A stretch of DNA of 45,745 nt from a bacterium (lineage in GTDB: Bacteria > Patescibacteriota > Andersenbacteria > UBA10190). The translations under genes and the position numbers were made by a program. Positions 1 through 45,745 of this stretch are shown here, in pieces. The DNA lies in NCBI GenBank assembly GCA_043811915.1, contig JBDRMS010000004.1, positions 1 to 45,745 on the forward strand. The letters are read 5' to 3'. The notes beneath the pieces were generated by a model, which had not been told where the DNA came from, searched no databases, and saw only the letters and a list, made by a program, of their open reading frames with translations. How positions within the stretch are numbered: position 1 is the first letter of the stretch; every line of letters starts with the position of its first letter.

Positions 1-18
1 TTCAATGCTTGGTGCAGT

Positions 19-483
19 ATGACAGAAGAAAGAAATCATTTTCTTGAAAGATCAGAAGGCCTTACCCTAGCTGAGCTTTTGGTGGTTATTGCCATTATTG
101 GGATACTCGCTCTTGCTAGCATGCCTGTTTTTAAAAATTTCCAGCCAAGCTTACAACTAAGAAGTGCTGCCCGGGATTTGATCAGCGACCTTCGCCATGT
201 CCAGCAGCTTTCCATAACAGAACAGCTGGAATACTGCCTTAAAATTCTACCAATCGAAAAGAAATATCAAATATTTCAATGTGGTGAAGCAGAAATAACG
301 GAAGAAAAATCATTCCCTGAAAAGATTAAAACAGTTACCGTTTCCGGCTTTACGGGAGACGAAGTAAGCTATAACCCCTATGGAGCAGTGGCAGAAGAAG
401 GGAGTATTCTGCTGGAAAACTCGAGAGGAGAAACAAAGACGGTACTGGTAAAAATTTCTGGCTTCGTAAAGGTTTCAGATTAA
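19..483 (+). CDS. Type IV minor pilin / pseudopilin (FimT/GspH-like)
   Basis: Class III signal G|LTLAELLVVIAIIGILA with Glu at +5; first gene of a pilin run. Confidence 0.85.
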   Translation: MTEERNHFLERSEGLTLAELLVVIAIIGILALASMPVFKNFQPSLQLRSAARDLISDLRHVQQLSITEQLEYCLKILPIEKKYQIFQCGEAEITEEKSFPEKIKTVTVSGFTGDEVSYNPYGAVAEEGSILLENSRGETKTVLVKISGFVKVSD

Positions 484-485
484 CC

Positions 486-905
486 ATGGTTAACTTAAAA
501 ACAAAAAAAGGATTTACTTTAATTGAATTGTTAATAGCAATTTTTGTTTTGACTGTAGGAATAGTGGCAATTCTTCAGGCCTTCCCTGCAGGAACCTATG
601 TTCAGAAAACCGCCCAAATGGCGACAATAGCGGTTCAGCTAAGTCAGGGGAAAATGGAAGAAGTTATTTCTCAACAATACGGGGAAATAGCCGTTGGATC
701 GGTTGAGGAGGATTACGGATTTGACGCAGATAATCTTTCCTTCCGGAGAAAGACCGAAATTAGCTATTTTGATCCTGATAACCCCCAGATCCCCCCGGTT
801 GAAGATTTGGATATTAAGAAAGTTCAAGTCACTGTTTTTTGGCATTCGCATCTGGGGCTGTCCGAAAAGGAGGTAAGAATAGCAACTTTGATCGCCAAAA
901 GATGA
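486..905 (+). CDS. Type IV minor pilin (PilV-like)
   Basis: KKG|FTLIELLIAIFVL prepilin motif; position in cluster. Confidence 0.85.
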   Translation: MVNLKTKKGFTLIELLIAIFVLTVGIVAILQAFPAGTYVQKTAQMATIAVQLSQGKMEEVISQQYGEIAVGSVEEDYGFDADNLSFRRKTEISYFDPDNPQIPPVEDLDIKKVQVTVFWHSHLGLSEKEVRIATLIAKR

Positions 906-1492
906 AAAAAAAGCATTCAATCAACAATTTTATTTCCGGTTTTACTCTGACGGAGCTTTTAATTACCGTAAGTATATTCCTTCTTATCACGGGGGTTGTT
1001 TATTCGGGATTTTTATTGAGTCAGCGAGCTTATATCGGAGGAGAGAGGTCTGCTGAGATAAGTCAAAACGGCCGGGTTATCGTTGAAAGAATCACCAGAG
1101 AAATTCGTCAAGCGAAAGAAATAGCGACAGAACTCTCCGAAGAAGAACCTCAAGACCAAGTCAGTCCCGCCGACGGCATTATATTTGAGGACGGTCATAT
1201 AAGCACATCCTCCTATAGCTACATCCACTATTTTAAGGAGAACGACTTCCTAAAAAGAGAAATTATTGCCTATTATTTTTCTGGTAATCCTGGCGCTTAT
1301 GTTCCTTGGAATGCCATTCCGCCCGAAGGCCAAACTCTGGAGACGGAAAATCTGGAAAGTCCTAGAACGGTAGGAGAATATGTCACTGGTTTGAAGTTTT
1401 GGGGGACAAAGCTAATCAGCATTTCTTTTATACTTGAAAAGAATCAAAAGGCAGTCAAATTAGAAACCAAGATTTTTGGTAGAAATTTATAG
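902..1492 (+). CDS. Type IV minor pilin (PilW-like)
   Basis: G|FTLTELLITVSI motif and ERITREIRQA helix; start moved to ATG 902, which overlaps the upstream TGA (ATGA). Confidence 0.85.
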   Translation: MKKKHSINNFISGFTLTELLITVSIFLLITGVVYSGFLLSQRAYIGGERSAEISQNGRVIVERITREIRQAKEIATELSEEEPQDQVSPADGIIFEDGHISTSSYSYIHYFKENDFLKREIIAYYFSGNPGAYVPWNAIPPEGQTLETENLESPRTVGEYVTGLKFWGTKLISISFILEKNQKAVKLETKIFGRNL

Positions 1493-2911
1493 ATGAAGTC
1501 CACAATCGGCAAAAATATAATAATTCAAGAGAAAGGAGTTGTTCTGATAATCACCTCTTCGGTTCTCGCGATCCTGCTGTTTTTAGGAGCCTATTTTCTG
1601 AACTTTACCTTGACGGAATTCCGTATTTCTCAGAGCGAGATCGTTTCTACCCAAAGCTATTATCTGGCTGAAGCGGGGATAAACGAGGCCATTTGGAAAT
1701 TAAAAAATGATCCCGAGTGGAAAGTAAATTTCGAAGCAGAACCAGGTTGCTATTATTGGGTGGACAGTTTCTCGAGAGGAGGAGACCTCTTCCCAAAGGG
1801 TTCCTACCAAGTCCAAATCCAAAATTCTGATTGTGCCAGAGGGGGAATTACAGCTACTTCGACCATGGATTTGGCTGATGGGAAATTTGCCCAAAGAGTA
1901 GTCGAGATAGAGGTTTTCAAATCTATGGGCAGCTTCACCGAAGACAGCGCTGTTCTCACCGGAGGATCTAGCGAGAACGTAGACATAAATTCTAGCATAG
2001 TTTTGGTTTATGATGGGAATATCTTCAGCAATAATAATATAAACATAGGCTGGTTTAGCGACGTTGATGTTTTTGACAATCTCAACACAGAAGAAATAGA
2101 GGGCAGAATTTTGGCCGGCGGGAACCTTTCTGTTTCTTCAGGAAGTAGTTTGTCCGCCACCGCTACTTGCGCAAAGAACGTTTGCCAAGGCGAATGTACC
2201 GACATCGGTTGTCCTCCGGACAGTCTCTCAGCTCCCATGGTTGATTTCGATTCAAGCGACCCAAATTCTTACAAACAAAAAGCCATAACGGCGGAAAACA
2301 ATGGGCAATGCAGCATCCTTTGTAACGGGGCCGAGTGCGGTACGAAGTGCGTCTACACAGATAATGAATTCGGAGACTTACTTTGGCAGATAAGTGACGG
2401 AGGTGTTCTTACTTTAAACAACAAAATTACCTATATTGAGGGTCCAGTTGGCCTGAAAGGAGGCAGAGAGATTGTGATCAATGGCGTCTTGGTGGCTGAC
2501 GGTACAATTGATATCGGAGAAAATTATTGCTGGACAAAACAGGGTCATAAAGACTGCGGTTATAATCAAATTACGGTCAATGATCCTGGGCCGGACATAG
2601 CCTCTGGCATTTTGAGCAAAAGTAAAATAAATATAGGTCCTTATTCATCTTCCCGAGACATCGAAGTTGTGGGATTAATTTATGCCATGAATGAATTAAA
2701 GATAGTGAGCCTTCCGTTGAGTTTTAATATTGTTGGAGGTATGATTGCTAGAAAACTTTCTTTAACCAGCGCTTGGGCACACTTTAATATTCACCTAAAT
2801 AATTCTATAATTGCTGAAGGAATATGGGGGGGAGCTCAACCCCCAGAAGGAGGAGAAAGGCCTCCTTTTTCGCCCTTAGTTACCATTGAACACTGGGAAG
2901 AATCGTATTAA
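1493..2911 (+). CDS. PilX-like minor pilin with large Cys-rich C-terminal domain
   Basis: KG|VVLIITSSVLAILL (no Glu+5) and QSYYLAEAGINEA, both PilX N-terminal hallmarks; ends IEHWEESY. Confidence 0.8.
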   Translation: MKSTIGKNIIIQEKGVVLIITSSVLAILLFLGAYFLNFTLTEFRISQSEIVSTQSYYLAEAGINEAIWKLKNDPEWKVNFEAEPGCYYWVDSFSRGGDLFPKGSYQVQIQNSDCARGGITATSTMDLADGKFAQRVVEIEVFKSMGSFTEDSAVLTGGSSENVDINSSIVLVYDGNIFSNNNINIGWFSDVDVFDNLNTEEIEGRILAGGNLSVSSGSSLSATATCAKNVCQGECTDIGCPPDSLSAPMVDFDSSDPNSYKQKAITAENNGQCSILCNGAECGTKCVYTDNEFGDLLWQISDGGVLTLNNKITYIEGPVGLKGGREIVINGVLVADGTIDIGENYCWTKQGHKDCGYNQITVNDPGPDIASGILSKSKINIGPYSSSRDIEVVGLIYAMNELKIVSLPLSFNIVGGMIARKLSLTSAWAHFNIHLNNSIIAEGIWGGAQPPEGGERPPFSPLVTIEHWEESY

Positions 2912-2925
2912 TTATTTATTTCAAA

Positions 2926-4029
2926 ATGTTGGAGCTTTTTTCTTTAAAACCAGAAAGTTTCGGTCTAGACATATCCGATTTATCTTTGAAAATCGCCAAA
3001 CTTGAAAAAACAGGAGAGGGATTAGAATTGGTTTCGTTCGGAGAGTCCCCGATAAAATTTGGCTTGCTTAAAGAAGGGGAAATCAGAAAAGAAAAGGAAT
3101 TGGCGAAAACCATTAGGGAAGCGTTAAACCAGGTGACGGGTGAAAAAATAAAAGAAAGAGACGTGATCGTTTCTTTGCCGGAAGAGAAAGCCTTTCTGCA
3201 AGTGATTAAGATGCCTTATATCCAAAAGGAGGACATGGCCTCAGCCGTCATCTATGAGGCGGAAAATTATATTCCGCTTCCGATAGAAGATGTTTATCTT
3301 GATTCCCAGATAATTTCTCCGATAGAAAACCATCTTGACCATTGCGATGTTCTTATAGCTGCCATGCCGAAAAAGATAGTTGATCCGTACGTCAGCTGTT
3401 TAAAGCTGGCCGGTTTGAGGCCTCGGGCTTTGGAGATAGAATCTTTGTCAATCGCCAGAGCCTTGGTTGAGAATGAGAAGACGGACTGTCCAGTTTTAAT
3501 CATTGATTTGGGGGCGACGAGGACGAGTTTCATAATTTATTCTGGTCGTTCTTTGCGCTTTACGGCTTCAATACCGATTTCTTCCCATAAGTTTACCGAA
3601 GCCATATCCCAGACATTAAAAGTTGATTTGGAAGAAGCCGAAAGGCTAAAAATAGAGTATGGGTTGAAGGTTGGGACCAAAAAGGGCAAAGAAATTTTTG
3701 AAGTTCTTATTCCTTCCCTTACTGATTTGACGGAACAGATTAAAAAATATCTGAATTTTTACCAAACTCATGATTCTTCCCACGAACATTTGTCCCTCAA
3801 AAACAAAGGGCTTAACAAAATTTTGCTTTGTGGCGGTGGATCAAATTTGGAAGGGCTTAGCGATTTCCTTTCGAGCGAGCTTAAAATGACGGTGGAATTT
3901 GGTAACCCCTGGATAAATATTCTGCCTAAAAACCAAAAAAGAATTTCTAAGCTTCCTTTGGCAAAATCGCTTTCCTTTTCTTCGGTCCTAGGATTGGCCC
4001 TGAGGGGAGCAAAAGAAAATGATAAATGA
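2926..4029 (+). CDS. pilM: Type IV pilus assembly protein PilM
   Basis: Actin-like motifs FGLDISD, IIDLGATRT, LLCGGGSNL, and GLALRG at the C-terminus. Confidence 0.93.
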   Translation: MLELFSLKPESFGLDISDLSLKIAKLEKTGEGLELVSFGESPIKFGLLKEGEIRKEKELAKTIREALNQVTGEKIKERDVIVSLPEEKAFLQVIKMPYIQKEDMASAVIYEAENYIPLPIEDVYLDSQIISPIENHLDHCDVLIAAMPKKIVDPYVSCLKLAGLRPRALEIESLSIARALVENEKTDCPVLIIDLGATRTSFIIYSGRSLRFTASIPISSHKFTEAISQTLKVDLEEAERLKIEYGLKVGTKKGKEIFEVLIPSLTDLTEQIKKYLNFYQTHDSSHEHLSLKNKGLNKILLCGGGSNLEGLSDFLSSELKMTVEFGNPWINILPKNQKRISKLPLAKSLSFSSVLGLALRGAKENDK

Positions 4030-4054
4030 ATTTTTTAATTCATTTTAATCTTCA

Positions 4055-4603
4055 ATGATAAACTTACTGCCACTTAAAGAGAAGAAAGAATTGTTGATGG
4101 AGAATAACCTTAAAGTTACGGTAATTTTAGGTTCCTTGTCAGTGCTTTTTCTTATATGTCTTTCCCTTCTTTTCATTTCCATAAATATCTTCATAGGGGG
4201 AGGAATAGAAACGCAAAAGATACTTTTTGATCAAAGAGAAAAAGAATTGGAAACTTTCAAAATGCAGGCCCTCCAGAATGATTTGATCTCTTCTAATAAA
4301 ACATTGGCTAGTCTTAAATCTTTCTACAAAAATGAAGACGATTTTGTTGATATATTGGAAAGAATTTCAAACACTGTGCCAGACGGAATAAACCTTTCCA
4401 ATCTCTCCGTCAGCCCGCAATCAAAAGGCGGTATCGTCTGTAATCTGTCAGGGTTCTCTCCCGATAGGGATTCACTTTTAAGGCTTAAGGGCAATCTAGA
4501 AAAAGAGGAATTATTCACAGATGTTTACTTCCCTCCTGCAAATTGGGTGAAGCCGACAGACATCAATTTTACGGCCAGTTTCAAAATCAATGACTCTGAA
4601 TAA
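4055..4603 (+). CDS. pilN: Type IV pilus assembly protein PilN
   Basis: Starts MINLLP (PilM-binding motif), one TM helix, follows pilM. Confidence 0.85.
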   Translation: MINLLPLKEKKELLMENNLKVTVILGSLSVLFLICLSLLFISINIFIGGGIETQKILFDQREKELETFKMQALQNDLISSNKTLASLKSFYKNEDDFVDILERISNTVPDGINLSNLSVSPQSKGGIVCNLSGFSPDRDSLLRLKGNLEKEELFTDVYFPPANWVKPTDINFTASFKINDSE

Positions 4604-5111
4604 TAAGATAAAATTATCGATATTTTCTTTTTCAGTCATCCTTATTTTGATTATTGTTTTTGTTGTAATGCCTGTGTTCAACGATATAAAATCAAACTCT
4701 GAAGAATTGGCGAAACGGGAGGCGGATTTAGTCGCCATTGAAACGAAAATTTCAAACCTTGAGGAGTTCAGGCTAGCTTATAAAGAGCTTGAGGAGACCC
4801 TTAGCGGAATTAATAACTTATTTATTGATTCCGAAGTACCGGTCGAATTCATAAACTTTTTAGAGAGGACGGCTGATGATAATTCCCTTGAAATTGAGAT
4901 ATCATCCGCCGTTACCCAGACCGTAAAAGGGGATATTTGGCCGTCAGTCGCATTCCAGGCTCAAATTACTGGCTCTTTTTCTGACTTCCTTAAATTCTGG
5001 AAAAAGGTTGAGAGCAGTATTTATTTGGTTGAAGTCAAAAACCTGAATGTGGGTGGGTCGAAAGAGGATACGGTAAAAGCGTTTCTATCCATTAAAGTAT
5101 TTGCAAAATAA
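4590..5111 (+). CDS. pilO: Type IV pilus assembly protein PilO
   Basis: N-terminal TM, coiled coil, ITGSFSDFLKFWKKVE motif; follows pilN. Confidence 0.8.
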   Translation: MTLNNKIKLSIFSFSVILILIIVFVVMPVFNDIKSNSEELAKREADLVAIETKISNLEEFRLAYKELEETLSGINNLFIDSEVPVEFINFLERTADDNSLEIEISSAVTQTVKGDIWPSVAFQAQITGSFSDFLKFWKKVESSIYLVEVKNLNVGGSKEDTVKAFLSIKVFAK

Positions 5112-5117
5112 TATTTT

Positions 5118-5432
5118 ATGCTCAAAATAAAAAAGATAAAATTAGGAAAGCTGAAAAAAACCTTGAGTGCTGCTCCGAAATTCCTGGCCGAAAACTATTT
5201 TTCTACGTTCTTGGTGATGTCGTTTTTCTCCGTGATTCTGGCGATGGTCATCTTCTACCAATACGGGATAAACATTAAAGATGAGCAAACGGATATTTCT
5301 GATGAAGTTTTGAGTTTTGACGAATATACCTATCAAGAAGTATTAGTTGAATGGCAAAAAAAGATACAGGAATCCTCGGAAGTTGACTCTAAAGAATACA
5401 AGGATCCTTTTAACAAGTCTCTTTTAGAATAA
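5118..5432 (+). CDS. Small single-TM protein at the PilP position
   Basis: One TM helix, C-terminal YKDPF; last gene of the pil cluster. Confidence 0.6.
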   Translation: MLKIKKIKLGKLKKTLSAAPKFLAENYFSTFLVMSFFSVILAMVIFYQYGINIKDEQTDISDEVLSFDEYTYQEVLVEWQKKIQESSEVDSKEYKDPFNKSLLE

Positions 5433-5444
5433 TCTCTCTTAGGG

Positions 5445-5472
5445 TTGACTTGTTATTGTTTTTCAATAGAAT
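5445..5472 (+). promoter_or_regulatory. Sigma70-type promoter for tRNA-Arg(UCU)
   Basis: TTGACT-N16-TAGAAT, ending 10 nt upstream of the tRNA. Confidence 0.65.
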
Positions 5473-5482
5473 TAAATCGTTT

Positions 5483-5554
5483 GCCCCTGTAGTTCAACGG
5501 ACAGAATAGGGCCCTTCTAAGGCCTAGATCGAGGTTCGATTCCTCGCAGGGGCA
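5483..5554 (+). tRNA. tRNA-Arg(UCU)
   Basis: Acceptor GCCCCTG/CAGGGGC, anticodon loop CT-TCT-AA, T-loop GTTCGAT; CCA not encoded. Confidence 0.95.
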
Positions 5555-5559
5555 CAAAT

Positions 5560-5591
5560 AAAAACAGCCATCTTTTAAGAGCGCTGTTTTT
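5560..5591. terminator. Bidirectional intrinsic terminator between tRNA-Arg and htrA
   Basis: AAAAACAGC...GCTGTTTTT inverted repeat between convergent genes. Confidence 0.65.
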
Positions 5592-5602
5592 GTTTGAGGA
5601 TA

Positions 5603-6628
5603 TTATTTTTTTTCTTCCAGTTTGACCTTGATTGGTATTTCTTTTTTATCTCTGAGAATTTTCAGCGTTATTTCCTTGTTAATCTCAAATTCCTGCAAGA
5701 TGTGGGAAAGGGGATTTTTGCCCGTTATTTTTTCGCCTTGGCACTCTAAAATGATGTCAAATTCTTTAAGCCCTGCCTTGTCCGCCGCGCTGCCCTTTAT
5801 TATGGCTGATTCTCCAAGGTTTTCTCTCACGACTAAAGCGCCATCATTAACTGGCAGTTTATTTTTTTCCGATATCTCTTTGTTTAAGAGGATATATTTT
5901 ACTCCCAAGAAAGGTCTCTTTATCTTTCCGTATTTTCTGATTTCTTCTAAATCCTGCTTGGCATAATTTATAGGTATAGCAAATCCGATGCTCTGGGCTC
6001 CCATAACCACGGCCGGATTAATGCCGATTACTTTTCCCACAATATCAACCAACGGGCCTCCACTGTTGCCGGGGTTGATAGCGGCATCAGTCTGGATTAA
6101 TCCTCTGAGCATTGCTGTTTCTTGTCCTGTGCCGGAAAATGCCGTGATAAACCTGCTGAGACCGGAAACCACGCCCGTGCTTATTGTGTCGTTGAATTCT
6201 CCCAGGGAATTTCCTACCGCCACCACGGTTTGGCCAAGCTCTATTTTGTCCGAATCAGCCAGCTCCAAGTAAGGCATATTCTTTGCGTTTACTTTTAGAA
6301 TAGCAATGTCGTTGATGGGGTTTCTGGATATCACTTTGGCTGGGTATCTTTTTTCGGGTTCGAATATGATTGTGTAATCGGCCTCGGTATCTTCAACTAC
6401 GTGACAACTGGTAATGATATAGCCGTCAGTTGAAATGAAAAAACCGGAACCCCCTCCAATTTTCGTTCTTTCTTTCTTCTTCCCGTTCATTTTCGGCATC
6501 ATCAGATTTTTTCCGCCGTAAGGAAGAAGATAAAAACCATCAATTTGAGGCAGGTCTTTTGAGATTACTATTGTGATTACGGCCGGGCAGACTTTTTTAG
6601 CCACATCAATAATGGGAGATTTTTCCAT
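5603..6628 (-). CDS. htrA: HtrA/DegP-family serine protease (trypsin domain + one PDZ)
   Basis: GSGFFIS, ITSCHVV, NDIAIL, IQTDAAINPGNSGGPL, PDZ (AADKAGLKEFDII); start set to ATG 6628. Confidence 0.9.
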   Translation of the reverse strand: MEKSPIIDVAKKVCPAVITIVISKDLPQIDGFYLLPYGGKNLMMPKMNGKKKERTKIGGGSGFFISTDGYIITSCHVVEDTEADYTIIFEPEKRYPAKVISRNPINDIAILKVNAKNMPYLELADSDKIELGQTVVAVGNSLGEFNDTISTGVVSGLSRFITAFSGTGQETAMLRGLIQTDAAINPGNSGGPLVDIVGKVIGINPAVVMGAQSIGFAIPINYAKQDLEEIRKYGKIKRPFLGVKYILLNKEISEKNKLPVNDGALVVRENLGESAIIKGSAADKAGLKEFDIILECQGEKITGKNPLSHILQEFEINKEITLKILRDKKEIPIKVKLEEKK

Positions 6629-6677
6629 GTTGATTAATTTTATCATAGCTGATAGAATAAGCAATTGCAAAATTCTC

Positions 6678-6749
6678 GCCCCCGTAGTCTAATGGATAGA
6701 ATGAGGGTTTCCTAAACCCTAGATATAGGTTCGATTCCTATCGGGGGCA
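6678..6749 (+). tRNA. tRNA-Arg(CCU)
   Basis: Acceptor GCCCCCG/CGGGGGC, anticodon arm AGGGT-TTCCTAA-ACCCT. Confidence 0.95.
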
Positions 6750-6839
6750 CAAGCAATCAGATCTTTGAATAAATTAATAAAGGAGAAGGAACGAAAAGAT
6801 TCGTCATAGGCGGAAGTTTGCCCTAAATGTGGAACTTTT

Positions 6840-6910
6840 GGGCCCGTGGTATAGTGGTAACACGCATCCATGGCATGGATGAATCCGGGGTTCGAGTCCC
6901 CGCGGGTCCA
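6840..6910 (+). tRNA. tRNA-Ala(GGC)
   Basis: Acceptor GGGCCCG/CGGGTCC with G3:U70; arm CATCC-ATGGCAT-GGATG. Confidence 0.95.
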
Positions 6911-6924
6911 CAGATAATAATCTT

Positions 6925-7014
6925 GGAGACGTGCCGGAGTGGTTGAACGGGGTGGTCTCGAAAACCACTATGCCAGAAATGGTATCGGAGGTTCGAATCC
7001 TCCCGTCTCCGCCA
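6925..7014 (+). tRNA. tRNA-Ser(CGA)
   Basis: Acceptor GGAGACG/CGTCTCC, arm GTGGT-CTCGAAA-ACCAC, long variable arm, encoded CCA. Confidence 0.95.
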
Positions 7015-7022
7015 ATTAGGAA

Positions 7023-7076
7023 ATGGCAAAAATCGCCAAGGCGCTGGACGTTTCGATTAAGGAATTAATAAAATAA
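7023..7076 (+). pseudogene. Remnant C-terminus of an XRE-family HTH regulator
   Basis: Reads MAKIAKALDVSIKELIK*, the typical final helices of XRE/HTH_3 proteins, with no upstream domain. Confidence 0.55.
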
Positions 7077-7099
7077 TCTGCAAGGTGTAAAATATAATT

Positions 7100-8554
7100 A
7101 TGAACAAACAAAAAATAATAATTCTATCTTTATTTTTAGTAGCCGTCGCAGTTATTGGAATCCTCATTATCTATGTAATAAAGTTCTTCCCCGAACAACA
7201 GAGTCCTGTCGGGAAAGGATGGATGAAAGTGATTCCGGTGACTTATGGTTCGTTTCACATTCCGTCCACTCCTGGCCAACAGACCCTTGATGGTGGTTAC
7301 ATAATTGCTAGGCCAAAGGTATTCGGAAAACCCCCGGTTGACTCGACGGATCTCTATCTTTTCAAAACAGACGAGAACGGCGAAAAGCTCTGGGAAAAGA
7401 CTTTTGGCGGAGAAAGCACTGATATAGCGCGTTCTGTTCAACAGACCAGCGACGGGGGTTACATAATTGCAGGAAGCTATCAGTCATACAGGATAGAAAA
7501 CGAGGCTATACCAGAAGACACCAAAGTAGAAAAGGAAAGATTGCAAAATATACTTGTACGATGGGACGACGAACATAGAAGGCCTAACCCTTTTTATCTT
7601 ATAGGGAGTGAAATCTACATAGTAAAGACGGACGCAAGCGGGAATATGATATGGGAAAAGACATTCGGAGATTATTACGATGAAAATGCATATTCAGTCC
7701 AGCAAACTTCCGACGGCGGGTATATAATTGTTGGGGATACAGCATCATTCGGCATTAGTCCTTACACCGCAAAGGAACTAGTCCAGTCGGCACCAACAGA
7801 CATTTATCTTTTAAAAATAGATGCGAATGGGAATGAGCAGTGGAATAAGGTGTTCGGCGGGAAATATACAGATGTCGGATATTCCATTCAACAAACCTCT
7901 GACGGCGGATATATTATTACAGGATATGCAGTCCAAACCAGCAGAAAAGAACCTTATATTTATCAGGGATATGAGGGAGGGCCAGGGATAACAGACGTCT
8001 ATCTCATAAAAATAGATTCAGGCGGAAATAAATTATGGGAAAAGACATTCGGCGAAGATTATACCGATGAGGTGGCGTTTTCAGTCCAGCAAACTTCCGA
8101 CGGCGGGTACATTCTCACGGGTCTGAGCGGTGTTACAGGCGAGAAGGACTCTACTAATTCTTCGAATATTGATGTCTATCTTCTGAAAACAGACGAAAAT
8201 GGAAACAAACTGTGGGAGAAAAAGTTTGAAAGAAGAAAGTATGAGTGGAGCAAAATAGATAAGGCGTATTCAGTTAAACAAACTTTAGATGGAGGATATA
8301 TTATCGCGGGAGAATCTTCCGCGGACGCCTACCTAATAAAAACCGACATGGCCGGCAATAAGCTTTGGGAAAAAATATTTTCATTAGACAAAGAGGGTGG
8401 AGCCTCACGAGGGAAAACAGTTCAACAGACTCCAGACGGGGGTTATGTGATTGCAGGAATTGTAAATTATGAAGGGGATGCGGAATCACGGATGTCATTT
8501 CATACTCTACTTATAAAGACCGACGAAAATGGGAATGTAAAAACAAACGAATAA
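7100..8554 (+). CDS. Membrane-anchored beta-propeller repeat protein
   Basis: N-terminal TM; 7 repeats of YLxKTDxNGNKLWEKTFG...AxSVQQTSDGGYII. Confidence 0.8.
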   Translation: MNKQKIIILSLFLVAVAVIGILIIYVIKFFPEQQSPVGKGWMKVIPVTYGSFHIPSTPGQQTLDGGYIIARPKVFGKPPVDSTDLYLFKTDENGEKLWEKTFGGESTDIARSVQQTSDGGYIIAGSYQSYRIENEAIPEDTKVEKERLQNILVRWDDEHRRPNPFYLIGSEIYIVKTDASGNMIWEKTFGDYYDENAYSVQQTSDGGYIIVGDTASFGISPYTAKELVQSAPTDIYLLKIDANGNEQWNKVFGGKYTDVGYSIQQTSDGGYIITGYAVQTSRKEPYIYQGYEGGPGITDVYLIKIDSGGNKLWEKTFGEDYTDEVAFSVQQTSDGGYILTGLSGVTGEKDSTNSSNIDVYLLKTDENGNKLWEKKFERRKYEWSKIDKAYSVKQTLDGGYIIAGESSADAYLIKTDMAGNKLWEKIFSLDKEGGASRGKTVQQTPDGGYVIAGIVNYEGDAESRMSFHTLLIKTDENGNVKTNE

Positions 8555-8565
8555 AATAAAAAAAT

Positions 8566-9195
8566 ATGAAAGGATTGTTTCCATTGGTAATATCTTTAAT
8601 TCTCTTTTTTGGAGTACAAAAATTTTATATTAAAAAGCGAGGATTAAAAGAAATTGACCCATGCTGGCATTGGGTTGGCCTATTGCCCCTTATGTTCGGG
8701 GTGTTGAGCTATATTATTACTATTACGCATTTTGCTGACCCGTCGAAATTCCAATGGATATCGTGGGGACTCCTTTTGTGGGTATGCCCATTGACGGCAG
8801 TTGCGGGAGGAGCGGTTCTTCTGCTTTTTCCGCGTAATCGCTTTGCCACATCGGCGGTCATTGCTTGGATTTTTAATGGCCCGCTTTTGCCTGCTCTGTC
8901 CGAAAACAATTTTTCGCTCCAGCAATTCCATCATCTCGTGTCGGCCGCAGTTTTATTGGTAATTTTATACCATCTCAGAGAAATATGGAGTTCCAAGGGC
9001 ATCTTATTTGGCCTGACCAGCTACTATGCCTTTGTGATAATCACGGTCAATCTTAGCGAAGGCATGGTGAATTTATTGGCACCGTTCAGGGAGAGCGGAT
9101 TACCGCCAATGTGGTTGGGAATAATTTTTGCTCTACTTGCGACCGCAATTTTTATCTGGCATAAACTCAATTTTAAGCGCAAAGAGTTAGGCTAG
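8566..9195 (+). CDS. Integral membrane protein, unknown function
   Basis: About 6-7 hydrophobic segments; starts 11 nt after the propeller gene. Confidence 0.7.
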   Translation: MKGLFPLVISLILFFGVQKFYIKKRGLKEIDPCWHWVGLLPLMFGVLSYIITITHFADPSKFQWISWGLLLWVCPLTAVAGGAVLLLFPRNRFATSAVIAWIFNGPLLPALSENNFSLQQFHHLVSAAVLLVILYHLREIWSSKGILFGLTSYYAFVIITVNLSEGMVNLLAPFRESGLPPMWLGIIFALLATAIFIWHKLNFKRKELG

Positions 9196-9301
9196 AAATT
9201 TCACACATTAGATATTTTGTATTTATAAAAGGGAGGTGGCACGCCAATGAAATTGGCACAGCATCAAATTCCGCTTTTCCTTTGCGAAATCAAATTGAGG
9301 A

Positions 9302-9455
9302 CAGCCCCGCCACCTGCCTGAATACTTGGAAGGCAGAACCCCGCAGCAAAATACTCTTTTCATTAGAAGAAAAAGAAATCGGGCGCGCGCAAAATGAAAA
9401 GAGCAAAGAGTATTTTTCTGCGGTGTGGCGAGCTTGTCGAGCAGTGGCGGGGCTG
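9302..9455. repeat. Nested inverted-repeat element (~155 bp)
   Basis: CAGCCCCGCCAC(9302)/GTGGCGGGGCTG(9455) encloses CCGCAG-AAAATACTCT/AGAGTATTTT-CTGCGG and CTCTTTTCATT/AATGAAAAGAG. Confidence 0.7.
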
Positions 9456-9521
9456 GCTTCCTTATTGGGGGTTTTGCTCAAAAAAAGTTCGAACATCAAT
9501 CAAAAAACACCGCGTTGGGTT

Positions 9522-9575
9522 CACCCCAGCACCACGTTGGGTGCGGGGTGCCCTGGACCCCACGTGGTTCAGGGC
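9522..9575. repeat. Two abutting REP-like palindromes
   Basis: CACCCC(A)GCACC-ACGTTG-GGTGCGGGGTG followed by GCCCTGGACC-CCACGT-GGTTCAGGGC. Confidence 0.65.
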
Positions 9576-9632
9576 AAATCCCTCTCCCACTGCTGCTTGT
9601 GTTTTGACGGCTGGGTTTGCTATAGTCCAGGA

Positions 9633-10055
9633 ATGACTAAGACAATGACAAAGGAGGAGGTTATATCGCAGCCAGATATGCTGGCGGACGACGAGCGGGG
9701 GATAATTGAAAGGTTGGGGGAAGGGCCATGGCAGTCGGTGCTGCACATTACATCCAAGGCAGGTACGGTGAGGGCTAATCATTATCATAAGCATGACTCA
9801 CATTTGTGCTTTTTAGCTAAAGGCAAGGTGCGATATGTACATCGTCCCGCGAATGACGAGAAAGCGCCCTTGCAGGAAGAAATCATTGAAGCCGGACAAC
9901 TATTTTATACACCGCCCATGGTGGCGCACGCCATGCACTTCCTGGAAGATTCGGTTTTTTACGCGCTGACGCCGCGATCGGGTGAGCAGGGTGATTATGA
10001 GAATGACATTGAGCGGGTGGAGATGGTTTCTCCACAAGAAGCAGCCAAGATTTGA
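9633..10055 (+). CDS. Cupin-fold NDP-sugar epimerase/isomerase (RmlC/WxcM-like)
   Basis: DERG, VRANHYHK, PPMVAHAM cupin motifs; true start ATG 9633, downstream of TGCTATAGT. Confidence 0.75.
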   Translation: MTKTMTKEEVISQPDMLADDERGIIERLGEGPWQSVLHITSKAGTVRANHYHKHDSHLCFLAKGKVRYVHRPANDEKAPLQEEIIEAGQLFYTPPMVAHAMHFLEDSVFYALTPRSGEQGDYENDIERVEMVSPQEAAKI

Positions 10056-10059
10056 AGAT

Positions 10060-11337
10060 ATGGCGGAGCAGGCGGTGGGAGTATGGGAAGCTGCAGGTGT
10101 GGTGGTGAGGACTCGCGACGACTGCCGCATGTGCGGCAGCGAGAGCCTAGTTAAAATATGGTCTTTTGGTGAGACACCGCTGGCGAATTCTTATGTATAC
10201 CCCAGTAAAGCAAGCCAAACAGAGCCAAAAGCGCCGCTGAATGTATATTATTGCCAAGATTGCCATCTGGTTCAGCTCCGGGATGTGGTTGACCCCGATA
10301 TCATGTTTACCAACTATTTGTATGTCTCTTCTACTTCACCGACTTTTGTGAAGCACTTTGAGGATTATGCGCATCATTTAATTGACCGTTTTAAGTTGGA
10401 TGAAAAATCGTTAGTGGTTGATGTGGGCAGTAATGATGGAATCTTGCTCAAACCATTGCAGGAAAAGGGAGTACAAGTATTGGGAATTGATCCAGCTGAA
10501 AACGTGGCAGCTATAGCAAATGAGAAGGGTATTGAAACATTGGCTGAATATTTTACCCCAGAGATGGCGGTGGGAATTGCCCAGGAAAGAAGCAAAGCGA
10601 CAGTTATCGCGGCGAACAATGTTTTTGCTCACACAGATGATGTAGACATTTTTGTTGAAGCTGTAAAGCAGTTATTGCTTCCGGAGGGCGCATTTGTGTT
10701 CGAGGTGCAGTACCTGGGTGATTTAATGGCAAAAAATCTATTTGATATCGTGTACCACGAACATGTGTGCTACTACAGCGTACATCCGCTGATTAAGTTT
10801 TTTGCTAAACACGATATGGAGGTATTTGACGTGGAGAGGCCGACCGTGCACGGCGGTTCTCTGAGGGTTTTTGTGCAGTTTAGGAATGGCCCGCACGACC
10901 GATCGAAAAACTTAGACCGCATACTGGAAGAGGAAGAGAGACAGGGCCTCACGGGAGTTGAGGCGTATGACAAGTTTGCGGAGAGAATAGCGGATAATAA
11001 AAAGAAGTTGCTGGCAATGCTGCAGGACATCAAGAAAGAGGGTAAGAGGATTGTCGGTTATGGGGCGCCGGCTAAAGCGACGACGTTGTGCTACACGTTT
11101 GGTATTGATGGAAAAGTGCTGGATTATATAGTGGATGACGCTGAAATGAAGCAGGGCTTGTTGATGCCGGGGACGCATATTCCGATTGTGGGGCCGGGGG
11201 CGCTGTATGGTGGTAAACCGGATTACTGTCTTATTCTGGCGTGGAATTTTGCGGGGCCGATTATGGAAAATCATAAGCGTTTTGCAGAACGGGGTGGGAG
11301 GTTTATCATTCCCGTACCAGAGCCAAAAATTGTGTAA
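10060..11337 (+). CDS. NDP-sugar C-methyltransferase (TcaB9/TylC3/NovU-like)
   Basis: Zn ligands CRMC...CQDC, VDVGSNDG SAM motif, DIVYHEH, HGGSLR, YGAPAKA, AWNF. Confidence 0.88.
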   Translation: MAEQAVGVWEAAGVVVRTRDDCRMCGSESLVKIWSFGETPLANSYVYPSKASQTEPKAPLNVYYCQDCHLVQLRDVVDPDIMFTNYLYVSSTSPTFVKHFEDYAHHLIDRFKLDEKSLVVDVGSNDGILLKPLQEKGVQVLGIDPAENVAAIANEKGIETLAEYFTPEMAVGIAQERSKATVIAANNVFAHTDDVDIFVEAVKQLLLPEGAFVFEVQYLGDLMAKNLFDIVYHEHVCYYSVHPLIKFFAKHDMEVFDVERPTVHGGSLRVFVQFRNGPHDRSKNLDRILEEEERQGLTGVEAYDKFAERIADNKKKLLAMLQDIKKEGKRIVGYGAPAKATTLCYTFGIDGKVLDYIVDDAEMKQGLLMPGTHIPIVGPGALYGGKPDYCLILAWNFAGPIMENHKRFAERGGRFIIPVPEPKIV

Positions 11338-11340
11338 TTT

Positions 11341-12447
11341 ATGCAGCAGTTAGTACAAGAGGACATCGTAACTATTGCCCGAGGAATTAACCGGGAGGCA
11401 AGCAAGCTGGATGGAAAAACAATATTGATAAGCGGAGGGGCTGGTTTTTTGGGGAAATACTTTTTGGGGGTTTTCGATTACTTAAACAAGTATGTGCTGG
11501 ATGAGCCGTGCCGGGTTATATCAGTCGACAACTTTATCACCGGCGACCCGGCCTACGCTGAAGCTTCGGCGGGCAAGCCGATGTTTGACCCACGATATAT
11601 TATCAATGTCTGGGGGGACGTGACGTACCCACTGCCGGTGCGAGAGGATATTGACTACATTATTCACGCGGCAGGACTGGCGTCGCCCGTTTACTATATG
11701 AAGTATCCGCTGGAGACTATTGAGAGCGCGGTGACGGGGGCTAAAAACCTGTTGGAGTTGGCTAGAAAAAATAACATTGAAGGGTTTTTGTTTTTTAGTT
11801 CCAGTGAAATTTATGGTGATCCTGATCCGCGGTCGGTGCCGACGCCGGAGACTTACCACGGCAATGTTTCCAGCGTGGGACCGCGGGCATGTTATGACGA
11901 ATCTAAAAGGCTGACGGAAACGGTGTGTACCATATACCAGCAAAAGTACGGCACACCGGTTAAAATAGTACGTCCATTTAATGTGTTCGGGCCGGGGATG
12001 AAGCATGATGACCGGCGAGTGGTCCCGATGTTCACCTACCAATTGTTGGGTGGCCAGACATTGCCGGTGCACGGGGATGGTCACCAGACAAGAACGTTCT
12101 GTTACATCACAGATGCGATGATTGGCTTTCTGAAGGTGCTGTTGGTCGGGAGAGCGGGCGAAGCCTATAACATAGGAAATGACGATAATGAGATATCGAT
12201 GCGTGATTTGGCACAGATTTTTGTTGATACGGTGGGAAAGGGAGCGAATTATAAGCTTATTCCATATCCGGACAATTACCCGGCAGGGGAGCCACAGAGA
12301 CGGTGTCCTGATCTGACGAAAGCACGGGATGAGTTAGGGTTTGTTCCTCAAGTTAACTTTAAGGATGGTTTGGATAGGTTTATTGTTTGGTGTCGGACAC
12401 AGGAAGCTTATGTTGGTACCGGTGTAGTTGCAGCAAAAGAGAGATGA
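11341..12447 (+). CDS. NAD-dependent epimerase/dehydratase, UDP-glucuronate decarboxylase-like
   Basis: GGAGFLG, ASPVYY, SSSEIYGDP, GPRACYDESKR, GDGHQTRTFCY, PQRRCPD. Confidence 0.85.
   Translation: MQQLVQEDIVTIARGINREASKLDGKTILISGGAGFLGKYFLGVFDYLNKYVLDEPCRVISVDNFITGDPAYAEASAGKPMFDPRYIINVWGDVTYPLPVREDIDYIIHAAGLASPVYYMKYPLETIESAVTGAKNLLELARKNNIEGFLFFSSSEIYGDPDPRSVPTPETYHGNVSSVGPRACYDESKRLTETVCTIYQQKYGTPVKIVRPFNVFGPGMKHDDRRVVPMFTYQLLGGQTLPVHGDGHQTRTFCYITDAMIGFLKVLLVGRAGEAYNIGNDDNEISMRDLAQIFVDTVGKGANYKLIPYPDNYPAGEPQRRCPDLTKARDELGFVPQVNFKDGLDRFIVWCRTQEAYVGTGVVAAKER
11548..11579 (+). repeat. Palindromic repeat copy 1 (in frame in the epimerase gene)
   Basis: CCGGCCTACGCTGAAGCTTCGGCGGGCAAGCC, translated PAYAEASAGKP. 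Confidence 0.85.
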
Positions 12448-13316
12448 TTAGGTTTGGCCTCATCGGCGTTGGCCGGTGGGGAACAAATATATTGAACACG
12501 CTGAAGGAAATAAAGGGGGTAGAAGTTGTCGTTGATTCGGGTGATGGTGTAGACGGTGTTATCGTGGCAACGCCGGGATCTACGCATGCTGAAGTGGCAA
12601 TGCCGTACGTGGAGGCCGGAGTGCCGACTTTTATTGAGAAGCCGATGACAACGAGCTTGAAAGATGCCAAGCGGATCAAGCGGGCAGCGAAGAGTATTGT
12701 CATGGTCGGACATTTGCATTTGTATAATCCATCTTTTTTAAAGGTCAAAGAGCTGGCTGGTAAGATTGGCAAAATTTGCATGATCAGTTTTGAGGGCATG
12801 AATGACGGGCCGGTGCGGAATGACATGTCGGCGCTGTGGGATTGGGGGCCGCACGGGGTAAGCATGATGGTTGATTTGCTGGGCAAGGCACCTCGAGAAG
12901 CGCAGGCCTGGGGGCACACTTGGCTGAAACCGGGAACAAAAGTTTACGACGCGGCGGAGGTCAAGCTGATTTTTCCAGGCAATGTTGAGGGGATGTTATC
13001 CGTGAACTGGCTGGCGCCGGAAAAACGAGTCAAGTTGACCATGATCGGGTCGAAAGGATCCGTTATTTGGGATGACGCTAGTAACAAGAAAGTGGCTTTA
13101 CATAGGGGAGACAAACTGACTCATCCGCGCTATGGAAAACAGCGGCCTTTGAAGCTGGAGCTAGAGGCTTTTATTGAGGCTATCAAGATGAAAAAACAGC
13201 CTTTGGCGGATGTAAATAATGGATTGGCAGTGGTCAAAATTCTGTCCGCCGCCGAAAAATCAATTACCCTGGACGGGAAGCGTGTTACTATGGACAAATC
13301 GGGGGGAGGAGAGTAG
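12444..13316 (+). CDS. Gfo/Idh/MocA-family oxidoreductase
   Basis: GLIGVGRWG, ATPGSTH, FIEKPM, MVGH, WDWGPH; ATG 12444 overlaps the upstream TGA. Confidence 0.88.
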   Translation: MIRFGLIGVGRWGTNILNTLKEIKGVEVVVDSGDGVDGVIVATPGSTHAEVAMPYVEAGVPTFIEKPMTTSLKDAKRIKRAAKSIVMVGHLHLYNPSFLKVKELAGKIGKICMISFEGMNDGPVRNDMSALWDWGPHGVSMMVDLLGKAPREAQAWGHTWLKPGTKVYDAAEVKLIFPGNVEGMLSVNWLAPEKRVKLTMIGSKGSVIWDDASNKKVALHRGDKLTHPRYGKQRPLKLELEAFIEAIKMKKQPLADVNNGLAVVKILSAAEKSITLDGKRVTMDKSGGGE

Positions 13317-13328
13317 TATTTATTCCTT

Positions 13329-15275
13329 ATGAAGACACGCATGCGAGAAAAGAATACAGTCAAAATTGTTGATGTGCTCAAAGATCTTGGTTTATCTGAA
13401 GCGAAATTGCATCATATTCTACGGGAAGTGAACGTACGTCTGGGAGAGGGACAAAAAAATCTGGATCGGCAGGAAATAGCCCGAGTGCGCCAGTATTTGA
13501 ACGAGAAGCGACGGCGTGAAGAACTGAAGCGGCAGGTTATTGCGATCCCCTCTATTATTAAGGTTCAGGACCTGGCTGGAGTGCTGGAGTTGCCGGTGGG
13601 AGAGGTGCTATCACAACTATTGAAAAGTGGCGTTATGGCAACCCTGAATGATGATCTGGATTACGATACAGCGGCGATTGTATCGGCTGATTTGGGCTAT
13701 ATCACGGAAGAAAGAGTGGAAGATTTGGAAAAAGATGTGCTGACTGGTGAAAAACTGGATGAGATATTAAAAAAGGAAGATGCCAAGAAGCAGAAAGACC
13801 GACCACCGATAGTAACAATAATGGGACATGTGGACCACGGCAAAACGACGCTACTCGACTCTATCCGCTCGACTAATGTGGCTTCAGGAGAAGCGGGCGG
13901 CATTACCCAGGCCATTAGCAGTTACCAGGTTAAACACAAGAATCGTTTGATTACTTTTATTGATACTCCGGGACATGAGACATTTGAATTTATGCGTAAG
14001 CGAGGGGCATCACTGGCTGACGTGGCTATACTAGTTGTGGCAGCGGACGATGGGGTGAAGCCGCAAACAAAGGAGGCGGCCCGCTATGCCCGTGAGGCTG
14101 ATGTACCGATAGTGGTGGCGCTGAATAAGATAGACAAGGAAGGAGTTAATACTGACAAAGTAAAAAAGGAACTGGCAGAGATTGATTTAAACCCGGAAGA
14201 GTGGGGGGGGAAGACGGTAGTAGTACCAATTTCAGCACTGAAGAAGCAGGGTATTGATGAGCTATTAGAGATGGTCTTGCTGACGGCTGATATAAACCCG
14301 CCTAAGGCTATAGAGGATAGAGCAGCACTAGGGAGCGTGGTGGAGAGCAGACTGGATAAAAATATGGGGCCACTCGCCGCAGTATTGATTCACACTGGCA
14401 CACTCAAGACAGGAGATGACATAGTAATCGGACGGGCGGCCGGGAGAGTGCGCCGAATGTTAGACTTTCAGGGCAAACCAGTGCAACAGGCTCTGCCCTC
14501 TACGCCTGTAACAATTATTGGTTTAAACGAAGTGCCGGCGGCAGGGGATGTTCTACAGGTAGTCGAGGCCAAAGAAGAGGCTCAAACGAAAGCGGGTAAA
14601 AGCCGGGCGCCCGTAAAAAAGGCGGGAAGCGGAGAAGAAGATGAGCGGCAGGTGCTGGCCCTGGTTATAAAGGCTGACTCCAAAGGTTCTTTGGAAGCCT
14701 TGGAACAAACAATTACGGCCATGGTGCCGCCGGAGGTGCGTTTGTCTATTATTCGTTCAGACGCCGGCACGGTGTCGGATTCAGATGTACTAACGGCGGC
14801 GGCGGCAGAAGCTATAATCTACACTTTCAATACTAACGTGGGAGGGATGTCGCGTAAACTGGCAGAAAAAGAACAGGTGTCGATAAAGTCTTTTGATGTT
14901 ATCTATAGTTTGTCAGAGGACGTGCGGAGTGAGATTGAGAAGCGCTTGCCGGTGAAAATTGTACACCATGATTTGGGTAAGCTTAAAGTGTTGAAAGTTT
15001 TCTTCTCGACGCCAAAACGGAAGATTATAGGGGGGGAGTTGTCCGAGGGTACGGCTGAAACGGGAGCTAAAATTATCACCTGGAGGAAAGATGGCCGTGA
15101 CAGAATTGAAATTGGCCGGGGTGAGATTGTGGAAATGCAGCGGGAGAGACAGAAAATTACTCATGCACAACAAGGGGACCAGATTGGTATAACTTTTGAA
15201 GGAAAAGGCAAAATCAAGGAAGGTGACGTGCTGGAAATATATCGAGAGGATAAGGTGTCAAAGAAACTTGAGTAA
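13329..15275 (+). CDS. infB: Translation initiation factor IF-2
   Basis: [35 protein letters not shown]. Confidence 0.97.
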
Positions 15276-15281
15276 ATAAGT

Positions 15282-15614
15282 ATGTCGCGTCGTATTGATC
15301 GGGTGAACAAGCATATTCAGCGTACTTTTGGCGAGATTTTGCAGACGGAGGCTGATTTGCCCAAGGAGGTTTTAGTAACCGTGTCAGGGGTTGAGACAAC
15401 TCATAATTTACGATCAGCAACAGTGTGGCTGTCGGTGTTGCCGGGCGAAGCCGCAGAAATAACTTTGCAGGGTTTAAAAAAGCAGATGTATGAGCTACAA
15501 GGGTCGCTAAATCGGCAATTAAAACTTAAAATACTGCCGCGTATTTATCTTAAAATTGACAAAGGAGCAGCATATGCAGAAAAAATTAACCGAGAACTCA
15601 ACAACCTTGCTTAA
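15282..15614 (+). CDS. rbfA: Ribosome-binding factor A
   Basis: RRIDRVN...VTVSGVETTHNLRSATVWLS...LKILPRIYLKID; follows infB. Confidence 0.9.
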   Translation: MSRRIDRVNKHIQRTFGEILQTEADLPKEVLVTVSGVETTHNLRSATVWLSVLPGEAAEITLQGLKKQMYELQGSLNRQLKLKILPRIYLKIDKGAAYAEKINRELNNLA

Positions 15615-16578
15615 GGGATACGAGGAGACGGTAGAGACAGTCCATGACGTGCTCAAGCGCGCTAACAGCGTGTTGATTGGTACGCATGAACACCCGGATG
15701 GTGATGCGGTGGGTTCAACTTTAGCGCTAATGACGGCTTTGCGTATACAAGGCAAACGAGTGACAATTTTTATTCCTGACCCGGCGCCAGAACTGTTCGC
15801 CTTTTTGCCTGGATTTGAAGAGTTAACGTGTAAAAAGCCGGATGTTTCTTTGTATGACGCGGTGGTACTGCTTGATTACACAAAACTTTACCGCACGCAT
15901 TTAGCTGAAGAGGTAAACAAGCATAAATGTACCGTGTGCATTGATCATCACCACAGCAATGTCGGGGAGGCACAGATTAACTTGGTAGTGCCGGAGGCGG
16001 CGGCGACGACTCATATACTGGTGTCCTTCTTTGAAGAAACAGGAACCCCAATTACTAATGACATGGCTACGTGTCTCCTGACAGGTATTTTCACTGATAC
16101 GGGTTCTTTTATACATGACTCAACGACGCCGGAGATATTAAAGGTAGCCTCAATGTTGATGAAGAAAGGAGCACGATTGTCTCATATTGCCCATGAGACG
16201 TACCAGAAGAAAGCTTTGCCGGGGCTGCGCATTTGGGGTAAAGCGCTGTCGCGGGTAGTGGTAAATGAAGATACCGGAGCGGCAACTTCTGTTATTACTC
16301 TGCAAGACCTGGAGGAGTGCGGGGCCACCTTGGATGATTTGTCTGGGGTGGTTAATATGCTTAACACTTTGTCGAACACTAAATTTGCTCTTTTGTTAAC
16401 GGAGTATCGTCCGGGTGTGGTAAAGGGGAGTTTGCGTTCCGAGCCACACAAAGATGTTGATGTTAGTTTAATAGCACAGAAGCTGGGTGGAGGAGGGCAC
16501 AAACTGGCGGCTGGTTTCGAGGTGTCGGGACACTTGCTGCAACGAGGAGATAAGTGGAGAATAGAGAGAGTTAAATGA
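15607..16578 (+). CDS. nrnA: DHH/DHHA1 phosphoesterase (NrnA-like nanoRNase/pAp phosphatase)
   Basis: HEHPDGDAVGS, IDHH, GIFTDTGSF, GGGGHKLAAG; start uncertain (TTG 15607 chosen). Confidence 0.85.
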   Translation: MLKGYEETVETVHDVLKRANSVLIGTHEHPDGDAVGSTLALMTALRIQGKRVTIFIPDPAPELFAFLPGFEELTCKKPDVSLYDAVVLLDYTKLYRTHLAEEVNKHKCTVCIDHHHSNVGEAQINLVVPEAAATTHILVSFFEETGTPITNDMATCLLTGIFTDTGSFIHDSTTPEILKVASMLMKKGARLSHIAHETYQKKALPGLRIWGKALSRVVVNEDTGAATSVITLQDLEECGATLDDLSGVVNMLNTLSNTKFALLLTEYRPGVVKGSLRSEPHKDVDVSLIAQKLGGGGHKLAAGFEVSGHLLQRGDKWRIERVK

Positions 16579-16608
16579 CCAATAACTAATTTCCAATGAC
16601 CAATAAAT
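16574..16608 (+). repeat. Degenerate heptamer array spanning nrnA stop and ymdB start
   Basis: AATGACC AATAACT AATTTCC AATGACC AATAAAT. Confidence 0.7.
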
Positions 16609-17402
16609 TGCGTTTTTTGATTTTGGGGGATGTGGTTGGCCGGCCGGGACGGGAGGTAGTGAGCCGGGCATTGCCGGAATTGAGAGAAGCGTATAAGCCG
16701 GATGGTTTAATTGTGAATGTGGAAAATATTTCTCATGGGGTGGGAATTACAGCTAGTACTTTTTCTGAAGTGGAGGGCTGGCAGGCAGACGTGTACACCT
16801 TGGGAGACCATGCCTGGGATAGCAAGCAAGGTTTTGACGTATTGGAGGATGGCAGCAAATCAATTATCAGACCAGCTAATTACCCAAGAGGGGTGCCGGG
16901 ACGAGGGTATCATATTTTTTCAAGCGGGGCTTACCAAATAGCGGTGATTAATTTGCAGGGGCAAGTATTTTTCCGGAACCAACCCCTTAATCCTTTTCAT
17001 GTGTTGGATGAATTACTGGTCAAGCCGGAGATAGCAGCGGCGGATGTTAAGTTGGTTGATTTTCATGCGGAGGCGACAAGCGAGAAAAGGGGGCTAGGTT
17101 GGCACGCTGATGGGCGAGTGACGGCTGTTTGGGGTACGCATACTCACGTACCGACGGCAGATGCACAGGTATTGCCGGAGGGAACTGGATATATCACGGA
17201 TATTGGCATGTGTGGCAACTATAATTCTATTATTGGAGTTGACAAGAAAGGTCCTTTGAAAAGCTTTCTAACTCAAATGAAAATGTCCATAACTCTTGAC
17301 GACGTGGGTCCGTTGGAGGTAGGCGGGGTATTGCTGGAGGTTGATCCGGCTACAGGAAAAACAATAAGTATTGCGCAGATTAGAAAAATACTGAATAATT
17401 AG
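16596..17402 (+). CDS. ymdB: YmdB-family metallophosphoesterase
   Basis: GDVVGRPG, NVEN, RPANYP, VDFHAEATSEK, GTHTHVPTAD. Confidence 0.92.
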   Translation: MTNKLRFLILGDVVGRPGREVVSRALPELREAYKPDGLIVNVENISHGVGITASTFSEVEGWQADVYTLGDHAWDSKQGFDVLEDGSKSIIRPANYPRGVPGRGYHIFSSGAYQIAVINLQGQVFFRNQPLNPFHVLDELLVKPEIAAADVKLVDFHAEATSEKRGLGWHADGRVTAVWGTHTHVPTADAQVLPEGTGYITDIGMCGNYNSIIGVDKKGPLKSFLTQMKMSITLDDVGPLEVGGVLLEVDPATGKTISIAQIRKILNN

Positions 17403-17441
17403 CTTTATTAAGCATAAAGAAAAGAGCGGAGGTGATGGTGT

Positions 17442-17717
17442 GTGATTAATAAGGATGCTCTTATTGACCAGGTAACAAACGTTACCCGGATGCCGCGTAA
17501 GGACGTGAGTGAGATTATTAATGTTTTTCTTGAGTTGTTGATCGAAAAATTGTCTTTGGACGAGAAGGTTAACCTGACTGGTTTCGGCGCTTTTGAGGTG
17601 AAAGATAGAAAGGGCCGAAGAGGAGTTGATCCTAGAACACTCAAGGAGATAGTGATTCCAACAGTGCGAGTGGCTAAGTTTCGCCCAGGCAGAACGTTAA
17701 AAGAGAGTGTTAAGTAG
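17442..17717 (+). CDS. hup: DNA-binding protein HU
   Basis: NKDALI, VNLTGFGAFEV, GVDPRT, FRPGRTLKE. Confidence 0.93.
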   Translation: MINKDALIDQVTNVTRMPRKDVSEIINVFLELLIEKLSLDEKVNLTGFGAFEVKDRKGRRGVDPRTLKEIVIPTVRVAKFRPGRTLKESVK

Positions 17718-17733
17718 TGCCTCACTGCTAGTA

Positions 17734-17804
17734 CGGGGTGTAGTGTAGTGGTAGCACGAGTCCTTTGGGAGGATTTAGCTCGAGTTCGAATCTCGGCACC
17801 CCGA
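17734..17804 (+). tRNA. tRNA-Pro(UGG)
   Basis: Acceptor CGGGGTG/CACCCCG, arm AGTCC-TTTGGGA-GGATT, GTTCGAA. Confidence 0.95.
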
Positions 17805-17836
17805 CCCGCCTACGCCAAGGCTTCGGCGGGCAAGCC
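17805..17836 (+). repeat. Palindromic repeat copy 2 (tRNA-Pro/tRNA-Gly spacer)
   Basis: CCCGCCTACGCCAAGGCTTCGGCGGGCAAGCC. Confidence 0.85.
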
Positions 17837-17840
17837 TTAT

Positions 17841-17911
17841 GCGAGTGTCGTATAGTGGTAATACCGCAGCTTTCCAAGCTGCTGCCAGGGGTTCGATTCC
17901 CCTCACTCGCT
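17841..17911 (+). tRNA. tRNA-Gly(UCC)
   Basis: Acceptor GCGAGTG/CACTCGC, arm GCAGC-TTTCCAA-GCTGC, U73. Confidence 0.95.
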
Positions 17912-17935
17912 CTAACCGTGTGATATAATCCTTCC

Positions 17936-18352
17936 ATGAAATATGGGCGGTATGGTTGGTCGTATTTTTTTCTGCGGTTCGGATTGGGCCTTACTTTTTT
18001 GTGGATCGGAGTAGATATACTGCGACACGGAGATGTTTGGATTGGTTATGCGCTGACTAATGCGCCGCTGGGACTGTCACGTGATTCAGTTTTGGAACTA
18101 GCCGGATTTTTGGATGTGGTACTGGGACTTGGGTTGTTGTTGCGAGTAGTGCCAAAACTAATGAGCGGCCTGGCAGTAATACACCTGTTGATTGTTATTG
18201 CGATGCACGGTGTTGATGCCACGCTGGTCCGCGATGTGGGCTTGTTGGGGGCGGCGCTGGCGCTACTGCTTTGGCCAACGCATTATCATACAAAGAAAGG
18301 CTGGCGACAAAGAATTTTTCGAAGGGGCGGCTACTCGAGCCGTGAAGACTAG
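17936..18352 (+). CDS. DoxX-like membrane protein
   Basis: FLRFGLGLTFLWIG...W, VRDVGLLGAALAL; 4 TM segments. Confidence 0.7.
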   Translation: MKYGRYGWSYFFLRFGLGLTFLWIGVDILRHGDVWIGYALTNAPLGLSRDSVLELAGFLDVVLGLGLLLRVVPKLMSGLAVIHLLIVIAMHGVDATLVRDVGLLGAALALLLWPTHYHTKKGWRQRIFRRGGYSSRED

Positions 18353-19494
18353 TACATCGACAGGGGGTTGATGGGGCGGCCGTGTTTGCGAACTTCAAAG
18401 TGCAAGTGAGGGCCGGTGGAGCGTCCGGTTGAACCCACTTTGGCAATGGCATCTCCTTTGGCTACCACCTGCCCCTGACTAACATAGAACTTATCCAGGT
18501 GAGCATAATAGGTTACCAGCCCGCTACCATGATTGACGATGACGAGATTGCCATATCCACCCAGGCGACCGGTGAATTCAACTGTGCCGGCAGCGGCGGC
18601 GTAGACGGGTGGGCGGTCGCGGTTATCTATGTCGATACCGGTGTGCCCCCAACGGAAATATTGGGAGATGTGGCGAGTGGTGGTCGGCCAAATAAAGCCG
18701 GCACTCTTAATTAAAGAGGGTGGTGGTGGGGATTCGGATGCAATGCTAGTATCGGAAACTATGGGCGGAGCGGTACTAGGAGCAATATATCCATCAGGAA
18801 TAATTATTTTTTGTCCGATGGCGAGTTTGGCGTCGTCATCCAGTTTGTTATAGGTGAGGATGTCTTCCACATCGGCATCATATTTTTGAGCCAAGGCCAG
18901 GACGGTATCGCCGGAACTGACAGTATGAAAAACTCCCGTGGTGGGAAGAATGGTAAGGTGGTCGCCTATTTTGATTATGTCTTTGTCGGAGAGGCCGTTG
19001 GCCCAAAGCACGGTATTAATACTGATGTTGAACCGGGCGGCGATACTAGCGATGGTGTCGCCGTCCTGGACAGTGTAAATGCGAGGTCCGGCTGGCTGAC
19101 TGGGGGGGATAGCATCACTACCAGGCTCGGGAGCAATGGGACTTAAGGGGGCAATCACAGCATTACCACCGAGAGTGCTGGCAAAACTGACTTCGGGGTC
19201 TTCAAAAGTTATTAGTTCAATACCCAGATCAGCGTTCAAGGCAGACAGCCGCGCTCCCCCAACCCCGGGAGTGTCAGTGCCAGCGTAGGCGTTGGGGTCC
19301 AGGGGTCCTTCGGCTACTTCTTCACCGGCGATGATGTTGTATAACAAAGAGTCGTGGTCTGCAACCACGGCTTCCTGACTTTGCCAAGCTATTCCTACCA
19401 TCAAAGACAGGAAAGTAGCATGAACAATATGCTTTTTGATAAGCGGAACGCTATCGTCTCCCTGTTCGAGGGTGGATTGCGCCTTGTTAGACAC
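18349..19494 (-). CDS. LysM x2 + M23 peptidase (peptidoglycan endopeptidase)
   Basis: YTVQDGDTIASIA and HTVSSGDTVLALA LysM repeats; HTGID, YAHL, STGPHLHFEV. Confidence 0.92.
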   Translation of the reverse strand: MSNKAQSTLEQGDDSVPLIKKHIVHATFLSLMVGIAWQSQEAVVADHDSLLYNIIAGEEVAEGPLDPNAYAGTDTPGVGGARLSALNADLGIELITFEDPEVSFASTLGGNAVIAPLSPIAPEPGSDAIPPSQPAGPRIYTVQDGDTIASIAARFNISINTVLWANGLSDKDIIKIGDHLTILPTTGVFHTVSSGDTVLALAQKYDADVEDILTYNKLDDDAKLAIGQKIIIPDGYIAPSTAPPIVSDTSIASESPPPPSLIKSAGFIWPTTTRHISQYFRWGHTGIDIDNRDRPPVYAAAAGTVEFTGRLGGYGNLVIVNHGSGLVTYYAHLDKFYVSQGQVVAKGDAIAKVGSTGRSTGPHLHFEVRKHGRPINPLSMY

Positions 19495-19683
19495 CGTTTA
19501 TAAAATCCTTTCATTCAAGAGCAACTTTGTGTTTGATGTTTGTATCAAGATGGTATTGTAAAGGGGCAGGGGGTCAAGTCAACATTGACATTGCTACTAA
19601 TTTGTTTCCTTGTTTTGAGATAGGCTGGTAGAAGGGGCCATAGCATCCTGTAGACTAATTCTGTCAATTATTTGTAACAAAGT

Positions 19684-20529
19684 ATGGTGTGGAAAAACCT
19701 GACTGACATATCAACCATTAAGGCGTTGTTGGCAAAAAAAGGTGTCTGCCCCCAGCGCTCTTCCGGTCAACATTTCCTGGTGTGCGAAGAGGTGGTTGAA
19801 GCGACACTTTTGGCTTTGAGTAATGAGGTGACAGAAATTACGGAGCTGGGAGCGGGCCTGGGAACACTAACACAGGCGCTGCTGGGGGCCGGTTATAAGG
19901 TGAAGGCCGTTGAGCGAGATGCCGCCTTGAATGATTTAATCTGGTTCGGCATACCAAAAAACCTTAAGGGTAATCTTGATCTGATAAGAGGAGATTTGCG
20001 CGAGGTAAACTGGAGCTGGCAGAAGGCCTACCAGCTGGTAGGCAATATTCCATATAATTTGTCAGGTTTGATTATACGACGACTGACGTTGTTAAATCCT
20101 GCACCGGATCGGGTAGTGTTGCTGGTGCAGCGGGAGGTAGGCAAGCGTTTAACGGCGAGCGAAGGCAGCTTGTCTTTGATTGGAGTGGCAGTGCAATTGT
20201 GGGGCAGTGCAGAAAGCCTACTCAACGTGCCAGCGAGTTGTTTTTGGCCAGTGCCGCAAGTGGACTCACAACTGGTGTTATTGATTCCCAGGACTGGAGC
20301 CGGCGCGACAAGCGCAGAAAGAAGAGAGAAGGTATTGACGTTGGCCAGGCAGTTTTTTCAGACCAAACGGAAACAAATGGGAGGAAGAATGAGACAGCTG
20401 CTTGGTATAAAGACTGAAAGAGCAGAGAAAATGTTGCGGGAAGCGAATATCGAACCAATAATGCGTCCACAGGAAGTATCTATTAAAGCGTGGCTAGCTT
20501 TATCGCGCGTGGTATACTCGAAAGAGTGA
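19684..20529 (+). CDS. rsmA: 16S rRNA m6,2A dimethyltransferase
   Basis: GQHFL, ELGAGLGTLT, VGNIPYN, LVQREV, FWPVPQVDS. Confidence 0.92.
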   Translation: MVWKNLTDISTIKALLAKKGVCPQRSSGQHFLVCEEVVEATLLALSNEVTEITELGAGLGTLTQALLGAGYKVKAVERDAALNDLIWFGIPKNLKGNLDLIRGDLREVNWSWQKAYQLVGNIPYNLSGLIIRRLTLLNPAPDRVVLLVQREVGKRLTASEGSLSLIGVAVQLWGSAESLLNVPASCFWPVPQVDSQLVLLIPRTGAGATSAERREKVLTLARQFFQTKRKQMGGRMRQLLGIKTERAEKMLREANIEPIMRPQEVSIKAWLALSRVVYSKE

Positions 20530-21497
20530 TGCCAAAATCAGTTATCATAATTGTGTTCGTGGTGCTTATAATAGGTGTTGCAGCTGGCGGTGTTTTTGTG
20601 GCGCGTCAGCGTTTGGGTGGTGGAGATGCTGCACCAGCTGAGAAACAGGAACAGGAGGATCAGTTTGGAGTGTTACAACCGGCAGGTACAGACGAGCAGC
20701 GAAGATTATTGGCGGCTGATGACGATAATGACGGATTAACAAACAACGAAGAAATAAGTTGGGGGACGGACCCTAATAATGCTGATAGTGATGGCGACGG
20801 GTATCTTGATGGTGAAGAAGTGGCGGCGCGACATGACCCGACCAAACCGGCGCCGGATGATAAATTGCCAGAGGAAACACAGGCAGAAGGCGGCCAGTTG
20901 CCATTGCAGCTGGAACCGTTAAAGGCAGATAAATACTTTACCGATGATTACACCAAGGGTAACGACAAAAATCTGACGGCGCAGTACGAGTCGGAGTATG
21001 CCAGGGCGGACCAAACGCCGGCTTCTTTGAATGAGTTTGCCGACAAGCAGCCGGTAGTGGCCCTGCTGCCGCGTCCTGATAGCGGGATGACAACGACGGC
21101 GGTTGAGGACACAGCGGCGCGGTTGGAACATTATCTATCAATTGCGGATAATGACAACGCTTTGGCTAATACGACATTGTACGTAGATGCACAGTATCAA
21201 CTGCAAACAAATAATAATCCGTCAGCAATGTTGAGCCTGGTCAGTTTGGTCACGGCGTATCGGGAAGAGCTGGCGGAGGCGCAGGTGCCGGAGTCGGCCA
21301 TGGAAGTACATCGGCTGCTGCTGGGACATACGGAAGCACTGGCAATTACTTTTGAACAAATAGCACAGAGGGGGGATGACCCGGCGGGGTCGCTGGTGGC
21401 AGCGCGACAGCTGGAAGTTATAGATCGAACGTACTATCCGATAATAAAGACTGAATTTGGACGTTTGGAGGCTATTCAACAAAAGCTGGCCCAGTAA
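20529..21497 (+). CDS. Membrane-anchored protein with thrombospondin-type-3-like Ca-binding repeat and helical C-terminal domain
   Basis: N-terminal TM; DDDNDGLTNNEE..WGTDPNNADSDGDGYLDGEEV; paralog of 28414-29307; ATG overlaps the rsmA stop. Confidence 0.75.
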   Translation: MPKSVIIIVFVVLIIGVAAGGVFVARQRLGGGDAAPAEKQEQEDQFGVLQPAGTDEQRRLLAADDDNDGLTNNEEISWGTDPNNADSDGDGYLDGEEVAARHDPTKPAPDDKLPEETQAEGGQLPLQLEPLKADKYFTDDYTKGNDKNLTAQYESEYARADQTPASLNEFADKQPVVALLPRPDSGMTTTAVEDTAARLEHYLSIADNDNALANTTLYVDAQYQLQTNNNPSAMLSLVSLVTAYREELAEAQVPESAMEVHRLLLGHTEALAITFEQIAQRGDDPAGSLVAARQLEVIDRTYYPIIKTEFGRLEAIQQKLAQ

Positions 21498-21549
21498 GGC
21501 ATCCGACGTAAAAAAGTTGTAGTTTAGTGTGTTATTATGGCATTAGACA

Positions 21550-23040
21550 ATGTTTGAAGTGCCTGAAAATACTGTGGGGAAGAAAAAGCGGCGGGCGCTT
21601 GCCGTAATTTTGGTTTTGGTAGTAGCGGGATTGGCGGCAGGAGCATCAATAGTTGTGTTCTACGTTGGTGGGGGGGAAGTGGATAAACTGGGAGAATATT
21701 TTAAACAGCTGCCTTTGACAGGAGAGGGGCGACCGCAAGTAGCTGACGATCCGGGAAAAGGACAAAGCGGGTTGCCGGAAAGCGGACAGACGGGTGAAGA
21801 GGAAGAAGGGCAAATTGTTATGCCGACGCCTTCTGCGCAATATAATCTGGCGGTAACTATCCAGTATCGGCGCCAGCCTAATTTTACTTTGGAAATATCA
21901 AACCTGGAGCGCACGGTGGAAAAGGACAATATTCAGTTTTACAAGGTGGCGGAAGAAAACCCTTATTCCATATTGCAGATTCTGGATGAACAGGAGCGGG
22001 TGATAATTGAGGAAAAATTTCAGGTAGCAACCGAGGTTCTGGTAGATGGATTAGAGGGAAATACTAGTCCTATTTACGCTCTAGAGGACAGTGTAAGTCG
22101 TTTTGTTTTGACGTTGCCGCCCGATAGTAAGCCGGTGAAGGTGAGACTGATTACGCCCAGAGGCATAATATTAAATGAGCGGCTGTTTTCGTTTGATGAT
22201 TTGTCTTCAGCGGCTAAAAGCGGATTATTGAAACAGATAGCCGGCTGGCTGTCGTGGGGAAGGCAGGCGCTGGGAGCAACCGAGATATTTGATATTGTGG
22301 TGATATCTAGTGTACCGAGTACTCCTGGTTCTCCGCCACTGCCGCCTGATATGGGAACATTGAATGCGGTGGCAAACGGGGTTAGAGGAATTATGTTATC
22401 GATTGATCCCTGGAGTGTATATGCCAGCCAGGTTAACGTACAAGTGGTACCTAATGTGCAAGACCTGGGGTGTAGAATTGTTACCTTTCAGGGAAGATCT
22501 TTTCCTCTTTGTCCCAATCAGGACCAGATACAACAGGTTTTGGCCGAGCAGGGAATTGCCTGGGATGCAGTGGTGATAGTGGTAATGAATGCGCCGTGTA
22601 ATTGTGGCACTTCCACGATAGGCGGTTTAATGACGGCGGTTGGTAATCGGGCTTCCGGTGACCTGGTGGCGCATGAATTTGGTCACGGCGTGGCGGCTAT
22701 GGCGGATGAATATTATGGCGGTTTGGGAATAAGAGGGCCGGGAGGACCAAATTGCTTTGGCTCTATGGAAGATTGCCAGGGTACCCTTGGTACGTACATC
22801 AGCCCCGGGGGGATATGCACGCAGGGGTGTAATAACCCGGATACGGTGCGGCCGGCTAATTTAATGATGTGGAATAATCTTAGGTCGATGAAGTTCGGTC
22901 CGGTGGAGAGATGTCTTATGGGAAAGGCAATAGCGGCGGTGCTTAAGGAAACGTATAAAGGAGATTGCGGCAAGGAAGGCCCAAGCGACGACTCGCCAAA
23001 AGGGCCCGGAGCGGCCCCGGGTTGGTATAAGGAGTATTGA
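21550..23040 (+). CDS. Membrane-anchored Zn metalloprotease, M64 (IgA peptidase)-like
   Basis: N-terminal TM; VAHEFGHGVAAMADEY matches the M64 HEFGHxxxxLADEY pattern; Cys-rich C-terminus. Confidence 0.7.
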   Translation: MFEVPENTVGKKKRRALAVILVLVVAGLAAGASIVVFYVGGGEVDKLGEYFKQLPLTGEGRPQVADDPGKGQSGLPESGQTGEEEEGQIVMPTPSAQYNLAVTIQYRRQPNFTLEISNLERTVEKDNIQFYKVAEENPYSILQILDEQERVIIEEKFQVATEVLVDGLEGNTSPIYALEDSVSRFVLTLPPDSKPVKVRLITPRGIILNERLFSFDDLSSAAKSGLLKQIAGWLSWGRQALGATEIFDIVVISSVPSTPGSPPLPPDMGTLNAVANGVRGIMLSIDPWSVYASQVNVQVVPNVQDLGCRIVTFQGRSFPLCPNQDQIQQVLAEQGIAWDAVVIVVMNAPCNCGTSTIGGLMTAVGNRASGDLVAHEFGHGVAAMADEYYGGLGIRGPGGPNCFGSMEDCQGTLGTYISPGGICTQGCNNPDTVRPANLMMWNNLRSMKFGPVERCLMGKAIAAVLKETYKGDCGKEGPSDDSPKGPGAAPGWYKEY

Positions 23041-23050
23041 ATATAAGATT

Positions 23051-26000
23051 ATGGCATTTACCTGGTGGGGACTGGCAAATATTTTTGCGGCAGCCTTGGT
23101 AACGCCGTTTGTACAGGCGGCGCAGCCTGTGTCGTTGGCCTTGCCGCAGGACATTCAATATAAAGAGTATATTGCGGGACAACTGTATGACGCCTCTTTT
23201 TCTACAAATTTGGCGCATCTATCTGATTATATGGAGGCTGGAGTGCAACAAGACGAGACTGGGGCAGGAGTAGTTTCCGGTGGCCCTTTTCTAACGGTTT
23301 TTTTGTTAAACCAAAACACGTGCACGACAGTGGGCGAGAAACAAAACTATCGGGTGATAGTGAGAAACTATGGAGACAAGCCGGCACTTTTTCCGTCTAT
23401 ACAAAATCAATATCCAATTGGGACAAGTTTTGTGGGAGGGGACCCAGAAGCACAGCACGGCGAAGATGATCACTTAATCTGGTGGTCGGGGCAAAACCTG
23501 GCGCCAGGAGGGTACTTGTCATATACATTTTCGCTGCAAACGGAAGAAACCGCGGAGATGTATTTGAACAATCTGACGGTTTATTACTTTGACGAGCAGG
23601 GAAAGATGTACGTGGCGATGGGAGAGAAGGTGTTGTCAGGAATATGCGACGAGCAAGGAGAAGTAAAAGGCATCCAAACTTACCGCGACAATCTGCAACC
23701 GGCCATAGTGTGCGATCCGGCGGAAGAAGGATGCCGGGAAACTTACCAGGGCCTGATGCCCAGACTGGGGCCAAATTACCTGAAGACATTACAGTCGCAG
23801 CAGCGGCCGGTGGTGTGTTCGGTGCATGATAAGGAGCTGCGGCAGGGATTAGTACCGCCATGCAGTGATTTTACTCCTCAATTGGGAATGCGGTTTGCGG
23901 AAGCGGTAGCTGACGTTGTGCCGGGAGAGTGCCGAGCGTTAGAGGATAACAGGATTATAGAGCCGGATTTAAACGATGCTATGGACAGACGGAGCCGGCC
24001 GGCGGCGGCTTATATGAGACCGCTGTTTGACAACGGGCAGTATTTTAAGCAGCTGGTGCACGAGAATGTGCTGCTGGGGATTGGGCACAATGACCTGGTG
24101 CGGGAGACCTGGGGAGAGATACATGGCGACAATTGGGCAGAAATGATTGGCATAGGGCAAGAGGTATTGGGAGGAACCAAAAGTACGGCGGACGCAAAAC
24201 AGGAAATCAGTGAGAAGAAAGCAGATTGGCTGAAAAATATTAAGGACAAGCAACCGGACATGCGAGACGACTATAAGAATGTCCAGGATGAACGCAAGGG
24301 TAATTTTCCAGAGGCTATCTGTAAGCAGGAAAAGTTTGATATGTATACATGCGAAGCAGTGAAGAATGCCGAAAAATCTATTCAAATGGCTTGCCAGATA
24401 AAGAGCGACGGCGAGCTGGGACCCAAGCTGCAAAGTGTAATAAACAGGTACCATCAGGTTCTTGATATACAAGAGGAGGCATATGATCAGGTACAAAAGG
24501 ACAGTCTAGCTAATTACAGCCAGGCGATAGACGATTGGGAGAAGAATTTCCAGGATGCTTTTGCTGCTTTCGACGAAGATAACCCGACGGTGCTGCAAGA
24601 CATAATTCAGCGCGCCTGGACAGAGGAACGGCCAGTGTTGATCTATGAAATAATGGCTCCGTATGGGGACCAGGCCGGCAGAGATAAGGCGGCTGATGAT
24701 AGTATAAGAACAACTGAATTTGAGTCAGCGCTTGATTTGCCAAAGACAGTTGCGACCACTTGCGCCAAGGAAAAAATTGATATCGGAGGATGGGGGCCGC
24801 CGGTAGACCCAAAGCAGCCGCTGCTTAAATATTCGGTGGAGCTGACCTGGTGTGAAAACGGCCCTGGCTTGTACGAGTCTGTGGTAAAAGGCAGACCGGA
24901 GCCTTTCCGTGATAAACAACCATGGGATTACATCCCGCAAGTCTTTGTGGGGTTAAAGAATGAATACATAGCAGGGTCGGCCTGTTCCGGGCGGCCGGGG
25001 GATCCGTGGTGGGCAGAAGATTGTTCGTGCGACTGCAGCGAAATAGTGCCGGTTAAAGAAGGCAGTATGAAGTTTTGTAAACCAGGTGAAGGATATTACA
25101 CCGAGGGAGGGCCGCCGCCGCCAGATGGATGGGCGCCACCGGCAGATATCCCGGCTCCTTATGTTTATGTAAAGGACAAAATACTGGCTTTGATTGATAG
25201 CGTAGGAGTTACAGCGAAGATGGCGCGGGCACAAACTGATCCGCCGCCGGGGCCTGGGCCGTTGTGCCCGAACATGACTGACTGGTATGTCAGCATAGAA
25301 GATGCTGATATTTGCCGGGGAATTGACCCTCCAGGGGATCCTTCTCGAGAAAGTATAGATTCTGAATCTTGCGGGGGAAACCCTATGTGTTTGTATAGAA
25401 TAGGCATGGACATTTCGGCAGATTTGGAGGTAGCCCACGAGGGAACCGGCAAAGTATGGGTGGTAGGAGACTGGGATTGGGGAGTTGAGGTTCTTTCGTC
25501 TGATGGTGGAGGAGAAATGTGCAGCATGACAACAAAGAATACGTCACACCAGGTGGATGTTCCCGGGGGGCAGAAGGCATACCTCAAGTATCTTGCTGAA
25601 GGCAATGGTCAAGGTCATAAAGGGGCAAGCGCCACAGCCACAAAGACGTCGGAAACGGAAGTGTTCTGCATGTGCGCAGATCTGGAAGATCCATGTGATT
25701 TGCCGCCCGGCTATCAGGGTCAGCTGTTAGTGAATCCTCAATGTGACCCGCCGTTGGAAGTATCTGTCAGGGAAGTGGCGCCGGGAAAAGCGACGGAAGG
25801 CGACCCGCCGGCACAAAATCAAGTTACTTTTGAAGTGTACGTGCATGACGCGAGCGGCACTCCGGTGAGTAGCCCGGGAGAGGTGGTGGTAGAGGTTTCA
25901 ACACGAGACGGATCGGCTAAAGCCGGTACTGATTATGAACAGATAACATCCCGGCAAATTACTATCGGGAAAGGTTCGACCAGTACGACCTTCACAGTAA

Positions 26001-27154
26001 ACACGGTGTCTGACTTGCTCCCGGAGCCGGAGGAGAATTTCTATGTAGACATAAGCCGAACCTGCAAAGGGAATATTACGATTACCCAGTCTTCCGCAAC
26101 AGGAATCATTGAAGATGATGATACCTTAAATGTCGTGGTAAATGACGTGGCTGTAACGGAGGGGGATCCGGGAGATGAAGTGAAGGCAACATTTACAGCC
26201 ACGGTGTATGACAAAAACAATAATGAGGTTTACAACCACGGGGAGCTGGATGTAACCCTGATGACGCGCGATATTACTGCTATAGTTAATGCTGATTACT
26301 GGGAGAGGACAGCGACAATACATATTCCGGATGGCAATAGTAGCGGGGAATTTGCGGTAGATATAATTTCTGACGCTAAACCAGAGCGACCAAAGGATGA
26401 GTTGTTTGCAGTGGATTACTCGTGGAATGGCGGCCAGGGCACACTGGGCGGCACGGCTACGGGAATGATTACAGATGATGACCTGTTATACGTTTCAGTG
26501 TTCTATGTAGGTCCGACGACACTAGAAGGCAATGATCCAAATAATCCCCCTTTAATGGATTTCTATATTTATGTGTTTGATGAAAATGGTCATGGATTTT
26601 ATGATCACGGAGGAGTTACGGTGAACCTTTCTACTGCGGATATAACAGCAGTGCAGGGGAATGATTATGAGCCTAACAGTCAGTTCATAACTATACCGGA
26701 TGGTTCTTATAGTGATGTTTTTACGGTGAGGGTAATTTCCGATCTTGTGCCGGAGACGCCGGTGGTTGAGTCGTTTGGAGTGAACTATTATTGGGACTGG
26801 AGCAGCGGGCCGGATTCAGGATCGGGCTTAACGATTGGGGAAATTTATGATGATGATGTACCGCCGCCTCCTCCACCACCATCGCCGGTACCCAGTCCGA
26901 GTCCTTCGCCAAGTCCGAGTCCTTCACCGAGTCCTTCACCTTCTCCGAGTCCTTCGCCTTCGCCGAGTCCGAGTCCATCACCTTCTCCGAGTCCCAGTCC
27001 ATCACCGAGTCCTTCGCCAAGCCCGAGTCCTTCGCCTTCGCCTTCGCCGAGTCCGAGTCCGAGTCCGAGTCCCCGTATGATCCACGACATTTGGGTTACG
27101 TCTAAAAAAGAGTGCTTGGCTAATAACCAAAAAGAGCATCATTTAAACCCTTAG
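23051..27154 (+). CDS. Large secreted/surface protein: DUF11-like Ig domain, helical region, Cys-rich region, 3 Calx-beta domains, (SP)n linker
   Basis: Signal-like start ending VQA; three units of TEGD..F...V.T.D..A....DY...I.DDD; Pro7 then (SP)30. Confidence 0.75.
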   Translation: MAFTWWGLANIFAAALVTPFVQAAQPVSLALPQDIQYKEYIAGQLYDASFSTNLAHLSDYMEAGVQQDETGAGVVSGGPFLTVFLLNQNTCTTVGEKQNYRVIVRNYGDKPALFPSIQNQYPIGTSFVGGDPEAQHGEDDHLIWWSGQNLAPGGYLSYTFSLQTEETAEMYLNNLTVYYFDEQGKMYVAMGEKVLSGICDEQGEVKGIQTYRDNLQPAIVCDPAEEGCRETYQGLMPRLGPNYLKTLQSQQRPVVCSVHDKELRQGLVPPCSDFTPQLGMRFAEAVADVVPGECRALEDNRIIEPDLNDAMDRRSRPAAAYMRPLFDNGQYFKQLVHENVLLGIGHNDLVRETWGEIHGDNWAEMIGIGQEVLGGTKSTADAKQEISEKKADWLKNIKDKQPDMRDDYKNVQDERKGNFPEAICKQEKFDMYTCEAVKNAEKSIQMACQIKSDGELGPKLQSVINRYHQVLDIQEEAYDQVQKDSLANYSQAIDDWEKNFQDAFAAFDEDNPTVLQDIIQRAWTEERPVLIYEIMAPYGDQAGRDKAADDSIRTTEFESALDLPKTVATTCAKEKIDIGGWGPPVDPKQPLLKYSVELTWCENGPGLYESVVKGRPEPFRDKQPWDYIPQVFVGLKNEYIAGSACSGRPGDPWWAEDCSCDCSEIVPVKEGSMKFCKPGEGYYTEGGPPPPDGWAPPADIPAPYVYVKDKILALIDSVGVTAKMARAQTDPPPGPGPLCPNMTDWYVSIEDADICRGIDPPGDPSRESIDSESCGGNPMCLYRIGMDISADLEVAHEGTGKVWVVGDWDWGVEVLSSDGGGEMCSMTTKNTSHQVDVPGGQKAYLKYLAEGNGQGHKGASATATKTSETEVFCMCADLEDPCDLPPGYQGQLLVNPQCDPPLEVSVREVAPGKATEGDPPAQNQVTFEVYVHDASGTPVSSPGEVVVEVSTRDGSAKAGTDYEQITSRQITIGKGSTSTTFTVNTVSDLLPEPEENFYVDISRTCKGNITITQSSATGIIEDDDTLNVVVNDVAVTEGDPGDEVKATFTATVYDKNNNEVYNHGELDVTLMTRDITAIVNADYWERTATIHIPDGNSSGEFAVDIISDAKPERPKDELFAVDYSWNGGQGTLGGTATGMITDDDLLYVSVFYVGPTTLEGNDPNNPPLMDFYIYVFDENGHGFYDHGGVTVNLSTADITAVQGNDYEPNSQFITIPDGSYSDVFTVRVISDLVPETPVVESFGVNYYWDWSSGPDSGSGLTIGEIYDDDVPPPPPPPSPVPSPSPSPSPSPSPSPSPSPSPSPSPSPSPSPSPSPSPSPSPSPSPSPSPSPSPSPSPSPSPRMIHDIWVTSKKECLANNQKEHHLNP
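26861..27073 (+). repeat. Coding Pro/Ser-Pro repeat
   Basis: PPPPPPPSPVP then 30 Ser-Pro dyads (26894-27073) using mixed codons AGT/TCG/TCA/TCT and CCG/CCT/CCA/CCC. Confidence 0.9.
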
Positions 27155-27168
27155 GGATTTAATGTAGT

Positions 27169-27873
27169 ATGAATGATATGGATAATCCTCAAGTTGGTCA
27201 GTCAATGCCGCCAGCGGAGCAAGAGGGGCCGGTAACAAAGATAGGCGTAAAGGTTGCCGGGATAACGACGGTGGTTTTGTTGGTGTTGTTTGGCTTCTAT
27301 TGGGGAGGAAAAGAGCTATTGTTGCCTCCGGGCGGGGAGAAAAAGGAAGGAGCGGCTCCCGTTGAAGTTAAACCGAGGTGTCCGGATGATCAAGTGTATA
27401 CGGATTTGCAGAAAGCTTTACAGGGCCCTGATGACGTATGCGAGCTTGATTTAAGTGATAAAAACCTGACTACTTTGCCTTGGCAAATTGGCACTTTGAA
27501 GAATTTAAGTATTCTCAATTTAAATAATAATGACCTTACCGAGCTTACTCCTCATGTTGGCTACCTGGAAAAGTTGATAAAGATTTCTGTAAACAACAAT
27601 AAATTGACTGATATACCATTACAGGTGGGATATTTTAAGCAGGTGAGAAGTTTTGATTTACGGGGGAACATATTAACTAACATACCAGAGCAGATTGGCT
27701 GGCTAGAGGAGATGAAAGTATTCGACTTGAGAGATAATGGTTTGACGTCTTTACCACAACGCATGGATAGGTTGAGTAAGTTAGAGCGGCTGGAATTAGA
27801 AGGTAATCCGCTGCCGCAAGAAGAAATAGACAGAGTGAAGAGCGTATTGCCAGATGCGACGGTGAATTTTTAG
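27169..27873 (+). CDS. Membrane-anchored leucine-rich repeat protein
   Basis: TM anchor, YTDLQKALQGP cap, 23-aa LxxNxLTxLPxxIGxL repeats, GNPLP...LP.A.VNF C-cap. Confidence 0.88.
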   Translation: MNDMDNPQVGQSMPPAEQEGPVTKIGVKVAGITTVVLLVLFGFYWGGKELLLPPGGEKKEGAAPVEVKPRCPDDQVYTDLQKALQGPDDVCELDLSDKNLTTLPWQIGTLKNLSILNLNNNDLTELTPHVGYLEKLIKISVNNNKLTDIPLQVGYFKQVRSFDLRGNILTNIPEQIGWLEEMKVFDLRDNGLTSLPQRMDRLSKLERLELEGNPLPQEEIDRVKSVLPDATVNF

Positions 27874-27874
27874 C

Positions 27875-28366
27875 ATGGTGGTGAGAAACGGCTTGCTATT
27901 GCGGATGGGGGTTATAGTTGTTGCGGCTCTTTTGTTGTTATTTGGTTTGTACTGGAGCGGGCGGAGCTTGTTGCCTCCCAAGCCTGGCGAGGAAGAACCC
28001 CCGGAGCCAGTCGTGTGTGATAATATGTATAAAGATATTCGGGAAGTAGTGGATAACAGAGAAACGGCGTGTGGACTGGATGTGAGCGGGCAGGCCCTTT
28101 TGTACTTAACAAAGGCGGTTTCTTTGGCTAAAGGTTTAATGTTGTTGAATGCCAGTAATAGTAATTTAATAGAGCTACCTGACTGGATCGGGACGATGAC
28201 GGAGCTTAGACAAATTGATGTGAGTGATAATAAATTAACATCTTTGCCGGAAGAGTTGGGCTTTTTAGTTAATTTAAAAGTGCTGGATTTGCGGGGGAAT
28301 CCTTTGCCGGTGGAGGAAGTGGAAAAGATAAGGAAATTGCTGCCAAAGGCGGACGTGAAGTTTTAG
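27875..28366 (+). CDS. Membrane-anchored leucine-rich repeat protein (shorter paralog)
   Basis: Same anchor, LRR units and GNPLP..EE...LLPKADVKF end as the upstream gene. Confidence 0.85.
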   Translation: MVVRNGLLLRMGVIVVAALLLLFGLYWSGRSLLPPKPGEEEPPEPVVCDNMYKDIREVVDNRETACGLDVSGQALLYLTKAVSLAKGLMLLNASNSNLIELPDWIGTMTELRQIDVSDNKLTSLPEELGFLVNLKVLDLRGNPLPVEEVEKIRKLLPKADVKF

Positions 28367-28413
28367 CGGGAATACCATATAATGGGAGTACTATTTATAG
28401 GTAGGCTTCCTTC

Positions 28414-29307
28414 ATGAAAGCGATTAATCGTTTGGGGCTTCAGGTAGCCGGCATTACGGCGGTGGTGCTGGCGGTGTTGTTTGGCTTGTATTGGGGAGGG
28501 CGGGCGCTGTTTTTGAAAGACAAAGAGGCGCCAGAGCAAGGAGCCGGCGAAGAGCAGTTGGCGCAGCAGCAGAAGGACAGCGACGGAGACGGAGTAGCTG
28601 ATTTGTTTGAAACGACATATTACAAAACTGATCCCAATAACCCCGACACGGACGGAGATGGAGTGTCTGACTTGGACGAAATAGTGGCGGGGAGGGACCC
28701 GTTGATTCCGGGTCCGAATGATGAGAGTAAGCCGGCAACGGGAAGCCAGGTGACCGAAGCGAAAACGTTTACCCAGCGCTATCTGGCCGGCCTGCCTGAC
28801 GATGCAGCGCGGGAAGACATCCTAGACCAGGCTAAATTGAGGGCGTTTGTGGAGGCTAATAGGGGGACATTGATGCCAACGATTACGGCTGATATGATAA
28901 TGACGACACAAGAGGCAGGGAAGGGCGCGGTGGCGACGTATTTAGACAACATATCTTCAACACACAATAACTCTTTGAAAGAGATAACAAGTGCGGACAT
29001 TGAGGCGGCTTTTCGCTTGCAGGTGAACGATCAGAACAAGCAGCCGATGAGCGATATAGTAACGGCGCTAACTAATAACGTGACGACGTTGAAAGCGGTG
29101 GCAACACCGGCAGAGGCAGTAGATATGCATCTCAAGCTGATAGCAGCCTCGCAGGCATTGCGCGACAACGCGGATTTGTTGTCCCGGGTAGACCAGGATT
29201 TTGTGGGGGCGTTGATTGCGGCGCAGAATATTGAGGATTTGGGGGCGGTGTTTCGGGAGCTGGCAAGTGAAGTAAAAGCGCTGGAGGGGAAGTATGGATT
29301 GGAATAA
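28414..29307 (+). CDS. Membrane-anchored protein with thrombospondin-type-3-like Ca-binding repeat
   Basis: DSDGDGVADLFE...TDPNNPDTDGDGVSDLDEI; paralog of 20529-21497. Confidence 0.75.
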   Translation: MKAINRLGLQVAGITAVVLAVLFGLYWGGRALFLKDKEAPEQGAGEEQLAQQQKDSDGDGVADLFETTYYKTDPNNPDTDGDGVSDLDEIVAGRDPLIPGPNDESKPATGSQVTEAKTFTQRYLAGLPDDAAREDILDQAKLRAFVEANRGTLMPTITADMIMTTQEAGKGAVATYLDNISSTHNNSLKEITSADIEAAFRLQVNDQNKQPMSDIVTALTNNVTTLKAVATPAEAVDMHLKLIAASQALRDNADLLSRVDQDFVGALIAAQNIEDLGAVFRELASEVKALEGKYGLE

Positions 29308-30820
29308 ATGGGTTGCGGCACTGGTTGTCGTGGCAGGAATACTGGGAGCTGTGAGAGCAGCCAAAGCGGATCCGCACGCCATGTTTTATACGGCCATCGG
29401 GCAGCAGCAGTTGTTCTATAACGTGCTGGCGGCGCTGGACCAGGCGGATTATGTGGAAACGCAATTTTCGCGGGAAGAGCTGGTAAAGGCACGAGGAGAA
29501 GAAAAAGCGACGCCACCTTTTAAGGACGAAGAGTTCCCTCTAACGGAGGCAACGAAGGTGGGACAGGAGACGGTGTCGGAAACGGACCCGGGTATTGCCG
29601 ATTTGCTGATGCGATCAATAACGCTGGAGGGAACTGATCAATACAACGACGAGCTGGTGCGCGAGTTCGGGGCGGAGTCGGGCCGGCGGAATGCCACCAG
29701 CGAGTTGCTGCGGGCGCTGTGCGACTATGGGCTGGGGTTTAAGGATTGTGAGAATGACAAAACAGGAATGACACCGGCGCAGATCGCGGAAGCAGAGGAT
29801 TACCGCCGGGGGGCTGTGGTTAGAGATCCGCTGGAGTGGAACATGCGGCCGATAACAGACGGGGTGCTGGCGGCTTTCTCATCAGGCACGGAAGCTGACA
29901 AGCAGGAACGCTTGAGAAGATTTTCAAAGCCTGAAGGGGAGAGAATGCCGATGGCCTATTCGCCAACGATTGCCAAATGGCGAAAAGAGATACTTAATGA
30001 CGCGTATAAGACGAAGCTATTGGATAAGGTATTAATAGACGTGGCCAGCACATACGTGCCGCCTGATTTTGAATTCCCCTACAAGAATTTCAAAATCAGC
30101 ACCGCGCCCGGCAGTTACGGGGAGACGGTGGTTGACTGTGCCCCGAAAAGCGCGTCGGATCCGCCAGAGTTTGATTGTCTAGAAAATACAGCCAGTAATG
30201 TTTTGTTCGCGCCCATGATAATGCAGGAGATTGCGACTAAGGCATATGACCGCATCGCCGCGCAGCAGAAAATGATGGAGGAACAAGGATTGCTGGCTGA
30301 CGTTACCCTTAAATCGAGCGAGTACGGCTTGCCAGGAGAAAGCTCTGTGCCTTCAACTGGTAATCCGGAGGAGTTGTCTGTGGTGGTGAAAAACCCGGTG
30401 GCGGTAAGGACGGGGGAGGTTTACAGCCTGCCGAACGCGCTGGCCATGCTGGACACCAGCCAGCAAGCCAGTTCACTGGCGGGGCTCGATAAGCCGGGCA
30501 GCCAGCAATTAGTGGAGCGAAGCGGGTCGTCAAGCAGTAGTCCTACCTGTAACTGTGTATCGCCTGGGGACCCCGATTATGACCCCAGTCTTCCTCTGTG
30601 TCAGACGGGTGATCCACAATGCAATGTACTGGGAACACTGAACCTGTTTGATCCTGGTAAGTATGAAAGGTATGACAAAGAGAAGGAACCGACGTCGCCG
30701 TCGGCTAATCTTATAGCCGGACACCTGGAGCAGGGGGCGGTACATGCTTTGCGAGTACTGACGGCCGGGAATTTCCGAAAGACGACGGGGGTGCCGACCT
30801 GCGGATATACCTGTTATTAA
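29294..30820 (+). CDS. Secreted hypothetical protein
   Basis: Signal peptide ending AKA|DP; Cys pairs and Ser-rich linker; overlaps the upstream gene by 14 nt. Confidence 0.7.
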   Translation: MDWNKWVAALVVVAGILGAVRAAKADPHAMFYTAIGQQQLFYNVLAALDQADYVETQFSREELVKARGEEKATPPFKDEEFPLTEATKVGQETVSETDPGIADLLMRSITLEGTDQYNDELVREFGAESGRRNATSELLRALCDYGLGFKDCENDKTGMTPAQIAEAEDYRRGAVVRDPLEWNMRPITDGVLAAFSSGTEADKQERLRRFSKPEGERMPMAYSPTIAKWRKEILNDAYKTKLLDKVLIDVASTYVPPDFEFPYKNFKISTAPGSYGETVVDCAPKSASDPPEFDCLENTASNVLFAPMIMQEIATKAYDRIAAQQKMMEEQGLLADVTLKSSEYGLPGESSVPSTGNPEELSVVVKNPVAVRTGEVYSLPNALAMLDTSQQASSLAGLDKPGSQQLVERSGSSSSSPTCNCVSPGDPDYDPSLPLCQTGDPQCNVLGTLNLFDPGKYERYDKEKEPTSPSANLIAGHLEQGAVHALRVLTAGNFRKTTGVPTCGYTCY

Positions 30821-30837
30821 ATTTGTCTGTGAAGATT

Positions 30838-32895
30838 ATGACCTGGCACAAAGTAATATCAACCGGCGGGTTGATGGTGTTTCTGATGATGGGATTAGCG
30901 CAGCCGCACGAGGCGGCGGCAGCGACACCGCCATTGTTAGTGCAGGAAACGGAGGCGCAGCTGGTGACGGCCGGCTGCGAGAGAGTGAAGGTGGCAGATG
31001 CTAAAGCGATGCAGGCGGCTGGAGCGTTGGACTGGCAGGCGGTGGTATCATCTGACGCCACGGGCGAGGCGCTGTTGTTTTGCCCGCCGTCAGTTGTCGG
31101 AGAGAACGGTCTGCCAAAAGGCGACGGACAAGTAGCCGGGTTAACGGCGTACGCCGCACAGAATGCTAATCCTCTTGATAATAGTTGGGACGAGTGGCTG
31201 CAGAGAGCCGTGCGATACATGTTGCCTGGAGCAGGGCTTTTGGCTGAAATAAATGATGCTGTTGCCTTCGTTTTTTGGCTATTCTTTACTTTCCTTGCCA
31301 AAGTAGCGCAGTGGCTAATTTATACTTTATCCACTTATATAGAGCCCCTTTTGTCGTTAAGCAGCTTTGTTAATAACGAAGTGGTGCGGAAGGCATGGCC
31401 GGTGGTCTTGGGAGTCGCGAACATGGGGTTCCTGCTGGCCCTGGTTCTTATTGCTTTACTCACGACCCTGCGCTTGGAGGTGGGGGGCGGAGTGAGGCGG
31501 CTTTTGCCCCGGCTTTTGATAGCGGCGCTCTTGGTCAACTTCAGCTTGGTTATAGGCGGGGTGATTCTTGATGCCTCGCGAATAATTATGGCGCTGATAC
31601 CGCCTATCTTTGACAGTAGTTTTGATAGCATGGCGACCATGCTGGTACTGAAGGCTAACATGGCCATAATTTTTTATAATGTACAACAGTCATTGGCAAC
31701 GGGATTTTCACTTGATAGCGCTGCTTTAAGTTACATAAATCCAGTCAAGGGGTGGGATCAAGTTTTGGCCACTATACTTAACGCAGTAGTAGCATGGATT
31801 ATAGCGTTGGCATTGGCGGTGGTGATAGTTGGCCTGTTGATACGTTACCTTATGCTTCTTTTGTTGTTGATTGTCTCGCCGCTGGCCTACCTATTTGTAG
31901 CCCTTCCGGGAGCGAGCGGGTTGGCCAAGCGTTGGTGGACAATGTTTATGCGCTACGTGATTTACGGGCCAGTAGTGTTGTTTATTCTTATGGCAGCGCT
32001 GAGCGTTGATGAACTGATTGATGTTGGTGGCTTTTTTGATGTCAGCAACGCCAATGAGGAGATAGCAATTAGACAAAGAGCTTATTGGGAGATCTTGGGA
32101 GCAGCGGTTTTTTCCGCAGCGTTGGTCGCGGCAGCGATGGCCGGACGGTACGCGGGCATCGTTGGCTCGGCGACGGCCATTGGCATAGCCACGGGGACGG
32201 GAAGAAGAGTAAGAGGGATAGCGTACGGGGGGGCTAAAGGAATAGCGAAGGGCGTGGCGGCGCCGGTGACAGTGCCGGCCCGATTTGCAGCGAAAGAGGG
32301 TCGCAGGTATCTAGGCAAACAAGCACAAGGGTTTCTGGGAGCGGCCGGCGCCAGAATCATGGCCGGGTTTGGTTATGGAAAAGGGGCCCCACCGCCGGGG
32401 AAGAAGCTGGGGGAGAGGGTATTTGGCAAGCCGCTCACACGGGAGCAGAGAGGTCAGGCTGCTGCCGCTAAAGCGTTTGTGCCGACGGGGGCTACCCAGG
32501 CGCAGAGAGATGCCTCGGTTCGCGGTTCAACCGCTTGGACTCCCAATTCACTACGCCAAGAGCATGTAGGAGGATCGCTTTCACAAGCACAGCGCGAATC
32601 TATTATGGATATGGAGAATACCAAAGAAAATAGGGCATACAAGGTGGCGCTGGCTGGCAACGCCGAGGCGGTTAAAAACATGACGGCGGGGGAGAGAAGC
32701 AAGATTGAAATGCTTGACGTCAACATGCGGGTTGACTTGCCAACTACGGGGGTGGACGACGCCACGGCGGCGGCCAACGGGGACCAAAACAGGAAAAACG
32801 CGATTGAAAATGAGATTAATCGGGCAACACAAAAAGCATATTACAGTTCGCTTGACAGGCTGCATAGGCAAAGCCAGGCACCAACAACGCCCTAG
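30838..32895 (+). CDS. VirB6/TrbL-like polytopic T4SS membrane protein
   Basis: W..VLGVANMGF, LPRLLIAALLVNFS, RYLMLLLLLIVSPLAY, KRWW..F; Gly/Ala-rich cytoplasmic tail; upstream of PrgI and VirB4. Confidence 0.75.
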   Translation: MTWHKVISTGGLMVFLMMGLAQPHEAAAATPPLLVQETEAQLVTAGCERVKVADAKAMQAAGALDWQAVVSSDATGEALLFCPPSVVGENGLPKGDGQVAGLTAYAAQNANPLDNSWDEWLQRAVRYMLPGAGLLAEINDAVAFVFWLFFTFLAKVAQWLIYTLSTYIEPLLSLSSFVNNEVVRKAWPVVLGVANMGFLLALVLIALLTTLRLEVGGGVRRLLPRLLIAALLVNFSLVIGGVILDASRIIMALIPPIFDSSFDSMATMLVLKANMAIIFYNVQQSLATGFSLDSAALSYINPVKGWDQVLATILNAVVAWIIALALAVVIVGLLIRYLMLLLLLIVSPLAYLFVALPGASGLAKRWWTMFMRYVIYGPVVLFILMAALSVDELIDVGGFFDVSNANEEIAIRQRAYWEILGAAVFSAALVAAAMAGRYAGIVGSATAIGIATGTGRRVRGIAYGGAKGIAKGVAAPVTVPARFAAKEGRRYLGKQAQGFLGAAGARIMAGFGYGKGAPPPGKKLGERVFGKPLTREQRGQAAAAKAFVPTGATQAQRDASVRGSTAWTPNSLRQEHVGGSLSQAQRESIMDMENTKENRAYKVALAGNAEAVKNMTAGERSKIEMLDVNMRVDLPTTGVDDATAAANGDQNRKNAIENEINRATQKAYYSSLDRLHRQSQAPTTP

Positions 32896-32897
32896 CT

Positions 32898-33383
32898 ATG
32901 ATAGATTGGCAGCTATTTATGGCAAAGCCGCTGGGGTCGGTGCTTACACGCCCGCCGCTGGAGCAAGACCAGCTAATCGAAAAATCTTTTACTTTGCCAC
33001 GGCCGGTTAAGAGTTTATTCAATGCGGAAAGAACGGGAGCTTACATTATAGGTTTGGCCAAGGCGTATAGGTTATCAACTGACCAGGCTCACAGTATTGC
33101 CCTTATGATTCTTACGGTTGGCCTAGGCGAAAAGACGCTGGCGCAGCTGGCCAGTTTGTTGTCGACGGAGCTGAAGCTGTCGAATGATAAGGCGCAGAAG
33201 ATGGCGCGGGAGATTGAGGAGGATTTGTTCGGGCCGGTGATGAAGGAGTTGGAGGAATACTGGCAACGGCAGAAGAGCGGCCCGCCTGCGCCAGAGGCTT
33301 CGGCGGGTGAAACGGGGGCGCGCAATGTGCTTAACCTGAAAGAGCAGAAAAAGCCGCCGGCACCGCCGCCGATGCCGAGATGA
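32898..33383 (+). CDS. Hypothetical helical protein preceding PrgI
   Basis: LSTELKLSNDKAQKMAREIEEDLFGPV; stop overlaps the PrgI start (ATGA). Confidence 0.7.
   Translation: MIDWQLFMAKPLGSVLTRPPLEQDQLIEKSFTLPRPVKSLFNAERTGAYIIGLAKAYRLSTDQAHSIALMILTVGLGEKTLAQLASLLSTELKLSNDKAQKMAREIEEDLFGPVMKELEEYWQRQKSGPPAPEASAGETGARNVLNLKEQKKPPAPPPMPR
33281..33307 (+). repeat. Palindromic repeat copy 3 (in frame)
   Basis: CCCGCCTGCGCCAGAGGCTTCGGCGGG, translated (G)PPAPEASAG. Confidence 0.8.
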
Positions 33384-33826
33384 GATACCAGGTTCCACAG
33401 TTCGTCGACATTCAGGACCGGATTATTGGTCCGCTGACGCTGAAGCAGTTTCTTTTTTATATGGCGGCAGGAATGTTGCTGGTGCCGGTTTATTTTTTGT
33501 CCGACCTGGGCCTATTCTTGAGCGTAGCTATTCCTACAGTGGGCGTGGCGGCGGCTTTTGCCCACATACACTGGCGGGGACAAACTTTTGCGTCGTTATT
33601 GTCGCACGGGTTGCGATATTTTACGGGGGAGCGCATGTATCTGTGGCGGCGAGAAGCCGGAGCGGGCAGTGTACACATTGCCGGCAGTGAGTATGAGGAG
33701 TTTACCGAGGCGGTGCCTATTACCACTTCGGCTCTGGACGCGGTGGTGCAAACGCTGAACACGCAAGGGAATATTATTGCCCAGGACGCAGCAGATCCGC
33801 TGCTGGAGGAAGAAGGAGCTAAGTAG
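33380..33826 (+). CDS. prgI: PrgI-family (VirB3-like) protein
   Basis: MRYQVPQFVDIQDRIIGPLTLKQF signature plus two TM segments. Confidence 0.85.
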   Translation: MRYQVPQFVDIQDRIIGPLTLKQFLFYMAAGMLLVPVYFLSDLGLFLSVAIPTVGVAAAFAHIHWRGQTFASLLSHGLRYFTGERMYLWRREAGAGSVHIAGSEYEEFTEAVPITTSALDAVVQTLNTQGNIIAQDAADPLLEEEGAK

Positions 33827-33838
33827 TACACTAGCTTC

Positions 33839-34570
33839 ATGCGCAGTGCGGATAAGAAGGGTAAGCCGACGCAACAGCTAGTGCCGCTCAAGGAAGTGCG
33901 TGATGGCATTGCTGTTCTGTCGGATGGAACCTTGCGGTCTATATTGATCGTATCGTCGCTTAACTTCGCCCTTAAGTCAGAGGATGAGCAGAATGCTATT
34001 GTGCTTGCTTTTCAGGATTTTTTGAATTCACTCGACTTTCCGGTGCAGATTACGGTTGTGTCGCGCAAACTGGATATCACTCCTTATTTAGAGGAATTGC
34101 GAGGCCGCAAAGAGGGGCAGAGTAATGAGTTGCTGCGCCTGCAAATGGATGAATATATAAATTTTGTGGCTGAATTGGTAAAAGGCAGCGATGTTATGGC
34201 CAAAACGTTTCTGGTAACGGTGCCGTTTTCGGTGCAGCAAAGTCGGCAAGATAATTTTTTGCAACGTTTTATCAAGAGCTTGAAAAATATCGGCAAAAAG
34301 TCGCCACAGGTATCAGAAGCGGACTTCGTGCACTACCGGTCGCAATTGTTGCAGCGGGTAGAGCAGGTGGCGGTGGGTCTGCGCGGGGTGGGACTTCGGC
34401 TGGTACCGCTACAAACCCAGGAGATGTTGGAGCTATTTTATGACACTTTCAACCCGGCCACATCGCGTAATCAGCCACTCGGTAATGCGGCTCAATTGAA
34501 AGTGAGGGAGACAGAATCACATGAGTTGGTAGCAGAGGAGGCTAATAAGAAGCCGTGGGCGGGAAAATAA
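33839..34570 (+). CDS. TraC/VirB4 N-terminal-like protein
   Basis: NFALKSEDEQNAI...FQDFLNSLDFPVQI..SRKLD, L.L.Y..FNP; sits between PrgI and the ATPase. Confidence 0.75.
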   Translation: MRSADKKGKPTQQLVPLKEVRDGIAVLSDGTLRSILIVSSLNFALKSEDEQNAIVLAFQDFLNSLDFPVQITVVSRKLDITPYLEELRGRKEGQSNELLRLQMDEYINFVAELVKGSDVMAKTFLVTVPFSVQQSRQDNFLQRFIKSLKNIGKKSPQVSEADFVHYRSQLLQRVEQVAVGLRGVGLRLVPLQTQEMLELFYDTFNPATSRNQPLGNAAQLKVRETESHELVAEEANKKPWAGK

Positions 34571-34584
34571 TTAATATACGAGAT

Positions 34585-36426
34585 ATGCCAAATATATTAG
34601 GTTTTGAAATTAGCAAGAAACAAAACGGAGCCAGGAAGAAAAAAGAGTTCACAACCCCGGAAGAGCAGGCCGAAGAGAGACAATTTGAAGAAGGGGTGGC
34701 GAGTCTGAAAGACATTCTGGCGCCAGCAGCTTTTCAGGTCAACCCGGGACATCTGGAAATTGACGGTAAGTTTGCTACGACATTGTTTGTAATGACTTAT
34801 CCACGCTATCTGGAAACTAATTGGCTTTCTCCTATCATTAATTTTGATATTGAGTTTGATATGAGTATGTTTATTTATCCCCAGGAGTCGGCCACGGTGC
34901 TAAAACAAATGAAACGGCAGGTAACCCAGGTGGCGGCCTCTATTTCTATGCGGGCAGAGAAAGGAAAAGTGCGAGACCCGCAACTGGAAACGGCCTATCG
35001 TGATATTGAAGAGCTACGTGATAGATTAGTACAAGGAACGGAACGATTTTTTCAGTACAGTTTGTACCTGACGATTTATGGAGATACCAAAGAGGAATTG
35101 GACGAAGTCGCAGCCCAGGTCGAGGTATTGCTGGAGGGAAGGCTGGTGTATGTTAAGCCAGCACTGTTTCAGGCCAAGGAAGGTTTTTTGTCTACGCTGC
35201 CGTTGGGACATGATAAGCTGGTGCGCTCAACTAATATGAGCTCCTCATCGCTTTCCACTACATTTCCTTTTGTCAGTTCAGACCTGACCAGTAACAACGG
35301 TATTTTGTACGGTGTTAACCTACACAATAACAGCTTGATATTGTTTGATCGTTTTAGTCTGGAGAATGCCAATATGGTTATCTTCGCCAAATCGGGCGCG
35401 GGCAAGTCGTATTTGGCGAAGTTGGAGATTTTGCGGCAGCTGATGTTCGACACGGAAGTTATTGTCATAGACCCGGAGCAGGAGTATCGCTACCTGTCTG
35501 ATTCGGTAGGGGGAGCGTATTTGCGCATTGCCACGGCTTCGGATCACCGGATTAATCCTTTCGACCTGCCGGAATTAAATGAGGACGATGAACCGGAGGC
35601 GGTACTGCGCGAGAATATAACGCGCTTAACCGGCCTTATTTCATTAATGGCAAGCGGTTTTACGCCGGAAGAACAGTCGGTGGCAGACAGAGCATTGTGG
35701 GAAACGTATGCTCTGAAAGATATAACAAGGGGGGCGCGCTGGCAGCGCCCGGAGACTCCGACACTGCAGGATTTCTACACGGTGGTTAACGACATGGAGG
35801 GCGGGGCGAATATTGCGCTCCGGCTGGAGCGTTTTGTGGAAGGAACGTATGCGGGAGTGTTTAACCGACCGACTAATGTTGATCTAAATAAGCAGCTGGT
35901 GGTATTTAATGTGCGGGATATGGAAGAAGAGCTGCGGCCAATCGCCATGTACGTGGTGCTGGGCTTTATTTGGAATAAGGTGAGAAGCTCGCTGAAGCGA
36001 CGGGTGCTGGTGGCTGATGAGGCGTGGGTCCTTATGCAGCACGAGGAGTCAGCCAAGTTTTTGTTTTCTATTGCCAAGCGGGCTCGTAAATACTACTTGG
36101 GCGTAACAACTATTACCCAGGATATTCAGGACTTTTTGGGTTCCCAGTACGGCAAGCCGATTGTGACTAATTCTTCATTGCAACTACTGCTGCGGCAGTC
36201 GCCGGCGGCAATTGACTTGCTGGCCGAAGTTTTTTACTTAACGGATCATGAGAAGTTTCGCCTGCTGGAGAGTGATGTGGGCGAAGGTCTTTTCTTCGCC
36301 GGATTAAAGCACGTGGCCATTAAAGTGGTGGCCAGTTATGCCGAAGACCAGGTGATAACGTCCGATCCGCAGCAGGTGCTGGCGATTGAAGCAGCCAAGC
36401 GAGAGTTGGCGCAAGCGGGAGGGTGA
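34585..36426 (+). CDS. virB4: VirB4/TraC-family T4SS ATPase
   Basis: Walker A AKSGAGKS, IDPEQEY, INPFD, Walker B VADEAW, RARKY, ITQ; start ATG 34585. Confidence 0.92.
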   Translation: MPNILGFEISKKQNGARKKKEFTTPEEQAEERQFEEGVASLKDILAPAAFQVNPGHLEIDGKFATTLFVMTYPRYLETNWLSPIINFDIEFDMSMFIYPQESATVLKQMKRQVTQVAASISMRAEKGKVRDPQLETAYRDIEELRDRLVQGTERFFQYSLYLTIYGDTKEELDEVAAQVEVLLEGRLVYVKPALFQAKEGFLSTLPLGHDKLVRSTNMSSSSLSTTFPFVSSDLTSNNGILYGVNLHNNSLILFDRFSLENANMVIFAKSGAGKSYLAKLEILRQLMFDTEVIVIDPEQEYRYLSDSVGGAYLRIATASDHRINPFDLPELNEDDEPEAVLRENITRLTGLISLMASGFTPEEQSVADRALWETYALKDITRGARWQRPETPTLQDFYTVVNDMEGGANIALRLERFVEGTYAGVFNRPTNVDLNKQLVVFNVRDMEEELRPIAMYVVLGFIWNKVRSSLKRRVLVADEAWVLMQHEESAKFLFSIAKRARKYYLGVTTITQDIQDFLGSQYGKPIVTNSSLQLLLRQSPAAIDLLAEVFYLTDHEKFRLLESDVGEGLFFAGLKHVAIKVVASYAEDQVITSDPQQVLAIEAAKRELAQAGG

Positions 36427-37019
36427 TGATGGCGGAGTCCCAAGAAGAAGAACGGCGAGCGGAAAAAGAGGAGCAGCGAACGGCACGCAAAGAAAGGCAA
36501 AGGGAGAGGGAGCTTAAGATGTTGAAACAGGCACAGAAAAGAGTGGGGCAAGCAACGGGGCAGACGGTTGGACGAGGAGCGCAGGCAGCTACATATGGTG
36601 CGGCTACAGCGGCGGATGTGGCGGCCACGCCGGTGCACGTGGCAACTTTAGGCGCTACAAAAGCGGCGACGGCGGCGGGCAAAAAGGCGGCGACGGCGGC
36701 AGCTTACAGAGCAGGCAAACTAGCGGGTAGAGAGGCGGGAAAAGCTCCGTTTCGGCCGGCGGTGGCTCTGCAGAAAAGGCGAGTAGGGAGAGCCAAGGCG
36801 GCGCATCGGCGGGCACAAGAAGATTTAGCGGAAGCGAGGGCGGCGCGGGAGGAGGAAGGAGGGGAGAGAGCGGCAGATGAGCGGCTGCTAAAAATTGGTT
36901 TTAAGGTTTTAAAAAAATCGGCCGGGATTATTTTAGGGGTGTTGGCGTCGCTGGTAGTTGGCTTCCTAATGCTGATGCTTTTGATAATAGTGGCGGTAAT
37001 AGTGGTAGTATTGTTATAG
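36423..37019 (+). CDS. Ala/Arg-rich protein with C-terminal TM segment
   Basis: Overlaps the virB4 stop; KAATAAG repeats; hydrophobic C-terminus. Confidence 0.6.
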   Translation: MMMAESQEEERRAEKEEQRTARKERQRERELKMLKQAQKRVGQATGQTVGRGAQAATYGAATAADVAATPVHVATLGATKAATAAGKKAATAAAYRAGKLAGREAGKAPFRPAVALQKRRVGRAKAAHRRAQEDLAEARAAREEEGGERAADERLLKIGFKVLKKSAGIILGVLASLVVGFLMLMLLIIVAVIVVVLL

Positions 37020-37027
37020 GGTCTATT

Positions 37028-37588
37028 ATGAGGAGAGGAAGAATAAATAAATTATTATTGGGGAGCATAATTGTGGCGGTGGCAGGATGGCTGGCGGCGC
37101 CAAGCGTCCTGCTAGCCCAGGAAGGAAAAGCATGCACCCCGGGAGGATATGCTGTTTGCCCCGCCAACTATATTTGCAAGAAAAAAACGCCAAGTGCTGG
37201 TTTTACATGTGAGTGCGCCTGGGGTGATATAGAAGTAGGTTTGCCTGGCAAAAAAATAAATATTGGGGATAGTATTTGTACTCTCGTGACTTCTTCAGGC
37301 GGAGGGCCTGGTTGGTTTGTTCAACAGATTGTTACAGCCATGATAGCGCTGACGGTTATGGCGGCCTTGGTCAGTATTGTGGTTGGCGGATATATCTATA
37401 TGACGGCGGGGGGGAGCGGAGACAGGGTGCGGACAGCAAAAATATGGATAGGGTCGGCGATACTGGGGATTATTCTGGCGCTGCTGGCGTGGTTAATTCT
37501 GGCCTCTATTGCAAGTAATTTGGTGTCATTTTCTACTCCCTCCTCACCCTCCACTTCTCCTTCTTCGCCAACAAGTACGCCATACTAA
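37028..37588 (+). CDS. VirB2/TrbC-like T4SS pilin with Cys-rich N-terminal module
   Basis: Signal ..VLLA|Q, Cys module, IVVGGYIYMTAGGSGDRVRTAK.WIGSAILGIILAL; Ser/Thr/Pro tail. Confidence 0.8.
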   Translation: MRRGRINKLLLGSIIVAVAGWLAAPSVLLAQEGKACTPGGYAVCPANYICKKKTPSAGFTCECAWGDIEVGLPGKKINIGDSICTLVTSSGGGPGWFVQQIVTAMIALTVMAALVSIVVGGYIYMTAGGSGDRVRTAKIWIGSAILGIILALLAWLILASIASNLVSFSTPSSPSTSPSSPTSTPY

Positions 37589-38764
37589 AGCAAGCAATAT
37601 CCAGTGCAAAGCGGCCAGGTCGTTTTTGAAGTAAATAGTGTCGGTGAAGCCGAAGAGTAATAGCGCTAGTAGGGCTAGTGCCAGTGCTGTAGCACTGGAG
37701 TTGAATTTAAAAAATACCAAAATATTCAAACCGACAAAAGACAGCAGCCCTAATAACCCGGTGTTGAGCCAGAAGGAGAGAATCCAGTTATGAGGATCGC
37801 GGAAGACGAATTCAGCCAGCGGAGGGGACCTATCTTCGCCAAGGCTACGGCGGGTAAAAAAACGTTCGTGCAGTTTTTGCTGATAAACGGGCTCAAAAGT
37901 ACCCAGACCGACACCCAATATCGGGTGTTCTTTTATTAAATCCCAGGAGATAGACCATAGTTGCAAGCGGACAGAGATGGAGTTGGGAAATTGGGTTAGG
38001 TAGGTAAGCCGGCCGGTCGAAGATAAGAAGAGGGCAGCAAGAATAAAGAATAAGGCAAGAATGGTGAGGGCTGGTTTTCGCGAAGATGGCTTTGCCCAAA
38101 ACGTTATACCTAACGAGAGAGTTATTGTTATGGCAATAAGGGCAGATACGGACTGGGTGGCGAGAAGGGCGAGAACTATGGGAGCAGCGTAAAACCAGCG
38201 TTTTTGCCAAAGGGCTATTATCAACAACGGGGCGAGAAACAGAGCGAGGGAGTTGGGGACACTATAAACGCTTTTCACCCGGCCTAGGCTGAATATCTGG
38301 AATAGGCCGATGGCAGAGACAGCGATACCAGATGCCATAAGAGCGTTTATAATTTTTAAGTTAAATTTTTCGATTTTCAAAAAACTGCCGCTGTAAATCA
38401 GCCAGCCAAATAATATGGGAATTATTATCCAGCTCTTGAGGATGCCAAGACTGGTGTAGGGATGGGGCGAAATTATGGTGGAGACAATGGCGGCGGTGAT
38501 AAAAAGGAGTACCAGAATCCTGAAGGTAATTGGCAGCCGCCGCCAGGCAGTTGCCCAGCGGGAGCGAGTAGCTGGCCGGATGAAGCAAGCTGTGGCAACG
38601 ACCAGTATAGCCAGCTCGAGAAAATTGGCGGGCAGGCCGAAGACGGAGAAACGAAGAAGATAGGCGGGAAGAAAGGCAGCAGTGAGAATAATGGCGGTGC
38701 GGTGATGATAGTAGGCAAGAAGGGCGAGAAGGGCGAGAGCGGGGAAGAGGAAGAAAGTAATCAT
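37544..38764 (-). CDS. O-antigen ligase / O-oligosaccharyltransferase-family membrane protein
   Basis: Many TMs, RVKSVYSVPNSLA, VRLQLW, PILGVGLGTF, DPHNWILSFW. Confidence 0.82.
   Translation of the reverse strand: MITFFLFPALALLALLAYYHHRTAIILTAAFLPAYLLRFSVFGLPANFLELAILVVATACFIRPATRSRWATAWRRLPITFRILVLLFITAAIVSTIISPHPYTSLGILKSWIIIPILFGWLIYSGSFLKIEKFNLKIINALMASGIAVSAIGLFQIFSLGRVKSVYSVPNSLALFLAPLLIIALWQKRWFYAAPIVLALLATQSVSALIAITITLSLGITFWAKPSSRKPALTILALFFILAALFLSSTGRLTYLTQFPNSISVRLQLWSISWDLIKEHPILGVGLGTFEPVYQQKLHERFFTRRSLGEDRSPPLAEFVFRDPHNWILSFWLNTGLLGLLSFVGLNILVFFKFNSSATALALALLALLLFGFTDTIYFKNDLAALHWILLALVWRTCWRRRRSGG
37829..37857 (+). repeat. Palindromic repeat copy 4 (degenerate, in frame on the antisense strand)
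   Basis: CCTATCTTCGCCAAGGCTACGGCGGGTAA, translated TRRSLGEDR in the ligase. Confidence 0.7.
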
Positions 38765-40023
38765 AAATCCAAAAACTTGGATTTGTTTCCTGCCGTGAGC
38801 GCTAAGGCAGTAATGACAATGAGAGTAATGAGAAGGTGAGAATATAAAAAACTGTTAACAAACTGGCTGTGGATAAGCAAGGTGGTGAAGCTGAACAGGA
38901 CAAGCAGCGACCGGGTGCGCAACATTATAAAGGCCCAGGGGAAAAAGAAGAGAATAACGCCAATGAGCCCCGTAGTTATCCATAAAGTAAGCAGACTGTT
39001 GTCGGCACCGGCACGGGAATGAATATTGAAGTCTGAAATTAATCCGGCTTTGGCGGCAGCAAATTGGTAGGCGTTGTAACCAACACCAAGCAGGGCGTGT
39101 TGCTCGGCCAGGGGCCAGACTTCTTTGAGGGCATCCAAGCGAAGCCGGGCGGTGGCATCCAAAATGACAATACCGACCAGGCGATCATGTAAAAGAAATG
39201 CCGCGCTGCCCAGCAGGAGTAAGATGAGCAGGAGGCTGCTGATAGCGGCTACGAGTCGGGCACGAGTGACGCGGTGCAGCGCCCTGGCGATGATGAGAGG
39301 GGAAAAAATAAGTGTTGATAGGGTGAGGGCGATGAGGGCGCTGCGGGATTGAGTTAAAAGGAGGGCAATTATTATCAGTGCCACTAGCACTAACAACAGC
39401 GACGGGTTCCACCTTCGCTGAAGCTTCGGCGGGCAAGCCTGTCGCGTCGTTCTGATAATAATAAACGGCAGCATGATAGCCAGGAAGGCACCGAAGAAAT
39501 TGGGGTCGAGCCAGGTGGAAGTGAGGCGGTTTTGGTGGGGATCCCACCCCAATTTTGTTAAAGTTGAGAAGTCAGGGACTAACCATAGCTGGAGGAAGCC
39601 GAGAAGGATAAGAATGGTTGTAGTGATAATCAGTCCGCGCCGGGCGGTGGCGGCTATTCTTGCATCCTGGAAAAGAATAAGCAACGCGGGCAGGAGGAGC
39701 AGGTGGGCGGCGAGACGAGACCAGTAAGCGAAGGCGACGGCGCTGTTTGGAAGGCCTAGTTCAGGAACTCGAATGATAAGAGTAAAGAGAGACCAGAGGA
39801 TGAAAGGAGTGATAGTAACTAGTAACTGGTAACTAGTAACTGGTAATTTTTTGGTATTGAAAATAAGGCTAATGAGAGCAGATATTAGTATAATCACGAC
39901 GGCTAGATCGCTGATTAGTAAACCGCCACCCTGGCCGGGGAGGGGAAAGCGCAAGACCTGGCCTATAACGAGAGAGGCGAGAAGAACCGATACAAGGAGC
40001 GAGCCGATTTTACTAAAAGACAT
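38761..40023 (-). CDS. O-antigen ligase / O-oligosaccharyltransferase-family membrane protein
   Basis: RLTSTWLDPNFFG, LTQSRSA, LLGVGYNAY, ADNSLLTLW; stop overlaps the start of the next ligase. Confidence 0.85.
   Translation of the reverse strand: MSFSKIGSLLVSVLLASLVIGQVLRFPLPGQGGGLLISDLAVVIILISALISLIFNTKKLPVTSYQLLVTITPFILWSLFTLIIRVPELGLPNSAVAFAYWSRLAAHLLLLPALLILFQDARIAATARRGLIITTTILILLGFLQLWLVPDFSTLTKLGWDPHQNRLTSTWLDPNFFGAFLAIMLPFIIIRTTRQACPPKLQRRWNPSLLLVLVALIIIALLLTQSRSALIALTLSTLIFSPLIIARALHRVTRARLVAAISSLLLILLLLGSAAFLLHDRLVGIVILDATARLRLDALKEVWPLAEQHALLGVGYNAYQFAAAKAGLISDFNIHSRAGADNSLLTLWITTGLIGVILFFFPWAFIMLRTRSLLVLFSFTTLLIHSQFVNSFLYSHLLITLIVITALALTAGNKSKFLDL
39408..39439 (+). repeat. Palindromic repeat copy 5 (in frame on the antisense strand)
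   Basis: TCCACCTTCGCTGAAGCTTCGGCGGGCAAGCC, translated ACPPKLQRRW. Confidence 0.85.
39813..39847 (+). repeat. Heptamer tandem repeat inside the ligase gene
   Basis: TAGTAAC TAGTAAC TGGTAAC TAGTAAC TGGTAAT, translated LPVTSYQLLVT. Confidence 0.85.
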
Positions 40024-40685
40024 ATCATATCAGGGTAGTGCTTGCGGAAGTACTTGTCAGCTGACTGGTCATAAAGTTTTGTTTTACGCTGTCTGTCCGA
40101 AAGGCTAGCGCCGCGCTGGTGAACAGCTTTGGCTTGGGGCAGAAATATAATCTGGTGTCCAGCCTGGCGGGCGCGGTAACACAGGTCGACATCTTCCCAG
40201 TACAGAAAAAAGCGGGGGTCAAAACCGCCGAGCTGTCGGAACAAGTTACGACGAATTAGCATGGCGCCGCCGGAAACCCAGCCGACAGAGGCGGGCTGTA
40301 GGGGAACGCGCTGTTGTGTGAAGTGTCTGGTAATAAGCGTGAGAGGGGTGACGGGGCGGCCAAAAGAATGCTTTTCTGGCTGTCCGCCGGGTGAGGTTAA
40401 AAGAAAGCCGACGATGCCCGCGCCGGGGTGACACTCAAGGTAGTCTTGCGCGGCGGCGGCAGAGCCTGGAGTTAAGAAAGCGTCGGGATTAATAAAGAGC
40501 AGGTATTCATTGCCAAGCTTGGCGGCGCCATTATTGGCCGCGGCGGCAAAACCGGGGTTGTTTTCTTGGGTGTTGTTAATGACAGAAATGTCTTTAATGC
40601 CGTTGGCGCGCAGGCTGATAAGGCAGCGTTGAAGTAGTTGGCTGGACGTGTGGTAGGTGACGATGACGGCGCCGACTTTAAGCAT
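39963..40685 (-). CDS. Glycosyltransferase family 2 (WbbL/rhamnosyltransferase-like)
   Basis: VIVTYH, NPGFAAAANNG, FINPD, WVSGGAMLIR, GGFDPRFFLYWEDVDLC. Confidence 0.9.
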   Translation of the reverse strand: MLKVGAVIVTYHTSSQLLQRCLISLRANGIKDISVINNTQENNPGFAAAANNGAAKLGNEYLLFINPDAFLTPGSAAAAQDYLECHPGAGIVGFLLTSPGGQPEKHSFGRPVTPLTLITRHFTQQRVPLQPASVGWVSGGAMLIRRNLFRQLGGFDPRFFLYWEDVDLCYRARQAGHQIIFLPQAKAVHQRGASLSDRQRKTKLYDQSADKYFRKHYPDMICLLVKSARSLYRFFSPLSL

Positions 40686-40811
40686 ATTTTAACTGTTGTC
40701 TGGGGAGGGAGGAAATGCAACGTGGAGGCCTGGCCCCTAAAGCTCGAGAAGTGGTGTGCCACATGCAGTATATTGCAGCCTTACGGCCTGTAGCCCTAAT
40801 TCAAACACCCG

Positions 40812-41720
40812 GAGACCGTTTCGAAACTCCAATTACGCTACAATAAACACAATTAAGCCATAAACAAACACCAACACATGACACAAGTTTACGGTCGTGC
40901 TTCATCCGACCTAACTGATGAAGAGTGGCATACCGTAATGCCCCTTATGCCTCCTCCCAAACATACCGGTAGGCCCAGAGCACCAGACCGCCAGGTACTG
41001 GATGCTATCTTCTTTGTGCTGCATACCGGCTGCCAATGGAAAGAACTACCTAGAGAAAGATACGGCGCTTACTCTACTGCCGCTAACCGCTTAAGACACT
41101 GGCAAGCAAATGGCACCTGGCCGAAGATCCAAACGGCGCTCTTACTACTGTTGTTAAGGAAGCAGCAGATCAACTTAACCTCCTGCTACTTAGACGGCGC
41201 TTTAATCGCCAGTAAAAGGGGGGAAGATCAGCCATCGGAAACAATGCTTTCCGACGAGTAGAAGGGCTTAACAGAGCAGTTTTGTGTGACGGAAATGGTA
41301 TACCTCTATCCTCCGTTACCACGTCTGCCAATCGCCATGAAATTACCATTGCCCTGGCTACCGTAGACAAGTGCTACCAACAATCCAACGAGCTTAAACC
41401 AAAGAGGCTGTGCGCTGACAAAGGTTATGACAGCAACTGGCTGGCCGAGGCACTACTTGAGCGCAACATCCAACCATACCTGGTGCCCCGGCATTGGCAA
41501 TCCATGGTGCGACACGTTAAGACCCGACGCCGCGGCCGGCCACCTGGCCATCGCTGGAAAGTTGAACGGGCCCATGCCTGGTGTAACCAACAGCGGAGAA
41601 TTGCCTCTTTCTACGAAAAAAGCATCTCCACCTATGACGCCTTCGTTACTATGGCTTGTATTCGGTTCTACTTAAGAAAACTACACAAAAACACCTTGTC
41701 ATGAGTTTCGAAACGGTCTC
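40812..41720 (+). mobile_element. IS5-family insertion sequence (909 bp)
   Basis: Perfect TIRs GAGACCGTTTCGAAACTC / GAGTTTCGAAACGGTCTC, flanked by CG on both sides; transposase inside. Confidence 0.9.
40878..41704 (+). CDS. IS5-family transposase, two ORFs joined by a -1 frameshift
   Basis: SDLTDEEW, TGRPR, TGCQWKELP, LDG; AAAAGGGGGG at 41214-41223; -1 frame gives KGG..CDGNGIPL, ADKGYD, RWKVERAHAW. Confidence 0.85.
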
Positions 41721-41757
41721 CGGGTGTTTGAATGGCGGTATACACTTTTGACTATAC

Positions 41758-42444
41758 CTACTGCCCAACCGTCACCCCATGCAACTTGTGCCACTGCATC
41801 GCGCCCAGAATTGCTTCCCAAACCGGCTTGTCCACTAAGAACCTATCAGCCCAATATTTCCATTCAGTGAATGTCGGCGCTCGGCCAAAGACAAAACGAA
41901 ATACTGCATTCAACGGCTCCAAAGCGCTCAATGCCCCGCCTTTCTTCGTAGTCACGCCCTTAACCTGCGGAATGGGAGACTTTACACTCTCATCAACCGG
42001 ATCCGGCCCCGGGCAACAGTCAGTTTCGTCCCCACCACCTCCGCCACTATTCGAGGCAACACTGGTGCTATCACTGGGGCCATCATCACACGGCAAAATA
42101 GTGAATGCGAATACCGCCGCCACCGTCTTGCTGGCATCTCCCAAATCATGAATACGCGCCGTTAAAACATGGTAACCCGTCGTCACCTGTTCCAAAACAG
42201 TCCAATTAGTGGGCTCTCCCCAGCGTCCCAGAACTGGCGCCCCATCTAAATCAACCAACAAATACTGGACATCTGGTCCATAAGTAGCCACACCGGAAAA
42301 CGCCACAAACTGATTACCGCAACGCGATATTACAGTCTCATGGATTAGAACCGAGTTACCCACTACGCTCGCTTCAGCGGTGGCAGTAAACACGGTTGAG
42401 CTTAGTAATAAACTAATTATTACTGCAAAAGCCTTGAATTTCAT
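41758..42444 (-). CDS. Secreted protein with Ig-like domain and C-terminal GRAP..E..YW domain
   Basis: Signal peptide ending AEA; Gly/Ser linker; C-terminal domain shared with 44149-45612. Confidence 0.75.
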   Translation of the reverse strand: MKFKAFAVIISLLLSSTVFTATAEASVVGNSVLIHETVISRCGNQFVAFSGVATYGPDVQYLLVDLDGAPVLGRWGEPTNWTVLEQVTTGYHVLTARIHDLGDASKTVAAVFAFTILPCDDGPSDSTSVASNSGGGGGDETDCCPGPDPVDESVKSPIPQVKGVTTKKGGALSALEPLNAVFRFVFGRAPTFTEWKYWADRFLVDKPVWEAILGAMQWHKLHGVTVGQ

Positions 42445-42534
42445 ATGCTTTATAAAGAATAGTTTTTTATATAAATAAAGGTGTTTCTTTAGAACAAGGA
42501 ACTCTATTATATAATGCCTTAGCTGTCAATAAAC

Positions 42535-43642
42535 TGTCCTGGTCCATAACATATGATGATCCACCTATGAGTATCTATGCCCTCCCGTCACACTGGAACC
42601 ACTATGACAGTGTATGGTTCCAGACTGCCCGGCGCTGGTCGTATCGCCAATTGGGCAGAGCGAGTAGGCAATTTAACCCCCGCGGCCAAAAGGCGTCTCA
42701 AGATTATGGACTGGCACGTTAAGCACGGTGAGAATATTTCACTCACTGCCAGGCACTTTGGTCTGGAGAGAAAGACGGTGCGTCGCTGGCGTGACCGTTT
42801 GCAACAATGCGGCGTCCTGGGTCTTAATGACCGCTCGCGCCGGCCACATAACACACGGCGGCCGACTACCTCGCCAACCATAATTAGTCGCACTGTTCAG
42901 CTGCGGCAGGCATACGGTTGGAGCAAGCACAAGCTCACTACCTTGCTTGAGAAAGAAGGCCACAAGATCTCAGCCAGCACGGTGGGCCGCATCCTAAAAC
43001 GCCGTGACTTGATCAACTCTAGGGTGTCCCACCAGCGCAGACGAGCTGCCCTCCACCCCAAGCGCAGACACCCAAAAGGCCTCAAGATAGCCCGTCCCGG
43101 CGATCTGGTGCAACTGGACACTAAGGAGCTAACTTTGGTTGGGGGGCGTAAGCTGTATCAGTTCACGGCTATTGATGTGTTAACTAAACTACGTGTCTTG
43201 TTTGCCCATCCTTCTCTGGCTTCAACTAACGGAGCAGCCTTTCTTGTGCAGTGTCTACTGATATTTCCGTTTAAGCTGCGGGCGGTGCAGACCGACAATG
43301 GCAGTGAGTTTTTGGGAGCTTTTCAGAAACTATGCGAGCGGAAAGAGTTACCCCAGTTTTTCATCCATCCCCGTTGTGCCCAAGAGAACACCTACGTGGA
43401 GAGAAGCCATGGCACTGATGAAAGAGAGTTTTACCAGCGTGGTAATCTGCGCCAGACGCTGCCGGCCATGCGCCGTCGGCTTCAGTGGTGGGAGAAAACC
43501 TACAATGAAGTCAGACCGCATGAATCGCTTAACATGCTGACTCCCCAAGAATATTTAAAGTGCTGGCAGACTGGTCGACTGCCGACAAAAGATGTCATTA
43601 CCCTTCAAACCTAAGTGGGTCATATGTATCTGAACCTAGACA
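42535..43642 (+). mobile_element. IS481-family insertion sequence (1108 bp)
   Basis: Ends TGT...ACA, imperfect TIRs sharing TGTC..GGT.CA...ACATATGA, 5-bp duplication TAAAC at 42530-42534 and 43643-43647. Confidence 0.88.
42577..43614 (+). CDS. IS481-family DDE transposase
   Basis: HTH (TARHFGLERKTVRRW), GL.DRSRRPH, VQLDTK, VQTDNGSEF, YVERSH, YNEVRPHESL in one ORF. Confidence 0.9.
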   Translation: MPSRHTGTTMTVYGSRLPGAGRIANWAERVGNLTPAAKRRLKIMDWHVKHGENISLTARHFGLERKTVRRWRDRLQQCGVLGLNDRSRRPHNTRRPTTSPTIISRTVQLRQAYGWSKHKLTTLLEKEGHKISASTVGRILKRRDLINSRVSHQRRRAALHPKRRHPKGLKIARPGDLVQLDTKELTLVGGRKLYQFTAIDVLTKLRVLFAHPSLASTNGAAFLVQCLLIFPFKLRAVQTDNGSEFLGAFQKLCERKELPQFFIHPRCAQENTYVERSHGTDEREFYQRGNLRQTLPAMRRRLQWWEKTYNEVRPHESLNMLTPQEYLKCWQTGRLPTKDVITLQT

Positions 43643-43755
43643 TAAACGGTACAAATCATTTTGTCAGGTTTTGTTGACACGTTATACATTGACCACAGCT
43701 TAAACATCTAGCATCATTCATTATATATGGACTTAAAGAAACAAATCCATTAAGC

Positions 43756-44067
43756 ATGTTCAGCCCCTCCCTAGAAACAATCAAAAGGAATAAATGGAAT
43801 ACGGCGGTGATTGTGGCCAGCCTAATGTTACTCCTGTCAGGCACATTGCATTCCATAAACTTTAGCGCGCACGGAGCGCTGCTTTTTATAGTTTCTTCAC
43901 TGGTAATGTTGGTTTTTCTAATGAATTTCACCAACCTGGTCCTACTGCTAGTCCACGTATACAGACACGGCTGGTCAATATTTCTGACAACACTGGCAGT
44001 CATGATAATATCGTCTCTACTCTGGGTTCTCACCATGATTATTGATCCCATATCCCTCATCGTCTGA
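43756..44067 (+). CDS. Small 3-TM membrane protein
   Basis: Hydrophobic 103-aa ORF followed by a terminator hairpin. Confidence 0.55.
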   Translation: MFSPSLETIKRNKWNTAVIVASLMLLLSGTLHSINFSAHGALLFIVSSLVMLVFLMNFTNLVLLLVHVYRHGWSIFLTTLAVMIISSLLWVLTMIIDPISLIV

Positions 44068-44092
44068 CCCAGTAATGTATCACCGTAAAAAG

Positions 44093-44126
44093 AAAAAGCG
44101 GCCACAACCAAATGTGACCGCGTTTT
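44093..44126. terminator. Bidirectional intrinsic terminator
   Basis: AAAAAGCGGCCACA-ACCAAA-TGTGACCGCGTTTT between convergent genes. Confidence 0.6.
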
Positions 44127-44148
44127 GTTGAAAGTACTAAACCAGGGT

Positions 44149-45612
44149 TTACAGTGAGAAAAGGATGTTTATTCCTTCACCAATCAACCACGGTAAGTAG
44201 TCCACCGTCATGTGACCTACCCACAAAGGAACATTAGTGGGGCTGAAGGTGTCATCCGTGCCGGCTCCTGGGATCACATTTCCATTGGCATCTAATATAA
44301 CCTGCGCTCCGCCAACACTACCCACGCGTCGGATGCGTACAGAGGTAACACCGCCCGGGTGGATATCATCGACTTGGTCCGGTGTTAGCATGTCAAAGAC
44401 GACCACATAATCCGGGCTGCTCATGTAGAAGTGCAGCCCCGCGTTGCTGGTCGGTGCTGGAGGCACAAACCCAACCTTCTCCTGCCACCACGAAGCCCAT
44501 ATCTCTTGCGCTGTATAGCCGGTGCTAGAGTTACTAGCTAACAGCGCCGGATCATCGATGGTCCAGTCCCACGTCAGCGCCACCGTGTTGTAATCACCAA
44601 CGCTGACGGGTACTTCCTCACCTAGAGAAGCGAATGCAGCATCCACGGCTTCCGGAGTTACAGCTCGGGGCGTCAGCGTCACCGTCACATCCTGACCCGC
44701 CGCATACTGCATCGCTCCCAGCAAAGCAGCTCCTTCCTTATCCGTGCGGCTGCGCCAGTAGACGAGTTCCAATCCATTCGGTGCACGGCCGTAGGCCTGG
44801 AAAAAGAGGTCGGTCACTGTTTCCGTCGGGTGCGTGGTAACTCCAGCAACACCCGGCTTTGTCAGTGCCACATTGGCATCCTCTTTCGGTCGCTCCAGAA
44901 TGATCTTCGTGACGGGGTCTTGCAGAAAAACATTTCCTGCTTGGGCCGTCCGTAAGATCCCGCTGCTGGAAACATACGACTCGCCGATCAGGTACAGCTC
45001 GCTGCTGGGCTTGGGCTGGTTTGTATTTGGCTTCACCAAACCCAATTCCTCAAGCGAAGGACCAAAAGCCGACATCGGCTGCGAATTGTCCGGCCCGCCA
45101 ACTGTAAAGTCGCTTGACCGCGGTACGAATCCGCCCGGAGGCAGAGGACGCTCCTCCACCGTGCCGTCTTCGTACTGGATTAGGAACTTGCCTTCACTGG
45201 CATAGACATCAATGCCTCGTGCCGGGTCGAAGAAGGTGCGTCCGGTGTCCTGCACCGGCTTAGCCACTTGACCCAGATTAGGACTGGATCGGCCGTTGAC
45301 CGCTATCTCGCTGACCAGAGGATGGTCCTGTCCCGCTGGCAGTCCGGCCGGAATGTAACGCAACTCCACCGCGCCATTCACATACTCGACGAAGTACTGG
45401 CCGACCGGGGCGTAAACATCCACGCCTCGTGCCTTGTCGTAGTAGGTCAGACCGGTGCGTTCAATCGTCTCCGTCATGGCTATGCCGCGGGCCGTCCTTT
45501 CCGCCAGACTTTCTTGCTCTAGAGCGCCGTTAGAGGGGGAGGATACAACTACTTGCTCTCTCGGCGTTACCATCACTATGATGATGCCGAAAGTGGAAGC
45601 GACAAGTGTCAA
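44149..45612 (-). CDS. Surface-type hypothetical protein, 5'-truncated by an IS3 insertion
   Basis: Long ORF whose first TTG lies in the IS end; begins mid-hydrophobic segment; internal 38-aa duplication; GRAP..E..YW domain. Confidence 0.65.
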   Translation of the reverse strand: MTLVASTFGIIIVMVTPREQVVVSSPSNGALEQESLAERTARGIAMTETIERTGLTYYDKARGVDVYAPVGQYFVEYVNGAVELRYIPAGLPAGQDHPLVSEIAVNGRSSPNLGQVAKPVQDTGRTFFDPARGIDVYASEGKFLIQYEDGTVEERPLPPGGFVPRSSDFTVGGPDNSQPMSAFGPSLEELGLVKPNTNQPKPSSELYLIGESYVSSSGILRTAQAGNVFLQDPVTKIILERPKEDANVALTKPGVAGVTTHPTETVTDLFFQAYGRAPNGLELVYWRSRTDKEGAALLGAMQYAAGQDVTVTLTPRAVTPEAVDAAFASLGEEVPVSVGDYNTVALTWDWTIDDPALLASNSSTGYTAQEIWASWWQEKVGFVPPAPTSNAGLHFYMSSPDYVVVFDMLTPDQVDDIHPGGVTSVRIRRVGSVGGAQVILDANGNVIPGAGTDDTFSPTNVPLWVGHMTVDYLPWLIGEGINILFSL

Positions 45613-45745
45613 GACCCCATTTTTTCGGACACCTTGTCTGAGACTTTTTCTTGTGAATACAGCTTCCTGAAAGCAGCCGGTGACATGGTGAGCGCCGAGT
45701 GAATCCGGCTGGTGTTGTAGCGGTAGATCTCCTGGTGCACGGCGT
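45607..45745 (-). mobile_element. Right end of an IS3-family element (runs off the window)
   Basis: Minus strand 45743-45609 reads AVHQEIYRYNTSRIHSALTMSPAAF...KMGS*; element ends ...GGGGTCTTGACA. Confidence 0.85.

Follow-up and report, generated by a model that had tools for sequence, protein, structure and literature searches.

A short dispersed palindromic repeat within protein genes and at tRNA gene ends of an 870-kb bacterial genome

A hairpin-forming sequence of 31 to 33 nt was confirmed as a true dispersed palindromic repeat in the 870-kb genome under study (G000). A preliminary description had reported five copies in the window, the whole 45,745-nt stretch of DNA that was analysed, and the sequence was indeed present at all five sites. 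A profile was built from 10 genome copies, and the E-values given below refer to the whole 870-kb genome. Three of the window copies were near-consensus; those at 37829 and 33281 were classed as degenerate because of their weak profile E-values. The copies are as follows.

11548..11579, + strand: near-consensus (E 8.8e-9), inside the epimerase gene 11341-12447 (+), read PAYAEASAGKP
17805..17836, + strand: near-consensus (E 7e-9), non-coding, between tRNA-Pro(tgg) 17734-17806 and tRNA-Gly(tcc) 17841-17912
33281..33307, + strand: degenerate (E 0.63), in the gene of a 161-aa protein, 32898-33383 (+), read PPAPEASAG
37829..37857, + strand: degenerate (E 3.3e-4), within the gene of a Wzy_C ligase-family protein, 37544-38764 (-), minus-strand reading TRRSLGEDR
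39408..39439, + strand: near-consensus (E 6.8e-9), in a second Wzy_C ligase-family gene, 38761-40023 (-), minus-strand reading ACPPKLQRRW

Structure of the repeat and its copies in the genome

The repeat is built from two stems, a GC stem of 6 bp and an inner one of 3 bp that is closed by a 2-nt loop. Its 3x3 internal loop (TWC/TWC) is fixed, as is the tail at its 3' side, CAAGC(C). The stem arms and the central pair co-vary across copies, and the internal loop and the CAAGC tail are invariant. Covariation was analysed in 27 copies (21 distinct), picked by a pattern that left the arms free and that gave 28 matches versus 0 for a reversed-pattern control. Pairing was present in 94.2% of the stem cells compared with 83.8 +/- 1.4 in shuffles, double changes were found at 5/9 pairs and the covariation score was reached by 0/500 shuffles. 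At the centre pair Y12/R15, Watson-Crick pairing was seen in 77 of 81 cross-phylum copies. Since single copies folded no better than shuffles (z -0.6 to +0.6), the structural support for the repeat comes from this covariation.

A strict pattern, CCCGCC-N10-20-GGCGGG, matched twice in the window, with 0.02 matches expected and two or more obtained in 0/100 shuffles. The copy at 33281 has perfect arms, a centre that is 1 nt longer and no CAAGC tail, and the copy at 37829 has a decayed left arm. Each of the four coding window copies is read through in frame with no stop. Their hosts are an NAD-dependent epimerase (11548), two Wzy_C O-antigen-ligase-family proteins (37829 and 39408) and a 161-aa protein whose gene adjoins PrgI and TraC/VirB4-like type IV secretion genes (33281). 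The copy at 39408 has a TGAA centre and so avoids the TAG stop that a TAAA centre would give in that frame.

Counting across the genome, as the preliminary description had suggested, put the number of copies in 870 kb at 16 with a cut-off of E<=0.02 and at 22 with E<=1. In-frame reading in different frames and strands, which had been described for the window, extends to the genome: 15 of the 22 copies lie inside ORFs of 171 to 693 aa, with all six frames used, and the hosts include the essential genes for TsaD, ArgRS and AlaRS. Both copies located in frames where a TAAA centre would be a stop carry other centres. Judging from these open frames, the coding copies are probably translated. Orientation agreed with GC skew in 18/22 copies and in 14/15 coding copies, including all 4 whose gene is on the opposite strand. 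A similar strand bias was exhibited by relatives (17/21 copies); cross-phylum loci showed none (41/80), a figure that is uninformative as their flanks are only 150 nt. No inverted doublets were seen among the listed copies of G000.

Orthologous sites and tRNA gene ends

The preliminary description had proposed that the repeat writes new peptide loops of about 10 aa into proteins. This was upheld in that most orthologues of the host genes are without the repeat, but not with respect to length. The repeat was absent from 12/12 epimerase orthologues, from 22/22 aligned ArgRS orthologues, from 16/16 orthologues of the ligase with the 39408 copy and from 18/18 orthologues of the ligase with the 37829 copy, the last of which have a loop of equal length. 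A metagenome scan for closer epimerase relatives yielded 33 loci, of which 6 covered the site at useful identity; the repeat was present in 0/6, and no locus was similar enough for an empty site to be defined. The net changes relative to orthologues were 0, 0, 0, 0, +2, +3, +4, +5 (the epimerase) and +9 aa, compared with the 10 to 11 codons of the element, indicating that the repeat mostly replaces loop sequence. Such small length changes are not predicted by plain insertion.

Individual sites illustrate this range. In TsaD the copy replaces a segment of constant length and similar residues are kept (RRAS for KKAD); the same copy is decayed in G002. The copy at 33281 sits in a hypervariable linker, the G000 protein is not longer than its orthologues and element-like DNA is found at the equivalent site of G001. 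In the ligase loop that contains the 39408 copy, G001 and G002 have different GC-rich palindromic inserts. The repeat in GT1 is common to G000 and G001 only and adds 9 aa relative to four other orthologues. In one glycosyltransferase loop the repeat has the antisense orientation in G000 and the sense orientation in G003; these opposite orientations support independent arrivals in two genera. G003 also has two 100%-identical 116-nt inverted blocks within one ORF. GACCC and GGCAAG, found at the element's two ends, are also present at the empty epimerase site of G001. The epimerase, TsaD and tRNA-Pro sites, for which no empty site came from a near-identical strain, showed no target-site duplication.

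Six of the seven non-coding copies in G000 are on tRNA gene ends or within 26 nt of them. The left arm of the copy at 17805 starts within the 3' end of tRNA-Pro, with a 2-nt overlap, and loose ends at 17836/17837 mark its right boundary. This copy is present in G000 and G012, and over 45 nt the copy beside tRNA-Pro is matched at 98% identity in G001; G002 has no repeat after its 99%-identical tRNA-Pro. Left arms at tRNA ends reuse the CCA or the 5' bases of the tRNA itself. A tRNA origin of the repeat was rejected, as the best local alignment score with 45 tRNA/tmRNA genes was 10 versus a mean shuffle maximum of 10.6.

The family had also been described as active. This was not borne out: contigs of four runs were compared with positions 11001-31000 and no joint skipping a copy was detected (X3, X4 and X5 cover only parts of this region, which gives the comparison little weight), and several copies are common to species or genera. 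Contigs of a second sample carry identical sequence. In a relative diverged by 13 to 17%, no difference was listed over 11545-11588, versus 19 in the preceding 109 nt, and among the listed differences the epimerase copy was unchanged at synonymous sites. Old yet unchanged copies of this type fit selection on the sequence as well as mobility.

Distribution, mobilising enzymes and competing explanations

The family is not confined to this genome. A 17-mer search allowing one mismatch detected the repeat in 18/41 relatives, with 76 matches versus 1 for a reversed control. Copy numbers per relative ranged from 0 to 14 despite equal lifestyle, and presence was patchy even within one genus. Assemblies of the relatives break at repeat copies. 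No fewer than 118 stretches of DNA, drawn from many phyla, contained a 23-nt core, including those of candidate-phyla-radiation bacteria, Acidobacteriota, Bacteroidota, Verrucomicrobiota, Proteobacteria and others. These copies are internal to contigs as long as 3.5 Mb, and an isolate genome is among the carriers; one cultured Bacteroidota isolate has 55 copies, one clear inverted doublet was seen in a Bacteroidota isolate genome and tandem arrays occur outside G000. Plasmid, phage and E. coli collections gave no match to the repeat, and seven IMG/VR contigs contained the core. An Rfam search of 14 loci at E<=1 returned only tRNAs and two sub-threshold chance matches, with no family for the repeat. 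A full-text literature search with the repeat sequence and peptides gave nothing on the repeat (one unrelated paper), and nothing on this repeat was found in the literature on palindromic elements or REPs in candidate-phyla-radiation bacteria.

A RAYT or Y1 transposase flanked by the repeat had been anticipated, and none was found. G000 contains seven intact Y1 (RAYT-like) genes of ~217 aa with HxH and RYIHxNP motifs, whose best NCBIfam match is the REP-associated tyrosine transposase at 53 to 64 bits (cut-off 80). The GC repeat flanks 0/7 of these genes, and the closest copy to any of them is 768 nt away, inside another ORF. Every Y1 gene has a distinct AT-rich hairpin of its own on either side, with one to four further copies, indicating that each already has a cognate mini-family. 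In five relatives, 0/11 Y1 genes were on the same contig as a repeat copy, and G008 had 11 repeat copies and no Y1 match (this genome is only 76% complete). Three RAYT loci in three other phyla were also without the repeat (0/3) and were flanked by other hairpins. No TnpB-like gene or domain was detected in G000, and its one reverse transcriptase gene, truncated at a contig end, was linked to no copy.

We lean, with some reserve, towards a REP/RPE-like, non-autonomous structured element that is copied as a single-stranded DNA hairpin on the replication-exposed strand, its survivors being found where harm is small. The repeat would be copied to new places in this form, and a putative trans-acting factor would read the fixed loop and tail; we infer both this mobility and the factor. 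In a gene-dense genome, copies would persist only at sites of low harm, which would be surface or linker loops of proteins, with the copy in frame and translated, or the extreme ends of tRNA genes. A wider reading, which seems rather unlikely, is that of a pan-bacterial 31-nt hairpin module with a fixed loop and tail that a very widespread putative factor would read. Such a module would spread on the strand that replication exposes, overwriting short stretches instead of inserting, would rewrite protein loops and tRNA borders at little length change and would keep one consensus over more than 10 phyla.

The strongest competitor is a cis-element useful to the host, in which a widely conserved factor would bind the hairpin as DNA or RNA (e.g., in replication, RNA processing or pausing) and purifying selection would maintain it. 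Occurrence of the same core and tail in many phyla, co-varying stems with fixed unpaired bases, location exactly at tRNA gene ends, the epimerase copy unchanged at synonymous sites and the 98% identity of the tRNA-Pro copy in G001 would all be expected of such an element. We nevertheless regard it as unlikely in view of the patchy presence within a genus and at orthologous sites, the range of 0 to 14 copies among relatives of equal lifestyle, the decay of coding copies (37829, 33281 and the TsaD copy in G002), the occurrence of both orientations in genes, of arrays and of inverted doublets, and the lack of an Rfam family match. It is quite improbable that the repeat is simply a REP family mobilised in trans by one of the seven Y1 transposases. 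The intact genes, their motifs and their best NCBIfam match are in keeping with this reading, and a hairpin with a fixed flanking pentanucleotide and a replication-strand bias fits HUH enzymes; against this, each Y1 gene already has its own AT-rich hairpins, the nearest GC-repeat copy is the one 768 nt away in another ORF, repeat-rich relatives have unlinked Y1 genes or none detected and different hairpins flank the RAYTs of three other phyla.

Short-patch replacement, in which templated repair or recombination overwrites loop DNA already resembling the ends of the element, would explain why protein length is unchanged by four coding copies and grows by only 2 to 9 aa with five others. The sequences shared by the G001 empty epimerase site with the element ends, the constant segment length and similar residues in TsaD and the reuse of tRNA bases by left arms are also consistent with this process. 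We consider it very improbable, as neither a template nor an enzyme is known (the truncated reverse transcriptase being tied to no copy), microhomologies of 5 to 6 nt can be due to chance, GT1 exhibits a plain gain of 9 aa and loop lengths vary anyway. Chance similarity or a compositional or assembly artefact might be suggested by the two weak window copies (E 3.3e-4 and 0.63) and by the breaks at copies in the assemblies of relatives. This explanation was refuted, and its probability is negligible: profile E-values extend down to 1e-9, reversed-pattern controls gave 1 versus 76 and 0 versus 28 matches, copies occur in the interior of contigs as long as 3.5 Mb, an isolate genome being among the carriers, and contigs of the second sample have identical sequence.

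If the repeat is mobile, it would generate loop variation in surface-related proteins of ultra-small bacteria and would mark DNA exchange between phyla; if it is functional, a conserved (putative) nucleic-acid-binding activity is implied. Within this 870-kb genome, it is accommodated in frame by essential genes (TsaD, ArgRS, AlaRS, cell-surface glycosyltransferases and ligases). As the Bacteroidota carrier with 55 copies is in culture, the question is open to experiment.

Comparison with known repeat systems

Small repeats of the REP type are regarded as extragenic, lineage-bound and tied to a resident transposase, and we know of no smaller REP-type element reported in coding DNA. The present repeat resembles REPs and REPINs in its imperfect, GC-rich palindrome, whose 31 to 33 nt fall within the 20 to 40 nt of REPs, in the fixed motif that flanks it and in the presence of Y1 genes in the genome; arrays and one clear inverted doublet were seen outside G000. 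Enterobacterial REPs carry a GTAG motif, which is absent here, the fixed flank being CAAGC. REPs are extragenic by name, whereas 15/22 copies of this repeat are in ORFs. REPINs are described as vertically inherited, together with a single-copy RAYT that they flank (PMC3116915, PMC3337134, 10.1101/2022.05.22.493013). In contrast, no Y1 gene is flanked by this repeat, and its core is common across phyla rather than lineage-specific.

Elements of the IS200/IS605 type (IS608) recognise hairpins, are not known to generate a target duplication and have an orientation tied to the replication strand. The repeat is likewise a hairpin with an orientation tied to the replication strand (18/22 in G000, 17/21 in relatives). 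It differs in that no linked transposase gene and no fixed target tetranucleotide were found and in that the target sequence is seemingly lost on entry. In a comparison with MITEs, it is the arms of the repeat that are inverted repeats. Organelles also contain palindromic DNA, such as the GC clusters of yeast mitochondria. In Nematomorpha mitochondria, palindromes are described within coding genes (PMC6649704). Organellar coding palindromes are similarly tolerated in reading frames but are longer, organellar and lineage-specific.

The BRE of Betaproteobacteria and pneumococcal repeats are small dispersed repeats described inside about nine or more protein genes (PMC3184786). They are longer and each is confined to one lineage, and the account of them in this source reports no association with tRNA ends (PMC3184786). 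Rickettsia palindromic elements (RPE; Ogata et al. 2000) are described as elements of ~105 to 146 nt, known from one genus, that add a sizeable peptide (PMC3184786). The likeness lies in palindromic repeats that are in frame in protein genes of a reduced genome and also occur in non-coding DNA. The repeat described here differs in being 31 to 33 nt long, in contributing a net 0 to 9 residues, in being located at tRNA ends and in being common to many phyla.

Copies and anatomy of the repeat

The sequence given in the preliminary description was present at all five of its sites in the window, where the strict palindrome form had 2 matches compared with 0.02 expected. A search profile made from ten copies of the repeat was run over the whole source genome (G000; 870 kb, 18 contigs, about 49% G+C, with the window as contig C4) and detected 22 copies at E ≤ 1; 16 of these, with the ten seeds among them, reached E ≤ 0.02.

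Copies of the repeat in the window
11547: near-consensus, E about 1e-8
17804: near-consensus, E about 1e-8
33282: marginal, E 0.63; arms perfect, tail absent
37829: degenerate, E 3.3e-4
39408: near-consensus, E about 1e-8

Translation of the host genes yielded, with no stops, the peptides previously proposed for the four coding copies. These hosts were an NAD-dependent epimerase, two Wzy_C (O-antigen-ligase family) membrane proteins and a 161-aa protein adjoining PrgI and TraC/VirB4-like type IV secretion genes. The latter gene set (33380-36426) comprised a PrgI-family gene and then two ORFs resembling TraC/VirB4, of which the first matched below the Pfam cut-off and the second contained a TraG-type P-loop domain; Calx-beta, DUF11 and TSP3 repeats were present in large surface proteins encoded upstream.

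Aligned copies gave the consensus CCCGCC-TWC-GCY-RA-RGC-TWC-GGCGGG-CAAGC(C). An arm-free pattern, with core and tail fixed, was run on 35 genomes of the family and had 28 matches in 10 of these genomes, while the reversed control had 0. In a set of 27 such copies, of which 21 were distinct, pairing was present in 94.2% of stem cells compared with 83.8 ± 1.4% in shuffles, changes on both sides were observed in five of nine stem pairs, and pairing fell to 41 to 53% when partners were shifted by one column. Complementarity at the changed positions was kept in the arm variants CCAGCC/GGCTGG, CAGGCC/GGCCTG, CCGGCC/GGCCGG and CCCGAC/GTCGGG and also in CCCACC/GGTGGA, which had one other mismatch. Part of this covariation was between sub-families, because some variants shared longer flanks within one genome. 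Of 81 cross-phylum copies, 77 had C-G or T-A as the centre pair Y12/R15. No variation was seen in the CAAGC tail or in the unpaired TWC/TWC loop, but both had been fixed in the search patterns. Folding of single copies was no better than that of shuffled sequence.

Coding copies and their orthologues

Fifteen of the 22 G000 copies were located in ORFs of 171 to 693 aa, with all six frames being used. The common TAAA centre would create a stop in two frames, and the two copies found there had CAAG or TGAA. Further hosts, named from sequence and Pfam-style motifs in the translations, were TsaD, ArgRS, AlaRS, RF1 (a weak copy), a prepilin peptidase, two PMT/GT39-like proteins and three GT1-type glycosyltransferases.

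Repeat sites compared with orthologues, including those of relatives' genomes (G001, G002, G003, G008 and G009); net lengths are for G000
Epimerase: repeat in 0/12 orthologues (66 to 85% identity) and 0/6 metagenome relatives covering the site; net +5 aa, variable loop
ArgRS: repeat in 0/22 aligned orthologues; net +4 aa
Ligase 38761-40023: repeat in 0/16 orthologues; variable loop, so no net length assignable
Ligase 37544-38764: repeat in 0/18 orthologues, different inserts there in other genomes; no length gain
TsaD: diverged copy at the same place in G002; length as in nearly all of 24 orthologues, G001 4 aa shorter
Glycosyltransferase of contig C5: repeat antisense in G000, sense in G003 at the same loop; length-neutral
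AlaRS: element-like sequence at the site in G001 and G008, not in G002; net +3 aa
GT1: repeat common to G000 and G001, four others without; net +9 aa
PMT-like: G002 without repeat, three tandem element-like units in the G009 loop (L386); net +2 aa
GT39-like: repeat in 0/3 orthologues covering the site; net about 0
161-aa protein: element-like DNA at the site in G001; hypervariable linker, no gain

This host-by-host comparison detected no repeat-free orthologues carrying the same peptides, the outcome that would have refuted the proposal of inserted coding sequence. The expected insertions of ~10 aa were not borne out, as most copies instead replaced loop sequence, and neither a target duplication nor a clean empty site was definable at the epimerase, TsaD and tRNA-Pro sites. 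In the G003 orthologue of the C5 glycosyltransferase, the repeat was situated in a 116-nt block with a second, inverted copy of 100% identity in the same ORF; the two blocks (L349, G003:C34:11180-12101) were 432 nt apart and both were read in frame.

Other palindromic or tandem inserts were observed in the same loops. In G001 and G002 (L062 and L059), the loop of ligase 38761-40023 contained different GC-rich palindromes of ~135 nt, and further inserts were present in orthologues of ligase 37544-38764 (L068, L078 and L079) and in the G009 PMT-like protein (L386). Examples of such inserts were GC-rich ~135-nt blocks, sequences of the AT-rich FENCKIENC type and a tandem run of three QPSHKAMAGKA units. 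These host-protein loops appear to accept small repeats in general.

Across the epimerase copy, contigs from a second sample were identical to the window. A sequencing run of a different study gave a 479-nt contig that aligned gap-free to 11221-11670, with 59 differences; among the differences listed, 19 were in 11436-11544 and none in 11545-11588, followed by 11589 and 11592, so this copy appears to be kept unchanged in a diverged relative. G001 also had the tRNA-Pro-adjacent copy (98% identity over 45 nt). By contrast, decay was evident at 37829 and 33281, both coding, and in the G002 copy within TsaD. No joint skipping a copy was detected among contigs of four runs aligned to 11001-31000 of the window, three of these runs covering that stretch in parts.

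Genomic position, strand and distribution

Six of the seven non-coding G000 copies were ≤26 nt from a tRNA gene, and four overlapped a tRNA end by 1 to 5 nt, namely, the 3′ end of tRNA-Pro, the 3′ CCA of tRNA-Lys and the 5′ ends of tRNA-Met and tRNA-Leu. A tmRNA with a long tag peptide, ANQKTHKSSSANLFSRVKAAFAPSFAPAIA, was predicted at C6:15071-15464.

The plus orientation was on the G-rich strand for 18/22 G000 copies (coding, 14/15; non-coding, 4/7), including all four coding copies whose gene was on the other strand. Relatives exhibited the same bias in 17/21 copies, counting in one inverted pair of a single locus, and the cross-phylum set had 41/80 on the G-rich strand as judged from flanks of only 150 nt. 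The GC skew of G000 was unusually strong (0.2 to 0.3 in 10-kb windows), with one sign along most contigs. Such a strand bias is expected of DNA acting single-stranded at the replication fork, as for IS608-type elements.

A 17-mer (≤1 mismatch) was present in 18 of 41 relatives, with 76 matches compared with 1 for the reversed control; by group, it was found in 14/24 genomes of the same family, 2/6 from one further family in the order and 1/10 from ten other families of the class or phylum. A scan of one genome per species with a 23-nt degenerate core detected at least 118 stretches; by a rough estimate, far fewer than one match would arise by chance. Among the 80 loci listed, 26 were labelled candidate-phyla-radiation bacteria, others were labelled Acidobacteriota, Bacteroidota, Verrucomicrobiota/Kiritimatiellia, Planctomycetota, Proteobacteria, Nitrospirota, Armatimonadota, Chloroflexota, Methylomirabilota and others, and one isolate genome gave two matches. 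A tRNA was ≤150 nt away in four of these 80, all labelled candidate-phyla-radiation bacteria. Cross-phylum copies had identical element boundaries everywhere and unrelated flanks. In raw counts, at least one frame was open along the full 323 nt in about half of the loci (12/24 candidate-phyla loci and 28/49 others).

Five large genomes had 14 to 55 copies compared with 0 to 2 for the control, and these genomes also contained an inverted doublet and tandem arrays with an interleaved octamer (element-plus-octamer arrays in one Bacteroidota genome). Short tandem heptamers (AATTTTC) flanked two G000 copies (C11:2031-2058 and C6:159104), and many copies inside 6- to 8-nt tandem repeats of other units were observed in other phyla (L096, L104, L112, L140, L142, L151 and L274). 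The core was present in seven viral contigs; searches of plasmid, phage and E. coli collections gave no match to the repeat.

Candidate enzymes and proposed mode of spread

Seven paralogous ~217-aa Y1 (RAYT-like) genes of G000 were over the Pfam cut-off, their best NCBIfam match being REP-associated tyrosine transposase, under its cut-off.

Y1 genes of G000
C1:71637-72290
C2:28210-28863
C5:79460-80116
C6:39901-40572
C6:97037-97696
C6:125003-125656
C8:64869-65522

Each had its own AT-rich hairpin just upstream, also just downstream in 6/7, and each hairpin had 3 to 6 copies in G000; these look like seven separate small RAYT/REP-like systems. The suggestion of a RAYT flanked by the GC repeat was not upheld at any of the seven loci. 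In five relatives, 0/11 Y1 genes shared a contig with a copy; G008, with 11 copies, had no Y1 match in a genome only 76% complete; and in three genomes from other phyla, the RAYT loci had flanking hairpins differing from the repeat. No TnpB-like domain was found in G000. A truncated reverse transcriptase (YADD motif) adjoined a large serine recombinase at a contig end (C1:110582-112244, L418).

The repeat is most likely a structure-dependent mini-element, which would be copied as single-stranded DNA by a putative factor, with selection then leaving copies only in protein loops and at the borders of tRNA genes. This account does not explain why outcomes are nearly neutral in length, why copies abut tRNA ends exactly or why one consensus spans the phyla, and so leaves room for the repeat being a functional element or being written by a replacement mechanism.

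The repeat has the anatomy of a REP, in that its stem co-varies and its unpaired bases and flank are fixed, and inside genes it behaves like the Rickettsia palindromic elements and similar repeats (PMC3184786). It differs from REP/RAYT systems in lacking their extragenic position, flanked transposase and lineage specificity, and it is therefore classed as working like REP/RPE elements while standing outside their families.

Follow-up and report, generated by a model that had tools for sequence, protein, structure and literature searches.

What are surface-protein genes doing in front of a type IV secretion system (T4SS), and is the whole a conjugative element or a resident machine? This question is raised by a locus in a 45,745-nt stretch of DNA (the window) from a bacterium of the Andersenbacteria, a lineage of the Patescibacteria. 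For Patescibacteria T4SS, surveys in the literature list no adhesins and scarcely any scaffold proteins. If the membrane anchors of the locus and the gene cassette between them are mere neighbours of the machine, it is one more copy of a known system. An ORF check of the window placed 14 genes, all on the plus strand, between the rsmA stop and the end of a gene for a VirB2-like pilin (20529-37588). In agreement with the original observation of a co-directional run with gaps or overlaps of at most about 50 nt, intergenic gaps are at most 52 nt, overlaps are at most 16 nt, and the rsmA TGA shares 1 base with the ATG of g01 at 20529. Contigs from a groundwater metatranscriptome (X4) cover 25 of 30 bins of the locus, with 31 of 33 at least 99% alike to it and two spanning gene junctions, though the RNA library may include DNA and the contigs are no proof of a single transcript. 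Three genes of the surroundings are:

18349..19494, minus strand: cell-wall hydrolase with LysM (Pfam 83.3 bits) and Peptidase_M23 (124.7 bits) domains, divergent from rsmA
19684..20529, plus strand: rsmA/ksgA (ORF call), first gene of the co-directional block
42577-43614: DDE (rve) transposase (Pfam), about 5 kb downstream of the block

The second half of the block consists of the following genes:

30823..32895, plus strand: g08, polytopic VirB6-like membrane protein with 6 hydrophobic segments
32898..33383, plus strand: g09, 161-aa protein of no known family, without a hydrophobic segment, in a fixed slot between VirB6 and PrgI
33380..33826, plus strand: g10, PrgI/VirB3-like protein (PF12666, 30.7 bits; cut-off 27) with two hydrophobic segments
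33839..34570, plus strand: g11, TrsD-like, similar to the N-terminal region of VirB4 but encoded separately (sub-threshold Pfam match)
34555..36426, plus strand: g12, VirB4 ATPase with TraG P-loop, AAA_10 and TraC C-terminal part (Pfam); an alternative start is possible at the ATG at 34585
36423..37019, plus strand: g13, 198-aa protein rich in Lys, Ala and Arg, hydrophobic segment at the C-terminus
37028..37588, plus strand: g14, VirB2-like pilin (PF18895, 27.1 bits; cut-off 26.6)

The earlier calls of PrgI, VirB4 and a VirB2-like pilin were borne out, with g10, g12 and g14 all passing their Pfam cut-offs. g12 scores 81.3 bits for P-loop_TraG and 40.9 bits for AAA_10, matches 4AG5 (E 2.9e-44) and TrwK (E 1.6e-11) in the PDB, and carries an intact P-loop (GAGKS) and a DEAW stretch; VirB4 is found in 40 of 41 relatives in the phylum, mostly as one copy, at 47-87% identity. 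The pilin has a signal peptide and a Cys-rich N-part, followed by two hydrophobic helices and a tail of S, P and T. g11, initially called TraC-like, matches TraC_F_IV (positions 19-179, E 3.9e-4) below the Pfam cut-off, its profile (A7) has zero matches in the PDB, and it adjoins virB4 in all 25 loci compared (20 of 20, plus 5 of 5 distant ones); the call is corrected to a probable TrsD, the gene described in section 13 of PMC12102498. No Pfam match was obtained for g08 itself and its profile matches no solved VirB6, but 7 of 17 orthologues have a weak TrbL/VirB6 match (best E 1.4e-4) and the gene keeps its place close to those for PrgI, TrsD and VirB4. Two genes of the block had been left unnamed: g09, with HMM matches in the sister family, L048 and L058 and with unnamed Minisyncoccota clusters as its neighbours in the atlas (a lead only), and g13, which has a similar sequence in 3 of 12 family loci while an ORF of 131-239 aa occupies its slot in most. 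The window holds part of the machine only. A VirD4-like gene, the sole T4CP-like gene in the genome, lies on contig C8, flanked by holA, DUF3048 and unknown genes, and five pilin genes form an array with 9 pilin domains on contig C13; the lack of VirD4 noted at first is thus true of the window and not of the genome.

The closest known system is the chromosomal T4SS of the Patescibacteria clade, and the back half of the block is this system as two papers describe it (Quinonero-Coronel et al. 2025, PMC12102498; S. epibionticum SEML1_0006-0019, Wang et al. 2023, PMC10633639). Shared with it are VirB4, PrgI/VirB3 and a VirB2-like pilin, probably also a distinct TrsD and a VirB6 homologue, as well as the lack of a relaxase (six families searched), a coupling protein far from virB4, a chromosomal location and KsgA/RsmA nearby, the closeness of KsgA to virB4 being noted in section 14 of PMC12102498. 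Unlike the published system, as far as its main text goes, the present one has only one pilin gene within the locus, the pilin array being on a different contig. Five distant families repeat the order rsmA, anchor, secreted protein, VirB6, soluble protein, PrgI, TrsD and VirB4, although rsmA stands upstream of the anchor gene in only 4 of these 5 loci, and the position beside rsmA is retained within the family and beyond it. The M23 hydrolase gene is syntenic in 10 family loci and was not found in the five distant ones; it is possibly a VirB1-type helper and is otherwise context only.

Could this be an ordinary integrative conjugative element, or the remnant of one, that transfers DNA between cells? 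Its VirB4, VirB6, VirB3 and pilin genes derive from conjugation machinery, according to the main text of PMC12102498; tRNA-Pro and tRNA-Gly genes lie 2.6 kb upstream, positions 17806 and 39409 share a 32-nt repeat, the DDE transposase follows at 42577, and the genome does encode a VirD4-like gene. That gene, however, sits amid housekeeping genes on another contig, and a search of the 100%-complete genome for six relaxase families (PF03432, PF08751, PF01076, PF03389, PF02486 and PF07514) gave 0 matches, which extends to the genome the absence first noted for the window. No tyrosine or serine recombinase was detected by Pfam among 24 ORFs between 13.3 and 45.6 kb, made up of the 14 genes of the locus and 10 from its flanks, a set that excludes three small ORFs at 40.9-42.2 kb. 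The 32-nt repeat, the one long repeat that flanks the locus, was rejected as an att pair because it belongs to a dispersed element of which the genome has at least 9 copies. Moreover, housekeeping rsmA would fall inside such an island, place and gene order are retained across the family and in distant families, and, as noted at first for composition, the GC content of the locus (0.47-0.55) is like that of its flanks (0.47-0.53; contigs 0.46-0.50). The locus is a chromosomal, non-conjugative element, and we regard its being a conjugative one as extremely improbable. The original prediction of a domesticated, non-conjugative T4SS is supported by the 0 relaxase matches, the near-universal VirB4 and the retained place beside rsmA; it is also already in print, as the conclusion that PMC12102498 and PMC10633639 reach.

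The MPF-FATA conjugative T4SS of Gram-positive plasmids (pGO1 trs, pCF10 prgH/I/J) differ from the present system, which is chromosomal and vertically inherited and whose block lacks a relaxase and a linked coupling protein, includes a VirB2-like pilin, and contains no recognised gene of VirB1 or VirB8 type. Surface-adhesin genes stand at the front of the pCF10 operon, a likeness to the block described here. As summarised in PMC12102498, the core ATPase, VirB3 and VirB6 share their ancestry with those of MPF-FATA systems, TrsD of pGO1 is encoded apart from VirB4, whose N-terminal region it resembles, and the surface adhesin of pCF10 is PrgB. In Patescibacteria no adhesins were detected according to the main text of the same paper, whereas genes for surface proteins, some with adhesin-type domains, precede the machine here:

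20529..21497, plus strand: g01, predicted membrane anchor with two calcium motifs of TSP3 type (DxDxDG) and, at the C-terminus, a four-helix-bundle domain
21550..23040, plus strand: g02, membrane-anchored putative zinc metalloprotease, M64-like (hydrophobic segment 19-37)
23051..27154, plus strand: g03, surface giant of 1367 aa that joins a DUF11-like N-part to a Cys-rich middle, Calx-beta domains and a tract of SP dipeptides
27169..27873, plus strand: g04, membrane-anchored LRR protein (LRR_4, LRR_8, LRR_14; hydrophobic segment 25-43)
27875..28366, plus strand: g05, membrane-anchored LRR protein (Pfam), tandem paralogue of g04
28414..29307, plus strand: g06, predicted membrane anchor, conserved and T4SS-linked, with TSP3 calcium motifs and a C-terminal four-helix bundle
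29294..30820, plus strand: g07, secreted 508-aa protein with 10 Cys (alignments A2, A5)

All seven had been described as exported or anchored, and six do have a hydrophobic segment near the N-terminus that passes the threshold used; the start of g03 is no more than signal-peptide-like. The main text of PMC12102498 makes no mention of the TSP3/four-helix-bundle anchor, of g07 or of a variable cassette between anchors.

By sequence, g01 and g06 are paralogous membrane anchors, g06 having been duplicated as g01: both exceed the TSP3_bac cut-off of 25 bits (47.3 and 33.5 bits, respectively), and g01 matches the profile of the anchor four-helix-bundle domain (A6) at E 4.1e-51. The AF2 model of g06 (pLDDT 84.9, above 93 in the C-terminal domain) is almost wholly helical, with four long helices at 170-293. 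Its best fold matches, to residues 166-297, are the four-helix-bundle periplasmic sensor domains of McpS (2YFA), PcaY (6S18) and Tar (1LIH), with Z scores of 8.8-10.7, a common range for helical bundles, and an rmsd of 2.7-3.2 over 114-125 residues at 7-10% identity. Like these domains g06 is predicted to be membrane-anchored and outside the cell, but it has no cytoplasmic signalling domain, and the resemblance of the model is one of fold and not of membership. VirB8-like bitopic scaffolds have an extracytoplasmic domain that is NTF2-like and of alpha+beta type; the helical model and its four-helix-bundle matches speak against a VirB8 likeness of g06 and g01.

The anchor domain (A6 profile) was found in 47 of 301 phylum genomes, and in 31 of the 284 outside the order. 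Of these 31, 20 carry it on the strand of virB4, 5.6-10 kb upstream of that gene; the other 11 matches do not show this link, as one is 18 kb and one 75 kb from virB4, and nine are on other contigs, six of which belong to one family. Many other families of Patescibacteria have the same anchor ahead of VirB6, and by these profile matches it is the only upstream gene linked to virB4 beyond the order. A conserved calcium-binding anchor in front of the Patescibacteria T4SS is hitherto undescribed and may be new.

The distribution of g07 is narrower. Its N-domain occurs in 16 of 301 genomes, all inside the order (0 of 284 outside), as a single copy in 15 of the 16; the remaining genome (G006) has two, both within the T4SS locus. 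The mature N-terminus (residues 26-55) is highly conserved and near invariant within the order, Pfam and PDB searches gave no relative, and the AF2 model is poor (pLDDT 53). The slot of g07 is that of virB5 in classical operons.

Between the two anchors lies a cassette of changing content. The Peptidase_M64 match of g02 (PF09471, profile positions 106-164 of 302) reaches 23 bits, under the gathering cut-off of 26, and the zinc-binding HExxH is present as HEFGH at residue 375, followed by DEYY. Orthologues occur in 2 of 12 family loci; the L037 orthologue has 17 bits for M64 and HELGH...DEY, and the L041 orthologue has no HExxH. g03 scores 66.9 bits for Calx-beta; its N-part is common to 6 family loci and its C-part is shared with the same-genus locus only. 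g04 and g05 match each other at E 1e-33 (phmmer), and LRR genes are present in 4 of 12 family loci. The number of genes between the anchors ranges from 0 to 4 in relatives, with 4 of 12 family loci empty.

This variability raises the alternative that the upstream genes, or at least the protease/Calx-beta/LRR cassette, are independent surface proteins in a permissive spot with no tie to the machine. Close relatives may have the cassette, lack it or carry a different one; TSP3, LRR and Calx-beta are surface modules of a generic kind; and two further TSP3 proteins are encoded elsewhere in the genome, beside housekeeping genes. Synteny within the family is little proof of a tie, because unrelated neighbours (the M23 hydrolase, a small ORF, YmdB, DHH and Wzy) are equally syntenic. 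What argues against independence is the recurrence of the anchor family upstream of virB4 on the same strand in distant genomes, the tight spacing of the block, the position of the cassette, always between the anchor paralogues and never at the edges, and the lack of paralogues of g02, g03, g04 and g05 elsewhere in the genome (phmmer). We therefore think independence unlikely. From its position only, we infer that the cassette may serve the secretion machine, and this swappable set of surface proteins may mediate host contact. The earlier assertion that the upstream genes provide host recognition and surface proteolysis was nevertheless too strong: comparison of their synteny with virB4 upheld the anchor, whereas g07 is confined to the order and the genes for the protease, the Calx-beta giant and the LRR proteins are gained or lost from one relative to the next. 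Taken as a whole, the original prediction is partly supported.

It is probable, in our view, that the locus combines the known CPR T4SS with a lineage-specific front module (anchors and g07), a variable cassette and a mechanism for host contact of the following kind. VirB4 and TrsD would power assembly of a pilin tube through a VirB6/PrgI platform, the base or tip of the tube outside the cytoplasm would be built from calcium-stiffened anchors together with g07, cassette proteins would bind and trim the host-cell surface, and the tube would then act as a contact-dependent conduit. The T4SS is essential in S. epibionticum, the sole species tested (PMC10633639), uptake or effector delivery has been proposed for Patescibacteria T4SS (PMC11665869), and tubular structures, possibly T4SS pili, were observed in a cultivated relative (bioRxiv 10.64898/2026.06.21.733656).

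As to what passes through the conduit, we lean towards uptake of host macromolecules, at not quite an even chance, ahead of effector export, which is distinctly less likely, and adhesion alone, which trails slightly; the direction is one that we infer purely. The Helicobacter pylori ComB DNA-uptake T4SS, a precedent given in PMC11665869, is likewise without a relaxase, with a proposed role in import and not in export, a functional analogy only; unlike the present system it comes from a diderm, and the subunits are not closely related. For a Patescibacteria T4SS uptake would be a first, and S. epibionticum can dispense with ComEC.

A competing account, which we hold to be plausible though rather less than evenly likely, makes the machine chiefly an adhesion or pilus organelle or an effector exporter, with the anchors as envelope struts that have no role in substrate passage. 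The many pilin genes (g14 and the 9 pilin domains on C13) and the adhesin-type domains of the cassette fit such an organelle, and effector delivery is among the published speculations (PMC11665869); yet the analysis turned up neither a candidate effector nor a secretion signal, and the coupling protein is unlinked and, according to section 13 of PMC12102498, non-essential in S. epibionticum. A bolder reading would make the anchor an unrecognised, widely conserved structural subunit that substitutes for the missing T4SS scaffold proteins, its duplication in this order the origin of a docking site for swappable host-recognition proteins (LRR, Calx-beta/DUF11 giant, M64-like protease), the cassette a modular determinant of the hosts open to the epibiont and g07 the base or tip of the pilus; this we judge to be quite unlikely as a package.

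The machine, then, is known, and its front module of anchor, g07 and cassette may be what is new. It supplies two concrete candidates for the missing extracellular part of the system, a conserved calcium-binding anchor that accompanies virB4 in many families and a variable binding and protease cassette within the operon, and together these are testable targets for how the Patescibacteria T4SS touches its host.

The locus at window positions 20529-37588 consists of 14 genes, all on the plus strand, with intergenic gaps of at most 52 nt and overlaps of at most 16 nt. The start codon (ATG) of its first gene, g01, shares one base with the stop codon of rsmA, and a convergent Wzy_C gene overlaps the 3' end of the last locus gene. 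The window spans all of contig C4; the source genome comprises 870 kb in 18 contigs and is rated 100% complete. With small corrections, the gene block described in the original prediction was borne out, both in the co-directional run of 14 genes and in the domain calls listed below.

Genes of the locus
20529-21497, plus strand: g01, anchor; N-terminal membrane segment and two TSP3 DxDxDG motifs
21550-23040, plus strand: g02, membrane anchor; Peptidase_M64 at 23 bits, below the cut-off of 26 bits; HEFGH...DEYY present
23051-27154, plus strand: g03, 1367 aa; weak DUF11, Calx-beta (66.9 bits) and an SP-dipeptide tract
27169-28366, plus strand: g04 and g05, tandem membrane-anchored LRR proteins
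28414-29307, plus strand: g06, anchor; built as g01
29294-30820, plus strand: g07, signal peptide and ten Cys; no family
30823-32895, plus strand: g08, VirB6-like; six hydrophobic segments, no Pfam match
32898-33383, plus strand: g09, no hydrophobic segment and no family
33380-33826, plus strand: g10, PrgI (30.7 versus 27 bits)
33839-34570, plus strand: g11, front part of TraC_F_IV (E 3.9e-4)
34555-36426, plus strand: g12, rear part of TraC_F_IV and P-loop domains
36423-37019, plus strand: g13, C-terminal hydrophobic segment; no family
37028-37588, plus strand: g14, T4SS_pilin (27.1 versus 26.6 bits)

Promoter and terminator scans gave consensus matches only (35 and 31, versus 19 expected from shuffles). 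The SP-dipeptide tract of g03 (26860-27084) is built of degenerate repeats of 6, 12 and 18 nt, and its letters differ in contigs from two other metagenomes (X3 and X5), suggesting length or sequence polymorphism among strains. Plus-strand GC skew stays positive (0.16-0.28) between about 9 kb and 40 kb, also across the minus-strand genes at 37.5-40.7 kb, and turns negative at about 40000-41500. This switch may be a replication landmark near the T4SS locus; T4SS genes near the origin are discussed for Patescibacteria in the available text of PMC12102498.

The back half of the locus is the already known T4SS of Patescibacteria. Chromosomal T4SSs across this phylum were described by Quinonero-Coronel et al. 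2025 (PMC12102498), whose available text relates their VirB4 clade to the Gram-positive MPF-FATA class and lists PrgI/VirB3, VirB6 and VirB2-like pilins, often in arrays, together with TrsD, a separate gene product resembling the VirB4 N-terminus. The same text reports very few relaxases, coupling proteins mostly distant from virB4, and KsgA (RsmA) often nearby. In our locus, g12 matches solved VirB4 proteins (4AG5, E 2.9e-44; TrwK, E 1.6e-11, with g12 147-571 aligned on TrwK 305-736). Thus VirB4 stands as originally called, and the gene that had been named TraC-like is probably the published TrsD. The TrsD and VirB4 genes are adjacent in 20/20 loci compared and in 5/5 distant loci, and wherever coordinates of relatives were compared they are read in different frames. 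Profile searches of the PDB returned nothing meaningful for g08, g09 or TrsD. Across all g09 orthologues Pfam gave scattered single matches only, and the nearest ESM Atlas clusters (unnamed Minisyncoccota, score 0.91) are a lead only. One family genome (L041, contig C3 of G007, 14960-16097) has PrgI and TrsD on the strand opposite VirB6 and VirB4, an inversion within an otherwise conserved operon.

Other candidate machine parts lie outside the block. Five VirB2-like pilin ORFs form a minus-strand array at the start of contig C13 (1-2826; L060), adjoining an SBP gene and gyrA. They hold nine T4SS_pilin domains, four in tandem in a 375-aa ORF and two in a 198-aa ORF; the main text of PMC12102498, as available, makes no mention of such fused multi-domain pilins. 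Divergent from rsmA, at window positions 18349-19494 on the minus strand, is a LysM and M23 peptidoglycan hydrolase gene that is syntenic in 10 family loci. Some VirB1-like proteins carry M23 and LysM domains, according to the available text of PMC12102498.

To determine which front genes travel with virB4, the 14 locus proteins were compared to 20 loci, of which 12 belong to the same family, 3 to the order's sister family and 5 to other parts of the phylum. Genes g06 to g12 are present in 12/12 family loci and g01 in 10/12, the remaining two copies, one past the point where the contig breaks off and one just outside the stretch compared, being found by a later search with the anchor's bundle domain. 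In the sister family, a g06-like gene occurs in 2/3 loci and a short protein equal to the g07 N-domain in 3/3, along with g08, g10, g11, g12 and, by HMM, g09. The genes between the anchors are patchy among the 12 family loci: g02 occurs in 2, the LRR genes in 4 and the N-terminal part of g03 in 6, its C-terminal part being confined to the same-genus locus; in 4/12, g06 follows g01 directly. The adhesin-like genes g02-g05 are therefore a variable cassette, which usually sits between the two conserved paralogues g01 and g06. Linkage within the family says little by itself, because unrelated neighbours (the LysM-M23 hydrolase in 10 loci, a small ORF, YmdB, DHH and Wzy) are equally syntenic. Of the upstream genes, the anchor is linked to virB4 across families; g07 is confined to the order, and g02-g05 vary among relatives. 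Genes for 23S_rRNA_IVP, a four-helix-bundle IVS protein, occupy gaps in the T4SS operons of relatives (L033:10750-11166 and 6149-6565, two in this same-genus genome; L035:13754-14134; L036:5680-6087), with none in the window. Judged by title and abstract, the literature on Patescibacteria thrombospondin/secretion or Andersenbacteria type IV secretion yielded no description of the front module.

The strongest new result concerns the anchor family, which is a T4SS-linked gene well beyond its own lineage. The two paralogues align end to end (26 sequences). In the AF2 model of g06 (pLDDT 84.9, above 93 in the C-terminal domain), the chain runs from a membrane helix through a TSP3 region and a linker to a four-helix bundle spanning about residues 166-297. 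Searching the bundle domain without TSP3 (profile A6) in 301 evenly drawn genomes of the phylum gave matches in 47, comprising 13/14 in the family, 2/2 in the sister family and 31/284 elsewhere. Among the 31 genomes outside the order, 20 have the anchor 5.6-10 kb upstream of virB4 on the same strand; one further match lies 18 kb upstream, one 75 kb away and nine on other contigs, six of the nine coming from genomes of a single family, f18, as partial matches inside longer proteins. Five linked distant loci share one gene order, namely rsmA (4/5), anchor, secreted protein, VirB6-like protein, soluble protein, PrgI, TrsD, VirB4 and small membrane proteins, and 4/5 of their anchors keep the DxDxDG motifs. 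Among 1.84 billion cluster representatives, 669 relatives of the domain were found at E <= 0.001 and 82 at E <= 1e-30; in most of the matches listed, the domain is C-terminal in proteins of about 250-340 aa. The available main text of PMC12102498 makes no mention of this family and reports that no adhesins were detected.

Structural comparison describes the fold of the anchor. Foldseek returned no PDB match to the g06 model at E <= 0.001, and the only PDB match to the full-length anchor profile was the TSP3 calcium motif. The best VIA-align rows were four-helix-bundle sensor domains (McpS, Z 10.7; PcaY, 10.2; Tar, 8.8), in a Z range common for helical bundles, so that the modelled likeness is one of fold, not of function. 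A predicted complex of g06 110-297, g08 30-470 and g07 24-165 scored 0.21 against a mark of 0.32, which is evidence neither way. Two apparent anchor matches on contig C6, TSP3 proteins beside housekeeping genes, were not counted, because A6 matches only g01 and g06 in their own genome.

The second conserved front gene, g07, is specific to the order. In both families of the order, the N-terminus of its mature protein (residues 26-55, DPHAMFYTAIGQQQLFYNVLAALDQADYVE in the window), following the predicted signal-peptide cut, is conserved far more strongly than the remaining residues. Its N-domain profile matched 16/301 genomes, all within the order, and 0/284 outside it. Fifteen of the 16 carry one copy and G006 carries two; the second gene (L036:11184-13862, minus strand, 892 aa) lies between g06 and g07 in the same T4SS locus, and its C-terminal part matches the N-domain profile (E 6.4e-34), as a diverged g07-like copy. 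A profile search found no solved relative of g07 in the PDB, Pfam gave scattered single matches across all orthologues, the AF2 model (pLDDT 53) is too poor for use in a fold search, and the nearest ESM Atlas clusters (unnamed Minisyncoccota, score 0.80) are a lead only. In classical operons virB5 occupies the slot directly before VirB6, and we take the slot of g07 to be a virB5-like position, as a lead only. Secreted proteins at this position in the five distant loci (265-290 aa; 584 aa in L058) are related to one another; they have no detectable similarity to g07, and homology is not claimed.

Groundwater and biofilm metagenomes from several studies contain near-identical DNA. Contigs from a groundwater metatranscriptome (X4) cover 25/30 bins of 19000-38900, leaving five bins without cover; 31/33 contigs on the locus are at least 99% alike, and the g03/g04 and g12/g13 junctions are bridged. 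RNA libraries can contain DNA and such contigs are no proof of a single transcript, so this is a weak hint that the locus is expressed.

With six relaxase Pfam families searched, the locus is not a mobile element. These families gave no matches in the genome, VirB4 is present in 40/41 relatives up to phylum level (47-87% identity, mostly single copy; the sole exception is a 93%-complete genome), and the block follows rsmA in the 12 family loci wherever the contig extends that far. These observations agree with the original prediction of a domesticated, non-conjugative system, as does a GC content matching that of the flanks with the originally noted likeness in composition to neighbouring genes. 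Genes for tRNA-Pro and tRNA-Gly lie 2.6 kb upstream. A palindromic repeat (about 32 nt, with an 18-nt core) at 17806-17837 and 39409-39440 was considered as an att pair and ruled out, being a dispersed element that also occurs at 11549-11580 and on contigs C1, C3, C5, C6 and C16. Allowing up to 2 mismatches, 6 contigs carry at least 9 copies of it, and some of these fall within coding regions. The sole mobile-element gene seen in the window encodes a DDE transposase (rve, HTH_32, HTH_28; 42577-43614), about 5 kb downstream of the locus and past three convergent glycan genes.

The originally noted lack of VirD4 holds for the window, but the genome carries a VirD4-type gene on contig C8 (36689-39181, minus strand; L003:9690-12182). 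Its product of 830 aa (TrwB_AAD_bind, T4SS-DNA_transf, TraG-D_C) is extended at the N-terminus by about 380 aa. The gene is unlinked to virB4; holA and a DUF3048 gene flank it on one side, unknown genes on the other. The coupling protein is dispensable in S. epibionticum according to the available text of PMC12102498; the T4SS itself is essential there in that of Wang et al. 2023 (PMC10633639). Given the absence of relaxase matches and a coupling protein that is unlinked and reported dispensable, we tentatively favour uptake of host macromolecules as the function of the pilin tube. Export of effectors through the tube seems less likely, and a tube serving adhesion alone slightly less likely still.

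In the mechanism proposed, a pilin tube would be assembled through the VirB6/PrgI platform and driven by VirB4/TrsD, with the calcium-binding anchors and g07 forming its putative extracytoplasmic base or tip. The cassette, with its LRR binders, Calx-beta/DUF11 giant and zinc protease, would engage and trim the host surface, and the tube would act as a contact-dependent conduit. Tubular structures in a 2026 preprint, as far as its available text goes, are possible T4SS pili (10.64898/2026.06.21.733656). The core T4SS parts, their chromosomal inheritance, the lack of the six relaxase families, the cross-family linkage of the anchor to virB4 and the variability of the cassette are established here, and the host-contact apparatus originally proposed is partly supported; that the cassette acts with the machine is something we infer.

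The T4SS itself had been described before; what may be new is its front, with an anchor conserved beyond the lineage, g07, restricted to the order, and a cassette lodged between the two anchor copies. The role of the Patescibacteria T4SS is called unknown in the available text of two reviews (PMC11665869, PMC12857230). The locus supplies concrete candidates for the missing host-contact parts of this machine, which may work together.
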